From an uncultured Candidatus Saccharibacteria bacterium (GTDB lineage: Bacteria; Patescibacteriota; Minisyncoccia; Phycocordibacterales; UBA2100): DNA of 64,000 nucleotides. The stretch spans positions 65,800 through 129,799 of the forward strand of contig CAZZHR010000002.1 in NCBI GenBank assembly GCA_964654205.1. The letters run 5' to 3'. The position numbers were made by a program, and so were the translations under genes. The stretch's first letter is position 1. Each line of letters opens with the position of its first letter. The notes beneath the pieces were generated by a model that saw only the letters and a list, made by a program, of their open reading frames with translations, made no database searches and was not told where the DNA came from. Positions 1 to 64,000 of this stretch are shown one piece after another.

Positions 1-99
1 AAGTGCCCGATTGCGGTGCCGCTTGAACGTGCATCCGCAATTACCTCACGAAGCGTGCGCATGTCGCCCAGTATACCGCATCGATAAAAGGTCACGTGG

Positions 100-105
100 T
101 ACAAT
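100..105 (+). promoter_or_regulatory. -10 box TACAAT, preceded by TGG, 6 nt before ATG 112 (leaderless geometry)
   Basis: The sequence reads tggTACAATccgctcATG. The same -10/N6-7/start layout recurs at many genes in this window. Confidence 0.4.
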
Positions 106-111
106 CCGCTC

Positions 112-1101
112 ATGCAATACGATGTCCTTGCCATCGGCGATCCCGTTATTGACTGCTTTATCAGACTGAAAGACGCGAAAGTCCACTGCAACATCGACAA
201 CGAGGACTGCGAGCTCTGCGTAAAATTCGGCCAAAAAATCCCCTTCGAATTCGCGGTCGAAGTGCCTGCGGTCGGCAATGCGTCGAATGCCGCTGTCGCG
301 TGCGCACGGCTCGGACTCGCATCCGCTTTCCGCGGTTCGGTGGGCGACGATGCCAACGGCCAGCTCATCATCGACACCTTCGCGAAAAACGGCGTCGCAA
401 CCGAACACATCGTGAAAGAGCCGGGCAAGGTGACGAATTACCACTACGTGCTCTGGTACGAGAGTGAGCGCACCATCCTCATCAAGCACGAGCACTTTAC
501 GTACTCGCTCCCGCAGCTCTCCGGTGCGCCGAAATGGATTTATCTCTCATCGCTCGGCGAAGGGACAGAAAAGTACCAGCACGAGATTGCTGCGTATGCG
601 CAAACGAGTGGTTCCAAACTCGCGTTCCAGCCCGGCACGTTCCAGATAAAACTCGGCGCCGACGAGCTCAAAGATATTTATGCGGCGGCAGAGATAAGCT
701 TCTGCAACAAAGAAGAGGCGCAGCAGATTTTGAAGACAGAGGAGAGCGACCTGAGAAAGCTGCTCGACGGAATGAGGAGCTTGGGTGTGAAGCAGATGGT
801 GATTACGGATGGCAGAAATGGCTCCTACGCGATGGATGAAAAGGGCTCCGCCTGGCACATACCCATGTATCCCGACCCGAAGCCGCCAGTGGAGCGCACC
901 GGCGCGGGCGATGCGACAGCCTCAACGACGGTCGCGTACCTGCTCAAAGGTCTTAGTCTCGAAGAAGCTCTCATGCGCGGGCTGATCAATTCGGCATACG
1001 TCGTGCAAGAAATAGGCGCGCAAAAAGGCCTGCTTACGCCGGAGCACATTGAGGAGCTCTACGCCGCCCGCCCCGCCGACTTTAAAGCAACGGCTCTCTA
1101 G
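112..1101 (+). CDS. PfkB-family carbohydrate/nucleoside kinase (ribokinase-like)
   Basis: 329-aa ORF. N-terminal VLAIGDPVID and GNASNAAV motifs plus the C-terminal TGAGDA anion-hole motif are typical of PfkB kinases. Confidence 0.88.
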   Translation: MQYDVLAIGDPVIDCFIRLKDAKVHCNIDNEDCELCVKFGQKIPFEFAVEVPAVGNASNAAVACARLGLASAFRGSVGDDANGQLIIDTFAKNGVATEHIVKEPGKVTNYHYVLWYESERTILIKHEHFTYSLPQLSGAPKWIYLSSLGEGTEKYQHEIAAYAQTSGSKLAFQPGTFQIKLGADELKDIYAAAEISFCNKEEAQQILKTEESDLRKLLDGMRSLGVKQMVITDGRNGSYAMDEKGSAWHIPMYPDPKPPVERTGAGDATASTTVAYLLKGLSLEEALMRGLINSAYVVQEIGAQKGLLTPEHIEELYAARPADFKATAL

Positions 1102-1117
1102 AGCCATTTTCCCAATA

Positions 1118-1145
1118 TTGACTACCCGTCTAGTCGTGGTATAAT
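1118..1145 (+). promoter_or_regulatory. sigma70-like promoter: TTGACT, 16-nt spacer, TGgTATAAT
   Basis: -35 TTGACT at 1118-1123 and an extended -10 tggTATAAT at 1137-1145, upstream of the 1171/1216 ORF. Confidence 0.55.
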
Positions 1146-1215
1146 TGCAAGAGCAGGGAGGCGTTGAACAGTGTGGTGGGTGTCACTCGATTTCTCGAAC
1201 CAACGAGGAACTGTG

Positions 1216-1869
1216 ATGCGTATCAAACTGTGGACTATCGAGGCCAGGTTCTTCCGCACCTCGATTCACATGTCTCATTTCTTTGGCGCGCTCATCTTCG
1301 CGATGATCGTGGGTCCGGGAATTGAGATGCAAAGGATCGCCGAGGCGAGAGCCGAGGCGGCCCGTGAGGCGCGACTCGTGCAACTCCGCAAGGACGAGCA
1401 CGAAATCACGTGTCTCACAAACGTTGCTCACCACGAAGCTCGTGGTGAGATGGTGGGCGTGCGCGAGCTGGTCGCAAAGACTGTGCTTGCAATCGCCGGC
1501 GACAGGATGTCGAAGCTGCCGAAGACCGTGTGCGAACTCGCCAGGGTCAAAGGCATGTTCTCGAACATCCGATACGTCGAGGAGCCGCGCTTCGCTGACG
1601 CGAAATGGGCGGCGATTCACGGGGAAATGAGCGAGGTCTACTACGGACCCCGTACACTTCCCCGCGGCTGGGGGTGCGTGCGTGGGTTCCGAGTCTCCGA
1701 CGACCAATTGGAGAAACTCGGTCCCAAGGCGCTCGCACAGCTGGGCTTCACGGTGAACGCGAAGGGATTGAAGTACTTCGCGGCACACCGAGTACCCGTC
1801 GACACTCGCGGTCGCATAACGTTTTATGCACCGCGAGGCGGGTGCAGCGATCCGACTCCAACGACATAG
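1216..1869 (+). CDS. membrane-anchored protein with a SleB/Hydrolase_2-like cell-wall hydrolase domain
   Basis: The motif LTNVAHHEARGEMVGVRELVAKTVLAI resembles the SleB-family core (AR-GE...vA.Vvlnr). There is an N-terminal hydrophobic helix. ATG 1216 has GAGGA 6 nt upstream. GTG 1171, with GGGAGG upstream, is an alternative start. A promoter lies upstream and a terminator downstream. Confidence 0.55.
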   Translation: MRIKLWTIEARFFRTSIHMSHFFGALIFAMIVGPGIEMQRIAEARAEAAREARLVQLRKDEHEITCLTNVAHHEARGEMVGVRELVAKTVLAIAGDRMSKLPKTVCELARVKGMFSNIRYVEEPRFADAKWAAIHGEMSEVYYGPRTLPRGWGCVRGFRVSDDQLEKLGPKALAQLGFTVNAKGLKYFAAHRVPVDTRGRITFYAPRGGCSDPTPTT

Positions 1870-1897
1870 TTCCTCCGGCCACGTGGCCGGAATTCCT

Positions 1898-1931
1898 GAC
1901 GGCGCCCTCGTGGCGCCGTCTTCTTTTTTTT
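1898..1931 (+). terminator. rho-independent terminator
   Basis: GACGGCGCC / GGCGCCGTC 9-bp stem followed by TTCTTTTTTTT. A second palindrome, CCGGCCACGTGGCCGG, lies just upstream. Confidence 0.75.
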
Positions 1932-1958
1932 GCATCCATGCCACTCTGAACCACATCC

Positions 1959-1992
1959 GTACCGATTCCTATCTATAGATAGGAATCGGTAC
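1959..1992. repeat. perfect 34-bp palindrome GTACCGATTCCTATCTA|TAGATAGGAATCGGTAC
   Basis: Read directly from the sequence. It lies in the intergenic region between convergent genes. Confidence 0.9.
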
Positions 1993-2012
1993 AGGCAGAT
2001 ACTGAAGTGAGT

Positions 2013-2046
2013 AGGGAACAGGGAGAATTAGGGAACCGGGAGAATA
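2013..2046 (+). repeat. tandem 17-nt direct repeat: AGGGAACAGGGAGAATT / AGGGAACCGGGAGAATA
   Basis: Two adjacent copies with 15/17 identity, in an intergenic region. Confidence 0.7.
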
Positions 2047-2091
2047 TGGAGACTCGGGGATTCGCATTTCTTAGACCAGGGCGCGGGCGCT

Positions 2092-3099
2092 CTACGTGCG
2101 CCCCCTTCGCGGGATTACATTCTTTACTGCCGCGACAATATCCTTGACGCCGAGTCCGTATGCCTCGATGAGTTCTGCGGCCGTGCCAGACTCCCCGAAC
2201 TCGTCTTGTACCGCGACGAACTCCATCGGTGTCGGGGCTTCGCGCGCGAGCACTTCCGCTATCGCGCCGCCCAGTCCCCCGTTGACCTGATGTTCTTCCA
2301 CAGAGACGACGCAGCCCGCACGCTTCGCTTCGCGCACGATGGTCTCCGCGTCGATTGGTTTTATCGTATGAATATTAGTGACCGTGACCTGCATTCCCTC
2401 TCCTTCTAGCTGCTTCGCAGCTTTGAGCGCACCATGGAGGAGCGAGCCGGTGGCAAAGAGTGCGACCTGCGGAGAATCTGACTGCCATAGAACATTTGCC
2501 TTGCCGAGTGTGAATGGTGTTTCTGGCGTCGTCATCTGCGGCATCTTTTCACGCTCGACGCGGATGTAGACCGGCGTGTTCGTCTTCGCTGCTGCGATGG
2601 TAGCCTTTTTCGCCTCCTCTGCATCACATGGCGAGAGCACTATCATATTGGGCATCGCTCTCATGAGCGCGAGGTCTTCGAGCATCTGGTGCGTCGCGCC
2701 ATCGGGTCCCGTGAGAAGCCCCGCATGGGAGCCGACTATTTTTACCGGCACGTTGTTGAGCGCGATGGTCGTGCGTATCTGCTCCCAGTTGCGCCCGGGT
2801 GAGAACGCCGCGTACGAGGTGCAAAACGGGATTTTCCCGTAGTTCGCCATGCCCGAGGCCACCGTGACGAGATTTTGCTCCGCGACGCCCACTTGGATAA
2901 ACCGTGCAGGGAATTTTTTCGCGAAGAGGTCCATCTTCGTCGACTCAGTGAGGTCTGCCGAAAGCGCGACGATATTTTCATCCGCCTCGCCGGCTACGAC
3001 GAGTCCCTCGCCAAAACCCTGGCGCGTCGGGGAGAGCGTTCCGCCAGCCGGCGGAGCCCCCCAGATGTCCTCGCGCAGCTTCATTTCAGGATTCAACAT
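2092..3099 (-). CDS. transketolase, C-terminal subunit (pyrimidine-binding plus C-terminal domains)
   Basis: Motifs FIQVGVAEQN, GSHAG...GPDGATHQ and EDLALMRAMPNM. I trimmed the ORF to MLNPEMKL, 2 nt after the upstream gene's stop codon. Confidence 0.9.
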   Translation of the reverse strand: MLNPEMKLREDIWGAPPAGGTLSPTRQGFGEGLVVAGEADENIVALSADLTESTKMDLFAKKFPARFIQVGVAEQNLVTVASGMANYGKIPFCTSYAAFSPGRNWEQIRTTIALNNVPVKIVGSHAGLLTGPDGATHQMLEDLALMRAMPNMIVLSPCDAEEAKKATIAAAKTNTPVYIRVEREKMPQMTTPETPFTLGKANVLWQSDSPQVALFATGSLLHGALKAAKQLEGEGMQVTVTNIHTIKPIDAETIVREAKRAGCVVSVEEHQVNGGLGGAIAEVLAREAPTPMEFVAVQDEFGESGTAAELIEAYGLGVKDIVAAVKNVIPRRGRT

Positions 3100-3101
3100 A
3101 T

Positions 3102-3938
3102 TTATTGAGCTACCGCGCGCAACTCTTCGAGGAACTTCGGCGCCTCGTCCTTCGTCGGCGGTTTGCCGTGCCATTTGTAGTCGTTCTCGATACTCTTGAT
3201 GCCCTTCCCTGGCGTCACATGCGCGAGGATGAGCGTCGGCTTGTCCTGGATCGACTTCGCTTCATCGCACGCAGCGATGAACTGCGCGATGTTATGACCA
3301 TCTATCTCTACGACGTGCCAGCCGAATGCCTCGTACTTTGCCCGCATCGGCTCGAGCGACATCACGTCTTCTGTGTTCCCCTCTATCTGGATATTGTTGC
3401 GGTCCATGATGGCGACGAGGTTCGATAATCGATAGTGTCCGGCGAACATCGCGCCCTCCCACGTGTTGCCCTCTTGCTGCTCACCATCGGACATCGCGCA
3501 AAAAATACGGAACTTTTTGTTGTCCATCCGCGCGGCGTACGCATACCCCGCCGCTTGTGAGAGCCCGCTCCCGAGCGGTCCCGAGGTCGTTTCCACACCT
3601 GGCAACTTCTCTCGCTCTGGGTGCCCCTGGAGACGCGAACCGAACTTGCGGAGCGTCAGGCATTCTTCTACCGGAAAGTATCCCGCATGCGCCATCGTCG
3701 CGTAGCGAACCGGCGTGATGTGACCGTTGGAAAGAAACAGGCGGTCACGCTCCTCCCATTCGGGATTCTTCGGGTCGTTTTTGAGTACGTGGAAATAGAG
3801 TGCGGTGAAAATGTCCGTCATGCCTAAGGGGCCGGCTGTGTGCCCCGAACCTGCCGCCGCCAGCATTTCAATAATCGTCTGTCGAACCTTGTTAGCCTGC
3901 TGTTCCAGCCTCTGTATTTCGGCATCCGTAAGAGCCAT
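3102..3938 (-). CDS. transketolase, N-terminal subunit (TPP-binding)
   Basis: Motifs GSGHTAGPLGMTD, LSNGH and MSDGEQQEGNTWEG. Start trimmed to MALTDAEIQ. A TATAAT box lies 6 nt upstream. Confidence 0.9.
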   Translation of the reverse strand: MALTDAEIQRLEQQANKVRQTIIEMLAAAGSGHTAGPLGMTDIFTALYFHVLKNDPKNPEWEERDRLFLSNGHITPVRYATMAHAGYFPVEECLTLRKFGSRLQGHPEREKLPGVETTSGPLGSGLSQAAGYAYAARMDNKKFRIFCAMSDGEQQEGNTWEGAMFAGHYRLSNLVAIMDRNNIQIEGNTEDVMSLEPMRAKYEAFGWHVVEIDGHNIAQFIAACDEAKSIQDKPTLILAHVTPGKGIKSIENDYKWHGKPPTKDEAPKFLEELRAVAQ

Positions 3939-3944
3939 GACGCG

Positions 3945-3950
3945 ATTATA
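3945..3950 (-). promoter_or_regulatory. -10 box TATAAT 6 nt before ATG 3938 (leaderless geometry)
   Basis: The minus strand reads TATAATcgcgtcATG. The box overlaps the rpe stop codon. Confidence 0.4.
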
Positions 3951-4668
3951 CAGTCTCCGCGAGCACGGGGGGTGTGCATCCGCGCATGGCCCTCTCGTGG
4001 AGGCGAGCGAAGGCCTGGGCAGGATTGTCGCTCTTTGAGATTGCCGAGCCCACGCAGAGTCGATTTGCCCCGGCACGTACGAGGTCCTCGATGTTGGACT
4101 CCCCCACGCCACCGTCTACTGCCACCATGAGGTCGGGGTGTTTTGCATGCAGCTCTTCAACTCGTGAAAGCGCGGTGTCATTGAATGGCTGACCCTGGGG
4201 ACCAATCTTCGTTATAGACATCAGAAGCGCGTAATCAATAGCAGAAACAAATTCATCAATAGCAGCGAGTGGCGTATCAATCTTTAGCGCGAGACCAATC
4301 TCATTCGTTCCAGCACTGCGGCACAATGCGATTGTGCGCTGCACATCCTCTGCCGTGTCGAAGGATTCGACATGAAATACGATTCTCTTGAATCCAGCCT
4401 GAGCGAAGCACTCATAAACATCAAGATTCTGTTTTATCATCAAATGCAACTCCATCGAAACACTTCCTCCTAGCCTCAATTGCCGCAATTCCTCAAGCTG
4501 GGTCACATTGTTGAACGGCCATGTCTTTATATCTACGAACACGCCGTCGTCTATATCCACGTGCATCCAGTCGGTGTACGAACCGACGGATTGCACATAC
4601 GAAGCAACGTCGGACCACTCCCTCGGGACAACCGTCGGAAGTATGTGTGGGTCGCAAAGGTACCTCAT
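3946..4668 (-). CDS. rpe: ribulose-phosphate 3-epimerase family protein (divergent)
   Basis: Motifs HVDIDDGVFV, ELHLM, GLALKIDTP, LLMSI..GPQGQPF, VAVDGGV and VGSAI follow the RPE TIM-barrel pattern. Trimmed to MRYLCDP, next to the upstream stop. Confidence 0.78.
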   Translation of the reverse strand: MRYLCDPHILPTVVPREWSDVASYVQSVGSYTDWMHVDIDDGVFVDIKTWPFNNVTQLEELRQLRLGGSVSMELHLMIKQNLDVYECFAQAGFKRIVFHVESFDTAEDVQRTIALCRSAGTNEIGLALKIDTPLAAIDEFVSAIDYALLMSITKIGPQGQPFNDTALSRVEELHAKHPDLMVAVDGGVGESNIEDLVRAGANRLCVGSAISKSDNPAQAFARLHERAMRGCTPPVLAETV

Positions 4669-4670
4669 TT

Positions 4671-5126
4671 TTATTGTGGACCGACTCGGTAGCTGCCGGT
4701 TGGCTCCGTTGATGGAGAAGCACCTTCCGGTACATTGCACGTATCAGCGGGCGACGGTACGCTCGCTTCCATAACCGCACCAATGCAATACGAGACTACA
4801 GCAGAACCAATCGTGTACGGGGTGTAGTTGTAGTTGCTGCCCGTCGACGGGTCGGTAGGTACCTCTGAAATGTAGCTTGGCGCGAGACCCGCAAGAGCGC
4901 CTGGGTACGCGGGCAGTGACTGAGAAGAATAGTAGAGCTCGAGCGCGACTTGGAGCTGCTTGAGGTCCGAGATGCGACGCGTATCGCGCCCCTTCTCTCT
5001 CGCACTATTGAGTGATGCGAGCACAACAGAAGATAGGAGTCCGATGATAGCCACCACGACGAGAAGCTCTATGAGCGTGAACCCTCGCTGGGTGCTACGT
5101 CGCGATATGCGCAAATCTGTTGACAT
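4671..5126 (-). CDS. type IV pilin / pseudopilin with a prepilin N-terminal cleavage-methylation motif
   Basis: Leader MSTDLRISRRSTQRG followed by FTLIELLVVVAIIGLLSSVVL, i.e. the G|FTLIE motif with Glu at +5. Confidence 0.88.
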   Translation of the reverse strand: MSTDLRISRRSTQRGFTLIELLVVVAIIGLLSSVVLASLNSAREKGRDTRRISDLKQLQVALELYYSSQSLPAYPGALAGLAPSYISEVPTDPSTGSNYNYTPYTIGSAVVSYCIGAVMEASVPSPADTCNVPEGASPSTEPTGSYRVGPQ

Positions 5127-5129
5127 GAT

Positions 5130-5348
5130 TTATTGCGGAAGGAGAGGGGGCGCGTCAGAACCACCGGTATTGAATAAGAGAAACGCTCCGACGAGCGCCA
5201 GAACACCAATGCCGATGAGTGTATAGATGGCTGTCTGCCTGTCTCCCACGAGTCCCCACGATACGAGCTTGTCCGCAAAGTCGCCGCGTTCCGCAGCGGG
5301 CGGTCTCCCGAATTCGTCGTTGTTGCTGTCAAAACGCATGTCGCTCAT
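5130..5348 (-). CDS. small single-TM membrane protein, unknown function
   Basis: 72 aa with one hydrophobic helix (AIYTLIGIGVLALVGAFLLF). Its stop is 3 nt from the pilin start. A TATACT box lies 7 nt upstream of its ATG. Confidence 0.5.
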   Translation of the reverse strand: MSDMRFDSNNDEFGRPPAAERGDFADKLVSWGLVGDRQTAIYTLIGIGVLALVGAFLLFNTGGSDAPPLLPQ

Positions 5349-5355
5349 ACCATGA

Positions 5356-5361
5356 AGTATA
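5356..5361 (-). promoter_or_regulatory. -10 box TATACT 7 nt before ATG 5348
   Basis: The minus strand reads gggTATACTtcatggtATG. Confidence 0.4.
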
Positions 5362-5392
5362 CCCTGCGACAGGACAAATCAACACGGGTTGC

Positions 5393-5884
5393 TCACAGTT
5401 GCGTGTCGATGCTCGCGATTCGGCGCGCATGGCGTTCATCACCGGAAAAAGGGGCATCGAGCCAATCTTTGACGGCTTTCTTTGCATCGTCTATAGAGAG
5501 GAATCGGGCACCGAGGGAAAGTGCGTTCGCGTTGTTGTGCTCGCGCGTCGAGACTATCATGTTGAATGTCTTCCCTGCCGCATCGGTCTGTGTCGTGACG
5601 CCGCCGTAGTACACAACAGCGCGAACCCCCTTGAATCGGTTTGCGACGATGGCTTCACCTTGTCCCGAACCCCCCAAGATTACTGCTCTGCTGTCGAATC
5701 CACCCGCAACGTCGGCTGAAAGCTTCCGCGCAGCTCCGGCAACGATGCCGGGATAGTCGTCGGCCGCATCGTACGTGGATGCTCCGCAATCTTCTACCTC
5801 GTAGCCAAGCTCGTCTCGTACAAATGCCACGAGCGTATTTTTCAATTCGAACCCCGCGTGGTCTGCGGCGAAATAGACCTTCAT
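5393..5884 (-). CDS. rpiB: ribose-5-phosphate isomerase B (RpiB/LacA/LacB family)
   Basis: MKVYFAADHAGFELKN and ILGGSGQGEAIVANR are typical of RpiB. The start is 1 nt after the gap stop. Confidence 0.9.
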   Translation of the reverse strand: MKVYFAADHAGFELKNTLVAFVRDELGYEVEDCGASTYDAADDYPGIVAGAARKLSADVAGGFDSRAVILGGSGQGEAIVANRFKGVRAVVYYGGVTTQTDAAGKTFNMIVSTREHNNANALSLGARFLSIDDAKKAVKDWLDAPFSGDERHARRIASIDTQL

Positions 5885-5885
5885 A

Positions 5886-6905
5886 CTACAGTCGCTTCGC
5901 GACTTCACTCACATGCTCGACGAGCGTGTGCACATATCCCATCTCGTTGTCGTACCACGCGAGCACCTTCACGAGCGTGCCATCTACAACACGAGTCATC
6001 GAGAGGTCGGCGATAGAGCCAAATGGCAGTCCAAGGATGTCGCTCGAGACAAGCGGTTCTTCGCTCACAGCGAAGACTCGCTTCCACCTGTCGCTCTGTG
6101 CCGCTGCCTTCAGGGTGGCGTTCACTTCTTCGGCGCTCGTCGCGCGCTTGGCAACAAAAGTGACATCGACGAGAGAGCCCGCGGGTACGGGCACGCGCAC
6201 CGATACGCCGTCGAACTTTCCCGCAAGCTGCGGATATGCAAGCGCAGTCGCCTTCGCAGCACCGGTCGAGGTCGGCACCATATTGAGCGCAGCAGCACGG
6301 CTTTCGCGGAGATCTTTAGACTTGCCGCCATCTACGAGTGCCTGTGATGCGGTGTATGCGTGCGTCGTATTGAGAATCGCTCGCTCGATGCCTATCGCTT
6401 CATCCAAGATGCCCACGAGGGGTGATGCGGCGTTGGTTGTGCAGGAGGCATTCGATGAAATGTCACACGTGCCCTGGCCGGGCAGGCCGAATTTCGATTC
6501 GTTCGCCCCGATGAGTATGGTCTCAAGCCCATCGCCTTTCCCAGGTGCAGAGATGACGACTTTCTTTGCACCCGCGGTGATGTGTCCGCGCGCTTTTTCA
6601 GCATCGGTGAAGAAACCTGTCGATTCGACGACAATGTCGATGCCGAGGTCTTTCCATGGGAGTTTTTCAGGCTCTTTCTCTGCAGTTATACGCACGTTCC
6701 TCCCCCCTATCACGAGCCCGCCATCGCCCACTGCGACTTCGAATTTCGCCTTTCCATAGACAGAATCGTAGGTGAGGAGATACGCGAGGCTCTCCGCGGG
6801 GGTGAGGTCGTTGACCGCGACGAGTTCGAGGCCAGGCCTATCGTGTATCGCCCGCGCGAACCCCCTGCCAATCCTGCCAAATCCATTGATTGCAATTTTT
6901 GCCAT
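5886..6905 (-). CDS. gap: glyceraldehyde-3-phosphate dehydrogenase, type I
   Basis: MAKIAINGFGRIGR, the SNASCTTN catalytic-Cys motif and WYDNEMGY. I trimmed the 424-aa ORF to the conserved N-terminus. Confidence 0.95.
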   Translation of the reverse strand: MAKIAINGFGRIGRGFARAIHDRPGLELVAVNDLTPAESLAYLLTYDSVYGKAKFEVAVGDGGLVIGGRNVRITAEKEPEKLPWKDLGIDIVVESTGFFTDAEKARGHITAGAKKVVISAPGKGDGLETILIGANESKFGLPGQGTCDISSNASCTTNAASPLVGILDEAIGIERAILNTTHAYTASQALVDGGKSKDLRESRAAALNMVPTSTGAAKATALAYPQLAGKFDGVSVRVPVPAGSLVDVTFVAKRATSAEEVNATLKAAAQSDRWKRVFAVSEEPLVSSDILGLPFGSIADLSMTRVVDGTLVKVLAWYDNEMGYVHTLVEHVSEVAKRL

Positions 6906-6911
6906 GTGGCG

Positions 6912-6917
6912 AGTATA
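6912..6917 (-). promoter_or_regulatory. -10 box tggTATACT 6 nt before ATG 6905 (leaderless geometry)
   Basis: The minus strand reads gtggTATACTcgccacATG. Confidence 0.45.
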
Positions 6918-7116
6918 CCACCCGCGCACAGGTGCTCTTGGGGAGATTTCTGGTGTTATTCCGTAGCGGGTGTGGATGTCGCCCCAGACGGTTCTGATGC
7001 TTCGTTGCTCTCTTCCGATTCCGTCCCCTCGTTGGTATCGGAGTCCTCGGATTCGGTACTCGTTGCCGCAGATGGCTCTTCCGGCACCTCTACTTCCCCG
7101 GCGTTGGGGTCGAACA

Positions 7117-7632
7117 CTATGACAGTACGTTCCGCGAACGTCGAAAAAGAACGTACGCACCGAAAAGGAGTAGGGGTGTGAGGATCACACCGCCCACCAA
7201 ATACGGCGCAGGAAAAACACGTTCACCTTCGACGACAGTGATGGAGAACTCGTTCGCGGCAAGCTCCTCGCCGTCTGCCGTTCTGTAACTCACACTCAGC
7301 GCAAACGTACCCTGCTCTGGGAACGTGTAAAGGAGCGTGGTCGGGCCGAAAGTTTGGAAACGGACTCCGGTCGCAAGAAGTGTTTTTCGCTCTCTCATTA
7401 CCCTCACCCACACATGGTCGAAATGCTCGAACGCGAGGTCTTCTTCTGCTCGCAGTTCAAACTCAAACCGTGACGCGCGCCCGGCTTCGAACGTAGGCTC
7501 ATCGTAGCCAATATCAATGAAAAAAGGTGACGATGTGGCTTCGAGGGAGTATCCGAGCGAATGCGCATTGACTATCGAGTAGGGAGCTACCGCGAGGAAA
7601 AGCAGGAGGATGCAGAACAGCACACGCCGCAT
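7117..7632 (-). CDS. secreted / C-terminally anchored beta-sandwich-like protein, unknown function
   Basis: Signal peptide MRRVLFCILLLFLAVAPYSIVNA and a C-terminal TM (LVGGVILTPLLLFGAYVLF). A TAGACT box lies 7 nt upstream of the ATG. Confidence 0.6.
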   Translation of the reverse strand: MRRVLFCILLLFLAVAPYSIVNAHSLGYSLEATSSPFFIDIGYDEPTFEAGRASRFEFELRAEEDLAFEHFDHVWVRVMRERKTLLATGVRFQTFGPTTLLYTFPEQGTFALSVSYRTADGEELAANEFSITVVEGERVFPAPYLVGGVILTPLLLFGAYVLFRRSRNVLS

Positions 7633-7649
7633 GTCTGTCAGTCTATCAT

Positions 7650-7874
7650 TCAACGGTTCGCGTGCATCAGGCATTCCGCTCGGACGTACGGCGGAGTCGC
7701 GTCACAGAAATTCCTCAACCTCACAGTCTTTTGCGCATGCTGATGCAAGTCGACTTTTGCATGACCGAGTGCTGTGTCCATTATCCTGCGCGCCCACTCA
7801 AGCATGCGCGCAGCGAGTATCTCGCCGCTCTCGCGGATGAAGTGGGCAACAGCGCTGATAAAGGACTCGTTCAT
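7650..7874 (-). CDS. small hypothetical protein
   Basis: 74 aa. Its ATG is 1 nt after the stop of the upstream gene. There is no recognisable motif. Support comes only from the tight operon spacing. Confidence 0.35.
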   Translation of the reverse strand: MNESFISAVAHFIRESGEILAARMLEWARRIMDTALGHAKVDLHQHAQKTVRLRNFCDATPPYVRAECLMHANR

Positions 7875-7875
7875 A

Positions 7876-9141
7876 TCAATTTTCAGGTGTGGTGGTCGCT
7901 TGCTGCACTTGTTCGCTCTCTGTAGCCACTGGCTCGGTAGTTGTCGCTGGGATTTCTATCTCCGTACTTCCTGCTTCGGTATTCGTGCTTCCCATTCCAC
8001 TCTCCGTACTCCCCCCTTCGTTCCCTCCGCTCTCATTCGACGCTTCTTCATTCATACCTCCTATTTCGTCTCCTTGTTCTTCTTGGACTTCTTCTTGGGC
8101 AGGCGTGCTCGTTGCCGAAATCGTGTCGCTCGACGCTTCTTCATTCGTACTTCCTCCTTCTCCTGCTGGACTTTCAACGTTCACATTTTCACTTTCAACC
8201 TGCGGCGGAGCCGCCGGCCTCACATTCCCCGCCTCGCTCACTTCGCCACCCGGATTCGCAGCATCACCCACGAGCACGATGCGGCGCACTGTTATCACTG
8301 CACCGCCTGGGTCTGTCGCGCTGTATTCAATCGAGTGCGCAGTCGTCGTCGAGGTATCGATGCCAGTCCATGTCGCTTTCTCGACGCCGTTGATGCGCAT
8401 ATACACGCCCGCGTTGGTCTGGTATGGATCGACGAGTACCGCGCCGAGGTCTGCGTAGCTCGCACCGAGCGGAATACGCGCCGGATTGTTGCCGAGGAGC
8501 TGCAGACCTATCTTGAGCCCGCTCGCGCTCGTACTTCCTGCTTCGTTACTCGTACTTCCGTTTCCGCTTCCATCTGCGGGACCAAAGACCGCGGCCGCTG
8601 CGGCCACCTGCGGCTGGACGACAGGGGTGTAGCCGGGGAGCGTCTCGGTGCTGTCATCGAGGAATTTGCCGATAAGGCCGCCGTACGACGTCGCTACGGT
8701 GAGCTGCGTCACTGCGCTCCGCGCGTTCTCTTGTGTCTTGCTCAGCCGCGAAGCCTCGCGTTCTATCACTTGCCTGAGCTGCTGCGTCACGTACAGGCCG
8801 AGGTCGCGATACTCGCCGAGGTCTGTCTTCGAGACCTGCATCGTTACTTTTTTGATTACGTCCTTCCAGACGTACTCGTCGACATCTATCGTGTGGAATT
8901 CGTACTCTACGAAATAGTCGTTCTCGTCTTCGGTGACCGCGGTGATGACAGCACGCGGGCTGTAGCTCGAGAGGTCCTTGCCGACGAGGTAGGTGTTGTC
9001 CACGGTGAGCACTTCATGCTGCTGCGAGTAGATGGCCTCCGGATTCGTCGCCGCAAAGACCCCCGTGCCGCCTAGAATCAGGATGCCGAGTGCCACCGGC
9101 ACGGCATTGTGATACTGAAAGAAGTGAAGAAGTGGGGTCAT
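7876..9141 (-). CDS. membrane-anchored surface protein with an Ig-like (DUF5011-type) domain and an acidic low-complexity tail
   Basis: N-terminal TM (VPVALGILILGGTGVFA). The segment GNNPARIPLGASYADLGAVLVD...SIEYSATDPGG fits the DUF5011 Ig-like pattern. The C-terminal 120 aa or so are rich in E/S/T/G. Confidence 0.72.
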   Translation of the reverse strand: MTPLLHFFQYHNAVPVALGILILGGTGVFAATNPEAIYSQQHEVLTVDNTYLVGKDLSSYSPRAVITAVTEDENDYFVEYEFHTIDVDEYVWKDVIKKVTMQVSKTDLGEYRDLGLYVTQQLRQVIEREASRLSKTQENARSAVTQLTVATSYGGLIGKFLDDSTETLPGYTPVVQPQVAAAAAVFGPADGSGNGSTSNEAGSTSASGLKIGLQLLGNNPARIPLGASYADLGAVLVDPYQTNAGVYMRINGVEKATWTGIDTSTTTAHSIEYSATDPGGAVITVRRIVLVGDAANPGGEVSEAGNVRPAAPPQVESENVNVESPAGEGGSTNEEASSDTISATSTPAQEEVQEEQGDEIGGMNEEASNESGGNEGGSTESGMGSTNTEAGSTEIEIPATTTEPVATESEQVQQATTTPEN

Positions 9142-9175
9142 AGGTGAGAGGTTAGAGTTGATAGTTTTTAGTTGA
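9141..9175 (+). repeat. direct repeat copy 1: TAGGTGAGAGGTTAGAGTTGATAGTTTTTAGTTGA
   Basis: About 29/35 identical to the copy at 9532-9566. It spans the stop codon and 3' end of the four-helix-bundle gene. Confidence 0.8.
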
Positions 9176-9598
9176 TAAGGGTGTACGCAACTTCCCGATA
9201 ATCGCCGTAAGCATTCGCTGTACTTCGTCGAGCAATTCGATGGATTTGGAGAAATCTATACTGGGAAAGAGCCGTTGCGCCGCGAGAAGCTGTGTTTCCA
9301 GCTCCGCGGCTGAACCAGCCGAGACGCATAAGAATTGCGCGTAATCCTTCCTTGTCCCCCTCTTTGTACCCTCGGCTATGTTTGAGGGGATTGATATTGC
9401 GGCGCGCCGCATCTGGCTCATCAGACCAAACTGCTCCGACTGTGGGAGTTTCGCGGTATCGCGGTACATCGTTTCGACAAGACTCATAGCCCTCTGCCAC
9501 ACGACCAAATCCTTGAAAGACCGCACAGGGGTAGGTGCGAGGTTAGAGTTTTTAGTTTTTAGGTTTGAGCTGTGTGTCGTTTTCATATTTCTTTTCAC
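9152..9598 (-). CDS. four-helix-bundle protein of the 23S rRNA intervening-sequence (S23-IVS) family
   Basis: FKDLVVWQRAMSLVETMY, SQMRRAAISIPSNIAEG and SAGSAAELETQLLAA are hallmark motifs. The start is GTG 9598 or ATG 9586. Confidence 0.85.
   Translation of the reverse strand: MKRNMKTTHSSNLKTKNSNLAPTPVRSFKDLVVWQRAMSLVETMYRDTAKLPQSEQFGLMSQMRRAAISIPSNIAEGTKRGTRKDYAQFLCVSAGSAAELETQLLAAQRLFPSIDFSKSIELLDEVQRMLTAIIGKLRTPLSTKNYQL
9532..9566 (+). repeat. direct repeat copy 2: TAGGTGCGAGGTTAGAGTTTTTAGTTTTTAGGTTT
   Basis: Lies in the 5' codons of the four-helix-bundle gene, 391 bp from copy 1. Confidence 0.8.
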
Positions 9599-9601
9599 TA
9601 A

Positions 9602-9615
9602 AACCTCTAACCTAT
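9602..9615 (-). repeat. inverted copy: ATAGGTTAGAGGTT on the minus strand
   Basis: 13/14 match to ATAGGTGAGAGGTT at 9140-9153 in inverted orientation. The two copies bracket the four-helix-bundle gene. Confidence 0.75.
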
Positions 9616-10112
9616 AAACTCATCACTACCTTCCCAATAATGTCGACTTGTTGAACTGCTCCGAAGACGCGCCCATCGCTGCTCTTGCTGCGATTGTCAC
9701 CGAGCACAAGGTAATCTTCTGGCCCGAGTTGCATACGAAATGCTCCATTGTTCGTCCCGCCTATCATGCTTCCCGTCTCGTACCTCGTACTCTTTCCTTC
9801 GCTATCAGTGACCGTCACTCCATCTTCGCCAAGCTCTACAAGCTCACCGGGCAAGCCAATCACCCGTTTCACTTCAATCACCTCTTTCTGGTGCGGATTG
9901 CGATGCACGAGTATGTCGCCACGGCTAATGTGGAATCGGTGAGTCACCTTTTCGACGATAACAACGTCGTTCGCAGAAAACGTCGGCTCCATCGAGCCGC
10001 CAGAGACCACGTACGGACGGAAAATGAAAACCGAAGACAGCAGCGCGAGCGCAATGACAGTCGCAATCGTCTCTTTGTGCGTTCGTATCGTTGTGTGCAA
10101 TTGGTACGTCAT
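9612..10112 (-). CDS. lepB: signal peptidase I (S26 family)
   Basis: SGGSMEPTF (catalytic Ser), VKRVIGLPGE (Lys box), VLGDNRSKSSDGR and an N-terminal TM. Confidence 0.9.
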   Translation of the reverse strand: MTYQLHTTIRTHKETIATVIALALLSSVFIFRPYVVSGGSMEPTFSANDVVIVEKVTHRFHISRGDILVHRNPHQKEVIEVKRVIGLPGELVELGEDGVTVTDSEGKSTRYETGSMIGGTNNGAFRMQLGPEDYLVLGDNRSKSSDGRVFGAVQQVDIIGKVVMSL

Positions 10113-10114
10113 AT

Positions 10115-13100
10115 CTAAATTTCCATCCCGAGCATGAGCGCGAGGGCTTGGACGAAGCTGTTTGATGTGGCGGCAGGGGCGGCAGAATATTTGAACGGCT
10201 GCTCCGCGAACGCGGCGTAGACCATTGTGTCGCCGCTCGTGTTGAGGAAGGTGGTTCTTAACTTGAAACCATTGGCTAGAGAATCAATGACGTCTGCGGG
10301 TGCCGACTCTTGAGACGAACCATCGGCGCCCAAAACGCCACTTATTGGATTGTAGGTGTTCCTTGTTGTATCCAACATCCACCAACTACCCGTCGTTCCA
10401 ACCGCGGGCTTAAGCATGACAAACCGCGGCTTGAAGCCGGTGTAGACGAACGGACCGTCGGTCGAGCCATTGCCGGTGTAGGAGCCAAATGCCGACATGC
10501 CGGTCGTGGAGGCAAAGAGGTACGCCGCGTACTCGCTCCCGCCACCTACGCCGCCCGGTGTGCTCGAGGAATCGGTGAGTGCGCCGTTCTCCGTAAATGC
10601 TCCGCCTCGCCCCCTGTTGATGTGCCAATTGTCGCTCGTTCCAGAGAAGTACACATCGGGGACGAGTGTGGAACCGACCCCGATGACGGGCACGGGTTCG
10701 CCATTCGCGTCGATGAAGAAGCGCCTATTGGCTTCGACCGAGAGGTCCAGGCTCGTCCCGAACTTTATCCAAAGGTCTTTGATGTCTCCCGTGAGCTTGA
10801 AGCCCGCGTCCGGTTCCGCCCCCACCGCGAAGTTGCCTCTCGTCCAGTCGATCGTGTCGTTGGTAAGCGTGGAGCCGCCCGAATTGAAGTCGCTCACATC
10901 GTTGCGGTAGACCCAGGCGGAGCCGGTGTTTAGGTCGACCGAGAAGAGGTAGTGCACCCAGCCACTCGAGGCGAGCGTCTGCGTCGAGGAGTTCAGGATC
11001 ATGTCGAAGTTGTTGGACGCGTCGAGCCCCACGACCTGGATCACCTGCGTACCCGCCGTGCGTACGATGTAGAAGCCCGTGCCGAGGTCTCCCGTCGCTG
11101 CGATCGTCTGGTTGGTGCTATCTGCGCCCGTAATGTTGACCCAAAAAGAGACAGTTAACCGTTTGCCGTCCACGACGTCTGTGAGGTTTGCACCGCGCGT
11201 GAGGTAATCGTTGGTACCGTCGAAATGCGCGGCGCCGCCTTTGTTCACATCGGCATTCGTCCCCACGGTGAAGGCGCTTGCGGTAGGCGCGGTGTCGTTC
11301 CAGTAGGTCGCGTCGTCGGCAGTCGCAGCTGTGCTGTTGAGCAATAGATAGTCAGTCGCCGGTGCAGATGTATTGGACGAGTGATAGACCGCCCAATCGC
11401 CGGAGCCCGAAGCTTGTGTGTACGAGCGGAGCATCGCGCTCCCCTGATCGGCGATCGCCACGCTTGTGGCAGAGAGCGCCGCAACCGCGGGGTTCGGAGT
11501 CGTGCCGTCGACGATACCGCTCCCGTCGGCCACCTCTCTCCAATCGGTACCGTCGAAGGCGTACACACGGAGCTCGTTGGTCGTTGAGTCCACGAATGCC
11601 ACTCTGTTGCGGCCCAGCGCCGCCATGCCCGTCGAGCCTCCACTCGATTCGATTGTGAGAGAATTGCCCACCTGAGACCAATTCGTGCCGTCGAAATCAT
11701 ACGCGCGCAGCTGCTTTGTCCCCGAGTAGTCGTAGAGGGCTACGCGCGAAGCCGAGAGCGCCGCGAGGGAAGGGAGTGTGATGCCGCTGATGTTGAGCTC
11801 GTTCCCAGTCAGAGTCCAGTTGGTGCCGTCGAAATCATACGCGCGCAAGTCGTCGTTGGTGCCGTCGATAAAGGCTATGCGGTCGGACAGGAGCCCCGCA
11901 AGCGCGGGAGATCCCACGCCCGAGATGTTGAGCTCGTTGCCGGTCAGCGACCATGTAGAGCCGTTGAAATCGTATGCGCGCAAGTCGTCATTCCCGCTGT
12001 CAATAAATGCGACACGGCTCGAAAGCATAGTTGCGAGCGAGGGCGACCCTATACCCGAGATGCTGAGTCCGCTTCCTGTGAGAGACCAATTCGACGAGCT
12101 CAGGTCGTATGCGCGCAAAGACGCATTCCCGAAATCAACATATGCCACCCTCGTCGCGGAGAGCGCGGCAAGCGCGGGAGTATTGATACCGCTTATCGTG
12201 AGGCTGTTGCTCGTCTGTGCCCAGTCTCCGCGCACCTCTTTCACGAGCATGAAGTCCGGCGCTTTACCGAGCGAATGGCTCACCGTCCTGCTCTTACCCG
12301 TCCCCTTGTACGAGACGATGTCGAACCCGGCCTCCGCCGTCTCTTTCCAGAGCCATGAGATGTAGTTCTTGCCGCTCGTGTTGACGTTGGCCGAGCTCGC
12401 GCCGGAGCCGAGGCTGAAGCCGTTGTCGTCGTACGACGTGAGCGATTCCGTGTCGTCGACATCTTCACCGGCGGTCAGATTGGAGCTGAGCCACGCCTGC
12501 ACCCCGCGCAGAGCATCGAAGAGCGCATGGTTGGTCGAAGCGTCGGTACGGTTCTTTATCCACACGAGGTCGGGGCTAAAGCCGGTAACCGTTGTGCTTG
12601 TACCCGTCTGGTAGACAGACTTTGCCGCACCCGTGCCTGCGTACGCGATCGCATCAAAATAATTCTTCGGCACCACCACATCCGGCTCGGGCAAGTTGGC
12701 GGTCGAGAGTGCTTTGAAGCCAGAGGGCGGTTCGTATCTGAAATATCCCCCCGCCGCCGAGTAGTGCGTCGTCGTAGTTGTCCCTGGCTGACCAAAGTTT
12801 ATTGAAGCGCTTGCACCCGTGTAGACGGCGAGTGATGGAAATACAGGGTCAGCTCCGCTGAGTGTGGCGGCAGCTCCTGTGCCTCCTACTGGGTCACCAC
12901 TGTTCTGCCATGTCCCGTTTTTTGAGAAGTAAATCTTCTTGTTATCCAAATCAAGCGCTACACCGACGACATCGTTCGTTGTAAACGTATTGCCGTACGC
13001 GGCATTGGTCCCTCCGTTGTACGTCGTACCATCATGCCCGTAGTAGCTGATGCCCCCATTAGCAGACGAGCCGCCGGGAAATGCGCCGAGTGTCATCGGA

Positions 13101-14242
13101 GTGAACGCTGTGGAAGTTGCAACCCCGACGAGATAAAAATTACTGCCACTACTCTGTGCACCAGCTGTCACTTCCCAATACCATTTACCACTCGTGACAC
13201 CAATAATTGAGAGTGCCGTAAGAAAATTCCCAGCACTATGAGTCATACTCAAGTTGCCTTGAGAAAGAGTCAGCGAAGAGTTTTTGTAAATCGAGTTAAG
13301 TGTCGCAAACGCGTTCGTCGGGGTGTCGATGACTTGGTCGGTTGCGTCGAGGTTGTTGGCGGTCCAGTTGTTGCCGTTGCCGGATGTGTCGGTGCCAAGC
13401 GCCGCACTGTTGCCAAAGGCGAGCTTGAAGCCATTTGTCCCATACGTGCCCGTGTACGACTTCGGCCGCCAGTATCCATTGGCGTCGTACTCGCCGAAAG
13501 AGGTGGGCGTGAGCGCCTGCCCGTCGACAAAATGTAGGTCGGAGAGGTAGACATCAATCGAGCAACATGCACCCCCTTGTTGCTGACCGATACGATTGTT
13601 CGCATTGGCGAGCGCGAATTGGTACTCAGCGTTTTGTGCGGGATAATTCGCAGCGTCAAACGCCGTAATCTGCATCCCATCGATGTACATCTTCACTCTA
13701 TTCGCTGCAGTCGCATCTGTCGTGTCCCACACAACTACGACATGCATCCATTTTGATGGATCGCGAAAAAGTGCCGAGCTGCGAAGTTCGGCGGAAGTAG
13801 CCCCGCCGAAGGCGAAACTCAGGTTGTCCGCTGCAGCGCCGCCCGCCCCGAATTCAAGCCACGAAGAATTGCTCGACGAACCATCGTAGCCGGCAACTAT
13901 CGTTTGTCTCGTCCCCAAATTCCCCCTTTTTATCCACGTAGATATCGTTCCCTTCTTACGGTCAGCGGGTGCACCGGAGAATGTCTTGCTTAGGTTTGCA
14001 CTGTCATCGTCGTTGAAGCGAGCGCTGTTCGCGATCGTGTACGCCGCCTCCGCCTGCGGGAGTGTGAGAAGCGCAAACTGCGCGCCAAACCACGCCAGCG
14101 CGACAATCGCCGCCACAACCACCCGCCACCTCCACAGCCCGTTCAAAGCGTTCAAGGAGGCGTGCAAGGGGCGCCCTTGCACATGTGCAAGGGCGCCCCT
14201 TGCGCCGGAGATTTTGAGAAACTTGGTGAAGAGATTACTCAT
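10115..14242 (-). CDS. giant (1375 aa) signal-anchored surface protein: LamG, SPRY, six 45-aa repeats, LamG, plus three copies of a phage-structural-protein-like module
   Basis: One uninterrupted ORF with an N-terminal TM (VVVAAIVALAWFGAQFALL). Its domain signatures are listed as separate features. Its start forms an ATGA overlap with the RAYT stop. Confidence 0.9.
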   Translation of the reverse strand: MSNLFTKFLKISGARGALAHVQGRPLHASLNALNGLWRWRVVVAAIVALAWFGAQFALLTLPQAEAAYTIANSARFNDDDSANLSKTFSGAPADRKKGTISTWIKRGNLGTRQTIVAGYDGSSSNSSWLEFGAGGAAADNLSFAFGGATSAELRSSALFRDPSKWMHVVVVWDTTDATAANRVKMYIDGMQITAFDAANYPAQNAEYQFALANANNRIGQQQGGACCSIDVYLSDLHFVDGQALTPTSFGEYDANGYWRPKSYTGTYGTNGFKLAFGNSAALGTDTSGNGNNWTANNLDATDQVIDTPTNAFATLNSIYKNSSLTLSQGNLSMTHSAGNFLTALSIIGVTSGKWYWEVTAGAQSSGSNFYLVGVATSTAFTPMTLGAFPGGSSANGGISYYGHDGTTYNGGTNAAYGNTFTTNDVVGVALDLDNKKIYFSKNGTWQNSGDPVGGTGAAATLSGADPVFPSLAVYTGASASINFGQPGTTTTTHYSAAGGYFRYEPPSGFKALSTANLPEPDVVVPKNYFDAIAYAGTGAAKSVYQTGTSTTVTGFSPDLVWIKNRTDASTNHALFDALRGVQAWLSSNLTAGEDVDDTESLTSYDDNGFSLGSGASSANVNTSGKNYISWLWKETAEAGFDIVSYKGTGKSRTVSHSLGKAPDFMLVKEVRGDWAQTSNSLTISGINTPALAALSATRVAYVDFGNASLRAYDLSSSNWSLTGSGLSISGIGSPSLATMLSSRVAFIDSGNDDLRAYDFNGSTWSLTGNELNISGVGSPALAGLLSDRIAFIDGTNDDLRAYDFDGTNWTLTGNELNISGITLPSLAALSASRVALYDYSGTKQLRAYDFDGTNWSQVGNSLTIESSGGSTGMAALGRNRVAFVDSTTNELRVYAFDGTDWREVADGSGIVDGTTPNPAVAALSATSVAIADQGSAMLRSYTQASGSGDWAVYHSSNTSAPATDYLLLNSTAATADDATYWNDTAPTASAFTVGTNADVNKGGAAHFDGTNDYLTRGANLTDVVDGKRLTVSFWVNITGADSTNQTIAATGDLGTGFYIVRTAGTQVIQVVGLDASNNFDMILNSSTQTLASSGWVHYLFSVDLNTGSAWVYRNDVSDFNSGGSTLTNDTIDWTRGNFAVGAEPDAGFKLTGDIKDLWIKFGTSLDLSVEANRRFFIDANGEPVPVIGVGSTLVPDVYFSGTSDNWHINRGRGGAFTENGALTDSSSTPGGVGGGSEYAAYLFASTTGMSAFGSYTGNGSTDGPFVYTGFKPRFVMLKPAVGTTGSWWMLDTTRNTYNPISGVLGADGSSQESAPADVIDSLANGFKLRTTFLNTSGDTMVYAAFAEQPFKYSAAPAATSNSFVQALALMLGMEI
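10748..11236 (-). other. second LamG/concanavalin-like (Laminin_G_3-type) domain, aa ~1003-1165
   Basis: AAHFDGTNDYL...LTVSFWVN...GWVHYLFSVDLNTGSAWVYRND...FAVGAE fits the Laminin_G_3 pattern. Confidence 0.65.
11408..12217 (-). repeat. six tandem in-frame ~135-bp (45-aa) repeats, likely a beta-propeller
   Basis: Unit consensus LRAYDFDGTNW(S/T)LTGNELNISG(I/V)GSPSLAALSxxRVAFxDxxNDx. The GAAATCRTAYGCGCGCA motif recurs about every 135 nt on the plus strand. Confidence 0.85.
12788..13345 (-). other. SPRY/B30.2-like domain, aa ~300-485
   Basis: The TSGKWYWEV signature, then VVGVALDLDNKKIYFSKNG and FPSLAVYTGASASINFG, match the SPRY pattern. Confidence 0.7.
13508..14035 (-). other. first LamG/concanavalin-like domain, aa ~70-245
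   Basis: GTISTWIKR...WMHVVVVWDTT...VKMYIDG...SDLHFVDGQAL fits the Laminin_G_3 pattern. Confidence 0.65.
14163..14204. repeat. REP-like palindrome doublet: TGCAAGGGGCGCCCTTGCA-CATG-TGCAAGGGCGCCCCTTGCg
   Basis: Two 19-nt near-palindromes (8-bp stems) in inverted orientation form a 42-nt palindrome. It lies within codons 13-27 of the 1375-aa ORF, 35 nt downstream of the RAYT stop. Confidence 0.85.
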
Positions 14243-14901
14243 ACTTCGTCGAGCATTAATTCTCGGACTGTCGATTTCCGTGCGACGATGTCGTCGAAAG
14301 CGTCTTCAACGAAACGCTGGTACTCGCGCGCACTCTTGAAGTGCTCAAGGATTGTTGCCGTATCACACAATCCCCCGGTATCTGGCGAGAGGTACTCGGC
14401 ATAGCTACTATGCGGCCACTTTCGAGCGTCTCGCACAAGCTTCGCCACTTGGGGATTCACATGAATATAGGCCGAGAGGTGTTTGAGTTGCGTATCGTCT
14501 ACCACATGCACGGCCTTGATGCGATCCTGAAATACATGTCCCACATGATCGTACTTGCGATTGAAGTACATCGAGTAGCTCGTCAGTAGTTTCAGAAAAA
14601 GTTTACTAATCGATACATCTTTGTTCTGTCGTATGAGAAAATGGAAATGATTAGGCATAAGACAGTACACAGCAATCGAGAATGCATCTCTTTCGAATGG
14701 CTCGATGCGAATCTGGACGCGCTTCCCGCCGGTGTGCAAGGGCGCCCCTTGCACATCGCGACCGAGAGAGCGCATAAGTCGGTCTAGGAAAACTCGTGCA
14801 TCCTCATCATCTCGAAGGATGTCCATCTTGCCATTGCCGCGGCTGAAGAGGTGGTACCACTCTCCTGTCGAGAACTCTTTGTAGTCGCGTGAATTTGTCA
14901 T
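14239..14901 (-). CDS. REP-associated tyrosine transposase (RAYT) / IS200-like Y1 transposase homolog
   Basis: WYHLFSRGN, the HUH motif CLMPNHFHFLI, GHVFQDR and YIHVNP (catalytic Tyr region). There is no second IS gene. Confidence 0.85.
   Translation of the reverse strand: MTNSRDYKEFSTGEWYHLFSRGNGKMDILRDDEDARVFLDRLMRSLGRDVQGAPLHTGGKRVQIRIEPFERDAFSIAVYCLMPNHFHFLIRQNKDVSISKLFLKLLTSYSMYFNRKYDHVGHVFQDRIKAVHVVDDTQLKHLSAYIHVNPQVAKLVRDARKWPHSSYAEYLSPDTGGLCDTATILEHFKSAREYQRFVEDAFDDIVARKSTVRELMLDEV
14735..14753. repeat. third copy of the REP-like palindrome, inside the RAYT ORF and in frame
   Basis: TGCAAGGGCGCCCCTTGCA on the plus strand. It encodes VQGAPLH between the N-terminal strand and the HUH motif. 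Confidence 0.85.
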
Positions 14902-14911
14902 ACTCGATTAG

Positions 14912-17900
14912 TCATCTAAAGCCCGTGGCAGCCGCGCCGAATACGACGAGCGAGCTGGTCGCATTGGTCGCGACAAATGAGACGAGGTCACATTGGTTGG
15001 CCGTCGTGGTGAGTGTCGGTGCGCTTCCACCCTGCCAGCGCACGACCGCTGGCCAGGTCAGTGTGCGGCTTCCCGTGCCGTCTTGGCACACCACGAGACG
15101 GAGGATTTGCCCCGCGATGAAATTGGAGAATGTAATCGTGCGGTTGCCGCCGAGTGTCACCTTCTGCTGGTTGCCTTCAAGCCAGTTGATAGCCACGGTC
15201 GCGCCGTCGGAGAGACTCCTTTCCACCGTGGTGATAGCGCCACCCGCACCCACCGCAAATTTCGCAAACGGCGTCGATGTACCCACACCCACGTTGCCGT
15301 TGGCGTTGATGACAAAGAGGGACTGCGCTGTGGTGGAAGCGACCTGTATGAAGTTGGTCGAGCTATCCTGCGTCTCTATCGTGAGCTTGGCCGCAGGGGT
15401 CGTGGTGCCGATTCCTGCCGCTGTCTCTACATAGAGCTTGCCCGCTCCAGTCGGCGACGTGGGGCAGCCGGATGCGCAGACAAGGAGGTTGTCGTCGGAG
15501 AGCAGAATGTTTTTGTTGGACGTGTGTATCGTAAGGTCGCCAGTCGAGTCCACTTGGAGCGAGGCGACCGTGGAATCATTGTACGAAATCGCTACCTGAG
15601 GATTCGCCGCTGCAGCCGTCACCGAGAACTTGCGGTACGGCGATGTGGTGCCGACACCGAAGAATCCGGCACTCGTGGCGCGCATCACCTCGGTGAGCGC
15701 GCCACTTTGCAGTGTCGAGAACACGAGGTCGCCCTTCCCGAGCCCGCCGAAGTTCTGTTGCAAGATGCTCGTGATTGCAGAAGTCGTCGTACCCGTGCCG
15801 GTGACATCGAGCGCGCGGAATGAGAGCCGCGATGCGGTCGATGTCGCGCTCGCCGCATTGGTGAGGTAGAGCTGGTCGGCGGTCGCGCCGGAAGATGTGT
15901 TGTAGACATCGAGCTTCGTGCCCGGCGTCGTCGTACCGATGCCGACATTGCCCGTGCTGGTGATGCGCATTCGCTCTTGGCTCGACTCATATCCACCAGT
16001 CCTAAACTGAATACTGTCGGAGCCGCCTGATGCAACATTCCCGTTGGTAAAGAGCACCAGACTAGTATTCGAACCGAAACTCGTGTTTCCGCCGAGACCG
16101 TATCCGACACCAGACCCGTACGCACGGAAGTAGCCTGTCGCAGTATCGCTATGTACAGTGTATGTGCTCTGACCATTGCTATTTGCATTCGTCACCGTGA
16201 CCCCGTCGACGCTCGCTACATTGCTGTACACAGTGAGTTTTGTAGACGGAGTCGTCGTCCCTACCCCCACGTTGCCGGTGTTTGTCACCGCAAAGAGCGA
16301 GCTCGTCGCGCTCGCGGTCGAGCTCGCTATCTCGAAGAGCATCGTATTGGTCTCGCCCGACAGTGCGTGCACTGAGAGCTTAGCCCACGGCGACGACGTG
16401 CCGATACCGAAGCGCGCATTGACCGTATCCCACGTGAGCGTACTCGACGCCGCCATCACGCCGCCGTAGTTGAATTGTATGTTGCCGTTGCCGCCTGCCG
16501 GAGCCGAGCCGCCGGATGCGAGGAGGGAGCCGGAGAAGTATGTGTAGACTGCCGAACCATCGACAGCTGTACCCGTTGAAAGCACCGCTGCTTCGAGATA
16601 GTCGGATGTTCCATTCATGTCGACAATGGTGGTTACTTGCGCCGCATCTGCACCACCCGATCGATAGGGACCGTTTGCTATCGCGACACCGTTCTTACGG
16701 ACAGCTGCCTGACAGTTGTTTGTGGTATTTGTACATCCAACAGACGCGACAACGATATACTTGCCGGCTACCGTAGGTGTGAAGCGGTTGGTCGTTAGGT
16801 CAAAATTGTTGTTGGTATCGTAAGTTTCAGTCGTCCAATCGACCACAAGTACCGTATCGCTCACAGTGGTTGTCGCCGACCCATTGCGATGCACATGGAA
16901 CGCTACCGTAGAAGAAGCGGTTCCAACCGTGCGGTTCGTGTAGACCTTGACCGCGAATCCGCCTGCGCCGCCTGCGCCGCCTGCGCCTCCAGTGCCCGCA
17001 TTTCCAGCGCTACCCCCGGAGCCAACGGTGAAATAGAAAGTCCCCGTCGGACTGCCTACAAGCTCGTACGCGTATCCTCCGCCTCCACCTCCGCCTCCAC
17101 TCCATACGTTGTTGAGATCATTGATTCCGCCGCCAGCCCCTCCTCCTCCGAACGCGTTGCCTGCGCCGCCTGCTGCCGTAGTACCCGCTCCGCCACCCCC
17201 ACCGCGGGCACCATTGCCCCCCGCTCCTCCCACTGCGTACAGATCTTGCGTCTCCCCACCATCCGCATCAATACCAAGCGTGAGTCCGCCTGCACCACCA
17301 ACGAGATTTACTTCGCCACCGGAGCCAGAACCGCCAGATGCCGCAGGCCCATTGGAGCCAGACCCACCGCCTCCGCCCGTCGCACTTAAGTGCGGAGAGG
17401 AGCATGCGACAGAATTGCTTCCGAAGCATGTCGTACCTCCTACGCCACCATTGCCGCCGTTGCCTCCACCGCCACCCCCTCCACCGCCGCCCCAAACCTC
17501 CACTTCTATATATGACGTATCGCTCGGGAGCGTGAGCGTGCCACCGGAGAAGCTCGGTGCGCTGCCGGGGTCTCCGGTGAAGACCACCGACGAGGTTCCC
17601 ACAGTGGAAGTCGCGTATGTTCCTATGAGCGTGTTGCCACCACCTCCGCCTCCACTCGAGCCGCTCCCCGTCCCCGCACACTGTCCGCTCGGGAGCAGGA
17701 AGCAGCCGCTCGTGAGTTGGACGCCACCCGCAAAGGTGGATGTTGCCGAGCCGGTGATATTGAGGAGTGTTGATTGAATGCCGCCAGAGAATGTTGTGGT
17801 GGAAGGCGACCCAAACGTCGCTGCGCCGGTGGATGCCGAGAACGAGAGCGCGGCTACCGTAGAAGTCGACGAGTGCGTCGAGGTGGCGAGGTAGAAGGTG

Positions 17901-20900
17901 CTGCCGATGTTGCGGAGTGTCCAGAGATTGCTGCCGAGCCCGTCCGAGAGCGCGAGCTGCGGACCTGTCGAGCTCGCGACCGTAAGAATATGGTACGGTG
18001 TCGTCGTACCGATGCCGAACGTACCGTTGAAATAGCCGAGACCGTTGTCGAGAATGCGGAAGCGCGTCGTCGAGGCGGAGTCGAAGAATTCCGTGAGTAT
18101 GCCCGTGCCCGTCCCAGATCCCTGCACTGAGAGCTTAGCCCACGGTGACGTGGTGCCGATTCCGACGTTGCCCGTCGAACCCTGAATGAGCATTCTCGTC
18201 GCGTAACTCCCGGCCGTTGCGTTGGCCTTGAAATGGAGGTCGCCATTGTTGCCCGTCTGCCCTATCTCCGCCCAGCCCGTGCCAGTACCCGCGCCGCCGG
18301 TCGTGAATATCATGCTGCCGACGTTGCCTGTACCGGCTCTGTTGAGGAAGAGTCGGAAGTCGCCCGACGTGTCAAAGGCCGCACTCGTACCGAAGACGTC
18401 GAGCTTACTCCCCGGCGTCGTCGTACCGATTCCCACGCTGCCGGTGCTCTTTACCGCCAAAAGGTCACCGCCGGATCCGCTCGATGAGTTGAGCTGCAAG
18501 AGGTCCGCGCTGGAACCGGTATGAAGACTTCCAACGATGACGGGCTTCGCGATGTCGTGCTCGTTGTAGATGTTGAAGATACCTGTAAAGGTCGGGGAGG
18601 TTTTGCCAAAACCGATCTCCCCCGTGGGACTGACGATGAAGGCGTTGACGCCGTCGGTCCTGTTCTGGAAGAAGAGCGCCCCAGCAGGAGTATTGCCGCT
18701 ATCCCCCGCGAGGAAGCCCCATTTCTTACCGCCGGAGTCCGTATTCTGGAGATTGAACCACGGATCGCTGCCGCTCACATGGAACTTCGCGTCGCTTGAA
18801 GCTGCGCCCACGCCGAGCAGACCCTGCACGAGTAGGTTACCTGTCGTCGTCGCGCCGCCTGAGATCGTGAGGCCGCCCGCCTGTGTGCCGTCGCCGATGG
18901 TGGAACTTGCTGTGACACCGAGGCCGCCAGTTACAGCGAGTGTGGTCCACGGACTTACGTTGCCGATACCGACACTTCCACCACCGCTTTGAAGGACGAG
19001 ATTATTCCATGCACCGGCACCGCTGCTCTGTGCGCTGAGTCCAAAATAAGTATTGCCCGTGCTCGCGCCCGACGCTACAAAGAGCACCGAACCGGCTGAA
19101 CCAGAGACCCAATCGCTCGTCGTTATCGCAAGTTGTGAAGGCGCATTACCGCCAGTAATTTGCAACTTACCGTTGGTCGGACTCGCCGTGCCGATACCGA
19201 AGTTGCCGCTGATGCGGTCGACGAAGACGAGCGGCGAGGAGGTACCGACGGTAAAGAGCGAGGTCGATGGCGGCGTCGATGTGCCGACGGCGAGACCGCC
19301 GGAGGCGATTGTGCTCGTCGCCGTCGTCGAAGTGGCGACGAAATATGAAGCGTCGACGAATGACGTAAAGCGAGCATTGCCACTAACGTGAAGCTTATAG
19401 GTGGGAGAGGTATTACCTATACCTACAGAGCCAGCTGTATTGAGGAACAATAAGTCTGTCGCCGCGGCGCCCGTGCTGATGGAAAATCCAGAGCTATCGT
19501 TACCACTGATTCCGACTTTCCATTCTGGAGTCGTACCGCTTCTGACAAAGCTGACATTCGGTGCCACATTTCCGTTTATCAAAATTCCTTGATACGTCGT
19601 TCCTGCAGTCACATGGAGTGGCTGCTGCGGATTTGTTGTTCCAATTCCAACCCGACCGCTTGGGTTCCAAATGCCGGAGCCCGGGAAGAATGCGGTGCCA
19701 GAGACAGAGAGCGCGGTTGAGGACGCATACGGGAACGTGGACGCTGCTGTGGTAGAAGTCGCAGTGAAGATTGGCGCGGTGATGGTGTTGTATGCGGTGA
19801 GTGCGCCGCGCAGGAGTGAGCTGCCCGCGACTGAGAGGTTTCCGCTTGAGTCGATGGTCGTCGTCGCGCTGCCGCCGAAGTACGCAGTGCCAAAGTTGGA
19901 GAAGTTAGTACTCGACGCATTCCCCGAGAATATCTGGAGCGCCGTCCAGTTGTTGGAGACACTTGTGTCCACGGAGCCCCCACCGCCCGTGATACAAGCA
20001 CCGTCTACGGCAAAGCATCCGTCGGCGAGGTTTATTCCATTGGCAAATGTGGTAGTAGCCGAGCCGGTAAAGGTAATATCGCTCAGCGTAGTCCCAGAAA
20101 GGGTACCGCCCGTAATCGTCGAGTCGGAGATATCGACGCTGCTGAGCTGATCGATTTTGTTTGTGTGCGCGACCGTCTGATACACATTGGTAATACTTGC
20201 CGACTGCGCTGTAGAGACACCGGCGACGAGGCTTGTGAGTCGCTGTTCCACGGCTGCGATCCGCGTATCGAGGTCGGCATCCGTGATGCCGCCGACAGAT
20301 GCAACTATGCGCTCGGTCTCGACGATACGTTCAACGACTCGTTCGTTTGTCACCACAGTCGATGTGCTCACAACAACAGGCGTTTGCTGCGATTGCGCTA
20401 CGATAACCTGTGCGCGTTCATACGGATCCATCGTGTCGATGAATCCCGCATCGAGCGGTGTAAGTGCGAGCGAGTTCGTCGCGTCACTCGGGAACACGAT
20501 GTTGTAGACGAACGTGTCGACGCTCGTGTTGACTGCCTTCGCGATGGTGCGCAGCGCATCAGGGAAGAAAGAAAGTGTCGCGCTCGATACTTGTGCGAGC
20601 GCGACCTCGGGATTCTCAACCGCATAGTACGTCGCATCACTCGCCGCGCGCACCGCGCGCGTCGCCACTTCATCAACTCGTACGAGCGACTGCGCGACGC
20701 TCGCCGCCATCTCGCGCGTAGTCTCCGCTGCAAACCGCGCATAGGCTGGGTCGACAAACGCATACGTGCCAAATGTCATGGTGAACGCAACGAGCATCGC
20801 GACAAACTTCTGCAGAAACTCCGTCGCGGGAGAAATCGTGTACACCGGCACGTGCACATGTGCGTGACTCAAAGTACGAGCAACCGCCTCGTGCACGCCC

Positions 20901-21349
20901 GACGGCGCCGCTGCGATAGACGGCATCGCGTGAGCGACCTTCGCGCTCTGCGCCACCGCCGCAGCCTTCAATTTTTCCTGCACATGCTTCGCGTGCGCCG
21001 CCAACGTCTTCGTCACAGGTATTTGTCCGCTCACAGAAAGGGCGCTCTCGACACTCTTTACACTTTCAGATTTCAACTTTATATCTTGTGGCTTATTCTC
21101 CACCCCGTGATATTCACGCACCCGTTCATCCGACAGCTGCTCCCTGCGGATGGTTTTCGCATGCTCTTGCTCCACGAGGTATTTTTGGAGCGAGCCCTCA
21201 TCGACGTACCAGTTCTTGCCGATTCTTCTACCGCGAAGCCTTCCATCACGGCAAAGACGAGCGATGTAGTCGCGAGAGAGCCCTGCACTGGATGAAGCAT
21301 CCCCGGCCGAGAGGTGCTTCTGCCCGTCGAAATATATTTCGTTGCTCAT
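14912..21349 (-). CDS. giant (2145 aa from ATG 21349) membrane protein: cytoplasmic excisionase-type HTH, one TM, then an ectodomain of GIGTTxP repeats, a glycine-rich domain and a C1q-like domain
   Basis: One uninterrupted ORF. Modules are listed separately. I prefer ATG 21349 (MSNEIYFDG) over GTG 21430 because the paralogous module in the next gene starts at the same relative position. Confidence 0.9.
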   Translation of the reverse strand: MSNEIYFDGQKHLSAGDASSSAGLSRDYIARLCRDGRLRGRRIGKNWYVDEGSLQKYLVEQEHAKTIRREQLSDERVREYHGVENKPQDIKLKSESVKSVESALSVSGQIPVTKTLAAHAKHVQEKLKAAAVAQSAKVAHAMPSIAAAPSGVHEAVARTLSHAHVHVPVYTISPATEFLQKFVAMLVAFTMTFGTYAFVDPAYARFAAETTREMAASVAQSLVRVDEVATRAVRAASDATYYAVENPEVALAQVSSATLSFFPDALRTIAKAVNTSVDTFVYNIVFPSDATNSLALTPLDAGFIDTMDPYERAQVIVAQSQQTPVVVSTSTVVTNERVVERIVETERIVASVGGITDADLDTRIAAVEQRLTSLVAGVSTAQSASITNVYQTVAHTNKIDQLSSVDISDSTITGGTLSGTTLSDITFTGSATTTFANGINLADGCFAVDGACITGGGGSVDTSVSNNWTALQIFSGNASSTNFSNFGTAYFGGSATTTIDSSGNLSVAGSSLLRGALTAYNTITAPIFTATSTTAASTFPYASSTALSVSGTAFFPGSGIWNPSGRVGIGTTNPQQPLHVTAGTTYQGILINGNVAPNVSFVRSGTTPEWKVGISGNDSSGFSISTGAAATDLLFLNTAGSVGIGNTSPTYKLHVSGNARFTSFVDASYFVATSTTATSTIASGGLAVGTSTPPSTSLFTVGTSSPLVFVDRISGNFGIGTASPTNGKLQITGGNAPSQLAITTSDWVSGSAGSVLFVASGASTGNTYFGLSAQSSGAGAWNNLVLQSGGGSVGIGNVSPWTTLAVTGGLGVTASSTIGDGTQAGGLTISGGATTTGNLLVQGLLGVGAASSDAKFHVSGSDPWFNLQNTDSGGKKWGFLAGDSGNTPAGALFFQNRTDGVNAFIVSPTGEIGFGKTSPTFTGIFNIYNEHDIAKPVIVGSLHTGSSADLLQLNSSSGSGGDLLAVKSTGSVGIGTTTPGSKLDVFGTSAAFDTSGDFRLFLNRAGTGNVGSMIFTTGGAGTGTGWAEIGQTGNNGDLHFKANATAGSYATRMLIQGSTGNVGIGTTSPWAKLSVQGSGTGTGILTEFFDSASTTRFRILDNGLGYFNGTFGIGTTTPYHILTVASSTGPQLALSDGLGSNLWTLRNIGSTFYLATSTHSSTSTVAALSFSASTGAATFGSPSTTTFSGGIQSTLLNITGSATSTFAGGVQLTSGCFLLPSGQCAGTGSGSSGGGGGGNTLIGTYATSTVGTSSVVFTGDPGSAPSFSGGTLTLPSDTSYIEVEVWGGGGGGGGGGNGGNGGVGGTTCFGSNSVACSSPHLSATGGGGGSGSNGPAASGGSGSGGEVNLVGGAGGLTLGIDADGGETQDLYAVGGAGGNGARGGGGGAGTTAAGGAGNAFGGGGAGGGINDLNNVWSGGGGGGGGYAYELVGSPTGTFYFTVGSGGSAGNAGTGGAGGAGGAGGFAVKVYTNRTVGTASSTVAFHVHRNGSATTTVSDTVLVVDWTTETYDTNNNFDLTTNRFTPTVAGKYIVVASVGCTNTTNNCQAAVRKNGVAIANGPYRSGGADAAQVTTIVDMNGTSDYLEAAVLSTGTAVDGSAVYTYFSGSLLASGGSAPAGGNGNIQFNYGGVMAASSTLTWDTVNARFGIGTSSPWAKLSVHALSGETNTMLFEIASSTASATSSLFAVTNTGNVGVGTTTPSTKLTVYSNVASVDGVTVTNANSNGQSTYTVHSDTATGYFRAYGSGVGYGLGGNTSFGSNTSLVLFTNGNVASGGSDSIQFRTGGYESSQERMRITSTGNVGIGTTTPGTKLDVYNTSSGATADQLYLTNAASATSTASRLSFRALDVTGTGTTTSAITSILQQNFGGLGKGDLVFSTLQSGALTEVMRATSAGFFGVGTTSPYRKFSVTAAAANPQVAISYNDSTVASLQVDSTGDLTIHTSNKNILLSDDNLLVCASGCPTSPTGAGKLYVETAAGIGTTTPAAKLTIETQDSSTNFIQVASTTAQSLFVINANGNVGVGTSTPFAKFAVGAGGAITTVERSLSDGATVAINWLEGNQQKVTLGGNRTITFSNFIAGQILRLVVCQDGTGSRTLTWPAVVRWQGGSAPTLTTTANQCDLVSFVATNATSSLVVFGAAATGFR
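16517..16906 (-). other. C1q/TNF-like jelly-roll domain (130 aa)
   Basis: VAFHVHRNG...FDLTTNRFTPTVAGKYIVVASV...AAVRKNGVAIANG...VDMNGTSDYLEAAV...YTYFSGSLLA follows the C1q globular-domain pattern (F.A...F...G.FT.P..G.Y.F...KNG...L..GD.V...F.G.LL). Confidence 0.6.
16940..17515 (-). other. glycine-rich domain of the type seen in phage minor-tail / ALK-like Gly_rich proteins
   Basis: Opens with IEVEVWGGGGGGGGGGNGGNGG, has internal EVNLVGGAGG and FYFTVGSGGSAGNAGTGGAGG, and closes with GGFAVKVY. Confidence 0.6.
21173..21349 (-). other. excisionase-type (HTH_17-like) module at the N-terminus of the giant protein
   Basis: IYFDGQKHLSAGDASSSAGLSRDYIARLCRDGRLRGRRIGKNWYVDEGSLQKYL fits the pattern of HTH_17, a MerR-superfamily helix-turn-helix (hEaA..lGvs..ti.rl.r.G.l....iG..w.i....l..yl). 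Confidence 0.6.
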
Positions 21350-21650
21350 GAGCGATGATGCCTGTGGCCGGACGCACGATTTATCTAATATTCTACTACT
21401 CTTTTCGCCAATTGGACGTGTATCGGACACTATTACGTGTGGACAAGCCTAAGCAGAATTTGTACCGGACATTTTTTACATTTTTTCCCACAAGTTCGTA
21501 TCAACGCACAAAAAATTCTCCGTTTTTTTGAAAAAAAGCCTCTTCACTACAACCTCTCACCTCTTACCTACCCCCCTCCTCCCGGCCGACTCGGGCATCC
21601 GAGGAGCGACGTAGAGCGGTATTCCGCGCGTGTGTGGCGCAGAAAATGAA

Positions 21651-21670
21651 CGGCGCCCAATTGGGCGCCG
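21651..21670 (-). terminator. hairpin / terminator: CGGCGCCCAATTGGGCGCCG
   Basis: A perfect 20-nt palindrome 26 nt downstream of the 21696 stop, followed on the minus strand by TTCATTTT. Confidence 0.55.
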
Positions 21671-21695
21671 CCTTAAGGCCTAGTCACTACACGAA

Positions 21696-22682
21696 TCAGC
21701 GCGAATAGCGTACTTCTTTGCTCACGATGGCTTCCAGAAGGTCGATGAGTACTTCGAGGCCACTCGCTGCATTTGCGGTCATGGTCTCAACCGCGCCAAC
21801 ATCTGCCGCCTCGAACATTGCGTAAAGTGATTCACTCTTGATCGACGCAAAGCCATACGACATCACGATGACCACGGTGAGAGCCACGCCCGCTTTTATC
21901 GCCAAAGACTTAGACATTCCGGGCATCCGTCCACGTCGCATGGGTGCCGTCTTGGCCACTGCATGCGGCACAGCACCTGCACGAGCCCGCGTCTCAACAA
22001 TGCGAATCAGTACAGCATTCGGAAGCGGCTCCAACGCCGCGCTTCGCACTTCATCATTCGCCACCGTTTTCACGTCGGCTGTCGCATTTTGAGTGTCGCC
22101 CTTCAGCTGAGGTTTGTTCACCATTGGCATAAGATGCTTCTCGTCCCGGATGTAGGTGTAGTACGAGGTAGGCCTCTCATCTGATCTCAGCCCTTGAGGC
22201 ACATTACTCGGTGCCGGTCGTACCAGGCCTACTGCATCCGCCTGGACTGCAGCGAGAAGCGAATCTTTCTGGGATTTATGCGTCAAAAGGCCGTTTCTCT
22301 CGACATACCAGCGATTCCCTATTTGCCGAGAGAGTATTTTGCCGGCCCGAGCGAGCTGACCAATGTAGTCAGGATTGTAGCCTGTCATTTTCGCGGCCTT
22401 TGCCGCCGAGACATAGTCCTTGCCATCGAAGGTAATGAGTGTGTCGGCTGCGTCCACAGGCCGTATAGGGGCTTCTGGTGGCCTTGGGACGAATGAATCA
22501 GCATTGCGCTTGTACGCTTCGAGTGAGGCAGGATTCACGTACCAGAGCCCGCCTACGCGCTGCGCGTCGATGACTCCACCGCGCGCAAGCTGGCCGACGT
22601 AGTCCTGCGCGTAGCCGTATTCCTTTGCCGCGCGCTTCGAAGATATATATGTCGTTCCGCCGAGATATAGCTGATCTGCCAT
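21696..22682 (-). CDS. C-terminally membrane-anchored protein with two tandem excisionase-type HTH modules
   Basis: YISSKRAAKEYGYAQDYVGQLARGGVIDAQRVGGLWYVNPASLEAY and YVSAAKAAKMTGYNPDYIGQLARAGKILSRQIGNRWYVERNGL. TM helix LAIKAGVALTVVIVMSYGFASI near the C-terminus. A TATACT box lies 6 nt upstream of ATG 22682. Confidence 0.8.
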   Translation of the reverse strand: MADQLYLGGTTYISSKRAAKEYGYAQDYVGQLARGGVIDAQRVGGLWYVNPASLEAYKRNADSFVPRPPEAPIRPVDAADTLITFDGKDYVSAAKAAKMTGYNPDYIGQLARAGKILSRQIGNRWYVERNGLLTHKSQKDSLLAAVQADAVGLVRPAPSNVPQGLRSDERPTSYYTYIRDEKHLMPMVNKPQLKGDTQNATADVKTVANDEVRSAALEPLPNAVLIRIVETRARAGAVPHAVAKTAPMRRGRMPGMSKSLAIKAGVALTVVIVMSYGFASIKSESLYAMFEAADVGAVETMTANAASGLEVLIDLLEAIVSKEVRYSR

Positions 22683-22688
22683 GATGCA

Positions 22689-22694
22689 AGTATA
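22689..22694 (-). promoter_or_regulatory. -10 box TATACT 6 nt before ATG 22682 (leaderless geometry)
   Basis: The minus strand reads ttgTATACTtgcatcATG. Confidence 0.45.
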
Positions 22695-22756
22695 CAATGA
22701 GCCGCATCTCGGCTTCCCGACTTTCCGAGATTATGTGGACAGCGCAGTTCCTTCGC

Positions 22757-24196
22757 TTACCTCATTACCCCTTTTATGAGAAGCTCTCTCAATACCTCGG
22801 GGTCAGCTGAACCTCTGAGCTGTCGCATACACTGTCCTAACAAAAACTCAAGAGCAGCAGCCTTTCCTGCCCTGTAACCAGCCGCTACATTTGGGTTCGC
22901 GTCGATGACGCTCTTTACGACACCCTCCATAAGCACCGTATCAGTCTTCTGCAACAAGTCGTGCTTCTCCGCGATTGCAATTGGATTACCGCCCCCTTGT
23001 ACCATGAGCGCGAGAATATCTTTTGCAGCTCGAGAGGTTACCTTCCTTTCAGCGACAAGGCCGATAAGCTCCGCAAAGCCATGTGCATCAACAGGGATTT
23101 CGGCGCTTAAAATCGAATCTCGCACTTCGATGTCTCGGACAATTTTTACCAAATCATTCGCAATATAGTTACTCGCAATTGCGAGCTGTCCTGCGGCAAG
23201 CTTTGCCGCAACGGCGTCAAAAAATCTTCCGAATCGCTCATCCTTTACGAACGAATCCGCATCCTCAGGCTTCACGCCAGCCGCCTTGTACCGCGCGCGC
23301 CTTTGCGCAGGCAACTCCGGCAACTTTAAATCTTTAAACATTTCTACCTCTGAAAGCCTCAGGCTCGGTAAATCAGGATCCGGGAAGTATCGATAATCTG
23401 CGCTACCTTCTTTGGTACGCTGCGGGAAAGTCGCCTGCTTCGTCTCATCCCAACCGAGTGTCTGCTTGGTAACCTCGCCTCCAGTCTCAAGAAGCTTCGT
23501 CTGGCGCTCTATCTCGTAGCGCACGGCGCGCTCCATCGCATTAAAAGAATTTAGGTTCTTGATCTCTACGTATCCCATGGAGCGCTCCCCCCTTTTCGCC
23601 ACAGAAACGTTTGCTTCTACGCGCATCTCCCCTTTTTCCATGTTTGCCTCGCTCACGCCAAGCGCCCTGAGCAGTAGCTGCAGCTCGCGCGCAAACTCAC
23701 CCGCCTGCTCCGCGCTATGAATCACCGGCTCCGTAACAAGCTCCATAAGCGGGACACCAGCTCTGTTGTAATCGATAGTGGTCTCACCTGACACCTCGTC
23801 GCCTGCCTGCGCAGGTAGGTGCATCGAACTTGCTGTATCTTCCTCCAAGTGTACGCGCGTAATCGCTACACCGGCAAGCTCCCCTCCTGAAACTAGCGGA
23901 TGCTCGTATTGCGAGATTTGATAGCCCTTTGGCAAATCCGGATAGAAATAGTTTTTACGGTCAAACTCTGCGTAGTCTGCGAGCTTCGAGCCAAGCGCAG
24001 TTCCCACACGCAGTACATGCATGACTGCCTGCTTATTTATTACCGGGAGCGTCCCCGGGTGCGCCATGCACACAGGGCAGATGTTTACGTTGGGTCTTGA
24101 TTCATCAGGGTCATTTTTTGAAGCACAAAACATCTTCGTCTCGGTTCGAAGTTCGGCGTGTATTTCGAGGCCTATGGTGGGCACATACTCAGCCAT
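22757..24196 (-). CDS. gatB: Asp-tRNA(Asn)/Glu-tRNA(Gln) amidotransferase subunit B
   Basis: IGLEIHAEL, NICPVCMAHPGTLPV, YFYPDLPKGYQISQ and ADYRYFPDPDLP are hallmark GatB motifs. Confidence 0.95.
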   Translation of the reverse strand: MAEYVPTIGLEIHAELRTETKMFCASKNDPDESRPNVNICPVCMAHPGTLPVINKQAVMHVLRVGTALGSKLADYAEFDRKNYFYPDLPKGYQISQYEHPLVSGGELAGVAITRVHLEEDTASSMHLPAQAGDEVSGETTIDYNRAGVPLMELVTEPVIHSAEQAGEFARELQLLLRALGVSEANMEKGEMRVEANVSVAKRGERSMGYVEIKNLNSFNAMERAVRYEIERQTKLLETGGEVTKQTLGWDETKQATFPQRTKEGSADYRYFPDPDLPSLRLSEVEMFKDLKLPELPAQRRARYKAAGVKPEDADSFVKDERFGRFFDAVAAKLAAGQLAIASNYIANDLVKIVRDIEVRDSILSAEIPVDAHGFAELIGLVAERKVTSRAAKDILALMVQGGGNPIAIAEKHDLLQKTDTVLMEGVVKSVIDANPNVAAGYRAGKAAALEFLLGQCMRQLRGSADPEVLRELLIKGVMR

Positions 24197-24625
24197 ATGG
24201 CGGCATCATACGACCTCTAAGCCATACGCGGAACACCCATAGAGCCAAAGCCCGCCAATCTGTCAGCACCCCACTCGCCCTGCCATTGCCACCCTATTGC
24301 TGCTCACAGATACCGAAGACTCCGCAGCGGCACCCGTTCGTGCTCTGTACTTCGCTCATCGCTCTTCTCCTGATTGCGAACCCTCGGCCTTACGAGTCTA
24401 CCGAGATGCGTCGCTATACAAAGCCATCTCGGATGCCGAGATAATGTACACGGCAGATGCGAATGTTGTGGGTAGTGTGCTGAATCTTGGCCGACGACGA
24501 GCTGCAGTCCGCGTCGCGTTCAGCATGCAAGTGGAGCTACTCAGTACCTCTTGCCTACCATTGCGGCAAGAACGCGTGAAAATATACGCAACATTAATCC
24601 GCTCATGTAAAGAGCGCTTTTCGTG

Positions 24626-27151
24626 CTACACGACAATGCGCCACCCGTCTGCGAGTAGGGGCTCGGCCTTCTTAAATTTCATTTCCTTGGTCTCAGTGCC
24701 ATTCGTAATAATGACTTTGTCGTTGCGACGGTATTCTTTCTTGCCCGCAATGGGCGCTTGTGCGGTGATACTCCGCGCCGCTCGCGATACCGCTTGTTCC
24801 CCCGCCGTCGCCGTGTGCACTCGCGGCGCCGCTCCGATATGTGGAATTAGTGTTCGTACGTGCGCAGCATACGTCTCCTCTAGCTGCTGGAAAAGCCTGC
24901 GACCTTCTTTTTTGTACTCGACGAGCGGATCGCGCTGTCCGTATGCGCGGAGATTCACGCTCGAGCGCAGGTACTCCATAGCTTCGAGATGCTCCACCCA
25001 GAGAAAGTCGATGCCCTGTAAGAGTATGCGGCGCACCGTCGGGACAAACGCATCCGTAAGCTCCTCTTTCTTTTTCTGTATAGCTTGAGCAAGAGCCTCA
25101 TCAGAGAGCGCGAGCCGCTCGAGCTCAGCCAGTACCGCCCCCTCTCCACCCGTCAGGAGGTCACGGCGACGTGTGTAGATGCTCTTGCGCTGGATGTTGA
25201 GCACATCGTCGTATGCGAGCACATGCTTGCGTGAGTCGAAGTGTATCTCCTCTATTCGCGTCTGCGCCTTCTCGAGCGAGCGCGTGATCATTTTGTTGAA
25301 TATCGGCTCGTCCTCGGGAATATTGAAGCTCCCCATCACCCGCTTGATGACGTCGCTCGCAAAAACGCGCATGAGACTGTCCTCAAGCGAAACGTAGAAC
25401 TGTGTCGCACCCGGGTCCCCTTGTCGGCCTGAGCGGCCACGCAGCTGGTTGTCGATGCGGCGCGCTTCGTGGCGCTCGGTGCCGAGCACAAAGAGGCCGC
25501 CGAGACTTTTTACTTCCTCGTAACTCTCCGGTGTCCCTGGATTGCCGCCGAGCTTAATGTCGACGCCTCGGCCGGCCATGTTGGTCGCGATGGTTACCGC
25601 GCCCTTCTTCCCGGCTTGCGCGACGATCTCACCCTCGCGCTCGTGATTCTTTGCGTTGAGCACTTCGTGCGGGATGCCCTCTTGCTTGAAGTACACCGAG
25701 AGCAGCTCGTTCTTTTCCACCGATACGGTACCGATGAGGACGGGCTGCCCCTTCTCGTGCAGCTCGCGCACGCGCTTCGCTATGGCTTTCATCTTGCCGT
25801 TCTCGGTCTGCAGGATGAGGTCGTCGAGGTCTGTTCGCTGAACGGGCTTGTTGGTCGGCACACTCGCTACGTTCAGGCCATATACCTTGTAGAATTCTTC
25901 GGACGAAGTGGCTGCGGTACCCGTCATGCCCGCGAGCTTGTCGTAGAGGCGGAAATAATTCTGGAAAGTTATCGATGCGAAAGTACGGCTCTCCTGTTGG
26001 ACTGAGACACCCTCCTTTGCCTCTATGGCCTGGTGGAGGCCATCAGACCACCTGCGCCCTGGCTGCATGCGACCCGTGAACTCGTCGACAATGATGACAG
26101 TCCCATCTCGCACTACGTAGTCCTTGTCTCGCTCAAAGAGAGCTTTTGCTCTCACGGCGGTCTCGAGGTGATGCACCATCTTGATGCCAGCATCCGTATA
26201 TATATTGTCTATCCCGAGCGCTGCCTGCGCCTTCTCGATACCTGCATCGGTCATCGCTATCTGTTTGTGCTTTTCGTCTACGGTGAAGTCCTCCTCGCGA
26301 ACCATGCCGCGCGCAATCTGCGCGAATCGCCCGTAGAGCGATTCTGCCTGCGAGACGGGTGCCGAGATAATCAGTGGCGTGCGTGCCTCGTCGATGAGGA
26401 TGGAATCTATCTCGTCGACTATTGCGAACCGGTACCCGCCATCCTGCGGGACGCGCTGACGCAAACCTGCTGCCTCGTATTCAAGGTTGTCGCGGAGGTA
26501 GTCGAAGCCGAATTCATTGTTGGTACCGTAGGTGATGTCGGCGGCATATGCTTCCCCGCGCGTACACGGACGAAGGAAATCTCGCGCCACCTTGAAGCTA
26601 CCTTCTGTATCCTGCTGCGCCTCTTCCTCCGCCTTGAGTTCCGGCGGAACATGCGATGGATCGTATATAAATGACGACTCGTGGTTGAGCACTCCCACGG
26701 TGAGGCCGAGTGCATAGTATATTTGCCCCATCCATGCGCCATCGCGGCGCGAGAGGTAGTCGTTGACAGTGATGACATGTACGCCTTTGCCCTCGAGGGC
26801 GTTGAGGTACGCTGGGAGCGTCGCGACGAGTGTCTTGCCCTCGCCCGTGCGCATCTCTGCGATGCCACCCTGGTGGAGTATCATCCCACCGATGAGCTGC
26901 ACGTCGAAGTGACGTTGACCGAGCGTCCTGCGCGACGCCTCCCTCACCGCGGCAAATGCCTCAGGCGCGAGGCTATCAAGGGATTCCCCGCCCGAAATGC
27001 GGACCTTGAATTCCGCGCTCTTTCCCTTGAGCGCCTCGTCGGTGAGCGCCGTAAACGTGTCTTCAAGTGCATTGACAGCAGCCACAATAGGCTGCGCCTT
27101 GCGGAGCGCCGCGACATTGGTATCTCCGAAGAGTCCTTTCCAAAATGACAT
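24626..27151 (-). CDS. secA: preprotein translocase ATPase SecA
   Basis: MRTGEGKTLVATLPAYLNAL, IVDEIDSILIDEARTPLIIS, GMTGTA, TNMAGRGVDIKLGG and LRGRSGRQGDPG. Trimmed to MSFWKGLFG. Confidence 0.95.
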   Translation of the reverse strand: MSFWKGLFGDTNVAALRKAQPIVAAVNALEDTFTALTDEALKGKSAEFKVRISGGESLDSLAPEAFAAVREASRRTLGQRHFDVQLIGGMILHQGGIAEMRTGEGKTLVATLPAYLNALEGKGVHVITVNDYLSRRDGAWMGQIYYALGLTVGVLNHESSFIYDPSHVPPELKAEEEAQQDTEGSFKVARDFLRPCTRGEAYAADITYGTNNEFGFDYLRDNLEYEAAGLRQRVPQDGGYRFAIVDEIDSILIDEARTPLIISAPVSQAESLYGRFAQIARGMVREEDFTVDEKHKQIAMTDAGIEKAQAALGIDNIYTDAGIKMVHHLETAVRAKALFERDKDYVVRDGTVIIVDEFTGRMQPGRRWSDGLHQAIEAKEGVSVQQESRTFASITFQNYFRLYDKLAGMTGTAATSSEEFYKVYGLNVASVPTNKPVQRTDLDDLILQTENGKMKAIAKRVRELHEKGQPVLIGTVSVEKNELLSVYFKQEGIPHEVLNAKNHEREGEIVAQAGKKGAVTIATNMAGRGVDIKLGGNPGTPESYEEVKSLGGLFVLGTERHEARRIDNQLRGRSGRQGDPGATQFYVSLEDSLMRVFASDVIKRVMGSFNIPEDEPIFNKMITRSLEKAQTRIEEIHFDSRKHVLAYDDVLNIQRKSIYTRRRDLLTGGEGAVLAELERLALSDEALAQAIQKKKEELTDAFVPTVRRILLQGIDFLWVEHLEAMEYLRSSVNLRAYGQRDPLVEYKKEGRRLFQQLEETYAAHVRTLIPHIGAAPRVHTATAGEQAVSRAARSITAQAPIAGKKEYRRNDKVIITNGTETKEMKFKKAEPLLADGWRIVV

Positions 27152-27189
27152 GGATACCCATCCTACCACTGTGCGACTTTTCAATCCAT

Positions 27190-27222
27190 GAAAAGAAGAA
27201 GCCTCCTTTCGGAGGCTTCTTC
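27190..27222 (-). terminator. rho-independent terminator: 12-bp stem GAAGAAGCCTCC/GGAGGCTTCTTC, then TTTTC
   Basis: A perfect stem with a 4-nt loop and a T-tract on the minus strand, 5 nt downstream of the 23-codon ORF stop. Confidence 0.8.
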
Positions 27223-27226
27223 GGGA

Positions 27227-27298
27227 CTACGCGCGCTTCTTGCGCTTCGTGGCCTTCTTTTTCTTGGCTGTCTTTTTCGCCTTCTTTTTCTTTGCCAT
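27227..27298 (-). CDS. unannotated 23-aa polybasic micro-protein MAKKKKAKKTAKKKKATKRKKRA
   Basis: I translated it by hand. It is below the ORF-track cutoff. It runs ATG to TAG, has its own strong terminator, and an AT-rich -10-like AATATT lies 7 nt upstream. Confidence 0.45.
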   Translation of the reverse strand: MAKKKKAKKTAKKKKATKRKKRA

Positions 27299-27439
27299 GG
27301 TCGTAAATATTTTGAGAGTATTAAACTCGACCTTCGCTTCGCGCGCGAAACGCTACAGCGTTTACATAATTATTGCACTCATGCATGTAAAGAAATGTTT
27401 TTTGAAAAAATTGTGTGGATAACTCTTTTATTTTTTAAA

Positions 27440-27759
27440 ATGTATCTCTGATGTAGAAATCAGTTATATGAAATTACTTTCACAGGAAGATATTCAGTAC
27501 GTACTTGAGAAGACATTTCCTTCCGTACACTCCGCGTCGCTCGCCCATACGCAGAAACACCCTTCTGAGGGGTGTTTCTGAAAGACGCACAGCGGAGGAC
27601 GGGTGCGAGCTCCAAAAAAAGTGAAAGTCTTATGTGAGTGCCGCCGCCCTCCGCAATACGCCCTTTTAGTCCTACGACAAAGAGTAACACCCTGTCCTTG
27701 AGTGACAACCTCTATTCGTTGCACACTACTCAGATACGAGACTTGCGTATAATCAGCCA
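27440..27759 (-). ncRNA. candidate structured RNA of unknown class, possibly a long 3'UTR
   Basis: It lies downstream of a duplicated TATAAT promoter element at 27766-27771. It contains a 10-bp hairpin (27553-27579), a long imperfect hairpin (GCGGAGG 27592-27598 pairs with CCTCCGC 27648-27654) and a terminal hairpin at 27448-27463 followed by a T-rich run. No convincing ORF is present. Confidence 0.3.
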
Positions 27760-27772
27760 TGGCGGATTATAA
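27747..27772. promoter_or_regulatory. 26-bp near-palindrome GTATAATCAGCCATGGCGGATTATAA, a candidate operator that contains TATAAT
   Basis: Half-sites TATAATC / GATTATA lie around a central CCATGG. The 18-bp core ATGGCGGATTATAAACAA (27759-27776) is repeated exactly at 28456-28473. Confidence 0.5.
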
Positions 27773-27786
27773 ACAAGCGCGTGAGC

Positions 27787-28422
27787 CTATCGTTCTCCCA
27801 AACCGAAGTGCACTCGCAAGGGTTTATCGTACTCGATTGCGTCCGCAATAATGTATCTCACCTCCGTTCGCAGCGATGCGTCTAGCTTCAGAAGCGTTAT
27901 GATTTCTTCACAATCATACGGGTGCACCCATACGCTGTTTTGCAATCGGTGAAAACCAAGTCTCTTTAATATTTCGCGTACACGATCTCGCGTAGAGCGC
28001 CGCGCATGCGGAATGTCGAATATCACGACTCGCCAACGTCCGTCCCATCGACGCGGCCTAGGTATTTCTACGGCCGAAAGCCGGATGCGTTCCGCATGTG
28101 ACTTTCCCCTCTCCGTCAGTATGGGGTAACGTTTGCCCGAGTGCCGCATAAACTCGACCATCCCTTTTTTCTTCAATCTCGAGAGTGTCTCCCGCAGCCT
28201 CTGCGTGGGCTGCGGGGGCAGGATTACATCAAGGTGTTCTCTTTTGATGAGCGCAGCGACTTTCGGCGCCATCACCGCTACCGTGAGAATTCCTCCGAGA
28301 GCGAGCGTACCTATCACAGCTCTTTCTATCGATCCGCGTCTCAACCGCAGACGAACTCCACTCTCCTGGGATACGCGCGATTCTTGCTCACGCCTCTTCT
28401 GGGTATTCTGTTTTTGCCGCAT
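27787..28422 (-). CDS. PaaX-family-like regulator with a Cas2/VapD-fold C-terminal domain
   Basis: LRETLSRLKKKGMVE (winged-helix-like), then WDGRWRVVIFDIPHARRSTRDRVREILKRLGFHRLQNSVWVHPYD, typical of PaaX C-terminal or Cas2-like domains. ATG 28422 has TACAAT 6 nt upstream. TTG 28437 is an alternative start. Confidence 0.7.
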   Translation of the reverse strand: MRQKQNTQKRREQESRVSQESGVRLRLRRGSIERAVIGTLALGGILTVAVMAPKVAALIKREHLDVILPPQPTQRLRETLSRLKKKGMVEFMRHSGKRYPILTERGKSHAERIRLSAVEIPRPRRWDGRWRVVIFDIPHARRSTRDRVREILKRLGFHRLQNSVWVHPYDCEEIITLLKLDASLRTEVRYIIADAIEYDKPLRVHFGLGER

Positions 28423-28428
28423 GAGTGC

Positions 28429-28434
28429 ATTGTA
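28429..28434 (-). promoter_or_regulatory. -10 box TACAAT 6 nt before ATG 28422 (leaderless geometry)
   Basis: The minus strand reads gtTACAATgcactcATG. Confidence 0.45.
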
Positions 28435-28443
28435 CAAACTTGT

Positions 28444-28469
28444 TTATAACTCGCTATGGCGGATTATAA
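28444..28469. promoter_or_regulatory. second copy of the palindromic operator/promoter element: TTATAACTCGCTATGGCGGATTATAA
   Basis: An imperfect palindrome that shares the exact 18-bp core with 27759-27776. It lies 22-50 nt upstream of the regulator gene start. Confidence 0.5.
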
Positions 28470-28622
28470 ACAATTCAGGAATGTTCCCTTTAGTCCTGTT
28501 GTGCAGTGTGCATAAACTGAATACCGCCCTTTCGGGCGGTACTTCAGCGACTTTCAATCTGCGAGCCACACTTTGTGGCACTCACGTATTCATTATATGT
28601 ACCGCGCAGCGACGCGCAAGTA

Positions 28623-30854
28623 CTAGAGTACTTCGGCCGTACCGGTACGTATCTGCTCAATGACAGGATCCGCCTGCTCTCCAATACCCGGGATAGCGCG
28701 CTTCGCTTCTTCGAGCGCCGCGATCGCCGCCGCGCGATTGCCGGAGAGGTAGTGTATCGCGGCAAGCGTGAAATAGAGCTGCGCATCCTGTGGATTTGCG
28801 CGGATGGCAGCTTCCCAAATCGGCACCGCGCGCACGAGCTGGTTGGTCGAGCGATACGCGGCGAGCACGCGCGAATCGGCCGCCTGGCCTTTCTCGACGT
28901 ATGGTGCGAGCACCTCTTCTCCCTCAGCCATCTGGCCGTTCAAAATGAGCCCAGAGCCGTAAAGCACGGCCGCAGTCGCGAATGACGCGTCGAGTTCGTG
29001 CGCCTGTTTGTAATACGAGAGCGCCGAGGCGGTATCGCCGCGCGCTATCGCGTTCTCCGCAAGCTGGAACATTATTGCCTGCTTTTTCGGAGAGTCTTCG
29101 AGCGCCCGTTCGTACGCTGCCTTCGCATCGTCGTGCAATCCATAGGCTCCATAGAGCACGCCGAGAAAGAGTGGAAAACGCGCATCCAGCGGCGACATGT
29201 CCTCCTGTTTCCGCATTTCCGATTCCGCGAGCGCAAAGAACTGCTGCTTCGTGGCCTCGGGTATGTCGAGCTGGCTCGCCTGTGCTGCCATTTGCGCGAG
29301 CTGCTCCCGGGCTTCCTGCATGCCAAATGTGCCGAGCTCAATCGACTGCCTCATGTACTCCAGATTCGTTGCAATCTGACCCTGCGGTGCGATCGCCTGG
29401 AGCAGAAGCCTGTTCGCAGCGAGCGGCTTTTGGTTGACACCCCATGCGAGGAAAAGCAGCGCGAGTGCACATGCGAGCGCGATGTACGGGATGTACGCAC
29501 GGTTGACTACTGCGCTCCAGAGCACTTTTGCTTCTTGCGCCTTACTGGCTCGATATGCGATAAACGCGAGCACCGTCCCAAAGAGGATGTAGCTTGTCAC
29601 GTTGTCGAAGACGAAGAAGTTGTGCACGAAGTAGCCCGCGAGGAGTCCCGTGAGTATCGAGCGCTCCGCTATCGAGAATCCATCCGGCCGTCCCGTCAAG
29701 ACACTTCGCCAGAGCGCGAATAGCGCAGCGAAGAATATCGAGAGATACGCGAGCAGGCCGAGCGTTCCCCCTGCGACCCACCAGTCGAAAATGATGTTGT
29801 GCACGCGGTCAAACCACGGCTCCTGGCTGTGCATGCGCGGGTCGTAGTACTTGTCGAAAACGAGCGCGTAATTCTCCTGACCCCAGCCCAAAATGGGCTT
29901 CTCCTGTACACCCTGCCATGCCATCTGCCAGTTGATGAATCGCGCCTTCGTCGTCGCGTCGTCGAGTGAGATGGTCGCAAGACGCTGGAGGAAGCCGATG
30001 CGCTGCACCCACGTCTGCTCTTTCACTAAGAAGAACCCGCCGATAATGACGAGGAGCCCTACCACCATCGCCGCCGACGCTCTCCATGCGTTGCGCGAAT
30101 TTTGAGCCTGCATGAGCACGAGCAGCGCGGAAAGGAGCGCGCCGCCGACGAGACCGAGAATCGCACCGCGCGTACCGGTGAGGAGAAGTGCGATGGTGTC
30201 GAGCACAATGATAGAGCCGTACATAAGCGAGATGCCGACGCGCTTTCCCTCGCCCCTTTCCACCCACTGCTGCGCCCAGAGCATCGCCGCGAGGAATATG
30301 TGGAACAGCATGTATGCAGCGAAGTAGATGGGGTTGCCGAATGTCGCGTCGATGCGGCCGCTCAGTCCCGCTGCTCCACCCTGACCGAGTGCAATCTGGC
30401 CGGTAACTTGGAAGAGGCCGTATATCGAGAGGTACGCCGAGACGCCGAGCGTCGTCCACCACAGCCACCGCCAGAGTTTCTCCGTCTGGAGCATCGAGGC
30501 TGCAACCACGGTGTAGACGAGGAGATGGGCAAGCGTCACCCACCCGTCCATGCGCTCGTAGTTGCTCCAGATGCTCTTAAAGGGGTATTCGCCGAAGATG
30601 TCGGCAAGCCCGATGATGGCAACAAATACAGCGAGTGCCGCGAGCACCCATGAGCGCCGGGGTCTATACGCGGGATTGACGAGTGCGAGCGCGAGCCACG
30701 CTGCCGCGCTTATCTCGACAACGATGCGAAAGGCGAAGTTTTTACCCGTGATGTAGGGGAAAAAGAGCGACGAAGTGACGAGGAGGCACACGAAGGGGAG
30801 CGCAAATACGCCAGCAAGGGCAATGAATCGGAGCGTCTTCTCAAGGACAGTCAT
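28623..30854 (-). CDS. O-antigen ligase (Wzy_C)-domain polytopic membrane protein with C-terminal TPR repeats
   Basis: Many TM helices. LLTGTRGAILGLVGG and FDRVHNIIFDWWVAGGTLGLLAY fit the O-antigen ligase core. The C-terminal 280 aa or so are TPR-like (AxxYYKQAxELD...). Trimmed to MTVLEKT, with TAGAAT 7 nt upstream. Confidence 0.78.
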   Translation of the reverse strand: MTVLEKTLRFIALAGVFALPFVCLLVTSSLFFPYITGKNFAFRIVVEISAAAWLALALVNPAYRPRRSWVLAALAVFVAIIGLADIFGEYPFKSIWSNYERMDGWVTLAHLLVYTVVAASMLQTEKLWRWLWWTTLGVSAYLSIYGLFQVTGQIALGQGGAAGLSGRIDATFGNPIYFAAYMLFHIFLAAMLWAQQWVERGEGKRVGISLMYGSIIVLDTIALLLTGTRGAILGLVGGALLSALLVLMQAQNSRNAWRASAAMVVGLLVIIGGFFLVKEQTWVQRIGFLQRLATISLDDATTKARFINWQMAWQGVQEKPILGWGQENYALVFDKYYDPRMHSQEPWFDRVHNIIFDWWVAGGTLGLLAYLSIFFAALFALWRSVLTGRPDGFSIAERSILTGLLAGYFVHNFFVFDNVTSYILFGTVLAFIAYRASKAQEAKVLWSAVVNRAYIPYIALACALALLFLAWGVNQKPLAANRLLLQAIAPQGQIATNLEYMRQSIELGTFGMQEAREQLAQMAAQASQLDIPEATKQQFFALAESEMRKQEDMSPLDARFPLFLGVLYGAYGLHDDAKAAYERALEDSPKKQAIMFQLAENAIARGDTASALSYYKQAHELDASFATAAVLYGSGLILNGQMAEGEEVLAPYVEKGQAADSRVLAAYRSTNQLVRAVPIWEAAIRANPQDAQLYFTLAAIHYLSGNRAAAIAALEEAKRAIPGIGEQADPVIEQIRTGTAEVL

Positions 30855-30861
30855 AGCCGGG

Positions 30862-30867
30862 ATTCTA
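30862..30867 (-). promoter_or_regulatory. -10 box TAGAAT 7 nt before ATG 30854
   Basis: The minus strand reads TAGAATcccggctATG. Confidence 0.4.
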
Positions 30868-31686
30868 TCACGAACGCTTCTTGCGCGTCGGCCGGCCATG
30901 GTCGTCTTCGATGCGGACAATGTCCTCCTCATCGAAATCGCCGTATGCGACCTCCACGACGATGCCGCCTTTCTTCGACTCGAGCCTGTGTACCTGTTTC
31001 TTGCCCACACAGTACGTCTCGCCCCTTTTGAGCCTCACCTGCTCCGCTTTGCCCTTTGCATCGTGGAGGGTCGCTAAGGCATCGCCCTCTACAAGGAGCC
31101 AGCACTCGCTGCGACGATGATGGTATTGCAGACTCAACCGACTCTTGGGCTTTATGTAAATGGTCTTGAGATTCCAGTCCTTGCCACTGTCCCAGCCGTA
31201 GTATTCGCCCCACGGCCGTACTGTTTTCTTCACCGGTTTTGCCGCTTTCGCGATCATCCAGGACGAAGACTGTACTTTCCCTCCGTGACCAACTCGGTAC
31301 TTCCGCGCGATGCCGAGCTCGATGCACACAGAGTCCTCTGGCGTATTCGACTGTACCCTGTCGCCGCCATTGGCGAAGACGTGCGGGCGCAGCTTCCGGA
31401 GCGTGCGCGAGACACTCATATCGGGGTCGTTCTCCGCGTGGTCGGTGAGCACCACCTTGTCGACGAACGGGAGCGACCGTATCATCTCTGCGCGCTCTTT
31501 CTCCGGCATAAAAGCGAAACCTTTCTTAGACTTGAGCCAATTGTCATTGTTGATGATGACAACAAGCTTGTCGCCGAGCTTCTTTGCCTCCTTAAACATA
31601 CGCACATGTCCGATATGGAGTGGGTCGAACCCCCCCGACACAGCGACCCATCGAACCTTTTTGCTACCGTATCGTGCCTTGGCCAT
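30868..31686 (-). CDS. bifunctional cytidylyl/adenylyltransferase-like domain (RfaE-II / TagD type) fused to a cupin (type II phosphomannose-isomerase-like) domain
   Basis: N-terminal VAVSGGFDPLHIGHVRMF (HxGH nucleotidyltransferase). C-terminal RPWGEY...SLQYHHRRSECWLLVEGDA (cupin motif). Confidence 0.82.
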   Translation of the reverse strand: MAKARYGSKKVRWVAVSGGFDPLHIGHVRMFKEAKKLGDKLVVIINNDNWLKSKKGFAFMPEKERAEMIRSLPFVDKVVLTDHAENDPDMSVSRTLRKLRPHVFANGGDRVQSNTPEDSVCIELGIARKYRVGHGGKVQSSSWMIAKAAKPVKKTVRPWGEYYGWDSGKDWNLKTIYIKPKSRLSLQYHHRRSECWLLVEGDALATLHDAKGKAEQVRLKRGETYCVGKKQVHRLESKKGGIVVEVAYGDFDEEDIVRIEDDHGRPTRKKRS

Positions 31687-31718
31687 AGTGGCGTCATCCT
31701 AGCAGAGAGGGCGCACGC

Positions 31719-32459
31719 ATGCGAACTCCTCTATATAATAGGGCTGTGGCGCATATATCACTTATCTTACCCGCGATAGACGAGACGAATTCGCTAGAAG
31801 AGACTGTCCGACTTTCACGTAAGGCACTTTCGTCGCACGACCTCGAGTTTCTCATCGTGACATCTCCCGCCTTTACGACAGGTCCTTGTCTTCGCACAAT
31901 CGAGAATCTGACGACCAACAACCCCGACATTCGACACATCGTGCAAACACTGCCGGGTGTCGGCGGCGCCATACGTAATGCGTTCGATGTTGCGAAGGGC
32001 GAATACACGGTACTCATGGCGAGCGACCTTGAGACTGACCCCGTCGCACTTCCGGCACTCATACAAAAATTGGAGGATGGATTCGACATCGCCGCTACGA
32101 CCCGGTGGCGCGGTGGCGCACATTTCGTAGGCTACCATCCTGTGAAACTTGTATTCAACTACGCATTTCAAAAACTATTTCGCATACTCTACTGGACAGA
32201 CCTCACAGACATGACATACGCATACCGCGCGTACCGCACACCAATAGTAAAACGCATCAGGTGGGAAGAAACGCGGCATCCTTTCCTTTTCGAGAGTATC
32301 GTGAAGCCACTGCGGCTGGGGTACAGAGTGACCGAAGTCGACACCTCATGGAAAGCTCGTTCGGAAGGCGTCTCGCACGGACGACTCACGGACACTCTGA
32401 ACTACGCAAAAGTAGGTCTCAGAGTCCGCTTTATGCCCGCGTCGGAGTTGGTATACTAG
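31719..32459 (+). CDS. GT2 polyprenol-phosphate glycosyltransferase (DPM1/ArnC-like)
   Basis: ISLILPAIDETNSLEETV and MASDLETDP (DxD-like). The alternative in-frame start GTG 31746 has TATAAT 6 nt upstream. Confidence 0.82.
   Translation: MRTPLYNRAVAHISLILPAIDETNSLEETVRLSRKALSSHDLEFLIVTSPAFTTGPCLRTIENLTTNNPDIRHIVQTLPGVGGAIRNAFDVAKGEYTVLMASDLETDPVALPALIQKLEDGFDIAATTRWRGGAHFVGYHPVKLVFNYAFQKLFRILYWTDLTDMTYAYRAYRTPIVKRIRWEETRHPFLFESIVKPLRLGYRVTEVDTSWKARSEGVSHGRLTDTLNYAKVGLRVRFMPASELVY
31734..31739 (+). promoter_or_regulatory. -10 box TATAAT 6 nt before in-frame GTG 31746
   Basis: The sequence reads ctaTATAATagggctGTG. The divergent intergenic gap is only 32 nt. Confidence 0.4.
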
Positions 32460-32559
32460 CCGCAACTCATATGCGTCCAGCTCTCATCACCCCGATACCA
32501 CAATGCTACGCATTGGCTACGGGGCAGGCCGGCGGCATACCTGGTGAGATTTCCTGACT

Positions 32560-33627
32560 ATGAAAAACAAACCGACACTGATTACTGGAGGTTGCGGCTT
32601 CGTTGGACGCCACCTCACGAAAAGCCTCATCGAACGAGGCTATCGAGAAATATGGATTATTGACAACATCGCTCTTGAGAGTGCACACCGTCCACACAGC
32701 TGGCTCTCGGCACGATGGCAAGAGTCCAGTGAGGGCGACGCGCTCATGTATAAGAAAGATGATGTATCGATACGATTCCTCGAGCGCGACGCGCTCGAAG
32801 TGTTCGCTACCCAGCCCGCCGGCGAATTTCCTCAGTTCGGCGATGTCTTCCACCTTGCTTCTATTGTAGGCGGGCGAACGCTTATCGATGGTGACCCCCT
32901 CCTCGTCGCACGTGACCTCGGTATCGATGCCGCGCTATTTCTTTGGCTCTCCCGTGATTCTATGCGCGCCGAACGCGTACTGTACGCTTCATCATCCGCT
33001 GCCTATCCCACGAGACTCCAGGGAGAGAGTGGTGCTGTCGCGCTCAAAGAGTCATTCATAGAATTCTCGGGCGGAACGCTTGGCCAGCCGGACATGACAT
33101 ACGGCTGGGCGAAACTCACCGGCGAGTACCTCGCAAAGCTCGCGCACGAAAAGTACGGCATGCACGTCGCCTGCGTCCGACCATTTTCCGGATATGGGGA
33201 GGATCAAGACCTCACATATCCCACCCCATCTATCGCTCTGCGTGTCGCACGCGGTGACGACCCCATAGAGGTTTGGGGTACCGGTACGCAAGGGCGCGAT
33301 TTCGTGCACATTGACGACTGCGTCGACGCATTCTTCGCTGTACTCGAGAAAGTGTCCGACGGCTCCGCCATCAATATCGGCACTGGGACGCCCACGACAT
33401 TCATTGAATTGATAGAACGCATGCTTACACTCGAAGGTCGTGCAGCAGGAATCAAGCCTCTTTCTGACAAACCGGTCGGAGTGACGACGCGATATGCGGA
33501 CACTACTATGATGGACGAGCGAGTACAGTGGCAGCCGAAAATATCGCTCGACGAGGGACTGCGCCGTGTACTCGACGGTGCGAGACAACGCCTCGCGGGA
33601 AACCCGCTTCCATTCTGCATCGTATGA
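32560..33627 (+). CDS. NAD-dependent nucleotide-sugar epimerase/dehydratase (extended SDR)
   Basis: LITGGCGFVGRHL Rossmann motif and YGWAK (YxxxK). Confidence 0.88.
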   Translation: MKNKPTLITGGCGFVGRHLTKSLIERGYREIWIIDNIALESAHRPHSWLSARWQESSEGDALMYKKDDVSIRFLERDALEVFATQPAGEFPQFGDVFHLASIVGGRTLIDGDPLLVARDLGIDAALFLWLSRDSMRAERVLYASSSAAYPTRLQGESGAVALKESFIEFSGGTLGQPDMTYGWAKLTGEYLAKLAHEKYGMHVACVRPFSGYGEDQDLTYPTPSIALRVARGDDPIEVWGTGTQGRDFVHIDDCVDAFFAVLEKVSDGSAINIGTGTPTTFIELIERMLTLEGRAAGIKPLSDKPVGVTTRYADTTMMDERVQWQPKISLDEGLRRVLDGARQRLAGNPLPFCIV

Positions 33628-34724
33628 AGACGGCAATCGTCACCACAACGATATACGTGCCGAGACTCTTGGCTTCCTATGCCGACGACGCAAAGAAGCA
33701 CGGACACAACCCTATCTTTATCGTAGTCGCGGACAAGAAAACACCGCCGGAGGCCGAGGCGTTCTGCGCAGAACTCGCGAAAACATCGGGGTTTCGCGTC
33801 GAGTACTTTACGGTCGAGCGTCAGGACGAATACCTCTCTCGCTTCCCTGCACTGAAGGCTCACTTACCGTGGAATTGCATCCAGAGGCGCAATGTCGGGC
33901 TCCTCTATGCGTTTGAAGAAGGTTGCGAGACGATTATTACGATTGACGACGACAACTTCCGCGTAACTGAAGACTACATAGGAGCGCATGTTGTCAGCGG
34001 CGAGCGCGAGTGCGACGTAATCTCGACGACAACAGGCTGGCTCAACGTGTGTACTACTCTGAAAGAAAAGCACGGCCGGACTTTCTATCACCGCGGCTTC
34101 CCCCTCGAGAAGCGTCATCTTGAAGAAAACTGGAAGACACAAACACAGACCGTGCGGCCAGTCGTCAACGCCGGTCTCTGGCTCGGCGACCCGGACGTCG
34201 ACGCCATGGAGCGGCTCTACTGGTCCAATGAGCCGACAGAAGCGACCGAATACACAAGCACGCAAAACTACGCTCCGTCAAAGGGCATATGGACGCCTTT
34301 CAATTCACAGAACACCGCCATTGCGCGCCGAGCTATCCCCGCGTATTTTCTCAGTCCCATGGTCGGCCGGTACGATGACATTTGGGCCGCCTACATCATC
34401 AAAAGAATCGCGGACCACCTTGGCGAGTCCATCGTTTTCGGCGAACCTATCGTTCGACAAGAGCGGAACCCGCACAACTATTGGAAAGATCTCGACAATG
34501 AACGCTACGGGCATGCGCTCACTCTTCGTTTTACGCAGGTGCTCGATTCGATTGACCTAGAGGGAAAGGATTACGGCGAGTGCTACGCGGAACTCGTCGA
34601 CTCGCTGCCGACTACATTTACGTCGCTTGGCAAACTCTCCGACGTGGAGGACGCGTTCGTCGCCGGGTATTTTGAGGGTATGAGAGTATGGCGCGAGACA
34701 TTCCCTACCCAGCCCGGACAGTAA
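33624..34724 (+). CDS. reversibly-glycosylated-polypeptide (RGP, GT75) family protein, UDP-arabinopyranose-mutase-like
   Basis: TIDDDNF, HRGFPLEKR, GLWLGDPDVDA and GRYDDIWAAYI parallel the plant RGP motifs TIDDDCF, VRGYPFSLR, GLWLNIPDYDA and GRYDDMWAG. ATGA overlap with the upstream SDR gene. Confidence 0.75.
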   Translation: MKTAIVTTTIYVPRLLASYADDAKKHGHNPIFIVVADKKTPPEAEAFCAELAKTSGFRVEYFTVERQDEYLSRFPALKAHLPWNCIQRRNVGLLYAFEEGCETIITIDDDNFRVTEDYIGAHVVSGERECDVISTTTGWLNVCTTLKEKHGRTFYHRGFPLEKRHLEENWKTQTQTVRPVVNAGLWLGDPDVDAMERLYWSNEPTEATEYTSTQNYAPSKGIWTPFNSQNTAIARRAIPAYFLSPMVGRYDDIWAAYIIKRIADHLGESIVFGEPIVRQERNPHNYWKDLDNERYGHALTLRFTQVLDSIDLEGKDYGECYAELVDSLPTTFTSLGKLSDVEDAFVAGYFEGMRVWRETFPTQPGQ

Positions 34725-35055
34725 CGACGACACCAAGCAGTATCATCGCCAGGCCTATGGCCTGGAAAAGGGTGATGCGCTCGCCGAGGAGAATCGCTGC
34801 ACCTGTAGTGAGCACAAACGTCATACCTATCATAATGGGGTAGCCTACGGCGAGCGGCACAGAGCGCAGCGCGAGGAGGTAGAAACCGAGATTGAGTGCA
34901 AAGAGGACAGCAGCGCTCGCAGCGTACAGATGAGCAGCCGTGAACTCAAACCTAAACAATGCAGAAAAGGAAAACTGATTCGCAGCAGCAAACTTGAGCA
35001 GCACGTTCGCTGCAGCGTTGAGCGTGAAAGCGAGTGCGAGAAACATTAGGTTCAT
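34705..35055 (-). CDS. SMR/EamA-like 4-TM small transporter (ArnE/F-type lipid-linked sugar flippase candidate)
   Basis: 116 aa with four hydrophobic helices and an EmrE-like size. TAGACT lies 6 nt upstream of the ATG. Confidence 0.65.
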   Translation of the reverse strand: MNLMFLALAFTLNAAANVLLKFAAANQFSFSALFRFEFTAAHLYAASAAVLFALNLGFYLLALRSVPLAVGYPIMIGMTFVLTTGAAILLGERITLFQAIGLAMILLGVVVTVRAG

Positions 35056-35069
35056 AGCGTAAGTCTATA

Positions 35070-36605
35070 CTATTCGTCCGACGGTAGCGTGCGCCAAATA
35101 CCGATACCTTTCTCGCCGCCTACCCTATGAATCTCCGAAAGATTCGCCCATGGGCTCTCGACACCCAAGAACTGCCTGTAACGATACTGGATATAGAGAT
35201 CAAAATCTGCAAGATAACCAATATGCTCCTCATCGAGATACGCCCAGAGTCTGCGCTCTCGGAGAGCAGAGGCCGCTTCATTGTTCACAAGCCCGTCGAG
35301 ATTAACGATTCTATGCTCGGAGAAATAGGCTTGCACGCCCGCGTTGAATACACCTATCGTAGAATTCTCGGGCAGGTTCTCGTTCATCCAATGCGCAGCC
35401 TCGTACATGACAAGTTGCTGCGACTGCGCATACCGAAGATCTTTTTCCCAAGCGAAAACAAAAAGGGCTCCGACAGCAAGCGCACAAACTGCTGACGGGA
35501 GTGGTCGCAGCCACCCCCCTTCCCGCCACCTTCCGAGCATCCAGGCTACGAATAGGACGAAGAAGATATTGAACGCCACAAAGTACCATTCTCGAAACGT
35601 CCATCGAATGCTCGCGCTGGTTATGAAATGAAGCAATGTCCCCGCAAAAAGAAAAGCTTCTACTGGCATTTTCAGATTCACAAACCGCTCTCGTGCAGAG
35701 ATTGCCCACGCAATAACTGCACCAATAAACATGAGCGCCAAGAGAGGCGCGCCAGTTTGGTCGATAACCTGGCGTACTGCGCGCTCTGTCATGTATACGA
35801 CTGCTTTCATCTGCACGAAAAGACCCTCTCCGTTGTCTACTTTCACCAATTCATGATTTACGATAGTTGAGGAAACAGACGAAGATGTGAACAGCATGCC
35901 GAAATTCACGAAATTCCACGCAAGCCACGGTGCAACAAAGACTGTCGCTACTAGGCCAGCAGCAATTGAGTGTCGAATACCGACTACGAAGCCGTGTCGA
36001 TACATTAGAAACACGAAAAAGAGCAAGAGGTAGAATACATTGTCGAGTCGGGCAAGCATGAGGAGACCCGCCGCGGCTCCGACGAACAGAAGTCGAAGCA
36101 TTGTCGGCGACTCACTGTAACGGACAGCGGCGAGCACGGTAGTAGATAGAAGCGCCAATGACAGCGGCGTTTCAAGTCCTGACGACATTCCGTAGAGGAC
36201 AAATGGATTGAAGAGCCAGAGTGCTAGTGCACTGGCTTGTACCCAGACACTATTCGTGTACCGGCGCAGAATGAATAAAAGGGTCACTGCGGTCAATGCG
36301 CTCAGAAGCACCGAGAGTGCAAGCGCCGCCCGGACGGGTTCGATATCCATTTCACTGCCCGTGGAAAATATTGAGAAGATTCCCGTGAGCATGACGAGCC
36401 AAAGCGGATGAAATCCATTCGTCGGATTCTCGCCGTCAAAGGTCACGCCGTTCCCCTCAATGATATTGCGCGCGATTTGGAAATAGTAGAATGAATCATC
36501 AGGGATAAGATCCGAGAGCCAGAAAGAGAGCGGCTGAAAGACCATCCACAGCTGGAGTATTAAGCCGACTGCAACAGTCAGGTACGGCAGCGGTCGCGCA
36601 GTCAT
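35070..36605 (-). CDS. GT-C fold membrane glycosyltransferase (ArnT/PMT-like)
   Basis: At least 10 TM helices and a first-loop DDSFYYFQIARNI motif typical of GT-C enzymes. The start is ATG 36605 or TTG 36614. Confidence 0.7.
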   Translation of the reverse strand: MTARPLPYLTVAVGLILQLWMVFQPLSFWLSDLIPDDSFYYFQIARNIIEGNGVTFDGENPTNGFHPLWLVMLTGIFSIFSTGSEMDIEPVRAALALSVLLSALTAVTLLFILRRYTNSVWVQASALALWLFNPFVLYGMSSGLETPLSLALLSTTVLAAVRYSESPTMLRLLFVGAAAGLLMLARLDNVFYLLLFFVFLMYRHGFVVGIRHSIAAGLVATVFVAPWLAWNFVNFGMLFTSSSVSSTIVNHELVKVDNGEGLFVQMKAVVYMTERAVRQVIDQTGAPLLALMFIGAVIAWAISARERFVNLKMPVEAFLFAGTLLHFITSASIRWTFREWYFVAFNIFFVLFVAWMLGRWREGGWLRPLPSAVCALAVGALFVFAWEKDLRYAQSQQLVMYEAAHWMNENLPENSTIGVFNAGVQAYFSEHRIVNLDGLVNNEAASALRERRLWAYLDEEHIGYLADFDLYIQYRYRQFLGVESPWANLSEIHRVGGEKGIGIWRTLPSDE

Positions 36606-36638
36606 ACGAGTCAATGGATTCTAGCGAGTACAGTATGG

Positions 36639-36644
36639 CATACT
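36639..36644 (+). promoter_or_regulatory. -10 box tggCATACT 6 nt before ATG 36651
   Basis: The sequence reads tatggCATACTacccgcATG. A divergent TAGAAT lies at 36618-36623 on the minus strand. Confidence 0.4.
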
Positions 36645-36650
36645 ACCCGC

Positions 36651-37913
36651 ATGAAACAACGCCTGCTGGGACTGATAGATCAGGCGAGCGGGTTGCTCCG
36701 CACGGATCTCCGCTATTCGATGTCGGGCGGCTTTTTTCTTACGGCCATGCAAATCACGAGCGCTATCATCAGCTTTGGCCTCACAGTAGCGTTCGCCAAC
36801 CTGCTCCCGGTTGATACATATGGTACGTACCGGTACATGCTCGCAGCATACGCCATCCTTTCCATCTTCGCGCTCCCAGGCATAGAGACCGCCCTCATGC
36901 GAGCAGTATCCGTCGGCAAGGAAGGTGCGTTCGCAGAAAGTCTGCGGACCAAATTCCGGTGGGGATTACTAGGCTCGCTCGCCGCCGTCTTCTACGCTGG
37001 TTATCTTTTCTCTCAGGACAGCATGGTAATGGCCGGCCTTTTCATTGTCGTTGCACTCATGCTCCCGGCGATGGAATCCCTAGCCCTGTACAGCACCTTC
37101 TTCAACGGCAAGAAGCTTTTTCGACAGTGGGCTGCGTTCGATATTGCCGCGCAGCTGCTGTCAGTAACGGCGCTCGTTGGGGCGATGATCGCTACGAAAA
37201 ACATCGTAGCGCTCCTGCTCGCCTACTTCCTGCCATACATCATCGTCCGCGTAATCGGAAGCTGGTACGTGAAGGAGTATCACGTGACAAGCGACACACC
37301 AGACAGCGAGCTCATGCCGTACGCTAAATCTGTTACATTCTTTCAAATCATTTCGAAGATTTCTTCCTCGCTCGACCAAATAGTCCTCTACCACGTGCTA
37401 GGTCCCGCGCAGGTCGCCATCTATTCGCTCGCGATGGCTATCCCGAATCGGGCTCAGGGATTATTCAAAATCAGCGGTATTCTCGCGTTCCCCAAATTCG
37501 CCGCCCGAACGAGCGGAGAAGTCGTGTATACGCTACCGAGAAAGATGCTTCTTTTCGGTGCCGGCATCATGCTTGTGTGTGTGGTGTACGTGCTTATAGC
37601 GCCGTACCTATTTGCACTTCTCTTCCCACAATATATGGCATCTCTCACCTACTCGCAGGTCGCGATATTCTTTACACTTTCTGCCGTGACCTACCCGTTT
37701 AGTTCGTTCCTATTTTCGCATAAAAGACTCGCGGAGAATTACGCAATCTCGCTCGGGAGCTTCTTCAGTAAAATTATTGCGCTCGCCGTATTCGTTCCTT
37801 TTTACGGTATCTGGGGCGCGATTATTAGCGTCCTAGTCGCGTCCGCTACCACAACCACGATATCGGTCATCGTACTGTGGCGCGAGCGACGCAGCTCTCC
37901 TGTCGCTTCCTAG
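36651..37913 (+). CDS. Wzx-type oligosaccharide/polysaccharide flippase (MOP superfamily)
   Basis: 420 aa, about 12 TM helices, with Polysacc_synt-like organisation. Confidence 0.78.
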   Translation: MKQRLLGLIDQASGLLRTDLRYSMSGGFFLTAMQITSAIISFGLTVAFANLLPVDTYGTYRYMLAAYAILSIFALPGIETALMRAVSVGKEGAFAESLRTKFRWGLLGSLAAVFYAGYLFSQDSMVMAGLFIVVALMLPAMESLALYSTFFNGKKLFRQWAAFDIAAQLLSVTALVGAMIATKNIVALLLAYFLPYIIVRVIGSWYVKEYHVTSDTPDSELMPYAKSVTFFQIISKISSSLDQIVLYHVLGPAQVAIYSLAMAIPNRAQGLFKISGILAFPKFAARTSGEVVYTLPRKMLLFGAGIMLVCVVYVLIAPYLFALLFPQYMASLTYSQVAIFFTLSAVTYPFSSFLFSHKRLAENYAISLGSFFSKIIALAVFVPFYGIWGAIISVLVASATTTTISVIVLWRERRSSPVAS

Positions 37914-38865
37914 CAATGCAGTACAAGGATATGTAGCGCTTTCTTGTCGGGAGCATGACGAGGTAGATGATGATAGCTGGTATCCCAAATAGAACCGCGT
38001 CCTTCATCGACGCAAGTGTCGCAGTAACAGATATGACTCGCTCCTTCGGACTTCCTATATGAATGTGGCCATCATTCCGGAGTGCGCGCTTGGTTTTGTC
38101 GACAAGACCGAAGGAGAATGCTGTGCCATAGAGGAACCGCAACTTCACAATAAGGTAACGCAGCCCACCGAAGTATCGAGTCATGTAGACAATTTCGAAC
38201 CCATGTCGCTCAAGATACATTTGAAGAGAGTGTCTGTCCCAGCACGTGAGGTGTCGGGGTGGAAGGTCGCCGCGCATGAGCCAGTCGGCATGGTGCCTAT
38301 AAGGCATCGACATGGCGACGTATCCCCCATCTCGAAGTGATTGTTTGACCGCTTCGATAAAGTCGGCGTGATTATCGATATGTTCAAACACGTCAAAAAA
38401 TGTTACGAGGTCGAACTTTCTCTCTGGATGCTTGCGCGCATACTCAATGATGTCCCCGAGCTCGACATTGGGCAGTTGAAAAAGTGTGTTCGCGACCCGT
38501 ACCGCATCTCGATCAAAATCCAGCCCATAGGGATCCCATTTTTGAGAACGTGCGTAGTACAGAAAATTGCCCGTCCCACAGCCGACGTCGAGCACGCGGC
38601 CATACATCGGTGCGAGTTTCGAGATAACTTTGAGATGGTTCCAATTCGGCTTCATAAGCGGATCTCTGTTGCGACCGGCGTATCGTGTATCTTTTTCGTA
38701 CCATTCAGCGCCTGGATTTTTCAAAGGGGACCAAAACCACGCATCGCATGTGCCGCAGTCAAAGAGCATATAGGTTATGCCACTATCTTCGTGTGTGCGA
38801 CCGCGCGGTCTCGCATCGGTTGCTCCGCATAAAGGACATATCGATGCAGGTACCGTCTGTGCCAT
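37867..38865 (-). CDS. class I SAM-dependent methyltransferase with an N-terminal Cys4 zinc ribbon and a C-terminal TM
   Basis: CPLCG...CGTC ribbon and the VLDVGCGTGNF motif I. Trimmed to MAQTVPAS, because the upstream part of the ORF is antisense to the radical SAM gene. Confidence 0.8.
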   Translation of the reverse strand: MAQTVPASICPLCGATDARPRGRTHEDSGITYMLFDCGTCDAWFWSPLKNPGAEWYEKDTRYAGRNRDPLMKPNWNHLKVISKLAPMYGRVLDVGCGTGNFLYYARSQKWDPYGLDFDRDAVRVANTLFQLPNVELGDIIEYARKHPERKFDLVTFFDVFEHIDNHADFIEAVKQSLRDGGYVAMSMPYRHHADWLMRGDLPPRHLTCWDRHSLQMYLERHGFEIVYMTRYFGGLRYLIVKLRFLYGTAFSFGLVDKTKRALRNDGHIHIGSPKERVISVTATLASMKDAVLFGIPAIIIYLVMLPTRKRYISLYCIARKRQESCVARATVR

Positions 38866-38976
38866 ACAAGAAGTGAATGCGTGACACTTTAGCATGAATT
38901 GAACCGAGTGGCTTAGTCTGATAAGGTTGCTCTGGATGGGCTCTTTGACAGAGGGCCGCAACGAAGGGGTGAAACG

Positions 38977-40740
38977 ATGAAGAAAAAGTTCATCCTCGCG
39001 GCTCGCTATTACAGCATCGAGCCGCTGGGGATCCTGTACTTGGCCGGTCTCGTGAAAGCGATGCCGGACTGGGACTGCAAGGTGGTGCTCGTTCGCGAGT
39101 ACAATTTTGAGGAGCTCTACGATGCCGTGCGAAGCTGGCAGCCTGACCTGGTCGGCTTCCAGATCTGGACGGGATACCACATTCCCGCCTTCGCCGCCTG
39201 CGACCGCATACGGGGTATGGGCGTGCCCGTCGTGATAGGCGGCCCGCACGCTACGTACTTCTCGGATGAATGCAAGAAGCATGCAGAGTGGGTAGTCCAA
39301 GGAAGCGGCTTCGGCCTCCTCCAGAAGATACTCACGGGTCTTGGTGGCGGCGTTCACTTCGACAAGTCGGGCCGAGAAGAGGTTTTCCCCCTTCCTGACC
39401 GCGACGTCGTCTACAATGCGTATCCCGAGTTGGGTAACAGCCCGATTAAGAGCATCTTCGGCTCAGTCGGGTGCCCAATGACGTGCACGTACTGTTATGC
39501 GCCCTCGTTCAACGAGATGCATGGTGGCTTCAAACTAACCGTGCGTCCCGTCGACGACATCGTGCGCGAGGCGAAGGCGATCATGGAGCAGTGGCCACTT
39601 CGAATGGTCTACTTCCAGGACGACATTTTCGGGTACAACATCCGTTGGCTCGAGGAGTTCTCCAAGAAGTGGAAATCCGAGGTTGGAGTCCCGTACCACT
39701 GCCAGATCCGATTGGAGCTGACCCGACACGACAAAGGCGATCAGCGCCTAGACCTCTTCGCTGAAGGCGGCTGCAGCGGCATTACGCTCGCGATAGAAAG
39801 TGGCAACGCTTTTCTTCGCGACCGCGTGCTCTTCCGCCACATGCCCGACGAACTCATCGTCGAGGGATGCCGGAAGATCATGGATCGAGGGATGACGCTC
39901 CGGACGGAGCAGATTCTCGCGGTGCCCTTTAGCGACACGGTCACAGACCTCGCGACGCTCGACCTCAATAACCGTATCAGACCTACGATGGCGTGGACAT
40001 CGATCCTCGCCCCCTATGCCGGGACGGACATGGGCACGATCGCGAAGAATTTCGGATTCTATGACGGCAACAACGATGACCTGTCGGAATCTTTCTTCGA
40101 CAGGAGCGTACTCCGACATGTCGAAGGAGGCCCGCGGGACATCGAGGCAATCGTTGAAAAATCCGGAACTCCCGCGAACGTGCACGCGGCGAAGCAACCG
40201 CTTTTGAGCCTTCGGGCGCACAGGCGCAACAGCTACGACGCAGATGTGGTCGACAAGACTGGATTGAAGCACGGCACTATTCGGTATCTGGACCAGGTCG
40301 ACAACGAGAGGTACTGCAGGGACACCGTTCGTCTTCAGCGCCTGTTCAACTGGCTGGCAATGGTGCCGCAGGCAGCGAAGCTCGGACGCATGCTTGTGGA
40401 CATTCCGGAGGAGGAGTGGACATGGGCACGCATCGGCCGCGAGAGCGAGAAGCACCTGCACGATACGGGCGTCGGCGACGTGGAGTCATGGAAGCGCGAG
40501 CTTGCACGCGAAATGTCCGTCGAGGTATTGCCCGAGCCGATCGCTCAAAACATTCCGTTCTTCGCGCACTTCCCTGCGGGAGGCGTGCTCGCGCGGAGCG
40601 TGGTGGAAAAAGATGTCCTGCGTTCCACGAGAACGACGGGCGAGGCACTCGATGAACTCGGGACACTCGCGCGCCGGCACCTCTTCCACTTCGGCCTCTA
40701 CAAGATCGAAGAAGGATTGGCGCCGATCGCAAGTCGCTGA
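38977..40740 (+). CDS. B12-binding-domain radical SAM enzyme
   Basis: An N-terminal cobalamin-binding-like Rossmann region (IEPLGILYLAG...VVIGGPHAT), then GSVGCPMTCTYCYAPSF (CxxxCxxC). GGGGTG Shine-Dalgarno (SD, ribosome-binding) sequence upstream. Confidence 0.88.
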   Translation: MKKKFILAARYYSIEPLGILYLAGLVKAMPDWDCKVVLVREYNFEELYDAVRSWQPDLVGFQIWTGYHIPAFAACDRIRGMGVPVVIGGPHATYFSDECKKHAEWVVQGSGFGLLQKILTGLGGGVHFDKSGREEVFPLPDRDVVYNAYPELGNSPIKSIFGSVGCPMTCTYCYAPSFNEMHGGFKLTVRPVDDIVREAKAIMEQWPLRMVYFQDDIFGYNIRWLEEFSKKWKSEVGVPYHCQIRLELTRHDKGDQRLDLFAEGGCSGITLAIESGNAFLRDRVLFRHMPDELIVEGCRKIMDRGMTLRTEQILAVPFSDTVTDLATLDLNNRIRPTMAWTSILAPYAGTDMGTIAKNFGFYDGNNDDLSESFFDRSVLRHVEGGPRDIEAIVEKSGTPANVHAAKQPLLSLRAHRRNSYDADVVDKTGLKHGTIRYLDQVDNERYCRDTVRLQRLFNWLAMVPQAAKLGRMLVDIPEEEWTWARIGRESEKHLHDTGVGDVESWKRELAREMSVEVLPEPIAQNIPFFAHFPAGGVLARSVVEKDVLRSTRTTGEALDELGTLARRHLFHFGLYKIEEGLAPIASR

Positions 40741-40763
40741 ATTCGTTGCTTCACAGTTCTTCC

Positions 40764-40794
40764 GCCCCGGGCTTGTCCCGGGGCCTTTTCTTTT
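40764..40794 (+). terminator. rho-independent terminator: GCCCCGGG/CCCGGGGC, then CTTTTCTTTT
   Basis: An 8-bp GC stem, a 5-nt loop and a T-rich tail, 24 nt after the radical SAM stop. Confidence 0.75.
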
Positions 40795-40809
40795 ACTACG
40801 ATTCCTGGC

Positions 40810-40815
40810 TATACT
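40810..40815 (+). promoter_or_regulatory. -10 box tggcTATACT 6 nt before ATG 40822
   Basis: The sequence reads ctggcTATACTcgccgcATG. Confidence 0.45.
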
Positions 40816-40821
40816 CGCCGC

Positions 40822-41259
40822 ATGACAAAGAAACACCCTATCACCGTGGTTGTATCCGGAGGTTTCGACCCTGTACATATCGGCCACGTCCGAATGTTTC
40901 GCGAAGCCAAAAAGCTCGGAGACACGCTTATTGTGGTCTTGAATAATGACAATTGGGTGAAGGACAAAAAGGGGTACGTATTCATGCCCGCCAAGGAGCG
41001 GAAAGAAGTTATTGAAAGCATTAAATATGTTGATAAGGTCGCACTCTCATCTCACATACCAGGCGACGCGGACAAGACCATCGCGCGTGAACTGAGGCGT
41101 ATTAGACCCGATATTTTTGCCAATGGTGGTGGTGCGAAGCATATGCCTGGTAATGAACTCGACACCTGTCGTGAACTCGGCATTCAACTCGCTTACGACG
41201 TGGGGGGCAGAAAGAAAGTTCAGTCGAGCTCGCGGCTCGTACAAAATTCAAGGCACTGA
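40822..41259 (+). CDS. stand-alone cytidylyl/adenylyltransferase-like protein, paralog of the N-terminal domain of 30868-31686
   Basis: [37 protein letters not shown] aligns almost residue for residue with [37 protein letters not shown]. Confidence 0.85.
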   Translation: [145 protein letters not shown]

Positions 41260-41288
41260 TTGACAATAGTGATGTAAATCTGCATAGT
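41260..41288 (+). promoter_or_regulatory. sigma70-like promoter: TTGACA, 17-nt spacer, CATAGT
   Basis: A perfect -35 hexamer and a plausible -10, upstream of the SD-led (GGGAGA) ATG 41330. Confidence 0.5.
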
Positions 41289-41329
41289 TGCACCGGACCA
41301 TCCCGAAACGATTGGTGTGGGAGACAATA

Positions 41330-42205
41330 ATGCTGACATTAGATGCGGCCACGCTGCTCTCGCGAGCTGCGTACGGCCAAGACATGTTCGTCACGGAAGC
41401 CCAGGTGGCAGAGCGCGGCGAGCGACTCGCGATCAATGTTCCGGAAGGGGCGCGCGTCGCCACCAGTCGCGCGGAGCGGTGGGAGCTCTCGGCTACGAAC
41501 AATCCGAAGTGGCGCTGGTCGCAAGGCGGTGCGCTTCCACTCATGCGTCTGCGCGACGCGATCGTCGCTCCGCTTCAGCTCTCGGATTCGACGTTGCCCT
41601 TGTACGCCAATCACCTTACGGCGGCGACAGGGCTCGCGAGCTCACCCGAGGAATGGGTCAATCCCAGACGCCTTATGCGTGAAGCGTTCGAAGAGATCGC
41701 GATCGCGACGCCGACCGGTATAGCGATTCCCATCTTCAACGACCCCGAACTCGACACGCTTTCCTTCGGCACATTACCTGGGGTTCTGTCGCTCATCGAG
41801 ATGCAGAGTGACTTGCCAGACCTCTTCCACCTCGGTGTGTTCAACCGCGTGCGGGCGCAACACCTGCCACTTCGCGGCGAACGCTCGATTAGCGTGAGTA
41901 TTTTCGGAAGGATCGTCTCGCACATGCGAGCGGTCGCGGTCTTGGACGAGACGACGCGCGGAGTCGATATTATGCATGCGTATCAAATCGATCTGCGTGC
42001 GTGGAGGCTCGACGAGATCTCGCTCTTTTGCGCCGAGTCACGCGACGGTGTGCCGACCAATAGTGAGATCGCTTGTCTCGAGTTCAATGACGACTTCGAG
42101 CCTCTGCGAATCATCCGGTCGTTCAAGACAGGCAAGGCGATTGAGGGCACGGGCTCGATGGAGCGGATCTCGCCGGTTCTGAGGGCGACGCTCGCATCGC
42201 TCTGA
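41330..42205 (+). CDS. hypothetical protein, possibly a degenerate Nudix fold
   Basis: GLASSPEEWVNPRRLMREAFEEIAI loosely resembles the Nudix box Gx5Ex7REUxEExGU, but the spacing is off by one. No other motif was recognised. Confidence 0.5.
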   Translation: MLTLDAATLLSRAAYGQDMFVTEAQVAERGERLAINVPEGARVATSRAERWELSATNNPKWRWSQGGALPLMRLRDAIVAPLQLSDSTLPLYANHLTAATGLASSPEEWVNPRRLMREAFEEIAIATPTGIAIPIFNDPELDTLSFGTLPGVLSLIEMQSDLPDLFHLGVFNRVRAQHLPLRGERSISVSIFGRIVSHMRAVAVLDETTRGVDIMHAYQIDLRAWRLDEISLFCAESRDGVPTNSEIACLEFNDDFEPLRIIRSFKTGKAIEGTGSMERISPVLRATLASL

Positions 42206-42223
42206 AGCACACGCAATCTTGCG

Positions 42224-42254
42224 AGCCCCGGCGACGCCGGGGCTTGTTCTTTTA
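42224..42254 (+). terminator. rho-independent terminator: AGCCCCGG/CCGGGGCT, then TGTTCTTTT
   Basis: An 8-bp stem, a 5-nt loop and a T-rich tail. Confidence 0.7.
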
Positions 42255-42285
42255 TATGAGCGCGCAATCGGCTACTATGCATGTA

Positions 42286-43419
42286 ATGAACAGAATCAGG
42301 GTCGCCATAATGACCGACGATTTTGATCCGCGACCAGAGCGGACTTTGTACTATCGCCGCCTCATTGAGCGCCTCATTGCATCCCCAGAGCTGGAAGTTA
42401 CCCTCGTCCATGCGAAAGCGGTGCCAGATGAACCGCTCTATGCGCAGACGCGCGAGGTCATCATGCCGCGTGTACAGCTGCCATTCGGTTCGCGATTCGT
42501 GGCATTTTTGCGCTACTGTTTGACCACCGAGGACCGATACGACATCGTGCACTGGCTGAAACCTCGTATTTTTCCTTTCTTCTGGCTTTTCCCAGCGAGG
42601 CGGATCATCGTTATGGCGCATGGCGGTGGTGACGTGTTTGTTCCAGGCATATGGACCCTCTCACGTCGCATATTTAACTGGACAATGATCTATTTTGGCA
42701 ACCGTATCCATACACTTATTGCAGTATCTGAGTACGCGAATAAAGAAATTGTGTACGCTTACAGAGCGCATCCGGAAAAAGTTGTGACCATCTATAACCC
42801 TGTCGATCCTCTGTACACACAGCCCTTTTCAGAAACTGTCGAGGCAGAGATCCGCCGCGAACACGGGCTAAGGGAGCCCTACTTCTTTTCGATAAGCCGA
42901 TTCCGCCTGCATAAAAATATTGGCCGTACTGTCGAGGCATTCGTGAGATACAGGACAGAACATCCCGAGAGTCGTGAACATCTTGCGCTCGGAGGTGGCT
43001 CGCTCGACGAGTTCGAGACGGCGTACGGCCCTCTTCTCGATTCCCCGTATACTAAGGATATCCACTTCCTAGGATATATCCCTTCCGAACATCTCCCAGC
43101 TCTCTACAGAGGCGCCACTGCGCTCGTATTCATATCGCTCAATGAGGGCTTTGGACTACCTGTCGTCGAGGCTATGGCCTGCAAGACGCCTGTCATCGTT
43201 TCGAATGTGACGTCGCTTCCTGAGATTGCAGGCGACGCTGGTGTCATAGTGGATCCGCAGAGCACCAGCGACGTAGCCGCCGCTATGTCCAGGGTCGCTC
43301 TCGATGAGCCATTTAGGAGGCAGCTCGTGGAGCGTGGGTACAAACGCAGTACATTCTTTACGTGGGACAAGAACTTCGCCTCTGTTCTCGCACTCTACAA
43401 ACGCGCTCTCTCTCAATGA
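42286..43419 (+). CDS. GT4-family glycosyltransferase
   Basis: EGFGLPVVEAMACKTPVIVSNVTSLPEIAGDAG (the EX7E region). Start moved past the terminator to MNRIRVAIM, with TACTAT 7 nt upstream. Confidence 0.88.
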   Translation: MNRIRVAIMTDDFDPRPERTLYYRRLIERLIASPELEVTLVHAKAVPDEPLYAQTREVIMPRVQLPFGSRFVAFLRYCLTTEDRYDIVHWLKPRIFPFFWLFPARRIIVMAHGGGDVFVPGIWTLSRRIFNWTMIYFGNRIHTLIAVSEYANKEIVYAYRAHPEKVVTIYNPVDPLYTQPFSETVEAEIRREHGLREPYFFSISRFRLHKNIGRTVEAFVRYRTEHPESREHLALGGGSLDEFETAYGPLLDSPYTKDIHFLGYIPSEHLPALYRGATALVFISLNEGFGLPVVEAMACKTPVIVSNVTSLPEIAGDAGVIVDPQSTSDVAAAMSRVALDEPFRRQLVERGYKRSTFFTWDKNFASVLALYKRALSQ

Positions 43420-43811
43420 CTATGGAACTCCGCACACCACTTCCCGAAGCTCTCGATCGACTCTCAATCCTCACACTCAAGCTCGAACACACACCCGAGA
43501 ATGATCCTCGACGTACGAGCGTGAAGAAGGAATATGATTTTTATCGCGCCGTGGTGGAAAGCTATCGCACGGATGGTACTCCTGTACAGAACGCGTGGCT
43601 CGATGAGCTTGTAGCGGTCAATCGCACATGCTGGGATATGGAGGACGCCATCCGTGAAGGCAAGGAGGGAGGCCTTACACTAGAGGAAGTAGGTAGGCGT
43701 GCGCTTGAACTAAGAGATCTCAATAAACAACGCATCTCCGTGAAGAATCGGATTGCGAAGGAGTGCGGCCTCGACTTTTTCGAGGTCAAAATACGGCACG
43801 CGTCTGAATAG
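43416..43811 (+). CDS. small helical protein resembling DUF4254
   Basis: VNRTCWDMEDAIRE and LRDLNKQRISVKNRIAKE resemble the DUF4254 pattern (N..LW..ED..R ... Nq.Rnd.Ie.iD), recalled from memory. ATGA overlap with the upstream GT. Confidence 0.5.
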   Translation: MTMELRTPLPEALDRLSILTLKLEHTPENDPRRTSVKKEYDFYRAVVESYRTDGTPVQNAWLDELVAVNRTCWDMEDAIREGKEGGLTLEEVGRRALELRDLNKQRISVKNRIAKECGLDFFEVKIRHASE

Positions 43812-43814
43812 CTC

Positions 43815-44942
43815 CTAGGTTCGCTCTAACGCCTCTTTGACAATCTTGATCACGTAATCCACCTCGTTTTTCTTGAGCTTCGCATACATCGGGAGTGACA
43901 CAGTGCTGCCCGCAATCTTCTCCGCTATGGGAAAATCCCGTGTCTTGAATCCGAACTTCTTCTTGTAGAGCGTAAAAAGGTGGATAGGCGGATAGTTGAT
44001 GACGGCGCCAACACCGTGAGTATTCAAGTATGCGAGTACCGCGTCGCGCTTTTTCGCCTCCACCCAAATGGGAAAGAGATGGTATCCGTGAATCGCGCCA
44101 CGAAGCGCCTCCGGCATTTGAATAGCCAGATTCTTGAAACCGGCGCGATACTTTTTTGCCACCGCTTCTCTTTTTGCGCGCGTCGAATCCGCTTTTCTCA
44201 ACTGCGGCAAGAGCATGGCACCCTGTATATTGTTCATGTTTGCTTTCCATCCAGCCACGTTAATATCGTATGTCTTAAGCCCCGTCCTCTCGCGTTGGGC
44301 GAGCTCCGACGTGATGCCATGTGAACGCAATTGACGCATGAGCGCTGCGACATCATCGCTCTGCGTTGCAAACGCCCCGCCTTCGCCGCTTGTAATTCCT
44401 TTTGTCGCATAAAAACTAAAGCAGGCGCCGAATGACTTTTCGCCCGGCCGAATGCCATCGCGCTTAGCCTCAAGAGCATGTGCAGCGTCCTCGATGACAA
44501 TGAGCTTGTTCCTTTTTGCGATGGAAAGGATTTTCTTCATATCAACCATTTGCCCGTACAGATGGACGGGCAGTATGGCTTTAGTGCGCTTCGTAATGGC
44601 TTTTTCTATGAGGTCCGCGTTGATATTGCCCGTATGCGACTCAACATCAACGAAAACCGGTTTTGCTCCGGTCATCAAAATGACATTCGAACTCGCGACA
44701 AACGACATGGGTGTCGTGATGACCTCGTCTCCTTCCCCTACGCCGGCAGCAAGCAGCGCGAGATGCAACGCGCTCGTACAGCTCATAAGCCCGATTGCAT
44801 GTTTTGTGCCAAGGTATCGAGCGAGTGCCTTCTCAAACGCGTCCACGTCCGCGCCTGTCGTGAGGAAAAGTGACTGCAGCACACCATCGACGGCGGCGCG
44901 TTCCTTTTCTCCCACATTATGTTTAAAAAAAGCCACTTTCAT
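43815..44942 (-). CDS. DegT/DnrJ/EryC1/StrS-family PLP-dependent sugar aminotransferase
   Basis: FSFYATKGITSGEGGA (PLP Lys) and a family-typical N-terminal region. Confidence 0.9.
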   Translation of the reverse strand: MKVAFFKHNVGEKERAAVDGVLQSLFLTTGADVDAFEKALARYLGTKHAIGLMSCTSALHLALLAAGVGEGDEVITTPMSFVASSNVILMTGAKPVFVDVESHTGNINADLIEKAITKRTKAILPVHLYGQMVDMKKILSIAKRNKLIVIEDAAHALEAKRDGIRPGEKSFGACFSFYATKGITSGEGGAFATQSDDVAALMRQLRSHGITSELAQRERTGLKTYDINVAGWKANMNNIQGAMLLPQLRKADSTRAKREAVAKKYRAGFKNLAIQMPEALRGAIHGYHLFPIWVEAKKRDAVLAYLNTHGVGAVINYPPIHLFTLYKKKFGFKTRDFPIAEKIAGSTVSLPMYAKLKKNEVDYVIKIVKEALERT

Positions 44943-44943
44943 A

Positions 44944-45930
44944 CTAGACCCTTGATACTTCGGAGAATATCTGTTTGAAAACTTCTATATTGTAGTAGCG
45001 CAGATTGGCGTAGTCGAAAGAAGCATCGTAGTGTTCGTCCAAACCTTTCAGTATCGATGCCACGGAGCCAGTTGGTCTAAATTTGAGCTCTTTCTTAGCC
45101 TTTTCTATGGTCGCGGTGTAATTGCGAAGATCTGGTGAGTTGAGTATCTCGAGTGCTATCTCTACACCGTGCTTCTTTTTAAAGTGCGCTTGTATCTCTT
45201 CGGCTACCGCTCCCACTGTGACGTTGCAACTCGCAATGTTAAACGTACCAGAAACAGCTTGTGGTGCCTCGATAGCGAGGATGTACGCCTGCACGGCGTC
45301 ATCCATATCAAGAAGCGGGCGACCTATCTTGGGATTGTCTACGACTATCTTTTTTCTCAGGCGGGCATTTTTGTACATCGCATTCACAAGGAGGTCGAAG
45401 CGCATGCGCGGACTCCAACCTGATACGGTACCTTTCCGAATCGCAATGACCGAAAAATCTTTGCTCGCGAGAGGCATAAGTGCTTGATTCGCCTGCGCCT
45501 TGGACGCGCCATACGGATACGCAGACGTGAGCGGCGCGTTTTCGTCGCACACTTTCCCGTCGGCATTGCCATACACAGAACACGAATCGGCGAATATGAA
45601 TCGATTGACCCCCGCATGGAGAGCTGCAAATGCCGAATACGCTGGAACGCCAAGATTGCTGATAAAGTTGTACGCGCTCGCATACTGCGCCATCGGATCG
45701 CTCGAGAGACCGGCGAGAAATACGACCGTATCAAACCCTTTAAAAAAATCCTGCGGCACCTTGAGTACGTCGGATTTTACTAGTGTTACGGACTCATCGA
45801 GATGGTTCCCAAACCAGCACGGATCGACGACCGTGACTTTGTACCCGCGCTCAAGCAGCTCGGGAACAAGTCTGGTCCCGATGTATCCTGCCCCACCTAT
45901 TACGCACAGGCTTCGAGGGCTCTTTGTCAT
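44944..45930 (-). CDS. NAD-dependent nucleotide-sugar epimerase/dehydratase (SDR)
   Basis: VIGGAGYIGTRLV and YGASK (YxxxK). TATACA lies 6 nt upstream of the ATG. Confidence 0.88.
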   Translation of the reverse strand: MTKSPRSLCVIGGAGYIGTRLVPELLERGYKVTVVDPCWFGNHLDESVTLVKSDVLKVPQDFFKGFDTVVFLAGLSSDPMAQYASAYNFISNLGVPAYSAFAALHAGVNRFIFADSCSVYGNADGKVCDENAPLTSAYPYGASKAQANQALMPLASKDFSVIAIRKGTVSGWSPRMRFDLLVNAMYKNARLRKKIVVDNPKIGRPLLDMDDAVQAYILAIEAPQAVSGTFNIASCNVTVGAVAEEIQAHFKKKHGVEIALEILNSPDLRNYTATIEKAKKELKFRPTGSVASILKGLDEHYDASFDYANLRYYNIEVFKQIFSEVSRV

Positions 45931-45983
45931 GTTGGCTGTATAGTACGCACAATCGTGGTGTAAATCAAACGTACACGTCTCTC

Positions 45984-46649
45984 CTACTGTCCCGTGTCAC
46001 CCTGCTTATATATTTTTAGAATGTACGTGTGTCCATCGTGTGTAAAATGCGCAGGATATCGTTCGTTGTCGACCACTCGAAGCAAGTTGAATTGCTGGAG
46101 AATGGTTTGATGTATGTCGAGTTCGCTATCTTTGGATTTACGCTTCTTGTACCACGTACTTTCCCCCCGCTGCTCTCTCGGCTCATTGTGTGGATATGCA
46201 TCGATGAATTTAAGTGCGAGTTCAATGGTTTTTTGTCCTTGCGCTTGCTTCAGCTCTTCATTGAGTTCATGTCCTTGAAAATGAATAGTGTCCTTATAGT
46301 AGTACGGTCCCGAATCTACTTTTGCCACAGCCTCGAAGAGCGTTACAGGGATATCATTTTTACCCTCCAATATTTGCCAGGTCAGCGGTGAAAATCCTTG
46401 GCCGAGCGGGAGATCGCTCGGGTGAATCACGATGTTGTGCCTGTGTTTTTGTAGCGTGGACTCCGGCACAATCTTGTCGCAGCTAAGTATGAAGAGGATG
46501 TCGCCTTTCTCTATATCATTTTCCACCCCGAAAATTCTTACTGAGTGTCCTCGCGACTCGATGGCCAACTTAAGTTCAGCAATGTAGGGGTGTATCCAGC
46601 TATTTGGATTATCAACGAATATCGATATTGAGAGGTTTTGCTTTGCCAT
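45984..46649 (-). CDS. formyltransferase-domain protein (sugar N-formyltransferase candidate)
   Basis: NIVIHPSDLPLGQGFSPLTWQILEG matches the Formyl_trans_N motif (H.SLLP..RG..P). GATAAT lies 6 nt upstream of ATG 46649. Confidence 0.78.
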   Translation of the reverse strand: MAKQNLSISIFVDNPNSWIHPYIAELKLAIESRGHSVRIFGVENDIEKGDILFILSCDKIVPESTLQKHRHNIVIHPSDLPLGQGFSPLTWQILEGKNDIPVTLFEAVAKVDSGPYYYKDTIHFQGHELNEELKQAQGQKTIELALKFIDAYPHNEPREQRGESTWYKKRKSKDSELDIHQTILQQFNLLRVVDNERYPAHFTHDGHTYILKIYKQGDTGQ

Positions 46650-46659
46650 AGCGCAATTA

Positions 46660-47793
46660 TCATCGTCGCGAGCGCTTGTGGTCAAGGAGTTGCGAAAAGA
46701 GTCTCGCCAGTGCGGCCGCGGAGTTTTCTATCGTACGGTCGCCGTAGCGCACCCTTGCTTCTCGGGCGAGGCGCGCCATAAGAGCATCATCAGAGAGTGC
46801 GCGAACAAGCGCGCGGGCAAGCCCCTCTACATCTCGAGGCTCCGCGAGAAGTCCTGTTTCTTCGTGCTTTATGACGTCCGGGATACCGCCCACGTTCGAC
46901 GCCACGATGGGTAGATCTGAAAAGAACGCTTCCGCAAGTACCATGCCTTGCCCTTCCCACACCGAAGGAAATACGAAGATGTCCGCACTTCTCATAAGGT
47001 CTGGTACATCTTTGCGGGCGCCTAGGAAGATGACTCTGTGCTCAATGCCGAGTTCTTTTGCCTCCTGTTTGAGCGAGGCTTCAAGCCCACCTATTCCCGC
47101 TATTGCAAAATATGTGTCTGGCTTATCTTTAAGAACCAGCGGCATCGCCCTTAAGAGGTACGTATGACCTTTTTGTTCTATGAGGCGCCCCACTGTGAGT
47201 ACGAAATGCGCACCCTCTGGTATTCCGATTTCGCGCCGTATCTTTACCCTATCTATCGGCGTAGTGAATTTCGAAAGGTCGACCGCGTTCATTGATATTT
47301 CGTGGATTTTCTTTTGGGGAAAACCAATCACATCACGTGCGTAGACAGATATTGCCTGTGTTTGCGAGAGACACGCATCTGTACATTTAGATAAAACCCA
47401 GTCAGTCCAGATGTATTTTTTGGGAAGTGACGGGATGAGGTTCTGTACGGCCGTCACGATAAGTCGCGTACGAGCAAGGAGGGCTGCCAACCTACCGAAG
47501 AGATCCGACATGAACAGTTGTGTGAAGACGACATCAAATTTCTCCCTACGTATGTACCGATATAGTCGAAAGAACCCGGGTACGTCCCAAAAACCCCTGA
47601 AACCGAAATCAATGTATACGACCGACGGTTTCAGCAGGTCTTTGAAGAAAGAGTACTTTTGCTCGGTGCGGAGTGTCGCGACGGTCACATCTACGTCCTT
47701 CTTTTCTAGTTCGTTCGCGAAGTTTACGACGAGCCGTTGTACACCACCGGGCGCGAGCTCATTCGTCAGCAGAAGCAGCTTGAACTTACTCAT
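46660..47793 (-). CDS. GT4-family glycosyltransferase
   Basis: VFPSVWEGQGMVLAEAFFSDLPIVASNVGGIPDVI. Confidence 0.9.
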   Translation of the reverse strand: MSKFKLLLLTNELAPGGVQRLVVNFANELEKKDVDVTVATLRTEQKYSFFKDLLKPSVVYIDFGFRGFWDVPGFFRLYRYIRREKFDVVFTQLFMSDLFGRLAALLARTRLIVTAVQNLIPSLPKKYIWTDWVLSKCTDACLSQTQAISVYARDVIGFPQKKIHEISMNAVDLSKFTTPIDRVKIRREIGIPEGAHFVLTVGRLIEQKGHTYLLRAMPLVLKDKPDTYFAIAGIGGLEASLKQEAKELGIEHRVIFLGARKDVPDLMRSADIFVFPSVWEGQGMVLAEAFFSDLPIVASNVGGIPDVIKHEETGLLAEPRDVEGLARALVRALSDDALMARLAREARVRYGDRTIENSAAALARLFSQLLDHKRSRR

Positions 47794-48419
47794 GAAGAAG
47801 TGCTCTTTACTGCCGCGACGAGGTATCCGAGCGGATAGCGATTGGTTGAGAATGTCTGCTTTTTGTCCAGACCCACGAGCACGTCATCGAGTACAGAACT
47901 CACCAGGCCATGTGCCTGCGCAAGAAGCGGAACCTTCGAAAGAACGTTATGCGCCACGTGGGACGCCGCCGTAAAGGGACCCTTTCCGATAGGCGTTACC
48001 TGCACGTTGTGGAACTCCGCATCCGCGAATATTTTCTTCAGGGTTTCATCAGTGTAGCGAAAGTAATCGTGCGGCGAGGGGTGTACTTGCATGATGAATG
48101 GCACCGCGAGCAGTATCTTCCCGCCGGGCTTGAGTATGCGGCGACACTCTGAAAGGAATTGCTCGTGATTGTAGATGTGCTCCATGATGTTCATGCATAT
48201 GACACCGTCGTACGACGCGTCTGGGAGCGGAAACTTTTCTTCCAGATCGAAAATGTGCTCCGCGCCCGTCTCCCGCGAGAGATTCACGACCTCCACCTTT
48301 TTCTCTCCGCGCAGAAGCGCGTGATAGCCCGAGCGACTATCGCCCCCGACGTCTAACACACGGCCAGTGAGCTCGTGCTTTTCGAGCTCTCTGTACAGTC
48401 GACGTCTCCAGGGACTCAT
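47790..48419 (-). CDS. class I SAM-dependent methyltransferase
   Basis: VLDVGGDSRSGY (motif I-like) and ILKPGGKILLAVPF. 4-nt overlaps with both neighbouring genes. Confidence 0.78.
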   Translation of the reverse strand: MSPWRRRLYRELEKHELTGRVLDVGGDSRSGYHALLRGEKKVEVVNLSRETGAEHIFDLEEKFPLPDASYDGVICMNIMEHIYNHEQFLSECRRILKPGGKILLAVPFIMQVHPSPHDYFRYTDETLKKIFADAEFHNVQVTPIGKGPFTAASHVAHNVLSKVPLLAQAHGLVSSVLDDVLVGLDKKQTFSTNRYPLGYLVAAVKSTSS

Positions 48420-49444
48420 ATATGCATTTCTCTTCTTAGCATCCCGACCAGTGTACCCAAACTATGATCACGCGCCACTTGCTCACGCAGTTCATTCGTG
48501 CCCGCCGAGCCAAGGAACTGCTCGATCCGATCCGACAGCTGATGAGCATCACCCGCTTTGAACCATAGCTTGTCTCCTGCGAATTGCCGATAATCCTCAC
48601 TGCATGCGATGCTTGTGCATCCACAGGCAACCGCTTCGAAGATGGTCTTGTCGAACATACCGCTCGCGCTCGCGTTGACGAATACCTCGTGCACGGAATA
48701 GATAGCTGGCGTTTCGCTGTTCTTCACGCCTGGATAGAATACTACGTTGTCGGAAAGGTTATTCTCGCGGACGAAACGCTTTTGGTCTTCGAGATACCCA
48801 GCACCTTTTGGCAGTGCGTCGCCGTACATCGAAGCCGTAAAATCAATTCCTCTGCTCTTCAAAATCTTGAACGCCTCGAGCATCACGTGGATATTTTTCG
48901 ATGGTGCAATGCGGCCGAGCGAAAGGATACTGCGCGGTTTACGCTCCATCCCAGGCACTGGCCTGAACATATCAGTGTCAATGCCGACAGGCATCAGTAC
49001 ATTCTTTCGATATTTCGCGACGTACGAGCTTTTCGACGTACAGAATGTTTTATGCGAGAGCGCTACGGCTATATCTGTGACAATCCCGGGCGCCCAGTGA
49101 TTGCGCCAGAGATACACGCGCTTGCCCATGAGCCGCCAGAAGATACCGCCGAGCACGACGTACTCCGGATTCATATGTACGAAGACCGCGTCGTACTCGC
49201 GTCGAAGCGTCCACGCGAGTCGATAAAACCGAAGTATATAAAGCAACCGGTTACCACCAGATTCTTTGCCGAGCGAGTACACCTGTACATTCGCCGGGAC
49301 ATCGTGTGCTCCGACACGCAGCCCCACCGCGTGAATGTGCGGGAACTTCGCCGCAAAAGCACGCAGCCACCCATGGAAAAACCCCAACACGGGGTCTTTC
49401 GTATCTATCGCCTGTGTAAACACGAGAAGCCTCGTCCCGTTCAT
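48416..49444 (-). CDS. GT4-like glycosyltransferase, paralog of the C-terminal half of 49441-51423
   Basis: LLVFTQAIDTKDPVLGFFHGWLRAF...VQVYSLGKE aligns with VLVCTESVDRSDPLLGYFHGWLREF...VTEHSLGKE in the next gene. Confidence 0.8.
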   Translation of the reverse strand: MNGTRLLVFTQAIDTKDPVLGFFHGWLRAFAAKFPHIHAVGLRVGAHDVPANVQVYSLGKESGGNRLLYILRFYRLAWTLRREYDAVFVHMNPEYVVLGGIFWRLMGKRVYLWRNHWAPGIVTDIAVALSHKTFCTSKSSYVAKYRKNVLMPVGIDTDMFRPVPGMERKPRSILSLGRIAPSKNIHVMLEAFKILKSRGIDFTASMYGDALPKGAGYLEDQKRFVRENNLSDNVVFYPGVKNSETPAIYSVHEVFVNASASGMFDKTIFEAVACGCTSIACSEDYRQFAGDKLWFKAGDAHQLSDRIEQFLGSAGTNELREQVARDHSLGTLVGMLRREMHI

Positions 49445-51423
49445 GATGTGTAGTGCGAATGTTCTCCGCCCTCCCTCGTCAACATTTCGAGCATGTTGGG
49501 GACGACAGAGGAGAGCGCGTGCTCGCGGCGCACGTAGGCACGCGCAAGAGCGCGCGCATGCTCGCGCTTCTCTTCCGAGAGCGCGAGCGCGGCCTTGATA
49601 GCTACGGCTACGCTCTCAGGCGTGACTTCCTCGAGGAACAGCCTCGGCTCGATGACCCGTTGCACCTCCTTTTCTGAGGTAATCACAAGACAGCCGGCCG
49701 CCATCGCCTCATAGAGCGTCTTTTTTGAGCCGTGCGCGGAACCCGCGTGAATGAAAATCTCATGCGATGCGTAGATGCCCGGCGTCTTCTCATGGAGCAC
49801 CGTCCCGCGATACGCGACTGCTCCGCTGCGTTCTGCGTCGGTGAACTGGGAGCGGAGCTTCGCCGCGTACGCTTCATCTCCCGGTCGCGGCTCCCCGTAG
49901 ACATCGAGCGAGAAGTTGTGGACGTTCTCGCGCACCTGCGCGGCGGCCGCGATGACCGACTCGAGTCGCTTCGATTGATGGATGCGGCCCATAAAAAGCA
50001 GCGACTCTTTCGGCGCAGAGCGTAATGCGGAATACATGTCCGTATCGATGCCCATCGGGACGTACCGCGCGTGTGCAAGCCGGGCGGCATACGAATCCTT
50101 GCTCGAATAGAAGACGATGTCGGCGAGCTGCATCGCCATGCGCGCCATCCATGTCGCGCGCGCGTCGTTGTGCCAGAAACCGACGCGCTTGCCGAGCAGC
50201 TTCCAGAGCCACCCGCCGACGACGGCAAACTCGGACGAGAGATGGACGAGTACCGCGTCGTACTCGCGGCGATGCTTCCACGCCACGGAAAGCAGGCGCG
50301 CCGAGTACACGAGTCGGCGGAAGAACCGCCCCACGGCCGACATCGATTCCTTGCCGAGACTGTGTTCAGTCACGTTGGGTGGGAGCCCCCTGTCGCCGTA
50401 GCCGAGGCAGACGACGTGCAGCCTGTGTGCGTGACGTGCAAACTCCCTAAGCCAGCCGTGGAAGTAGCCGAGGAGCGGGTCGGAGCGGTCTACCGATTCA
50501 GTGCAGACGAGCACTTTCACCTCGCCGCGCAGCGAGCTCAATTTCGGGAGCTCCATCCGTTCGAACGGCTCTTTGAGCACCGACTTTCCATACACGCCCT
50601 CAAGGAGGTCGAGGTCTTTGCCCGTGCCGCGGAGGAGTTCGATATTTTTACGCTCCATGGCTTCCAAGAGCGCCGTACCTGCTTCATTGCCAATCTTTGT
50701 GCTGTATTCGCCTCGGAGAGCCGCGACATCTTTGATAAAACAGTGGCCGCCCGCGCCGCGTCCGCTTTTGTGTATCGGGCGAGCGTAGCGATTGTTGACG
50801 AGAGGGTCCGCTTCGATGGCGCGCTGAATCATGTGCCAATTGCAGCCGTGGTGCGCCGCGAGGTCGTACATGAGGTTGAAAAAGAGTATTTGCGTGTAGC
50901 CGCTCCCGTTGTGCGAGTACTTGATGATCTCGGCTTCCGTGCTCGAGCATGTCTGCGCATATGGCGCAGTCGGAAGGACAGAGTGGATGAGCGCTGCGGC
51001 AGCCTTCTGCTTCGGCGTGTCTTCTGTGAGCCCTACGATGTTCATAAAAGGATGCGCCGCGTCGTGCGCCGCGGTCGCCTCGCTGAGAAATTCCGGCGAG
51101 TAGATGACTGTCTTGTCGGGGAACTCGGTCTGTAATACTTTTGCAGTGCCAGGCACGATGGTCGATTTTATGACTGCAACTTTGTTTTTTCCCACGAGCT
51201 CAATTGCGGATCGGACGATCGAGTAGTCGAATCCCGATGGCGTGGTCGGAGTCGGCACTGCGATAAAGACGAGGTCGCACTCAAGCACCTTGTCCCTATT
51301 TCGCACATAGGGCTCTTCGAGGGCATAGCGGACGCACGCATAGCCGCGGCGCTCGAAATCGTCGGCATAATTCTTGCCGATGAATCCCTGCCCTATGAAC
51401 CCGATGAGCGGCGTGTCTTTCAT
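49441..51423 (-). CDS. fusion protein: UDP-glucose/GDP-mannose dehydrogenase-like N-terminal half plus a GT4-like glycosyltransferase C-terminal half
   Basis: IGFIGQGFIGKNYA Rossmann motif, VFIAVPTPT and GGHCFIKD (catalytic Cys region), then the GT domain described above. Confidence 0.78.
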   Translation of the reverse strand: MKDTPLIGFIGQGFIGKNYADDFERRGYACVRYALEEPYVRNRDKVLECDLVFIAVPTPTTPSGFDYSIVRSAIELVGKNKVAVIKSTIVPGTAKVLQTEFPDKTVIYSPEFLSEATAAHDAAHPFMNIVGLTEDTPKQKAAAALIHSVLPTAPYAQTCSSTEAEIIKYSHNGSGYTQILFFNLMYDLAAHHGCNWHMIQRAIEADPLVNNRYARPIHKSGRGAGGHCFIKDVAALRGEYSTKIGNEAGTALLEAMERKNIELLRGTGKDLDLLEGVYGKSVLKEPFERMELPKLSSLRGEVKVLVCTESVDRSDPLLGYFHGWLREFARHAHRLHVVCLGYGDRGLPPNVTEHSLGKESMSAVGRFFRRLVYSARLLSVAWKHRREYDAVLVHLSSEFAVVGGWLWKLLGKRVGFWHNDARATWMARMAMQLADIVFYSSKDSYAARLAHARYVPMGIDTDMYSALRSAPKESLLFMGRIHQSKRLESVIAAAAQVRENVHNFSLDVYGEPRPGDEAYAAKLRSQFTDAERSGAVAYRGTVLHEKTPGIYASHEIFIHAGSAHGSKKTLYEAMAAGCLVITSEKEVQRVIEPRLFLEEVTPESVAVAIKAALALSEEKREHARALARAYVRREHALSSVVPNMLEMLTREGGEHSHYTS

Positions 51424-51441
51424 GGCGACGTATACTAGCAA

Positions 51442-52515
51442 TTATCGCACCCCCGCGGAAGCTACATCAGCGCAGTACGCGGATACATAGTCTTCGAAGC
51501 TTTTGTAAGGATAATCGGCCAAGAACGCGTCATAAGGACCCTCGGCAAACCAGCGCTTGAGCGCATCTCTGTAATCCTTTTCTTCTGTGACGATTGCTCC
51601 CGCTTCTCTGGCGATACCCACGTCGGTCGATAGGACCGGCTTCCCGGCAGCGAGCGCCTCGATGATGACGAGGCCATACCCTTCGTAGCGCGACGTGACA
51701 AGCACGAGGTCGGCGAGCGCGTAGTATGGCGCACTGTCTGTCTCGCCCTCAAAAAAGACGCGCTCGGCCACTTTGAGTTCATGAGCGAGCTTGTCGAGGT
51801 ACGGCCGTTCGCTGCCACCACCCACGATGACGAGGCACGCATCCGTCGGTGCCGCAGCCGCGAACGCCCGGAGCGCGAGGCATGGATTCTTTTCCGCCTC
51901 AAAGCGACCTACATAGAGCAGGCGTTTCGAAAACCGGGCAAACTTTTGCACAAGCTCCGTATCGGGTCTCGCATTGCGTACACGATCAATATCGACAAAG
52001 ATGGGCAGCACCGTTATCGGACATGTGAGCTCGAATGTATCCTGCAGTGAGCGCTTAATGCGCTCGGAAACGACACGAACACGTGATGAGCGTTGCAATA
52101 CGATTCCCGCCATACGGACGCGCAATCTGTTGATCCAAGAATGATTCGCATACGCCGGAGAAAGAAAGTCTGTGTGGACTTGCACATGCAGCGGCTTGCC
52201 GACAAAACGTGATATCACGAGTGCCGTGAGCCCAGCCTCGAATGGATCCTGTGCGGATACGACATCCGGCCATGGCAACCGCGTCGCGAGGAGTAGCGCA
52301 TCTATGCTATACAGCAACTTCGAGAACGACCTCGTAGGATGCACATGAAGCGCCCCATCGCGGATTTCTGTGAACCCATCGTTTTCGAGCGAGAAACCAA
52401 TGATGTCGAGTGCGCCGAATTTCTCAGCGTACGCTTTCTGCCGCGCGTATGCGGGAGAGCCGGGCACCAGGATGCCCCGCTTTGACCTGTCGGCTCCGAT
52501 CTGCAAGACATGCAT
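51442..52515 (-). CDS. GT4-family glycosyltransferase
   Basis: TSRYEGYGLVIIEALAAGKPVLSTDVGIAREAG. Confidence 0.87.
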   Translation of the reverse strand: MHVLQIGADRSKRGILVPGSPAYARQKAYAEKFGALDIIGFSLENDGFTEIRDGALHVHPTRSFSKLLYSIDALLLATRLPWPDVVSAQDPFEAGLTALVISRFVGKPLHVQVHTDFLSPAYANHSWINRLRVRMAGIVLQRSSRVRVVSERIKRSLQDTFELTCPITVLPIFVDIDRVRNARPDTELVQKFARFSKRLLYVGRFEAEKNPCLALRAFAAAAPTDACLVIVGGGSERPYLDKLAHELKVAERVFFEGETDSAPYYALADLVLVTSRYEGYGLVIIEALAAGKPVLSTDVGIAREAGAIVTEEKDYRDALKRWFAEGPYDAFLADYPYKSFEDYVSAYCADVASAGVR

Positions 52516-52529
52516 ACCTCTACAGAGTA

Positions 52530-53687
52530 TCAGCGTGCCGTGAGAATGTCCTCATACAATGTGATGAATGAATTCACCACGTTCGTAAGCTGGAACTGTT
52601 TAGACCTCTCATATGCAGACTTGGCCATTTTATTCCGCAGATCAAGGTTCACTAGAAGTTCCCGAATTTTCTCAGAGAATGCGTCTTCGTCACTCGGATC
52701 GACGAGGAAACCCGTAATCCCATCTTGCACCAATTCCGAGCAACCCCCCACATCGGTGGACACAATAGGAAGGCCGAAGTGCATGGCTTCGATGAAGACG
52801 TTGGGGAATCCCTCTTCGAGAGACGCAGACACGTAGAGCGCGGCGCCTTGAAACTGCGCATACACGTCTGCTGACGATAGGCGTCCTGTAAACGTGACCG
52901 GCACTCGGAGCCGCTTTGCTTCTGACTCGGATTCCTCGCGGATCCTGTCCTGGCCGTCACCGATGAGCACGAGATGTGCATGGGGGGTTTTCGCCTTGGC
53001 GAACGCACGGATTATCGTCGGTATTCTTTTGTGCGGAATGAACCGATTCGCTGACACGACGACAGGCTTGCTATCGTGAGTGAATGTCTTGTACCCGCCG
53101 CCCTCGATGTCGAGCGCATTTGGAATGATTCGGATACTCGCATCCTCGCCTGCTATCGCGCGAATGTTCTTCGCACGGAACTGTGAGGGTGCCCACACCA
53201 CAGAAAAAAGCAGAAGGCCGTGGCGTTCTATCCAAGTCAGGAACCTCGAAAAAACCGAGAAAGAGTAGGTGCCGCCGAAGTCACGGCTTTTTACGTCACT
53301 CGTTGCGTATGTTTCCCACACCCAGTCGCCTGCGAACTTTATGATACTGGGCATGCCTGCGATTTTCGCAAAAAGGCCTGCCACGAATGACAGTGCGCTC
53401 ACGCTGTGCGCATGTAGGATGTCCGGTCGCTCACGCACGATGACCCATGCCAGACATGCAGAACCGACGAGCCAGCGGATGGGCTTATCGAGCGGCGTGC
53501 GAGTGTAGCGCCAACGGTATCGGTACACCGTGTATCCGTCTGGATTCGACAACTCAAAGCGATCCCCTACAGTGACAACAACGGGTGTTACGCCCCTATC
53601 ATTGAGTACACGGCAAAGGTGCCACGACTGCGTTGCGGGCCCTCCTATCATGGGTGGGAAAATGGGCGCGTACATCAAGACTTTCAT
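52530..53687 (-). CDS. GT4-family glycosyltransferase
   Basis: ASLEEGFPNVFIEAMHFGLPIVSTDVGGCSELV. TAGTAT lies 6 nt upstream of the ATG. Confidence 0.9.
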   Translation of the reverse strand: MKVLMYAPIFPPMIGGPATQSWHLCRVLNDRGVTPVVVTVGDRFELSNPDGYTVYRYRWRYTRTPLDKPIRWLVGSACLAWVIVRERPDILHAHSVSALSFVAGLFAKIAGMPSIIKFAGDWVWETYATSDVKSRDFGGTYSFSVFSRFLTWIERHGLLLFSVVWAPSQFRAKNIRAIAGEDASIRIIPNALDIEGGGYKTFTHDSKPVVVSANRFIPHKRIPTIIRAFAKAKTPHAHLVLIGDGQDRIREESESEAKRLRVPVTFTGRLSSADVYAQFQGAALYVSASLEEGFPNVFIEAMHFGLPIVSTDVGGCSELVQDGITGFLVDPSDEDAFSEKIRELLVNLDLRNKMAKSAYERSKQFQLTNVVNSFITLYEDILTAR

Positions 53688-53693
53688 ATCTCG

Positions 53694-53699
53694 ATACTA
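53694..53699 (-). promoter_or_regulatory. -10 box TAGTAT 6 nt before ATG 53687
   Basis: The minus strand reads TAGTATcgagatATG. Confidence 0.4.
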
Positions 53700-53762
53700 T
53701 ACATGCCTCCTCGCCCGCTCATTGTCCCATTCGTCCGACTGTCACCAGCGACCCGAGCTACG

Positions 53763-54818
53763 CTAGCCACGTTTGGTGGCAAATTTTACCTTTTTGAAGT
53801 ACGCCTGCTGAAGGTCGAGTTGCATCTTCTCAAAGGTGCCCGGCGGCAAAGCTTTAGTCGCAGCAATAATACGACGGATACCCTCCTCCAAGGAGACCTC
53901 TGGCGTGAATCCGAGTACTTTCTTTACTTTCTTCATATCTGCAAGCAGTCGGTACGCATAGATCTGAATAGGGACATTTACACGCACGGGCTTCGGAGTC
54001 TTGACTCCGAGCTGCTTAGCAATGATAGCAAGTACGTCATTGAACGTGTGCTCAATGCCGAAGCCAAGGTTCAGTTCGCAGGTCGGGATATTCTTTTCCA
54101 TCGCCATAATGAAAGCGCGGGCTACGTCGTCGACATAGATGAAATCACGCGTCTGCTTGCCGTCGCCCCATATGACCGGCTTCTGTCCGCCCATGAGCGC
54201 CCACGTAAGGAGCGACGTGATGTTGGCATACCCCAGCTTCGTATGCTCTCCGACTCCGTAGACGGAGAATGGTCGGAAGGCGATGCATTTGAAACCCCAC
54301 CTGTTGCTATAGCGCCTTGCTTCAAGTTCGCACCAATGTTTCGAGCCTGCTTTACTGTCGGGCGGATCGATGGGCATGTCCTCGCGAAATGGCACGCGCG
54401 GCGGCTTGTTCCATTCCTCATAGACGGCGGACGTGGATGCCCATACTATCTTTCTTTTCCCATGCTTGCGCATCGCCTCAAGGATTGTCTTGAACCCGCG
54501 CATCGTAAAGTCGCAGGACTCTACGTCGTTCTCTTCGTACATGATGAACGACGACGGCGCAGCGAGATGGATGATATGGTCTGCTTTTGAGACCAAGTCC
54601 GAAACGAGCTTGTAGTCACGGACGTCGCCCTCTTTCCAGGCTATGTGCGGGGAATTGAGTATTTGGTCGCGATTCGAGAACCGGAAATTATCGAGCGCCG
54701 TGACCCGGTATCCCTTTTCGATAAGTTGCCTCACGAGAGAGCGCCCGATAAAACCTGCTGCGCCTGTCACGAATACGTTTTCACGCAGACCAGACTTTTT
54801 TCGAAACTGTTTTTTCAT
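53763..54818 (-). CDS. NAD-dependent nucleotide-sugar epimerase/dehydratase (SDR)
   Basis: VFVTGAAGFIGRSLV Rossmann motif. Trimmed to MKKQFRKK. Confidence 0.88.
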   Translation of the reverse strand: MKKQFRKKSGLRENVFVTGAAGFIGRSLVRQLIEKGYRVTALDNFRFSNRDQILNSPHIAWKEGDVRDYKLVSDLVSKADHIIHLAAPSSFIMYEENDVESCDFTMRGFKTILEAMRKHGKRKIVWASTSAVYEEWNKPPRVPFREDMPIDPPDSKAGSKHWCELEARRYSNRWGFKCIAFRPFSVYGVGEHTKLGYANITSLLTWALMGGQKPVIWGDGKQTRDFIYVDDVARAFIMAMEKNIPTCELNLGFGIEHTFNDVLAIIAKQLGVKTPKPVRVNVPIQIYAYRLLADMKKVKKVLGFTPEVSLEEGIRRIIAATKALPPGTFEKMQLDLQQAYFKKVKFATKRG

Positions 54819-54850
54819 ATGGCGAGGATAGTACCATGGCGGCACTCAAA

Positions 54851-54878
54851 GTAAAACGGGGCGCGAGGGCGCCCCGTT
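54851..54878 (-). terminator. rho-independent terminator: AACGGGGCGC/GCGCCCCGTT, then TTTTAC
   Basis: A 10-bp GC-rich stem and a 4-nt loop, with a T-tract on the minus strand. Confidence 0.7.
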
Positions 54879-54901
54879 CCAATCTTGGGCAGGCGGGAAC
54901 G

Positions 54902-55123
54902 CTACCGCGTTGGCGGACCCGCGAGAAGATAGGGACTCCTCAGAATGAGCTCGGTGATGATGAGAGACGACTGAATCCAGGCGATGGCAATGGTAGCCGG
55001 CGCAAGCGTCAGCATTGCGTACTCCTTCATTCCGAACTCGTTTCCTTGGAGAGGAGAGACAAATGGGAACATTACAGCTCCCTCCTTTCCTACCCAATCA
55101 AACACCCATATCGGTGTTCTCAC
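54902..55123 (-). CDS. possible small membrane protein
   Basis: GTG start. One hydrophobic helix (AMLTLAPATIAIAWIQSSLIITELIL). It sits between the GT stop and the terminator, but there is no family motif. Confidence 0.3.
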   Translation of the reverse strand: MRTPIWVFDWVGKEGAVMFPFVSPLQGNEFGMKEYAMLTLAPATIAIAWIQSSLIITELILRSPYLLAGPPTR

Positions 55124-55130
55124 CAGCGAG

Positions 55131-56354
55131 TTATCCCCTGTTCGTCAGTGGGTCGAAAACCTCCCTTTTCATGCGCTCTGCTATCAGACCCCAGTCGTAC
55201 CGCTCCGCCGCAAGCTCCCTGGCGTTCTTTACGATGCGTGCGGTGAGCGACGGCTCACCCATGTAGCGCCGCACAGCTTTAGCGACTGATTCCGGATTGC
55301 TGACTTCGCAGAAGATGCCTGTCGGTTCCATGTCGGGATTTCTCTCCGGGTCGAAAAGAAAATCTGGTATGCCGCCGACCGGAGTCGCCACCACGGGAAT
55401 GCCCGCAGCGAACGCTTCAACAAACGCATTGCCAAAACCCTCGATAAGCGATGGTCGCACAAAAATGTCGCACATTTTGTAGTACGCCGGCAATTCGTCG
55501 TGACCGATGTGCCCCGCAAAAATTACGCGCCCCCGCACGCCAGATTCCTGCGCTATGCGCTCGAGCTTGGCTTCGTCTTCTCCAGAGCCGGCAATGAGCA
55601 GCTTTACATTCTCGGGCAGGTGCGCGAGCGAGCGAATCGTGTCCTCGACACCGCGCGAGAGTACGAGGCGCGATGCGGTGAAGAGGAATACGTCACCCAT
55701 TTTTTTGTCGTACTTTTCCTTCAACGTGAGGAGTTCATCTTCCGGTATCACACGAGAAAACTTCGCCACGTCGACTGCGTTGGGAATCACTGCTACGTGC
55801 CCCTTGTACCCTATGTTCCGCACCTCCCGCTCCAGAAAATGCGATATAACCTTGATGCGGTCGGCTCTATGGTAGACACGTTTGTACAGCCACCACAGCA
55901 CATAGAGAATCGGTCGACGCTTCGGCATGTCGCTAAACGCTCGGCCGTCCTGTAGCTCAAGCACATACGGCGTCTTGGGGTGCAGATAATTGAAGATCAT
56001 GCCCGCGAAACCCGCCTGGTTCGCCATCATCGACCAGACCGTGTCGTACACATACTTCTGGTCGAGCATCATCGCTTTCACAAATGCCGTAAAAGGGAAC
56101 AGTAGCTTGGCGAACTTGAGAGTAAGCGGCATCATGCGATCCGACACCTTTGGATTTGCAGCAGACGGGCCGATGCGGTGAATCGTTATGTTGCCCCGCC
56201 TCTCGACTTTCGGCAGGGCTCTGTCGAAGCGGAGCGTCACCATGTGAAATTCATACTCGCTGGAATCAATGCGGTCGGTAATTTCTTTTATCGCCACCTC
56301 CGCGCCGCCAACGAAGGGATGGTAAGTGAGCGAGATAATCAGAACGCGTCTCAT
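55131..56354 (-). CDS. GT4-family glycosyltransferase
   Basis: RPSLIEGFGNAFVEAFAAGIPVVATPVGGIPDFL. Confidence 0.9.
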   Translation of the reverse strand: MRRVLIISLTYHPFVGGAEVAIKEITDRIDSSEYEFHMVTLRFDRALPKVERRGNITIHRIGPSAANPKVSDRMMPLTLKFAKLLFPFTAFVKAMMLDQKYVYDTVWSMMANQAGFAGMIFNYLHPKTPYVLELQDGRAFSDMPKRRPILYVLWWLYKRVYHRADRIKVISHFLEREVRNIGYKGHVAVIPNAVDVAKFSRVIPEDELLTLKEKYDKKMGDVFLFTASRLVLSRGVEDTIRSLAHLPENVKLLIAGSGEDEAKLERIAQESGVRGRVIFAGHIGHDELPAYYKMCDIFVRPSLIEGFGNAFVEAFAAGIPVVATPVGGIPDFLFDPERNPDMEPTGIFCEVSNPESVAKAVRRYMGEPSLTARIVKNARELAAERYDWGLIAERMKREVFDPLTNRG

Positions 56355-57238
56355 GCCTTCTGTGCCTTTAGTGAATCTATATACTGTTTTACCGTCATCT
56401 GCGGCTTCCAGCCGAATTCCTTTTCCACTCGTGTCGTATCGACGATCGAGTCCATGCGGTTCCCCTTCCGCTCCGGCAGCATGACGATGTTGTCAGTAAA
56501 CATCTTCGCGATATCGAGCACCGTGTGCGATTCAGGACTTCCGAGACCGTACTCATCGCCCTGCCCTTTCTCCCCCACATCGACGAGGCCGCGCGCGATG
56601 TCGCCGGCAAAGGTAAAGTTGCGCTTCTGCGTACCAGGTGAGACCACGGTGATGGGCTCGCCTTTCCAGTACTGCGTCTTGAAACGTCCGATGACGCTCG
56701 CATACGGGCCTTCCGCGAGCTCTTGTTTTCCGTACGCATTGTAGAAATACGTGATGGCGTACGGCATGCTGAACCATGTGCCGTAGTTGCGCACGAGTTC
56801 GGTATTGCTCGCCTTCATCCACGCGTAGGGCGATTGGTCGCGCCCCATGCCGCCATCTGAGAACTTGGTCGACGAACCGGCATACACGATTTTGCACTTC
56901 TGGCCAGATAGATTGCGCTTGCGCCAATACTCGAAGACGCGGAACGTGCCGTGGACGTTGCTCTCCCACACGAGCGGCAAGTCGTCGAAGCTTTGTTCGA
57001 CGCGCGAGTACTCGCCGAGATGGAAAATGATAGCGGGGTTTTCTTTGCCGAGAAGCTGTTCGATGTCTTTCGTATGTCCCTCTACGTACTCCGCTCCCGC
57101 GAAATGATTGTCCTTGCTGCCGATGAAGTAATTGTCGAGCGATACCACCCGATACCCCTTTTCGAGGAGCATCTCGATAAGGTGTGAACCAATCAGACCG
57201 GCGCCACCTGTCACAATGACCGTTTTTTTCTCACTCAT
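56351..57238 (-). CDS. NAD-dependent nucleotide-sugar dehydratase/decarboxylase (SDR; UDP-glucuronate decarboxylase / dTDP-glucose dehydratase-like)
   Basis: VIVTGGAGLIGSHLIE and YAWMK (YxxxK). 4-nt overlap with the downstream GT. Confidence 0.88.
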   Translation of the reverse strand: MSEKKTVIVTGGAGLIGSHLIEMLLEKGYRVVSLDNYFIGSKDNHFAGAEYVEGHTKDIEQLLGKENPAIIFHLGEYSRVEQSFDDLPLVWESNVHGTFRVFEYWRKRNLSGQKCKIVYAGSSTKFSDGGMGRDQSPYAWMKASNTELVRNYGTWFSMPYAITYFYNAYGKQELAEGPYASVIGRFKTQYWKGEPITVVSPGTQKRNFTFAGDIARGLVDVGEKGQGDEYGLGSPESHTVLDIAKMFTDNIVMLPERKGNRMDSIVDTTRVEKEFGWKPQMTVKQYIDSLKAQKA

Positions 57239-57272
57239 GTGTTGAAGCGTACAGTGTGTCGTTACAAAAGCA

Positions 57273-57300
57273 AAGTCGCCGTTTTCTCAAACGGCGACTT
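57273..57300 (-). terminator. hairpin terminator: AAGTCGCCGTT/AACGGCGACTT
   Basis: An 11-bp stem and a 6-nt loop. The minus strand continues GCTTTTGTAAC. Outer GTTAC/GTAAC bases extend the stem. Confidence 0.62.
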
Positions 57301-57370
57301 GTAACATGTGTCGTTCACTGGCCGCGGAGCTTGCGAATCTCGTCGGAAGTAAGCCCGAGGTCGCTCGGCG

Positions 57371-57868
57371 TCACCACGCCGCTCGCGAGCACATCGTTGC
57401 GTAGGTGGTCGAGCGCATGATCGGGCTCGGCCCAGACTCGCTCGCGGTGATGCGAACGAACTCCATAGCATGCGCAATCACCGCTGCGCGAAAATACGCG
57501 TCCACGACCTGCTTGGGCATGCCGATGTCAGCGTAGCTCAGGCCTTTCCGCAGTAGATCGTCGAGTTCGCGCCGCCCATGATGCGGATATTCGCCCGGAA
57601 GGGTCTGCCACCGATAGATGCAGTAGCGTACGCTGAAGATGTTCGCGCGCTTGCGAGCGCTCTTCAGCATCGTCTGCGTCACCCTGGTGCCGTCACCGAG
57701 GGTTACGACATGACCGTCCTCGATGAGCCGCGAGAAATCTTCGATGAAGTCGGGCATCTTCAGTGTAAACCAGTTCGACCTCTCCGTTGGCCAGAACCCT
57801 TCGCCGGTCGAAAGGAGCTCTTCGAGCTCTTTCGTGTTGTGTCGTGGTCGCAGTTTGGTGACGCTCAT
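57371..57868 (-). CDS. hypothetical protein
   Basis: 165 aa. GGGAGG SD 5 nt upstream of the ATG and a terminator downstream. No recognisable motif. Confidence 0.5.
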   Translation of the reverse strand: MSVTKLRPRHNTKELEELLSTGEGFWPTERSNWFTLKMPDFIEDFSRLIEDGHVVTLGDGTRVTQTMLKSARKRANIFSVRYCIYRWQTLPGEYPHHGRRELDDLLRKGLSYADIGMPKQVVDAYFRAAVIAHAMEFVRITASESGPSPIMRSTTYATMCSRAAW

Positions 57869-57927
57869 CTGCGCCTCCCGGTTGCCAATACTCCTACCAT
57901 TATACCACGAATGCCAGACTCAAGCAA

Positions 57928-59136
57928 CTACACCGTATCCTCAACGATGCCCCACTCGCCCTGCCGCTTCCGGCGCACCGCCATCACAGCGCCACCAGTG
58001 AGGAGCGCGAGTGCGACGGGAGCAAACCACCACATGCTCATGCCGAACGATGCGCTTGCGGCAGCGACGGTAGGACGCACCACATCCGTGGCCGATTCTG
58101 GTACCACCTCCACCGCTTCAGTTTCCTCGTCGGGGGCAGCGGGAGAGAGTTGCACGGACGCGCGAGATGCGGGCTTAGGCGCTACACTCGACTGCACCGC
58201 TTGGAATTCGCTCGGCGAGGGCGCTGACGCTGGCGCACTCTGTGTGGGCGCATCACCCGCTTTCATCGCGAGTACGCCGTTGGGGTACGCGAGCTCCGCC
58301 TCCGCTCCTGCAAAAAAGCCGAGTGTTTTCGGAGATACCCGCATCGACGAGCCGGCAAGAATGAAGGAGTTGTCGGGCAGAAGAAATTCGCGCATGAATG
58401 CGCGAATAATCCATGAGGATAGGTCGAGATCTCGATCTGCATGGTTCTCGATTATCACGCTTCCGTCGGACTCAGCGCGAAACGCCAGCCGCGCTGGTTC
58501 TGCTGTGACGACGATACGGTCGCTTGCGGACTCAATGTCCTTAGCAACGGAGAGCACGACGACGTATTTCCCAGGGTACTCATAGTGGTGCGTCACGGTC
58601 GCACCTTCTGCCGTACCCCCATCGCCGAAGTTCCAGTTGAACCGCACATTGTCGAGGGGCTCCTTCTTCTTATTGTAGGCGCGTGCGCGATACGTCGTGT
58701 GCGCACCGACGATGACGACTCTGTCCTCGCCCGCGTCGACGAAGACTGAGGGGTCTGGCGGCGCTACGTATGACGAGACGGGTGCAATCTGCTGTGTCGT
58801 CGCTGTGGTCTGGGTATTCGTCGACTGAGTAGTGGTCGTGCTGGTGTCGGTTCCCGATGTTGTCTGTGCTTGTGATGATCCTCCTGGAGCTTCGCCGACG
58901 GTGATGAGATGTTTAAAATTGTCGAAAGTCGACGGTCCGATGCCATTGACATTGATGATGTCCTCAATTGTCGCGAAGGGGCCGTTCGTCGTCCTGTAAT
59001 CGATTATTCTCTGGGCCAAGGTAGGCCCAATGCCCGGGAGAGTATCGAGCGTTGCGAGGTCCGCCGTGTTGATATTGATGAGCGCATGCGCCGGGAGCGG
59101 CGCAAGAAGCAATATGAGTGCGACAAGCCATCGCAT
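57928..59136 (-). CDS. comEA: ComEA-like DNA receptor: signal peptide, tandem helix-hairpin-helix, Thr-rich linker, PKD domain, lamin-tail-like domain, C-terminal TM
   Basis: INTADLATLDTLPGIGPTLAQRII...NVNGIGPSTF (HhH). FNWNFGDGGTAEGATVTHHYEYPGKYVV (PKD). SVIIENHADRDLDLSSWII (LTD-like). WWFAPVALALLTGGAVMAV (TM). Confidence 0.8.
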   Translation of the reverse strand: MRWLVALILLLAPLPAHALININTADLATLDTLPGIGPTLAQRIIDYRTTNGPFATIEDIINVNGIGPSTFDNFKHLITVGEAPGGSSQAQTTSGTDTSTTTTQSTNTQTTATTQQIAPVSSYVAPPDPSVFVDAGEDRVVIVGAHTTYRARAYNKKKEPLDNVRFNWNFGDGGTAEGATVTHHYEYPGKYVVVLSVAKDIESASDRIVVTAEPARLAFRAESDGSVIIENHADRDLDLSSWIIRAFMREFLLPDNSFILAGSSMRVSPKTLGFFAGAEAELAYPNGVLAMKAGDAPTQSAPASAPSPSEFQAVQSSVAPKPASRASVQLSPAAPDEETEAVEVVPESATDVVRPTVAAASASFGMSMWWFAPVALALLTGGAVMAVRRKRQGEWGIVEDTV

Positions 59137-59143
59137 GCACGGT

Positions 59144-59149
59144 ATTATG
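59144..59149 (-). promoter_or_regulatory. -10 box CATAAT 7 nt before ATG 59136
   Basis: The minus strand reads cgCATAATaccgtgcATG. Confidence 0.4.
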
Positions 59150-59198
59150 CGACACGAATCAATGAGAGAGTGTTTGACTATTGAATCGCTGTGGATTC

Positions 59199-61079
59199 TC
59201 AGTTAACACCCTTGTCCTTTGTATCGCCGCCGTTGACGACGCGCTGGAGCACTTGGTTGGATACTTCAGGATTCGCTTGTGACCGCTCCCCGGCGTGATT
59301 CTGTTGCATCTCTGTAGGCTTTTGATGCGGCGTCGCATGGCGAGGACCGCCCTGAGACTTATCAAAGCGTTGCTCACCCCGGCCATGATTGTGGTGCGGC
59401 TGGTGGTCGCGCGACTGCTGTTTATGCGCCTGCTTATCGCGCAATAGCTCGAGCGGCGAGCGAGCGGGTGCTTGAGCTGATGAAATACCCTCGGCACGTG
59501 CCTTTTCTATCGCGTCGCGAAGAGAGTTCCGTCCCGCCTCGGCGCGAGGTTGGGTTGTCACCTGCTCGCGCCGCGGCTCCACCCTGGCAATGGTCGGCTG
59601 CAGTACGGGCGCAGGCGCAGGTGACGGGCGCGACTCGCGCAATCTCTCTGCCGGAGAGATGCTCGGGGGAGGTGTAAAGCCACCATTCGGCCGATAGTCG
59701 CGCCGTTCTTTTTTTTCTTTTGGCGGCGGGATGAACTCTTCTTGCTTAGATTTTATGAGCTCCTCTATCTTCGCCCTTGGTACGCCGAAGGCGTGTCGCG
59801 ACGACATGATGACATCGTCGCGGTATGTGATGTTGGGCGGCTCAATAGGCGGTATGGTCTCTGCCGAAAAGGGCGGCGAACCCACACCATCTATCATGAG
59901 CGTGAGGTAAATCTGCCCGAGGCCGAGATTCACGAGGTCCTCCGGTTCGAACGTGGGCTGGAAGACAGTCTCGAGAACTTCCGCGTCGAATGGACCCACC
60001 CGGAAGACAATGAGCGTGCCGACGTTGCCGAAGACCGCGTCGCGGACTTCCTCTTCCATCTGCTCGATGTACTGGTTGGCCAGCGTGAGCGCGAGCTTGT
60101 ACTTGCGGGATTCTGAGAGAATATCGGCGAATGCCTCGTTCATCATCGACTGGAATTCGTCGACATAAAAGTAGAAGCGAGGCAGTTTCGCAAGACGCAT
60201 CGGCGGTTCGTCTGCACGCGACATCGCAGCAAGGTAAATCTTGACGGTGAGCGCCGAGCCGAGGAGAGAGGCGTTCGTCTCGCCCATGCGTCCTTTTGAG
60301 AGATTGACGATGAAGATTTTCTTCTCATCCATCACTTTGCGCAAATCGAAGGAAGATTTTGCCTGGCCTACAATGTTGCGAATGAGAGGGTTTGAGACGA
60401 ATTGGCCGATTTTGTTCTGGATTGCCGGCAGAGCTTCGCGTGTGTATGTGTCGGTAAAATTCGCAAATTCCTCCACCCAGAACGCTTTGACGATAGGGTC
60501 TGAAACCTTTTCAAGCACCGCATTGCGATACGTTTTGTTGATGAGCATGCGGTTCACGTCGAGCAGCGTCGAGCCTGGATACTCGAGGAGTGCGAGCAGA
60601 GTGTTTTGCAAGATATACTCCATGCGGGCGCTCCACGCGTCCACCCAGATGCGTTTGAGTGCCCCCATGAGACCGGAGACGACGAGGTGCCGCTTGTCAT
60701 ACCCCACGTCCTCCATCACGTTGAATCCAAGGGGGTATTCGGTATCAAACGGCGCGAAGTAGATGACATCACTGATACGCTCCTGCGGGATGAAATCGAG
60801 GAGCTTTTCGGCGGTCGAGCCGTGGGGGTCGATAAAGGCGATGCCTTCCCCATTTTGAATATCCTGAATCGCCATGTTCTCGAGCATGGTCGATTTGCCC
60901 ATGCCGGTCTTGCCGATAACATAGATATGCTTTCCGCGGTCTATCGCGCGGATACCGAACATTTCCCTCTTTCCCCGCGTGTGCGTCGATGCGAAGTAGG
61001 TGATTCGCCTATCGTCGTCGAACTGGTCAGGGTGGGGCTTGTGCTCGCCTGAAGCGTGACTGTCGTGGTGCTCAGACAT
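59199..61079 (-). CDS. soluble VirD4/TraD/TraG-like (type IV coupling protein-like) P-loop ATPase with a disordered His/Gln-rich C-terminus
   Basis: Walker A VIGKTGMGKST, Walker B FYFYVDEFQ, then LANQY...VGTLIVFRV. No N-terminal TM. The last 190 aa or so are low complexity. Confidence 0.78.
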   Translation of the reverse strand: MSEHHDSHASGEHKPHPDQFDDDRRITYFASTHTRGKREMFGIRAIDRGKHIYVIGKTGMGKSTMLENMAIQDIQNGEGIAFIDPHGSTAEKLLDFIPQERISDVIYFAPFDTEYPLGFNVMEDVGYDKRHLVVSGLMGALKRIWVDAWSARMEYILQNTLLALLEYPGSTLLDVNRMLINKTYRNAVLEKVSDPIVKAFWVEEFANFTDTYTREALPAIQNKIGQFVSNPLIRNIVGQAKSSFDLRKVMDEKKIFIVNLSKGRMGETNASLLGSALTVKIYLAAMSRADEPPMRLAKLPRFYFYVDEFQSMMNEAFADILSESRKYKLALTLANQYIEQMEEEVRDAVFGNVGTLIVFRVGPFDAEVLETVFQPTFEPEDLVNLGLGQIYLTLMIDGVGSPPFSAETIPPIEPPNITYRDDVIMSSRHAFGVPRAKIEELIKSKQEEFIPPPKEKKERRDYRPNGGFTPPPSISPAERLRESRPSPAPAPVLQPTIARVEPRREQVTTQPRAEAGRNSLRDAIEKARAEGISSAQAPARSPLELLRDKQAHKQQSRDHQPHHNHGRGEQRFDKSQGGPRHATPHQKPTEMQQNHAGERSQANPEVSNQVLQRVVNGGDTKDKGVN

Positions 61080-61085
61080 ACGGGA

Positions 61086-61091
61086 AGTATA
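61086..61091 (-). promoter_or_regulatory. -10 box TATACT 6 nt before ATG 61079 (leaderless geometry)
   Basis: The minus strand reads ggggTATACTtcccgtATG. The box lies inside the left arm of the 17-bp inverted repeat. Confidence 0.45.
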
Positions 61092-61194
61092 CCCCGTGAG
61101 ATAGGCGCTCCTCCGGTCTTTAATGCAAATTGGAGCAAAGCAGGATCGACCATGTTTCTAGGCTCACCCCGCACGCATATCTCACGGGGTATAC
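61087..61194. repeat. perfect 17-bp inverted repeat: GTATACCCCGTGAGATA (61087-61103) / TATCTCACGGGGTATAC (61178-61194), 74-nt spacer
   Basis: Read directly. The arms are exact reverse complements. Confidence 0.9.
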
Positions 61195-61195
61195 C

Positions 61196-61222
61196 AAGAA
61201 GCGTCCCTCAGGGACGCTTCTT
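61196..61222 (-). terminator. hairpin at the 3' end of the hydrolase gene: AAGAAGCGTCCC/GGGACGCTTCTT
   Basis: A 12-bp stem and a 3-nt loop that overlap the TAA stop. No clear T-tract. Confidence 0.45.
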
Positions 61223-62489
61223 ATTGCGCCGAGAGCGCCTGTTTCAAGCTGCTGTATCGATTCGCGGGATCCCAGAAGTACCACGAGGTGAGCCCTGCGT
61301 CGTACGTTGCGCGTGTCTGGTCGAGGATGTCTTGCGCGGTATACGTCTTGCCGTAATTAAAATCCTGCAGCCACGGGCGCAGCATCTTGGGGTCATACAC
61401 CGGTTTCTCGTACACTGCCGGCGTCGACGTGCCGATACGCGTAAAGGCGAGCGACGGGACGGTCGTCGTGGGCGCTTTGAGTCGCCGCACCGCTTCGGCC
61501 ATGGATTGGTACACGACTTTGTACGGGTCACTGTTCGGGTCACTCAGTCCTGCAAAGCCCTTGTTGTAGTGCGATGGGTACACCATGGGCGCGATGTAGT
61601 CGAAATATGGAAGCGCGCGCTCGAGCTGTTGGCCGATACCGAGGTCGTCGGTGAGCACGGTCGTGTAGCCAAAGAGGTCTGCGCTCATGACCGGCACGTG
61701 GCCGCCGTGGTGCGCCGTATCAAATCCCTTTACTTGCTTGTGGAGATACGAGAAGAATTTCTCCAGCTCGCCTGCCCGGTCTGTCGAGGGATAGACGATG
61801 TCGCTCATGACGCCGTCGGATGGCCAACGGACGTAATCGTAATTCAGTTCGTCGAAGCCGAGCTCGTAGCTCTCTCGGCTAAGCTCCACAATGTAGTCCC
61901 AGTGCGGCTCCGAATTGACCGCGATAAATGAGAGGCCCTTGTGGTCTTTCCATGGCTCACCGGGCCGCGCCTTCGACTGCACCGCTCGCTCAGGATGCAC
62001 CTTCGACATGAAGGGGTCTTGGAACACCGTGATGCGTCCTATCACGTAGATTCCTTTTTCATGGAGCGTCGCGATGAACTCGCGCATATCGCCCGCTCCG
62101 CACTTGGCGGCATCCCACGCTGGTTTCAATTCCTCACTCTCGGGCTTGAACGCGATGGTACCTGAGTAATCTTTTATATCGATAACGACCGCGTTGAGCT
62201 TCGTCGAGTCCAAGAGTTCTACAAGGGTGTTGCGGAGCGAGGGCGTCCCCACGGCGCACTGCGTCATGTATATCGCGTACATGGGCTCCGGCGCGGCCAC
62301 GTGACTTACGCGCGCCTTCGGAGCCTCGGGAATCACCACCTTCGGCGTACTGGTCGCACCAGCGCGGATAAATTCTGCCGACGGATTAGAGAGAGAAATG
62401 AACACGCCCGCCGCAACGACGGCGGGTGCCGCGATGCCGAGGAAAACGACGCCTATCCTCGACGCGCTCGTTCGTTTAGAGCTGGACAT
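61221..62489 (-). CDS. putative glycoside hydrolase, GHL10/DUF4015-type TIM barrel, signal-anchored
   Basis: LNAVVIDIKDYSG, VIGRITVFQD and GFDELNYDYVRWPSDG fit the DUF4015 pattern. N-terminal TM. Trimmed to MSSSKRT. Confidence 0.7.
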   Translation of the reverse strand: MSSSKRTSASRIGVVFLGIAAPAVVAAGVFISLSNPSAEFIRAGATSTPKVVIPEAPKARVSHVAAPEPMYAIYMTQCAVGTPSLRNTLVELLDSTKLNAVVIDIKDYSGTIAFKPESEELKPAWDAAKCGAGDMREFIATLHEKGIYVIGRITVFQDPFMSKVHPERAVQSKARPGEPWKDHKGLSFIAVNSEPHWDYIVELSRESYELGFDELNYDYVRWPSDGVMSDIVYPSTDRAGELEKFFSYLHKQVKGFDTAHHGGHVPVMSADLFGYTTVLTDDLGIGQQLERALPYFDYIAPMVYPSHYNKGFAGLSDPNSDPYKVVYQSMAEAVRRLKAPTTTVPSLAFTRIGTSTPAVYEKPVYDPKMLRPWLQDFNYGKTYTAQDILDQTRATYDAGLTSWYFWDPANRYSSLKQALSAQ

Positions 62490-62697
62490 GCTCGTGACGC
62501 GGTTGCGAGACGTTCTCGGTTTCTGGTCGGCGCGGATTCTCAATGTGGCCGTACCTCCTGCGCACTACGATGCCGAGCGCGATGACGAAAACGCCAACAG
62601 CAAAGAAAATCCACGTGTCCCAGGTGTTGGGAAAGCCCAAAAAAGGAAGTGCTGCGACGAGGACGCCGGAGAGCATGATGAGCGCATCGAGTGTCAT
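62476..62697 (-). CDS. small two-TM membrane protein
   Basis: MTLDALIMLSGVLVAALPFLGF...IFFAVGVFVIALGIVV. ATG 62697 has TATACT 7 nt upstream. ATG 62724, with an AGGAG SD, is the alternative start. Confidence 0.5.
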   Translation of the reverse strand: MTLDALIMLSGVLVAALPFLGFPNTWDTWIFFAVGVFVIALGIVVRRRYGHIENPRRPETENVSQPRHEHVQL

Positions 62698-62704
62698 GTG
62701 GCCT

Positions 62705-62710
62705 AGTATA
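62705..62710 (-). promoter_or_regulatory. -10 box TATACT 7 nt before ATG 62697
   Basis: The minus strand reads TATACTaggccacATG. Confidence 0.4.
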
Positions 62711-62768
62711 TAGCCACGCGGCATACGCTCCTAGTGCACAAACATCTTTATAGTCCTGTGTACCCCTC

Positions 62769-62805
62769 CCTCCCATGAGTGACCTCGTAGGTCACTCATG
62801 GGAGG
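62769..62805 (-). terminator. 16-bp perfect hairpin: CCTCCCATGAGTGACC/GGTCACTCATGGGAGG
   Basis: A 5-nt loop, 19 nt downstream of the rsmI stop. The arm TCACTCATGGG is repeated once more at 62806-62816. No T-tract. Confidence 0.5.
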
Positions 62806-62823
62806 TCACTCATGGGTGCGCTT

Positions 62824-63549
62824 TTATGCCGAGGACTGCGGCTCGATGATGACGACAAATTCTCCCCGCTCGGCCTTGCGCTTCTTCAGGTCTGCGGCGA
62901 GTTCTTTCGGCGTACCAGAGAGCATTTCTTCATGGAGTTTCGTGAGCTCGCGACCGATGTGCACTTTGCGAACTTTTACCACCTCAAGCTCCGAGAGGAG
63001 CTTCTGAATGCGGTGAGGCGACTCGAAAAGTACGACCGGGATGCCGCCCTGTGGTGAGCCTGGTCGAACCATCGCGGCGACTCTTTTTACAAATGTCTGA
63101 CGTCCTTTTTTGTGCGGCGCGAATCCAAGGAATGCGAACTCCGGCGACGCAAGCCCTGCAATCGAGAGCGCCGCGGTGAGCGAGCTTGGCCCTGGGATTG
63201 CGTCGACGAGTCCGCCGCCCTCGCGCACAAGTGCGACGAGGCGCGCGCCGGGGTCGGATATGCCCGGCGTCCCCGCGTCCGACACGTAGACCACATGCTC
63301 ACCGCTGAGCACGCGCTCGAGCACTTCTTTCGACTTCTTGCCCTCCATCGCCGCATCGAGTCGCTGGAGCGATTTTCTGATGCCATAGTGTGCGAGCAAC
63401 TTCGACACGACACGCGTGTCTTCTGCGTAGATAACACTGCACTCTTTCAAGTTCCACAGCGCCCGGAATGTGATATCGCCCATGTTGCCGATGGGCGTGG
63501 CGACGATAGAGAGTTTCCCCTGCTCGGTCTCCCTTGAGACTTCGTTCAT
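62824..63549 (-). CDS. rsmI: 16S rRNA (cytidine1402-2'-O)-methyltransferase
   Basis: LSIVATPIGNMGDITFRAL, IYAEDTR, VSDAGTPGISDPG and ESPHR are typical RsmI tetrapyrrole-methylase-fold motifs. Confidence 0.9.
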   Translation of the reverse strand: MNEVSRETEQGKLSIVATPIGNMGDITFRALWNLKECSVIYAEDTRVVSKLLAHYGIRKSLQRLDAAMEGKKSKEVLERVLSGEHVVYVSDAGTPGISDPGARLVALVREGGGLVDAIPGPSSLTAALSIAGLASPEFAFLGFAPHKKGRQTFVKRVAAMVRPGSPQGGIPVVLFESPHRIQKLLSELEVVKVRKVHIGRELTKLHEEMLSGTPKELAADLKKRKAERGEFVVIIEPQSSA

Positions 63550-63571
63550 ACGCAGACCCTACCACTGATAC

Positions 63572-63611
63572 AAAAAAGAGAGAAGCCGCGGCGCTTTCGC
63601 GCCGCGGCTTC
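63572..63611 (-). terminator. rho-independent terminator: 13-bp stem GAAGCCGCGGCGC/GCGCCGCGGCTTC, then TCTCTTTTTTG
   Basis: A perfect GC-rich stem, a 4-nt loop and a T6 tract on the minus strand, 19 nt after the 63630 stop. Confidence 0.82.
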
Positions 63612-63629
63612 GAGACGATGCCGTGATTG

Positions 63630-63872
63630 TTACTTTTTGCCCGGCGTTCCGAGCAGAAGCTCACCGTACTCGACGAGCTTGCGCCGATTTCGCGGCGTCA
63701 GGCCGTCATAGATGACCTGGACTCTCGACGGGGCGTGGTTCTCATGGCACTGCTTGAGCTGCCGCTTCGCGAGCCCAAGTGCGCTTTCAAGCGCGTAGAC
63801 CGCTTTTGAGGCGGAGCGGTCGAGCCCACGGAACCGGTGGGTCACCCTGCGGGTGATTTTTTTCCTTGGCAT
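63630..63872 (-). CDS. small basic hypothetical protein (80 aa)
   Basis: GAGGAG SD 9 nt upstream of ATG 63872, a promoter upstream and a strong terminator downstream. No family recognised. Confidence 0.55.
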   Translation of the reverse strand: MPRKKITRRVTHRFRGLDRSASKAVYALESALGLAKRQLKQCHENHAPSRVQVIYDGLTPRNRRKLVEYGELLLGTPGKK

Positions 63873-63917
63873 TTCAACGTTCTCCTCGCTTCCAGCCCCT
63901 ATGGCCGGTATGTTTGT

Positions 63918-63945
63918 ATTATAGCACACCTTGCGGATAATGCAA
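63918..63945 (-). promoter_or_regulatory. sigma70-like promoter: TTGCAT, 16-nt spacer, tgcTATAAT
   Basis: -35 at 63940-63945 and an extended -10 at 63918-63926 on the minus strand. Confidence 0.55.
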
Positions 63946-64000
63946 GTTCGCCCTATTCCTTGCCTTCGTTCTTAGAAATATGCGCAACGAGCGGTGGAAT

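Follow-up and report, generated by a model that had tools for sequence, protein, structure and literature searches.

A composite locus proposed to encode a cell-surface glycopolymer in a Kaiserbacteria-like Patescibacterium

Positions 28623–57238 of the 64,000-nt stretch of DNA analysed here (the window), equivalent to 44.7% of its length, are confirmed as a tightly packed set of genes for making a sugar polymer, known in kind but with some new parts. Our best explanation is that this ultra-small CPR bacterium, which resembles Kaiserbacteria, uses the region as a composite locus for making a surface glycopolymer, and we consider this explanation, including the mechanism proposed below, reasonably probable. 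That the host is a Kaiserbacteria-like Patescibacterium is indicated by the relatives of its dehydrogenase-GT4 fusion protein, found in MAGs of Candidatus Kaiserbacteria and Paceibacterota; the window context (split transketolase, pilin, ComEA-PKD, TrwB-like ATPase) likewise fits a Patescibacterium.

Analysis of open reading frames and Pfam scans yielded 26 firm genes and one small ORF, which with the chosen starts occupy 97% of the island (27,717 of 28,616 nt). An earlier sequence-only reading had recognized a glycan biosynthesis locus, and this interpretation is upheld: nearly all of its domain calls, including those of the glycosyltransferases, clear the Pfam gathering scores. Of the seven GT4 enzymes it had listed, six are free-standing; the seventh GT4 domain is that of the dehydrogenase fusion itself, which reduces the number of firm genes from 27 to 26. 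A "Nudix-like" assignment was not borne out, with no match in Pfam and NCBIfam searches. Several gene pairs had been described as overlapping by 4 nt, and six such overlaps were counted; the two convergent 3' overlaps at 34705–34724 (20 nt) and 37867–37913 (47 nt) are exactly as described. The conclusion that there is no room for terminators holds for these two overlaps only, as strong terminator-like hairpins occur elsewhere in the island, at 40764–40784, 42221–42247, and 57300–57273. The last of these lies just upstream of the SDR gene 56351..57238 and marks the right edge of the island.

To speak of one island is nevertheless an over-reading, because the region falls into three evolutionary units, of which the core is conserved class-wide, the centre varies from strain to strain and the left end is semi-conserved. 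This composite structure does not reflect an assembly chimera, since two independent Logan assemblies, with 100% identity over 33815–48922 and 42994–51831, together reproduce 33815–51831. In gene order, an 18.4-kb contig among these Logan matches agrees further: it holds the GT2 gene, the nucleotidyltransferase-cupin gene and the beginning of the Wzy_C gene, arranged as in the window. The GC content ranges from 0.50 to 0.60 along the region without a step.

The core (48416–57238, all genes on the minus strand) is common to the whole bacterial class. Its recurrent genes code for an SDR, two GT4 enzymes, a truncated sugar dehydrogenase-GT4 fusion and a further GT4, and recur in most of the 80 related GTDB loci that gave matches (numbered with the prefix L), with synteny also in L003–L006; in relatives, the core adjoins the same TrwB-like and ComEA-PKD genes. 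Homologs of the SDR 56351..57238 (Epimerase, 123 bits) were found in 52 of the 80 loci, those of the GT4 enzymes 55131..56354 (Glycos_transf_1, 125 bits), 51442..52515 (Glyco_trans_1_4, 92 bits) and 48416..49444, the last core gene (Glycos_transf_1, 54.7 bits), in 57, 69 and 67, respectively. The fusion 49441..51423 matches UDPG_MGDP_dh_N, UDPG_MGDP_dh and GT4 profiles; Pfam detected the NAD and central domains, but no C-terminal dehydrogenase domain. The GxGxxG motif and positions K168, N172, C228 and D232 are invariant in 20 homologs. In total, 235 homologs of the fusion were found, and genome stretches from at least 548 GTDB species contain relatives of the fusion or its dehydrogenase. Two genes occupy variable slots inside the core. 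The extended SDR 53763..54818 (Epimerase, 157 bits) is absent from L004 and has matches of only about 25% in other related loci, and the GT4 52530..53687 (Glycos_transf_1, 132 bits) finds 22–28% matches in most related loci, with 56% in L045 and 49% in L074. A weak small ORF had been placed at 54902–55123; it is probably a real coding gene, but its extent is more likely 54902..55072, coding for a hydrophobic protein of 56 aa. It is preceded by an SD-like AAGGAGG, followed by a GC hairpin and a T run, and open in L004 with the same start and stop (51% amino acid identity).

Amino acid identity to a near relative falls stepwise into the island (98, 93, 81, 93, 88, 82, 70 and 43%, then nothing), and DNA identity, which is 96.7% in the flank, vanishes left of 49097. 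The centre of the island is strain-specific. On its minus strand, it codes for a SAM methyltransferase (47790..48419; Methyltransf_11, 46 bits), a GT4 (46660..47793; Glycos_transf_1, 154 bits), a sugar N-formyltransferase-like protein (45984..46649; Formyl_trans_N, 33.7 bits) with an HPSDLP motif, whose best NCBIfam match is the ArnA N-domain and whose PDB matches are 1zgh, ArnA and VioF, an extended SDR (44944..45930; Epimerase, 98 bits; best NCBIfam GalE, 69 bits; 50% ortholog in L029), and an adjoining DegT-family sugar aminotransferase (43815..44942; DegT_DnrJ_EryC1, 380 bits). The aminotransferase cannot be assigned to an equivalog, because its PseC (338 bits, cut-off 423.5) and ArnB (270, cut-off 631) scores are below cut-off. 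None of the island's enzymes scores above an NCBIfam equivalog cut-off, so the sugars cannot be named. A second SAM methyltransferase (37867..38865, minus strand; Methyltransf_23, 88 bits) starts inside an ORF of 496 codons, with the domain at residues 251–390 of the long ORF; the Logan gene call has 300 aa. The plus strand carries a GT4 gene (42244..43419; Glycos_transf_1, 98 bits), whose TTG start is overlapped by the hairpin at 42221–42247; the true start is probably downstream of 42244, the Logan gene call being 369 aa. The small protein encoded by 43416..43811 (plus strand), previously called DUF4254-like, falls short of that family (25 vs 27 bits), scores 19.7 bits with DUF6165, and has no NCBIfam match.

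Also on the plus strand is a cassette that recurs with heptose-type genes. It consists of a radical SAM enzyme with a B12-binding domain (38977..40740; B12-binding, 45 bits; Radical_SAM, 49 bits), a free-standing HxGH nucleotidyltransferase (40822..41259; CTP_transf_like, 57 bits) and an orphan protein of 291 aa (41330..42205). For the radical SAM enzyme, a possible role as a methylase or as a sugar dehydratase of AprD4 type is suggested by its best NCBIfam (HpnJ and AprD4, below cut-off) and PDB (AprD4, 6fd2, E 3.4e-16) matches; L087 and L089 hold the cassette too, with orthologs of 52–69% identity. The nucleotidyltransferase is a paralog of the N-domain of the nucleotidyltransferase-cupin protein and scores below cut-off with RfaE domain II (62 bits) and TagD (59 bits). 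The orphan gave no match in Pfam or NCBIfam, a structure search with its AF2 model (pLDDT 55.5) returned no significant fold match, and only five homologs were found; in all three homolog neighbourhoods fetched, it lies between the B12 radical SAM and HxGH transferase genes.

The semi-conserved left end (28623–37913) comprises a Wzx, a Wzy_C-TPR protein and a set of three components for extracytoplasmic glycosylation. The Wzx-type (MOP) flippase (36651..37913, plus strand; Polysacc_synt, 62 bits; about 12 hydrophobic segments) has a 51% ortholog in L091. The nucleotidyltransferase-cupin gene (30868..31686, minus strand) codes for an HxGH domain (CTP_transf_like, 61 bits; best NCBIfam RfaE domain II, far below cut-off; best PDB 3glv) fused to a mannose-6-P-isomerase-type cupin (MannoseP_isomer, 74 bits), with orthologs of 64–68% identity in L058, L072, L074 and L091. 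The Wzy_C-family membrane protein (28623..30854, minus strand; Wzy_C, 78.7 bits; about 12 hydrophobic segments by hydropathy) carries C-terminal TPR families and matches IctB and RfaL weakly. It had been labelled a ligase, and a Wzy polymerase had been reported missing, which is not safe: the Pfam family Wzy_C also includes Wzy polymerases and PglL-type O-oligosaccharyltransferases. Orthologs (36–59% identity) are located at the far island ends in L024, L045, L066 and L091, adjoining wzx or the nucleotidyltransferase-cupin gene, and are paired with wzx in the first three. Because of this pairing, the protein may itself be the polymerase; polymerase, ligase or O-oligosaccharyltransferase activity could be envisaged, the first being as possible as the second.

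The glycosylation set, as we infer, consists of a GT-C, a flippase resembling SMR proteins, and a module for donor synthesis in which a GT2 and an epimerase-like SDR join the GT75 mutase homolog. The GT-C fold of 35070..36605 (minus strand), marginal in Pfam (PMT_2, 26.4 vs 26.1 bits), was confirmed by its AF2 model (pLDDT 92.6): the top 40 Foldseek PDB matches are all GT-C enzymes (STT3, ArnT 5f15 with E 3.5e-7, AftB, DPY19, ALG9/12, PglB, Pmt4), and D36-D37 in the first loop is invariant across 33 homologs. An enzyme of this fold would be expected to draw on a lipid-linked donor on the outer side of the membrane. The GT2 (31719..32459, plus strand; 246 aa; Glycos_transf_2, 51 bits) is proposed to make this donor as a polyprenyl-phosphate sugar synthase, its best NCBIfam (below cut-off throughout: Dol-P hexose transferase, PgfS, AglJ and ArnC) and PDB (DPMS 5mlz, ArnC 9bhc, GtrB 5ekp) matches all being polyprenyl-phosphate glycosyltransferases. 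These similarities are weak (E 1e-8 to 1e-4) and the protein has no membrane helix, so that an ordinary furanosyltransferase of the Leloir type is a possible alternative. L013 has the same GT-C/GT75/SDR/GT2 cassette, with a 60% GT2 ortholog and a 63% ortholog of the SDR 32560..33627 (plus strand; Epimerase, 119 bits) beside the GT75 gene; best PDB matches of this SDR are UDP-Glc and UDP-GlcA 4-epimerases and GDP-mannose 3,5-epimerase (2c59, E 1.6e-19).

The GT75-family NDP-pyranose mutase homolog (33624..34724, plus strand; RGP, 37.5 vs 23.8 bits) is proposed to form an NDP-furanose. It is homologous to the mutase MtdL (PDB 7yua/7xpr; E 2.2e-47 over 328 residues; PMC9937993) and retains its nucleophile and base residues; the equivalents of the DDD motif, R159, D195, S228/Q229, R257, D260, R289 and H292 are conserved. 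However, MtdL also requires D87 and H287, replaced here by Ile and Gln, which argues against the mutase step; in an alignment of 131 sequences (the window protein with 130 relatives), no other pairing is as common. The small membrane protein 34705..35055 (minus strand), earlier called SMR-type, is proposed to flip the lipid-linked sugar. Four hydrophobic segments, predicting about four TM helices, and a 41% ortholog in L091, where it immediately follows that of the GT-C, favour this call; all profile matches are below curated cut-offs (Multi_Drug_Res, TMEM234, ArnF and ArnE; 22.2 vs 23.7 bits, ArnF/ArnE 24–26 bits) and L013 yielded no SMR ortholog, which speaks against the flippase step. In L091, orthologs of Wzx, GT-C, SMR, nucleotidyltransferase-cupin and Wzy_C-TPR flank a different gene at the donor-module slot, the best solved relative of its product being decaprenyl-phosphate phosphoribosyltransferase (E 5e-45), which makes a lipid-linked pentofuranose donor (PMC11127046). 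In relatives, a gene resembling that of this transferase takes the place of the donor module.

As previously stated, no large ORF of the window codes for an initiating phosphoglycosyltransferase (Bac_transf or MraY/WecA type) or Wzz; Wzz/PCP proteins, an LCP ligase and an initiating transferase were all sought within the window and not found, and carrier lipid and acceptor are therefore assumed. The earlier proposal of pilin and the giant proteins as acceptors is speculative. Clusters without an initiating transferase are ordinary; E. coli O-antigen loci depend on the distant wecA. In the proposed mechanism, cytoplasmic GT4 enzymes would assemble an oligosaccharide on a polyprenyl-phosphate carrier, primed by an initiating transferase encoded elsewhere. 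The variable region's enzymes would furnish uncommon sugars and modify them: aminotransferase, SDR and formyltransferase might yield a formamido sugar, the two methyltransferases might act in sugar tailoring, and the radical SAM enzyme, HxGH nucleotidyltransferase and orphan might provide a modified, possibly heptose-like, nucleotide sugar. The lipid-linked unit would be flipped by Wzx and then polymerized, or transferred to an acceptor, by the Wzy_C-TPR protein. In a separate branch, the SDR 32560..33627 and the GT75 mutase would form an NDP-furanose, the GT2 would load the furanose onto polyprenyl phosphate, the SMR-like protein would flip the loaded lipid, and the GT-C would add the furanose to the glycan outside the membrane. 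The core and the variable part may contribute to different molecules, which would weigh against this explanation; the logic of the island matches that of the bipartite, conserved and variable, polysaccharide loci of other bacteria.

The glycan biosynthesis island at 28623-57238 takes up 44.7% of the window, close to the 45 percent estimated in the sequence-only reading. An ORF table, translations and three Pfam scans resolve it into 26 firm genes and one small ORF, with 27,717 of 28,616 nt (97%) coding when the start codons are as chosen; where seven GT4 genes plus a dehydrogenase-GT4 fusion had been counted, we find six free-standing GT4 genes plus the fusion, which gives the total of 26. Most of the domain calls exceed the Pfam gathering score, namely Wzy_C and TPR in the protein encoded at 28623-30854, GT2 (31719-32459), RGP/GT75 (33624-34724), Polysacc_synt in the Wzx protein (36651-37913), Epimerase in four SDR proteins, the domains of two methyltransferases and of the six free-standing GT4 proteins, CTP_transf_like in two HxGH nucleotidyltransferases, one of them with a fused MannoseP_isomer cupin (30868-31686), UDPG_MGDP_dh (N-terminal and central domains) and GT4 in the fusion (49441-51423, minus strand), B12-binding plus Radical_SAM, Formyl_trans_N, and a DegT aminotransferase (380 bits). 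PMT_2 barely passes (26.4 versus 26.1 bits). The calls of an SMR protein, a DUF4254 protein and a "Nudix-like" protein are below threshold or without match in Pfam and NCBIfam. None of 20 island proteins reached an equivalog cut-off in NCBIfam, so that no sugar can be named. A minus-strand ORF at 31694-32089 without family match was taken for a shadow ORF antisense to the GT2 gene and discarded.

Six 4-nt overlaps are present, and two convergent gene pairs overlap at their 3' ends (34705-34724 and 37867-37913), as previously described. That no room is left for terminators is true of these two convergent overlaps; elsewhere, strong terminator-like hairpins follow the radical SAM gene (40764-40784) and the orphan gene (42221-42247), and a third (57300-57273) immediately precedes the first core gene, so that the island comprises several transcription units. 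The whole window gave zero Rfam matches at the gathering threshold and zero hits in a tRNA scan.

If the island consisted of joined pieces of several organisms, breaks in composition might be expected, and the GC content of single genes inside it indeed spreads from 0.45 to 0.61. However, the GC-break test proposed earlier for a chimera revealed no step, with GC at 0.50-0.60, and Logan assemblies of two sequencing runs contain 33815-48922 and 42994-51831 at 100% identity. The stretch 33815-51831, including the border between core and variable centre, is thus reproduced in two independent assemblies, which refutes an assembly artefact there. The first Logan contig (33815-48922) keeps the identical gene order, as far as gene order goes, onward to the start of the Wzy_C gene at about 30566, and the left-end gene order is syntenic with that of L091, one of the glycan loci of related Patescibacteria used for comparison. 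An exact look-up of the Wzy_C-TPR protein returned no record, so that independent assembly support extends to about 30566 and excludes the leftmost ~2 kb (28623 to about 30566). For the island as a whole, we give an artefact next to no credence.

The island is partitioned into a conserved core (48416-57238), a variable centre, and a left end (28623-37913). Four loci around homologs of the fusion protein (L003-L006) and 80 loci from a genome scan, those giving matches, have in common the gene order TrwB-like ATPase, ComEA-PKD or LTD protein, SDR, GT4, a variable slot, GT4, dehydrogenase(-GT4), GT4. Homologs of the core SDR (56351-57238) occur in 52 of the 80 loci, and those of the three free-standing core GT4 proteins in 57 (55131-56354), 69 (51442-52515) and 67 (48416-49444); these counts are lower bounds, many contigs being short. 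Window genes left of 48416 were matched in 0 to 20 of the 80 loci, chiefly by distant paralogs. The nearest relative (L004/L017, GCA_964594735) shows DNA identities of 96.7% over 61189-63500, 83% over 57934-61093, 81% over 54885-57232 and 74% over 49097-52503, and no DNA similarity left of 49097; protein identities run 98, 93, 81, 93, 88, 82, 70 and 43%, then nothing. The genes beyond the core differ in each of the four relatives, comprising FdtA, DegT and an ABC transporter in L003, a deacetylase, ATP-grasp, AsnB and Wzx in L004, UbiA and a carbamoyltransferase in L005, and GFO/hexapeptide/DegT proteins with a TagF-like enzyme in L006. Such variation is the signature of a strain-variable surface-antigen locus joined to a conserved backbone module.

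Several smaller features surround or interrupt the core. The genes of the ComEA-like HHH plus PKD protein and the TrwB/TraG-like ATPase (57928-61079, minus strand) are syntenic with the glycan core in many Paceibacteria lineages. Between the core and the ComEA-PKD gene lies a 165-aa ORF (57371-57868, minus strand) with no Pfam match and no homolog in the fetched loci, which is followed by the strong hairpin at 57300-57273. A hydrophobic 56-aa ORF (54902-55072, minus strand) is preceded by AAGGAGG and followed by a GC hairpin and a T run; it is open in L004 with identical start and stop and 51% amino acid identity, and small ORFs likewise follow the equivalent GT4 gene in L006 and L090.

The centrepiece of the core, the fusion protein, matches only the N-terminal and central UDPG_MGDP_dh domains, followed by GT4; in Pfam it lacks the C-terminal nucleotide-sugar-binding domain and hence the three-domain architecture, and it scores 116 against the NCBIfam NDP-sugDHase cut-off of 190. 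G8-G13 (GxGxxG), K168, N172, C228 and D232 are invariant in 20 fusion homologs; we take them to be the NAD-binding and catalytic residues of UDP-glucose dehydrogenases. Relatives of the dehydrogenase part are joined to GT4, SDR or Epimerase_2 or are free-standing proteins of about 296-370 aa, and in the searches made the dehydrogenase-GT4 fusion occurred in Patescibacteria only. The fusion protein has 235 homologs, of which the named ones belong to Candidatus Kaiserbacteria, Paceibacterota or "Patescibacteria group" MAGs, and a profile scan of species-representative genomes found relatives in at least 548 stretches, from Kaiser-, Adler-, Vogel-, Nomura-, Zambryski-, Taylor- and Falkowbacteria and other Paceibacterota. 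The remaining content of the window, with a split transketolase, a pilin, ComEA-PKD, the TrwB-like ATPase and DUF4015, fits a CPR cell. It also encodes two giant proteins (10115-21430, minus strand) of 1375 aa (DUF7483 plus SPRY) and 2172 aa (weak C1q, HTH), separated by an IS200/Y1-type transposase gene (14239-14901), and a 23S rRNA intervening-sequence protein (9152-9598, minus strand; PF05635, 109 bits), the window itself being devoid of rRNA.

In the variable centre, the DegT, SDR and formyltransferase genes at 43815-46649 look as if they served to make a 4-amino or formamido sugar. The DegT protein scored 338 bits against PseC (cut-off 423.5) and 270 bits against ArnB (cut-off 631) and thus has no equivalog; the closest matches of the formyltransferase are 1zgh and the ArnA N-domain. 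The B12-binding radical SAM protein has as its nearest solved relative AprD4, a radical diol dehydratase (E 3.4e-16), so that it may deoxygenate rather than methylate; a scan of the genome collection with this protein yielded 18 pattern matches, none of them confirmed. Together with an orphan 291-aa protein and an HxGH transferase it constitutes a recurrent cassette (38977-42205; L087, 8131-11398; L089, 134-3496), whose neighbours are a GT9 heptosyltransferase in L087 and L088, also a SIS-domain gene in L087, and a PfkB kinase and an inositol-phosphatase-like gene in L089, a context hinting that the nucleotide sugar may be of the heptose type. The orphan ORF (41288-42205), which had been considered possibly Nudix-like, has no Pfam match and five homologs. 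Its REAFEE stretch resembles a Nudix box, but four of the five homologs do not conserve the EE pair; its AlphaFold (AF2) model has a pLDDT of 55.5 and no significant fold match, Nudix proteins appearing only at E above 1 from this low-confidence model. Next to the cassette, a methyltransferase ORF of 496 codons (37867-39357, minus strand) far exceeds the gene it probably contains (300-332 aa), and translation is unlikely to cover its upstream part, which runs into the divergent radical SAM gene.

The left end is, judged by its homologs, a semi-conserved export and decoration module. L091 contains orthologs of Wzx (51% identity), the GT-C protein (49%), the SMR-like protein (41%), the nucleotidyltransferase-cupin protein (65%) and the Wzy_C-TPR protein (59%), arranged relative to one another as in the window, and wzx and a Wzy_C-TPR gene close the islands in L024, L045 and L066. 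With 62.2 bits for Polysacc_synt (cut-off 28.2) and about 12 hydrophobic segments, Wzx belongs to the MOP family. At the left border of the island, a PaaX/Cas2-like domain protein, which may be a regulator, is encoded at 27787-28437 (minus strand); the glycan islands of L009, L012, L030 and L037 include homologs of it with 35-42% identity.

Sequence and profile searches of solved structures gave nothing for the putative GT-C protein (35070-36605), and the fold search alone was successful. An AF2 model built from 33 homologs reached a pLDDT of 92.6, and all of the top 40 Foldseek matches in the PDB were GT-C enzymes (STT3, ArnT, AftB, DPY19, ALG9/12, PglB, Pmt4), confirming, at the level of the predicted model, a transferase of the GT-C fold; the DD pair in its first loop is invariant. 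The adjacent SMR-like protein (34705-35055) has 116 aa and about four TM helices, and scores below the cut-offs for SMR, ArnE and ArnF; its ortholog adjoins the GT-C gene in L091, and none was found in L013. The GT2 protein, which lacks a TM helix, weakly matches DPMS, ArnC, GtrB, AglJ and PgfS as its best hits, all of which are polyprenyl-phosphate glycosyltransferases. In L013 (Kaiserbacteria GW2011_GWA2_52_12, 12551-17839), homologs of GT-C (46%), GT75 (60%), SDR (63%) and GT2 (60%) occur together directly after the core. In L091 (8574-12699) and L005/L011 (L005, 13008-16929), the slot between the SMR/GT-C orthologs and the nucleotidyltransferase-cupin gene holds a UbiA-family gene and an SDR gene instead, and the nearest solved relative of the UbiA protein is decaprenyl-phosphate phosphoribosyltransferase (8j8j, E 5e-45). 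This enzyme starts the synthesis of the lipid-linked pentofuranose donor for mycobacterial GT-C arabinosyltransferases and is the analogue of the synthase of the Citrobacter system (PMC11127046). Donor-synthesis modules thus have apparently been swapped, GT2, SDR and GT75 for a phosphoribosyltransferase homolog and SDR. Two unrelated gene sets in one slot beside the same GT-C gene suggest that both supply a polyprenyl-phosphate-linked donor, and the gene context argues that it is probably a furanose; the phosphoribosyltransferase homolog in the slot of GT2 in L091 likewise supports a role of GT2 as lipid-donor synthase.

The GT75 protein, with 37.5 bits against the RGP cut-off of 23.8, is a member of this family and aligns over 328 residues with MtdL (PDB 7yua/7xpr, E 2.2e-47), a Mn-dependent GDP-L-galactose/fucose pyranose-furanose mutase (PMC9937993). 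Read against the MtdL residues defined in that study, the alignment shows T13, I15, D40, R90, DDD109-111, N112, R159 (the nucleophile), D195, S228, Q229, R257, D260 (the base), R289 and H292 to be kept, and N42 to be changed to Lys, S86 to Cys, D87 to Ile and the Mn ligand H287 to Gln. Mutation of Asp87 abolishes MtdL activity, and the inactive AtRGP5 has lost His287. A full-library search returned 2,728 cluster representatives at E values of 0.001 or below. When 131 full-length sequences, one of them the window protein and 130 its relatives, are aligned, R159, D195, D260 and D40 are invariant and the DDD motif and Arg257 nearly so; the Ile/Gln pairing at positions 87 and 287 is the commonest type (44 of 131), ahead of the MtdL-type Asp/His (27 of 131), which places the protein in a large GT75 branch that is uncharacterised. 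It is likely to have mutase chemistry. The SDR gene at 32560-33627, which overlaps the GT75 gene by 4 nt, encodes a protein of the epimerase type with GDP-mannose 3,5-epimerase among its best solved relatives (E 1.6e-19).

The sequence-only reading had found no Wzy polymerase, Wzz or initiating transferase in the window. The large ORFs of the window indeed contain no initiating phosphoglycosyltransferase (Bac_transf, Glycos_transf_4; WbaP/PglC and WecA/MraY types), no family match to a Wzz/PCP chain-length regulator and no LCP ligase, but the Wzy_C-TPR protein may be the polymerase itself. A missing initiator is not unusual for such a locus, and the gene may be located elsewhere. The Wzy_C-TPR protein (795 codons) has a C-terminal TPR domain of about 200 residues, with matches at about 560-785. 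Its Wzy_C domain, of a family which also includes PglL and PilO, would also suit a PglL/PilO-type oligosaccharyltransferase that transfers a Wzx-flipped oligosaccharide en bloc, and unpolymerised, to pilins or giant surface proteins; Wzz was not found, a pilin gene (4671-5126) and the two giant proteins are in the window, and to our knowledge a monoderm CPR cell offers a WaaL-type ligase no lipid A-core. However, neither the domain by itself nor any other sequence feature examined separates oligosaccharyltransferase from polymerase or ligase, the distance to the pilin gene is about 23 kb, the Wzy_C-TPR gene accompanies wzx in relatives, where the two close islands of the polysaccharide type, and hypervariability at strain level is equally typical of polysaccharide loci, so that general protein O-glycosylation appears unlikely. 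Somewhat less doubtful, yet still short of persuasive, is a division of the island between two or more independent products, with the core making its own conserved envelope molecule, e.g. a glycolipid or lipoglycan built by GT4 enzymes on a membrane lipid without need of a phosphoglycosyltransferase, and the variable and left parts a separate Wzx-dependent glycan. The core is much more widely conserved than the remainder of the island, has its own upstream terminator (57300-57273) and stands beside quite different export genes in relatives, such as the ABC transporter genes of L003, and the window lacks an initiating transferase. Against this, variable genes directly abut the core in every relative examined, as in a backbone-plus-decoration pattern, and 4-nt overlaps link GT4_v2 (46660-47793), a methyltransferase gene, GT4_c5 (48416-49444) and the fusion gene across the border, suggesting co-translation.

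An Arn-like pathway was also considered, in which the dehydrogenase, SDR, DegT protein, formyltransferase, GT2, SMR-like protein and GT-C would produce and export a 4-amino- or 4-formamido-pentose, as ArnABCEFT does for lipid A. Each Arn step except ArnD has a look-alike in the island, and ArnB, the ArnA N-domain, ArnC, ArnE/F and the ArnT fold are among the best or near-best matches. These matches are, however, far below the equivalog cut-offs (ArnB 270 versus 631 bits, ArnA 48 versus 777, ArnC 31 versus 529), no ArnD deformylase or other deacetylase/ArnD domain occurs in the island, and the SDR beside DegT shows, on reading of its translation, a GalE-like SxxxYG motif and not the decarboxylase motif. 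The dehydrogenase lacks the UDP-binding domain and is part of the conserved core, a distance of about 9 kb separates the aminotransferase and formyltransferase genes from the set of GT2, SMR and GT-C genes, which travels with GT75 (L013) or a phosphoribosyltransferase-like gene (L091), and the organism has no lipid A. We therefore rejected this pathway as most improbable.

The locus is of a known kind, is real and was well described from its sequence; such loci had previously not been dissected in this lineage. We infer its sugars, carrier and acceptor, and likewise whether polymer or protein is the target. The main additions are the partition into core, variable centre and left end, the confirmation of the GT-C fold, the recognition of MtdL-type homology in the GT75 protein, and the apparent swap of modules. 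The locus now has a structure, with a core common to hundreds of species and a strain-variable block, as expected of a surface antigen on which phages or host recognition exert selection, and concrete enzymes can be named: the fusion of dehydrogenase and GT4, a putative GT75 mutase that would feed a lipid-linked donor, and the cassette of radical SAM, orphan and nucleotidyltransferase proteins. A speculative reading that joins these elements, and to which we assign a low probability, is that the dehydrogenase, having lost its nucleotide-sugar-binding domain and being fused to GT4, could oxidise a sugar during or after transfer, when it is already part of a lipid-linked intermediate and no longer a free UDP-sugar, that CPR cells of the Paceibacteria type would share one uronic acid-containing envelope polymer, and that strains would decorate it, here with a furanose delivered by a previously undescribed route through GT75 mutase, GT2, a lipid carrier and GT-C. 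CPR bacteria (Patescibacteria) are generally regarded as living in attachment to other microbes, and we know of no chemical description of their envelope glycans. In the literature searched, we found general statements only that Patescibacteria encode many glycosyltransferases (PMC12911398) and no paper pairing Kaiserbacteria with glycosyltransferase. Although the locus type is ordinary, its value lies in providing an entry point to CPR surface chemistry and, possibly, a typing locus.

Like PglL/PilO, WaaL and Wzy proteins (Pfam Wzy_C), the multi-TM Wzy_C protein is encoded together with wzx, but it differs from them in its C-terminal TPR domain. The GT75 protein is clearly homologous to MtdL (E 2e-47) and akin to Hyg20, both from bacterial antibiotic pathways, and to plant UDP-arabinopyranose mutases (PMC9937993), and keeps the DDD motif, the Arg that acts as nucleophile, the Asp that acts as base and the Arg/His residues that bind phosphate; in contrast to MtdL, it has Ile for Asp87 and Gln for the Mn ligand His287 and is encoded in a surface-glycan locus, not in an antibiotic cluster. 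The left end resembles three-component systems of extracytoplasmic glycosylation (PMC11127046, PMC8035078) such as GtrABC, ArnC/EF/T, CsbB-GtcA-YfhO, the mycobacterial DPPR synthase-Rv3789-Aft/Emb and the Citrobacter PPPRS-MATE-GT136 in that genes for a GT-C, a putative small flippase and a putative synthase of the lipid donor stand together, and, as in the mycobacterial system, relatives pair a decaprenyl-phosphate phosphoribosyltransferase homolog with an SMR-like protein. In the window, however, the proposed donor module consists of a GT2 without TM helix, an epimerase-like SDR and a GT75 NDP-pyranose mutase homolog, a combination for which no description was found in the literature, and the GT-C resembles CAZy-typed solved enzymes by fold only, not by sequence. 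The island as a whole is comparable with the enterococcal EPA and lactococcal CWPS loci (PMC7188991, PMC12599335) and with O-antigen and capsule loci, in which a conserved block of glycosyltransferase genes likewise stands beside a strain-variable block with sugar-modifying enzymes, Wzx and a Wzy_C-family protein, divergence is steep at the border and the initiating transferase is encoded outside the locus. Unlike EPA and CWPS, the window has no rml (rhamnose) genes, LCP ligase or TagO, and its conserved block centres on the truncated dehydrogenase-GT4 fusion.

Follow-up and report, generated by a model that had tools for sequence, protein, structure and literature searches.

A GT75 mutase homologue encoded with a lipid-carrier glycosylation gene set in a Saccharibacteria contig: a predicted route to an extracytoplasmic furanose

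A gene of the RGP family (GT75) lies among genes for lipid-carrier glycosylation in contig CAZZHR010000002.1 of an uncultured Candidatus Saccharibacteria bacterium of Kaiserbacteria-like character, which raises the question of whether these genes form one pathway and, if so, for which sugar. The window, i.e., the whole stretch of DNA analysed, comprises 64,000 nucleotides. An earlier note had described five ORFs, all of which are present at the coordinates it gave, and had read them as a plant-type route from a UDP-pentose to a lipid-linked furanose. We hold, with somewhat better than even confidence, that 31719-36614 encodes a self-contained pathway which would place a furanose on an extracytoplasmic acceptor via a lipid carrier. 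The module, surrounded by a Wzx/Wzy-type glycan island, and a tentative accessory gene are as follows:

30868..31686, minus strand: nucleotidyltransferase-cupin fusion, tentative accessory gene (PF01467 + PF01050)
31719..32459, plus strand: GT2, 246 aa, of the DPM1/DPMS/ArnC/GtrB kind (PF00535)
32560..33627, plus strand: extended SDR NDP-sugar epimerase/reductase (PF01370)
33624..34724, plus strand: GT75 (RGP-family) protein (PF03214, MtdL match)
34705..35055, minus strand: SMR-like four-helix membrane protein, 116 aa (sub-threshold SMR/ArnE/ArnF matches)
35070..36614, minus strand: GT-C fold membrane glycosyltransferase (PMT_2; AF2 and Foldseek)

The GT75 protein has 366 aa from the ATG at 33624, where the homologue alignments begin, and not from the GTG further upstream, at 33528. 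With the Pfam RGP model (PF03214; gathering score 23.8 bits) it reaches 37.9 bits (E value 1.6e-9), and it includes the motifs TIDDDNF (106–112), HRGFPL (156–161), GLWLGDPDVDA (184–194), and GRYDDIWAAYI (248–258), as well as the DxD and the catalytic Arg, all of which bears out the family membership claimed in the earlier note. With the plant RGPs/UDP-arabinopyranose mutases it has the DxD, the GRYDD motif and the autoglycosylated Arg in common. The kinship to these enzymes is, however, distant (38 bits with the Pfam model, which we assume to derive mainly from plants). Judged by sequence, the closest protein of known function is MtdL, an actinobacterial pyranose mutase for GDP-L-galactose/L-fucose (PDB: 7xpr/7yua). 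It matches residues 2–329 with 165 bits (E value 2e-47) and thereby shares family and fold over about 330 residues. MtdL and Hyg20 are GT75 pyranose-furanose mutases acting on GDP-L-galactose/GDP-L-fucose in the biosynthesis of A201A and hygromycin A, and structures are available for this system (PDB: 7xpr, 7xps, 7xpt, 7xpu, 7yua, 8hl8; PMC9937993). The homologues with an E value of 1e-3 or lower number 6109 in 90% clusters, and a separate search for cluster representatives at this limit gave 2728. By alignment the protein falls into a large bacterial clade, so far uncharacterised, that is marked by Ile86/Gln279 and extends over many phyla including CPR bacteria. The label plant-type is not supported, since the clade is bacterial, the MtdL score far exceeds that with the RGP model, and none of the 150 best cluster representatives has the plant-type base-selecting residues.

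Alignment to MtdL and its homologues indicates that D108-D110, N111, R157, D191, S228, Q229, R249, D252, R281, and H284 are kept. Throughout the clade the DDD motif is retained, and so are the Arg nucleophile and the catalytic Asp residues. In MtdL numbering, the residues needed for catalysis other than the two discussed next (the DDD motif, R159, D195, Q229, R257, D260, R289, and H292) are invariant, as in the DDD(N)-containing active site of MtdL/Hyg20. Two departures from that system, which the earlier note had missed, are I86 in place of MtdL D87, and Q279 in place of the Mn-binding H287. Both exchanges (Ile/Val for Asp87, Gln for His287) are fixed and covary in the clade (81 of 150 representatives). 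Members of the clade might consequently be no mutases at all; they might be self-glycosylating arginine glycosyltransferases, or non-catalytic partners, as the class-2 plant RGPs are, that hold the NDP-sugar or hand it to GT2. The fixed exchanges and the autoglycosylation activity known for GT75 enzymes speak for this explanation, which we nevertheless consider quite improbable given the invariance of the residues listed above, the ability of the Gln side-chain oxygen to ligate Mg2+ or Mn2+, and the complete GDP-L-fucose pathways beside clade members, which mirror the role of Hyg20. While D87N and D87S abolish the activity of MtdL, and inactivity of plant AtRGP5 has been linked to the loss of His287 and Arg257, Asp87 is also missing from active plant mutases, which have Ser there (PMC9937993). 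We favour the view that the GT75 protein is a predicted metal-dependent NDP-pyranose/furanose mutase, as its homology and most of its catalytic residues suggest. It would catalyze a ring contraction to the NDP-furanose by the Arg-adduct, divalent-cation mechanism proposed for MtdL (PMC9937993).

Which nucleotide the sugar carries can be approached from the base-selecting positions. The structural study of MtdL treats Thr13 and Ser86 as base-selecting, while plant enzymes, which use UDP-sugars, have Pro, Asp, and Ser at positions 13, 86, and 87 and keep His287 (PMC9937993). The equivalents of MtdL Thr13 and Ser86 are Thr8 and Cys85, i.e., the GDP-type Thr and a small residue. Genes for Gmd, Fcl and ManC-like proteins adjoin clade members with the Ile/Val and Gln signature (L014, L035, L040, L055, L057, L084, and L086), a further likeness to the MtdL/Hyg20 system, although neither Gmd nor ManC is encoded in the window. 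Because of these residues and of the GDP-fucose gene neighbours elsewhere, the donor is probably a GDP-sugar.

The SDR matches PF01370 (2.7e-34). Its stop overlaps the GT75 start in an ATGA at 33624–33627, as the earlier note had seen, and the two proteins are fused into one in P0121 and at locus L013, so that their activities are likely to be coupled. The triad Ser144-146/Tyr181/Lys185 is conserved in 36 orthologs. The nearest enzymes include, among others, the GDP-sugar enzymes GME and Fcl, and the SDR shares a local motif with GME (YASS..YP..LKES), although the GME residues Cys145 and Lys217 are replaced with Ala and Pro. The 4,6-dehydratases have an acidic residue near the catalytic Ser; by eye, none of this kind is found in the corresponding segment of the SDR (YASSSAAYP). 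The protein looks like a single-centre epimerase or 4-ketoreductase and not like a dehydratase or 3,5-epimerase. Its probable role is to make or modify the nucleotide-sugar on which the mutase acts; as the first step of the pathway it would deliver this sugar in pyranose form, probably linked to GDP.

The earlier note had instead assumed a UDP-pentose, and a plant-like UDP-L-arabinopyranose mutase fed by the SDR acting as UDP-xylose 4-epimerase could lead to polyprenyl-P-L-arabinofuranose. Such a scheme would agree with the GalE-like Ser/Tyr/Lys triad, with the UDP-hexose and UDP-GlcA 4-epimerases among the top PDB matches of the SDR, and with the high rank of AftB, an arabinofuranosyltransferase, among the structures that resemble the GT-C protein. 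We find it very doubtful indeed: the residues at the base-selecting positions are those of a GDP enzyme and not the plant Pro/Asp, the family is far closer to MtdL than to the RGP model, the SDR is most similar to GME and Fcl, among others, and the neighbours in other phyla are GDP-fucose genes (Gmd, Fcl, ManC-like), not UDP-xylose genes. Neither Pfam nor NCBIfam identified a UDP-xylose synthase next to the module. Plant UDP-Araf is used by Golgi glycosyltransferases and is not known to pass through a polyprenyl-phosphate intermediate. A hexose or 6-deoxyhexose is more likely to be the sugar of the module than a pentose.

Transfer to a lipid carrier would employ GT2, which the earlier note had called DPM1/ArnC-like. 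GT2 scores 51 bits with PF00535, and its four strongest NCBIfam matches, all far below the cut-offs, are dolichyl-/undecaprenyl-phosphate glycosyltransferases. The only PDB sequence matches are DPMS (5mlz), ArnC, and GtrB, and the top 25 Foldseek matches in the PDB for its AF2 model (pLDDT 90.7) belong to these same three types (TMq up to 0.77), ArnC and DPMS matching about equally well. Two features speak against this role: an S-D-L-E motif occurs where DPMS and GtrB have D-x-D, and no TM segment, and with it no membrane anchor, was found. GT2, of known fold and family, is predicted to be a soluble or peripheral polyprenyl-phosphate furanosyltransferase, its donor being suggested by near-obligate synteny. 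This short DPM1-like enzyme would move the furanosyl group onto polyprenyl phosphate at the cytoplasmic face.

Among 73 loci with enough upstream DNA, which represent many phyla, a GT2 ortholog immediately precedes the GT75 gene in 49, arranged as GT2-SDR-GT75 in 25 and as GT2-GT75 in 24. GT-C-like genes accompany 30 of the 49 GT2-positive loci versus 4 of the 24 GT2-negative ones (Fisher p = 4e-4). The reciprocal test gave the same picture, since all three sampled distant GT2 relatives (45–48% identity, other lineages) adjoin a short GT75 homologue. This protein of 306 aa, missed by Pfam in each case, directly follows GT2 in L087 (phmmer E value 1.6e-33), L088 (hhalign probability 100%, E value 6.5e-44) and L089 (phmmer E value 8.5e-36), and is itself followed by a window-type SDR. 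The unit of GT2, GT75 and SDR, in part with GT-C, occurs in assemblies that carry the labels Patescibacteria, Acidobacteriota, Binatia, Nitrospirota, Planctomycetota, and Gammaproteobacteria. Since dozens of loci in several phyla show this arrangement, it is not a chance juxtaposition, and the synteny in relatives on which the earlier note had staked its reading is strong in both directions.

GT75 without GT2 is nevertheless found in 24 of the 73 loci, e.g., the ABC-transporter-type cluster L086, so other transferases, probably soluble, draw on the GT75 product as well. Two independent neighbouring modules might accordingly be present. In that case the SDR and GT75 would provide a soluble NDP-furanose, or some other NDP-sugar, to the GT4 enzymes that serve the Wzx/Wzy island in the cytoplasm, while GT2, SMR and GT-C would form a Gtr/Arn-type decoration system for a different sugar. 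The latter might be a hexose; alternatively, the genes at 43.8–51.4 kb, which encode an aminotransferase, a formyltransferase, an SDR and a dehydrogenase, might yield a formylated amino sugar similar to Ara4FN. Seven GT4 genes are indeed present in the window, together with genes for an aminotransferase (DegT/ArnB-like), a formyltransferase (ArnA-N-like) and a fragment of an NDP-sugar dehydrogenase, and the similar likeness of GT2 to ArnC and DPMS is compatible with such a division. We regard it as rather unlikely in view of the GT2-GT75 adjacency, which extends to the three distant loci, where no Arn-like genes were found. The aminotransferase and formyltransferase genes are also 8–12 kb away on the other strand, the aminotransferase scores higher with PseC than with ArnB, and among five Pfam-annotated related loci a DegT aminotransferase occurs in L001 and L086 and a formyltransferase in none.

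For the single pathway, the lipid-linked sugar would next be flipped by the SMR-like protein, which is the weakest step. This ORF has four hydrophobic segments, the first of which contains no acidic residue when read from the sequence, and its matches lie below the curated cut-offs (PF00893, 22.2 bits against 23.7; ArnF, 25.8; ArnE, 23.8; Qac SMR, 28.6 bits); it is a candidate flippase. Orthologs in the same place and orientation occur in 5 of about 80 related loci, all in Patescibacteria-type assemblies, some labelled Saccharibacteria.

The GT-C protein slightly exceeds the PMT_2 cut-off (26.4 against 26.1 bits). AftB is the top Foldseek match of its AF2 model (pLDDT 92.4), and Asp39-Asp40, following TM1, are invariant. 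The database copy begins 3 codons later, at 36605. With hhalign it matches ORFs in L076, L084, and L088, including Binatia and Planctomycetota loci, while profile detection failed in L024; the GT-C calls in non-Patescibacteria loci rest on weak profile scores. From its modelled fold and acidic motif, the protein is predicted to be an extracytoplasmic transferase with a polyprenyl-P-sugar donor, which would attach the sugar to an acceptor beyond the membrane, either a glycan or a protein; one candidate is the product of the surrounding island. The partner identities given by the earlier note are supported, with sub-threshold matches in the case of SMR.

The divergent gene upstream of GT2 combines a cytidylyltransferase-like (HIGH-motif) nucleotidyltransferase (PF01467, 61 bits) with a mannose-6-phosphate-isomerase-type cupin (PF01050, 74 bits). 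Its best NCBIfam matches, both below cut-off, are to RfaE domain II and to the C-terminal region of GMP_PMI, and 3glv is the best PDB match. The product could provide a sugar-activation step. Orthologs near the module are limited to the Kaiserbacteria-like loci L004, L005, L006, L008, L010, and L077.

The module resembles the three-component systems GtrB/GtrA/Gtr*, ArnC/ArnE-F/ArnT, and CsbB/GtcA/YfhO, in which a GT2 synthesises the polyprenyl-P-sugar and a small flippase and a GT-C complete the set. The likeness lies in its clustered genes, the DPMS/ArnC/GtrB structural class of its GT2, its small candidate flippase with 4 TM segments and a weak resemblance to ArnE/ArnF, and the acidic motif in the first outer loop of its GT-C. 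It differs in that GT2 lacks C-terminal TM helices, as do DPM1 enzymes without anchor, and in that most loci lack the SMR component. It also has its own dedicated GT75 mutase and SDR, and a furanose donor is therefore implied. Lipid-linked pentofuranoses are known from mycobacterial decaprenyl-P-arabinofuranose with AftA-D/Emb and from the Und-P-ribofuranose/MATE/GT136 systems of Citrobacter youngae (PMC11127046). There, too, a GT-C outside the membrane uses a polyprenyl-monophosphate furanose, but the donors arise from PRPP by a polyprenyl phosphoribose synthase, a phosphatase and epimerases, whereas the present module would use a nucleotide-furanose from the GT75 mutase moved by a Leloir-type GT2. 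No Pfam or NCBIfam match among the ten ORFs at 28.6–40.7 kb points to a PRPP-type synthase. Unlike MtdL and Hyg20, which belong to antibiotic clusters and serve soluble natural-product glycosyltransferases, the GT75 gene studied here is found in envelope-glycan loci and has a polyprenyl-P GT2 and a GT-C as its partners.

From the scheme of the earlier note, the sequence of NDP-sugar, furanose, polyprenyl-P-sugar and extracytoplasmic transfer is retained, while its UDP-pentose start is not. Its view that the pathway had not been described agrees with the searchable literature, where we found neither a description of GT75/SDR combined with GT2, flippase and GT-C nor an experimental study of the recurring gene set. 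If the proposal is correct, three-component glycosylation would exist in a form without earlier description, with a furanose donor. The gene unit itself is common to many phyla and not peculiar to the source organism.

The region 31719–36614 contains five open reading frames exactly as the earlier note had described them, and the family and fold of every component were established:

31719–32459, plus strand: GT2 glycosyltransferase, 246 aa
32560–33627, plus strand: extended SDR, 355 aa
33624–34724, plus strand: GT75/RGP-family protein, 366 aa
35055–34705, minus strand: SMR-like protein, 116 aa, 14 bases after the GT-C gene
36614–35070, minus strand: GT-C protein, 514 aa, convergent with the plus-strand genes

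The SDR and GT75 genes are joined by translational coupling, the stop codon of the former overlapping the start codon of the latter as ATGA, and elsewhere by gene fusion. In the homologous protein P0121, an SDR domain (residues 11–364) is followed by a GT75 domain (residues 382–740), each scoring approximately 450 bits to the window proteins, and a second SDR-GT75 fusion is present in the related locus L013. A promoter/terminator scan and an Rfam scan yielded nothing further.

The product of ORF 33624–34724 contains all of the RGP motifs previously ascribed to it (TIDDDNF, HRGFPL, GLWLGDPDVDA, and GRYDDIWAAYI), and its membership of the GT75/RGP family was borne out by a score of 37.9 bits to the Pfam model PF03214 (gathering score 23.8) and by a match of residues 2–329 to the chains of MtdL (E value 2e-47). 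Its only solved relatives are PDB: 7xpr, 7xps, 7xpt, 7xpu, 7yua, and 8hl8 (deposited as "Transglycosylse"), all of which represent MtdL, the GDP-L-galactose/GDP-L-fucose pyranose-furanose mutase of A201A biosynthesis (PMC9937993). Homologues are numerous (6109 at E≤1e-3 in a 90%-identity collection); the closest are metagenomic and 68–79% identical, and the named ones among them are labelled Candidatus Kaiserbacteria. On this basis, a Kaiserbacteria-like organism within the Patescibacteria (CPR) is the most probable source of the window.

The residues named in the structural study of MtdL (PMC9937993) were mapped onto the window protein. The motif DDD-N, which binds metal and diphosphate, is kept (D109–D111 and N112 in MtdL; D108–D110 and N111 in the window), as are the autoglycosylated, nucleophilic R159 (R157) and its Asp partners D195 (D191) and D260, the latter being the proposed general base (D252). 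The same is true of S228 and Q229 (S228, Q229), R257 (R249), R289 (R281), and H292 (H284), with Q229 and R257 of MtdL being involved in substrate binding. Both the DxD motif and the catalytic Arg that the earlier note had named as required for mutase activity are therefore in place, in the form of D108-D109-D110-N111 and R157. None of 17 clade members departs from this tetrad and almost all of the best 150 representatives share it, and R157, D191, D252, Q229, and R249 are all conserved.

Two residues are changed, D87 to I86 and the Mn2+ ligand H287 to Q279. Position 87 touches the C4/C6 hydroxyls of the sugar and is Asp in MtdL and Ser in plants; both D87N and D87S kill MtdL activity, and the H287 ligand is retained in the active plant RGP1-3 (PMC9937993). 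In the window protein there is no acidic or polar residue at position 87, where the clade has Ile, Val, Phe, or Gly, and Gln279 stands in place of the C-terminal His ligand. Gln occupies position 287 in 17/17 aligned clade members and in more than 100 of the best 150 representatives. The two positions covary among the best 150 representatives of 50%-identity clusters, approximately 81 combining I/V/F/G at 87 with Gln at 287 and 31 showing the MtdL-like Asp and His. On the grounds of this covariation, the window protein is placed by sequence within a large, biochemically untouched bacterial GT75 clade. The replacement of His287 by Gln and of Asp87 by Ile also means that the GT75 proteins of this clade may not be mutases. 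Since most catalytic residues are conserved, the reading preferred here is that the window enzyme would contract a pyranose nucleotide-sugar to the corresponding furanose.

The earlier note had taken the protein for a plant-type enzyme acting on a UDP-pentose, and neither designation is supported. The positions regarded as base-selecting in the structural study are Thr13/Ser86 in MtdL and Pro/Asp in plants (PMC9937993). The window residues at these positions are Thr8/Cys85, and the plant Pro/Asp/Ser combination occurs in none of the best 150 GT75 representatives. Likewise, the protein scores 165 bits to MtdL versus 38 to the Pfam RGP model, the source sequences of which we assume to be largely from plants. 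Gmd, Fcl, and ManC were not detectable in the window. In other loci, clade members with the Ile/Val and Gln signature lie inside canonical GDP-L-fucose operons. Locus L040 (Nitrospirales) encodes ManC-like, Gmd (170 bits), Fcl (442 bits), GT2, and GT75 proteins; L084 encodes GT2, Gmd (371 bits), Fcl (299 bits), GT75, and GT-C-like proteins; and L055 encodes Fcl, GT75, Gmd, and ManC-like proteins. A GDP-L-fucose context likewise surrounds the signature-bearing GT75 in L014, L035, L057, and L086, and in Binatia and others, GT-C/GT2/GT75 operons come with a third type of SDR, related to Fcl. Based on these operons and on the GDP-type base residues, a GDP-linked hexose or 6-deoxyhexose is considerably more likely to be the sugar than a UDP-pentose. 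By analogy with Hyg20, the hygromycin A counterpart of MtdL, the sugar would be L-fucose for some of the loci. The CDP-fucofuranose pathway of Campylobacter was considered as a match and rejected, as the mutase there is of the FAD type and not a GT75.

The SDR carries the Ser/Tyr/Lys triad (S144-146, Y181, and K185) and shares a striking local motif, YASS..YP...LKES, with GDP-mannose 3,5-epimerase (GME). Assignment as a GME or as an Fcl was rejected, because the acid/base Cys145 is replaced with Ala and the GME Lys217 with Pro. A 4,6-dehydratase is also unlikely, since by eye the segment YASSSAAYP has no acidic residue near the catalytic Ser, where 4,6-dehydratases presumably have one. Judged by these residues, the protein would most simply be a single-centre epimerase or a 4-ketoreductase. 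Divergent from the module lies one further gene:

30868–31686, minus strand: unusual fusion of a cytidylyltransferase-like (HIGH-motif) domain and a mannose-6-phosphate-isomerase-type cupin

The nucleotidyltransferase domain of this fusion is nearest to RfaE domain II/TagD and differs in fold from that of the classical GMP/PMI enzymes. The fusion is kept beside the module only in Kaiserbacteria-like loci (L004, L005, L006, L008, L010, and L077).

Eighty of the 278 loci confirmed in a scan of one genome per species were retained; by assembly label, they belong to Patescibacteria, Acidobacteriota (Bryobacterales, Terriglobales), Binatia, Nitrospirota, Gammaproteobacteria, Chlamydiae, Planctomycetia, and Actinomycetota. 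Six-frame ORFs of the kept loci were searched with the window proteins, and counts were made over the 73 loci in which 2.6 kb or more of upstream sequence was available. GT2-SDR-GT75 was found in 25/73 loci, GT2-GT75 in 24/73, and SDR-GT75 in 6/73, while 18/73 had neither a GT2 nor an SDR partner. Since 24 of the 73 loci possess GT75 without GT2, the GT75 product is certainly not used only via a lipid route. GT-C-like ORFs, detected with an iterated local profile, occur in 30/49 GT2-positive versus 4/24 GT2-negative loci (Fisher p = 4e-4). Profile-profile comparison gave GT-C homology probabilities of 89% for L076 (Binatia), 57% for L084, and 96% for L088 (Planctomycetota); a 614-aa membrane ORF upstream of GT2 in L024 (Bryobacterales) had no relation to GT-C detectable by this method.

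Linkage was also recovered in the reciprocal direction. Three relatives of the GT2, sharing 45–48% identity and located on unrelated contigs (L087, L088, and L089), are each followed by a 306-aa protein and then by an SDR of the window type. By hhalign (probability 100%, E value 6.5e-44), the 306-aa protein of L088 is a short homologue of GT75; it keeps DDDN, HRGYP, GDPDIDA, FNSQNT, and GRMDDIW and has Gln at the His287 position, and those of L087 and L089 match the window GT75 in phmmer searches (E values 1.6e-33 and 8.5e-36, respectively). Synteny in relatives, the absence of which the earlier note had named as refuting its reading, thus holds across phyla and reciprocally for GT2, GT75, and SDR and less firmly for GT-C. 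It does not extend to the SMR-like gene, the orthologs of which are confined to five loci in Patescibacteria-type assemblies. The short form, encoded at approximately 6800–7700 in L087, L088, and L089 between GT2 and SDR on Planctomycetota-type and other contigs, lacks the C-terminal helical region and was not seen by precomputed Pfam annotation; it is an unannotated branch of the GT75 family.

In both sequence and structure, the GT2 is a GT-A catalytic domain nearest to the polyprenyl-phosphate glycosyltransferases. Its sequence matches in the PDB are limited to dolichyl-phosphate mannose synthase (DPMS), ArnC, and GtrB, and the top 25 Foldseek hits of its AF2 model (pLDDT 90.7) all belong to the same three enzymes (E values 2e-15 to 7e-10; TMq at most 0.77). 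It has no TM segment, the Kyte-Doolittle 19-residue mean peaking at 1.03, and hence no C-terminal TM anchor; some eukaryotic DPM1 enzymes are likewise devoid of a TM helix. The metal-motif segment, as read without a formal DPMS alignment, is M-A-S-D103-L-E105-T-D-P. Across 35 family members, D103, L104, and E105 do not vary and the first Asp is replaced with Ala or Ser; at the place of this S-D-L-E, DPMS and GtrB presumably have D-x-D.

The SMR-like protein, with 116 aa and four hydrophobic segments, fits the four-TM form of approximately 110 aa, and its scores lie under the cut-offs of PF00893 (22.2 versus 23.7), ArnF (25.8 versus 99), and ArnE (23.8 versus 92). Similarity to the Qac-type SMR is sub-threshold as well. 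As read from the sequence, its first helix is without an acidic residue, which argues against a classical drug/proton antiporter, the acidic site of which we take to be Glu14 of EmrE. The product of 36614–35070 has a GT-C fold. A sequence search of the PDB returned no match for it, and relatives were obtained by fold comparison alone, AftB being the top Foldseek match. The conserved acidic motif of its first extracytoplasmic loop, Asp39-Asp40, directly follows TM1 and does not vary among 35 homologues, the most distant of which are 25% identical; a similar DD aligns in the ORFs of L076 and L088.

Taken in order, the SDR would provide a pyranose nucleotide-sugar for contraction by the GT75, the GT2 would load the furanosyl residue onto polyprenyl phosphate, the SMR-like protein would flip the lipid-linked sugar, and the GT-C enzyme would transfer it to an acceptor outside the membrane. 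The logic proposed earlier, from furanose to polyprenyl-P-sugar to extracytoplasmic transfer, is backed by strong comparative evidence. The module is enclosed by a surface-glycan island, the product of which is a natural candidate for the GT-C acceptor:

28623–57238 (approximately 29 kb): island with a Wzy_C+TPR protein, a Wzx-like Polysacc_synt flippase, and seven GT4 genes; further, two methyltransferases besides, three more SDRs, an aminotransferase, and a formyltransferase
38977–40740: B12-binding radical-SAM enzyme
40822–41259: second small cytidylyltransferase-like gene

The GT2, SMR-like, and GT-C proteins could in principle be fed instead by genes at 43.8–51.4 kb, namely an aminotransferase, a formyltransferase, an SDR, and a dehydrogenase that recall the Arn pathway in its Ara4FN branch; in other genomes, however, the GT2 family travels with GT75 and not with Arn-like genes. 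Supply by the GT75 is preferred. We tentatively propose, as a serious possibility falling just short of probable, that GT2, GT75, and SDR, with or without GT-C, represent a widespread, undescribed route to a lipid-linked furanose. In it, a GDP-(6-deoxy)hexofuranose, e.g., with L-fucofuranose, would be made by the distinct Ile87/Gln287 clade of GT75. A dedicated GT2 of the DPM1 kind, lacking an anchor, would pass the sugar to polyprenyl phosphate, for use by GT-C outside the membrane.

The Arn-like set itself (43815–46685 and 49441–51441) comprises a DegT-family aminotransferase (PseC 338 bits, ArnB 270 bits, both under the cut-off), an SDR, and an ArnA-N-like formyltransferase, which suggests that the glycan contains an N-formylated amino sugar. 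One of its ORFs combines a GT4 domain with an NDP-sugar dehydrogenase truncated at the N-terminus; gene fusion, gene decay, or an error of assembly may account for it. The GT75 homologue P0124 (570 aa) has a C-terminal domain of approximately 200 aa resembling, by its sequence only, class-I SAM methyltransferases, and orthologs of the window methyltransferase 37867–38850 lie near the module in L001, L010, L026, L027, and L071; together they hint at methylation of the sugar. The setting differs in L085 (168–9344), where a GT75 homologue precedes a run of three PF01663 (Phosphodiest) genes and a PMT_2 GT-C gene; a link between the sugar and phosphodiester chemistry might be read from this.

Also present in the window are two giant minus-strand ORFs, 10115–14242 (1375 aa; three DUF7483 stretches and a SPRY domain) and 14912–21430 (2172 aa; a weak HTH_17 as the only Pfam match). 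Large proteins of the cell surface or of host interaction are common in CPR genomes, and both ORFs may encode proteins of this kind. The minus-strand segments 27787–28437 and 57928–61079 encode PaaX-middle/Cas2-like, ComEA-like helix-hairpin-helix plus PKD, and TraG/VirD4-like coupling ATPase proteins, and suggest DNA-uptake or conjugation-type machinery beside the glycan island.

Three-component systems such as GtrB/GtrA/Gtr* and ArnC/ArnE-F/ArnT are well known, and what is found here is an uncharacterised GT75 clade at the centre of a variant of this type. Lipid-linked furanose donors have been described in the Und-P-ribofuranose/MATE/GT136 systems reported in 2024, where they derive from PRPP (PMC11127046), and the mycobacterial decaprenyl-P-arabinofuranose (DPA) is PRPP-derived as well. 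By the account of the 2023 structure paper (PMC9937993), the characterised GT75 enzymes of bacteria number just two, each belonging to an antibiotic pathway. In the literature outside subscription journals, we found no paper that links a GT75 mutase with a polyprenyl-phosphate GT2 or that describes GT75 in CPR or Acidobacteriota, and nothing relevant on Und-P-Galf/Araf-type donors.

If true, the proposal would provide, as far as could be found, the first polyprenyl-P-furanose derived from a nucleotide-furanose and the first role of GT75 in envelope biogenesis in bacteria, CPR/Patescibacteria included. Two routes to lipid-linked furanose donors were found described, both of them PRPP-based, and the predicted one would be a third in biochemical terms. 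To our knowledge mammals are without furanoses, which are often antigenic, and a new donor pathway with its GT-C transferases would therefore be of interest to glycobiologists and glycoengineers. The covarying changes Asp87 to Ile and His287 to Gln amount to a natural experiment on the unsettled mechanism, metal, and sugar specificity of GT75. Thousands of uncharacterised bacterial GT75 homologues would gain a testable context in envelope glycosylation, and the new donor pathway would be of help in understanding cell surfaces in uncultured, ultra-small (CPR) bacteria and in the abundant Acidobacteriota of soil.
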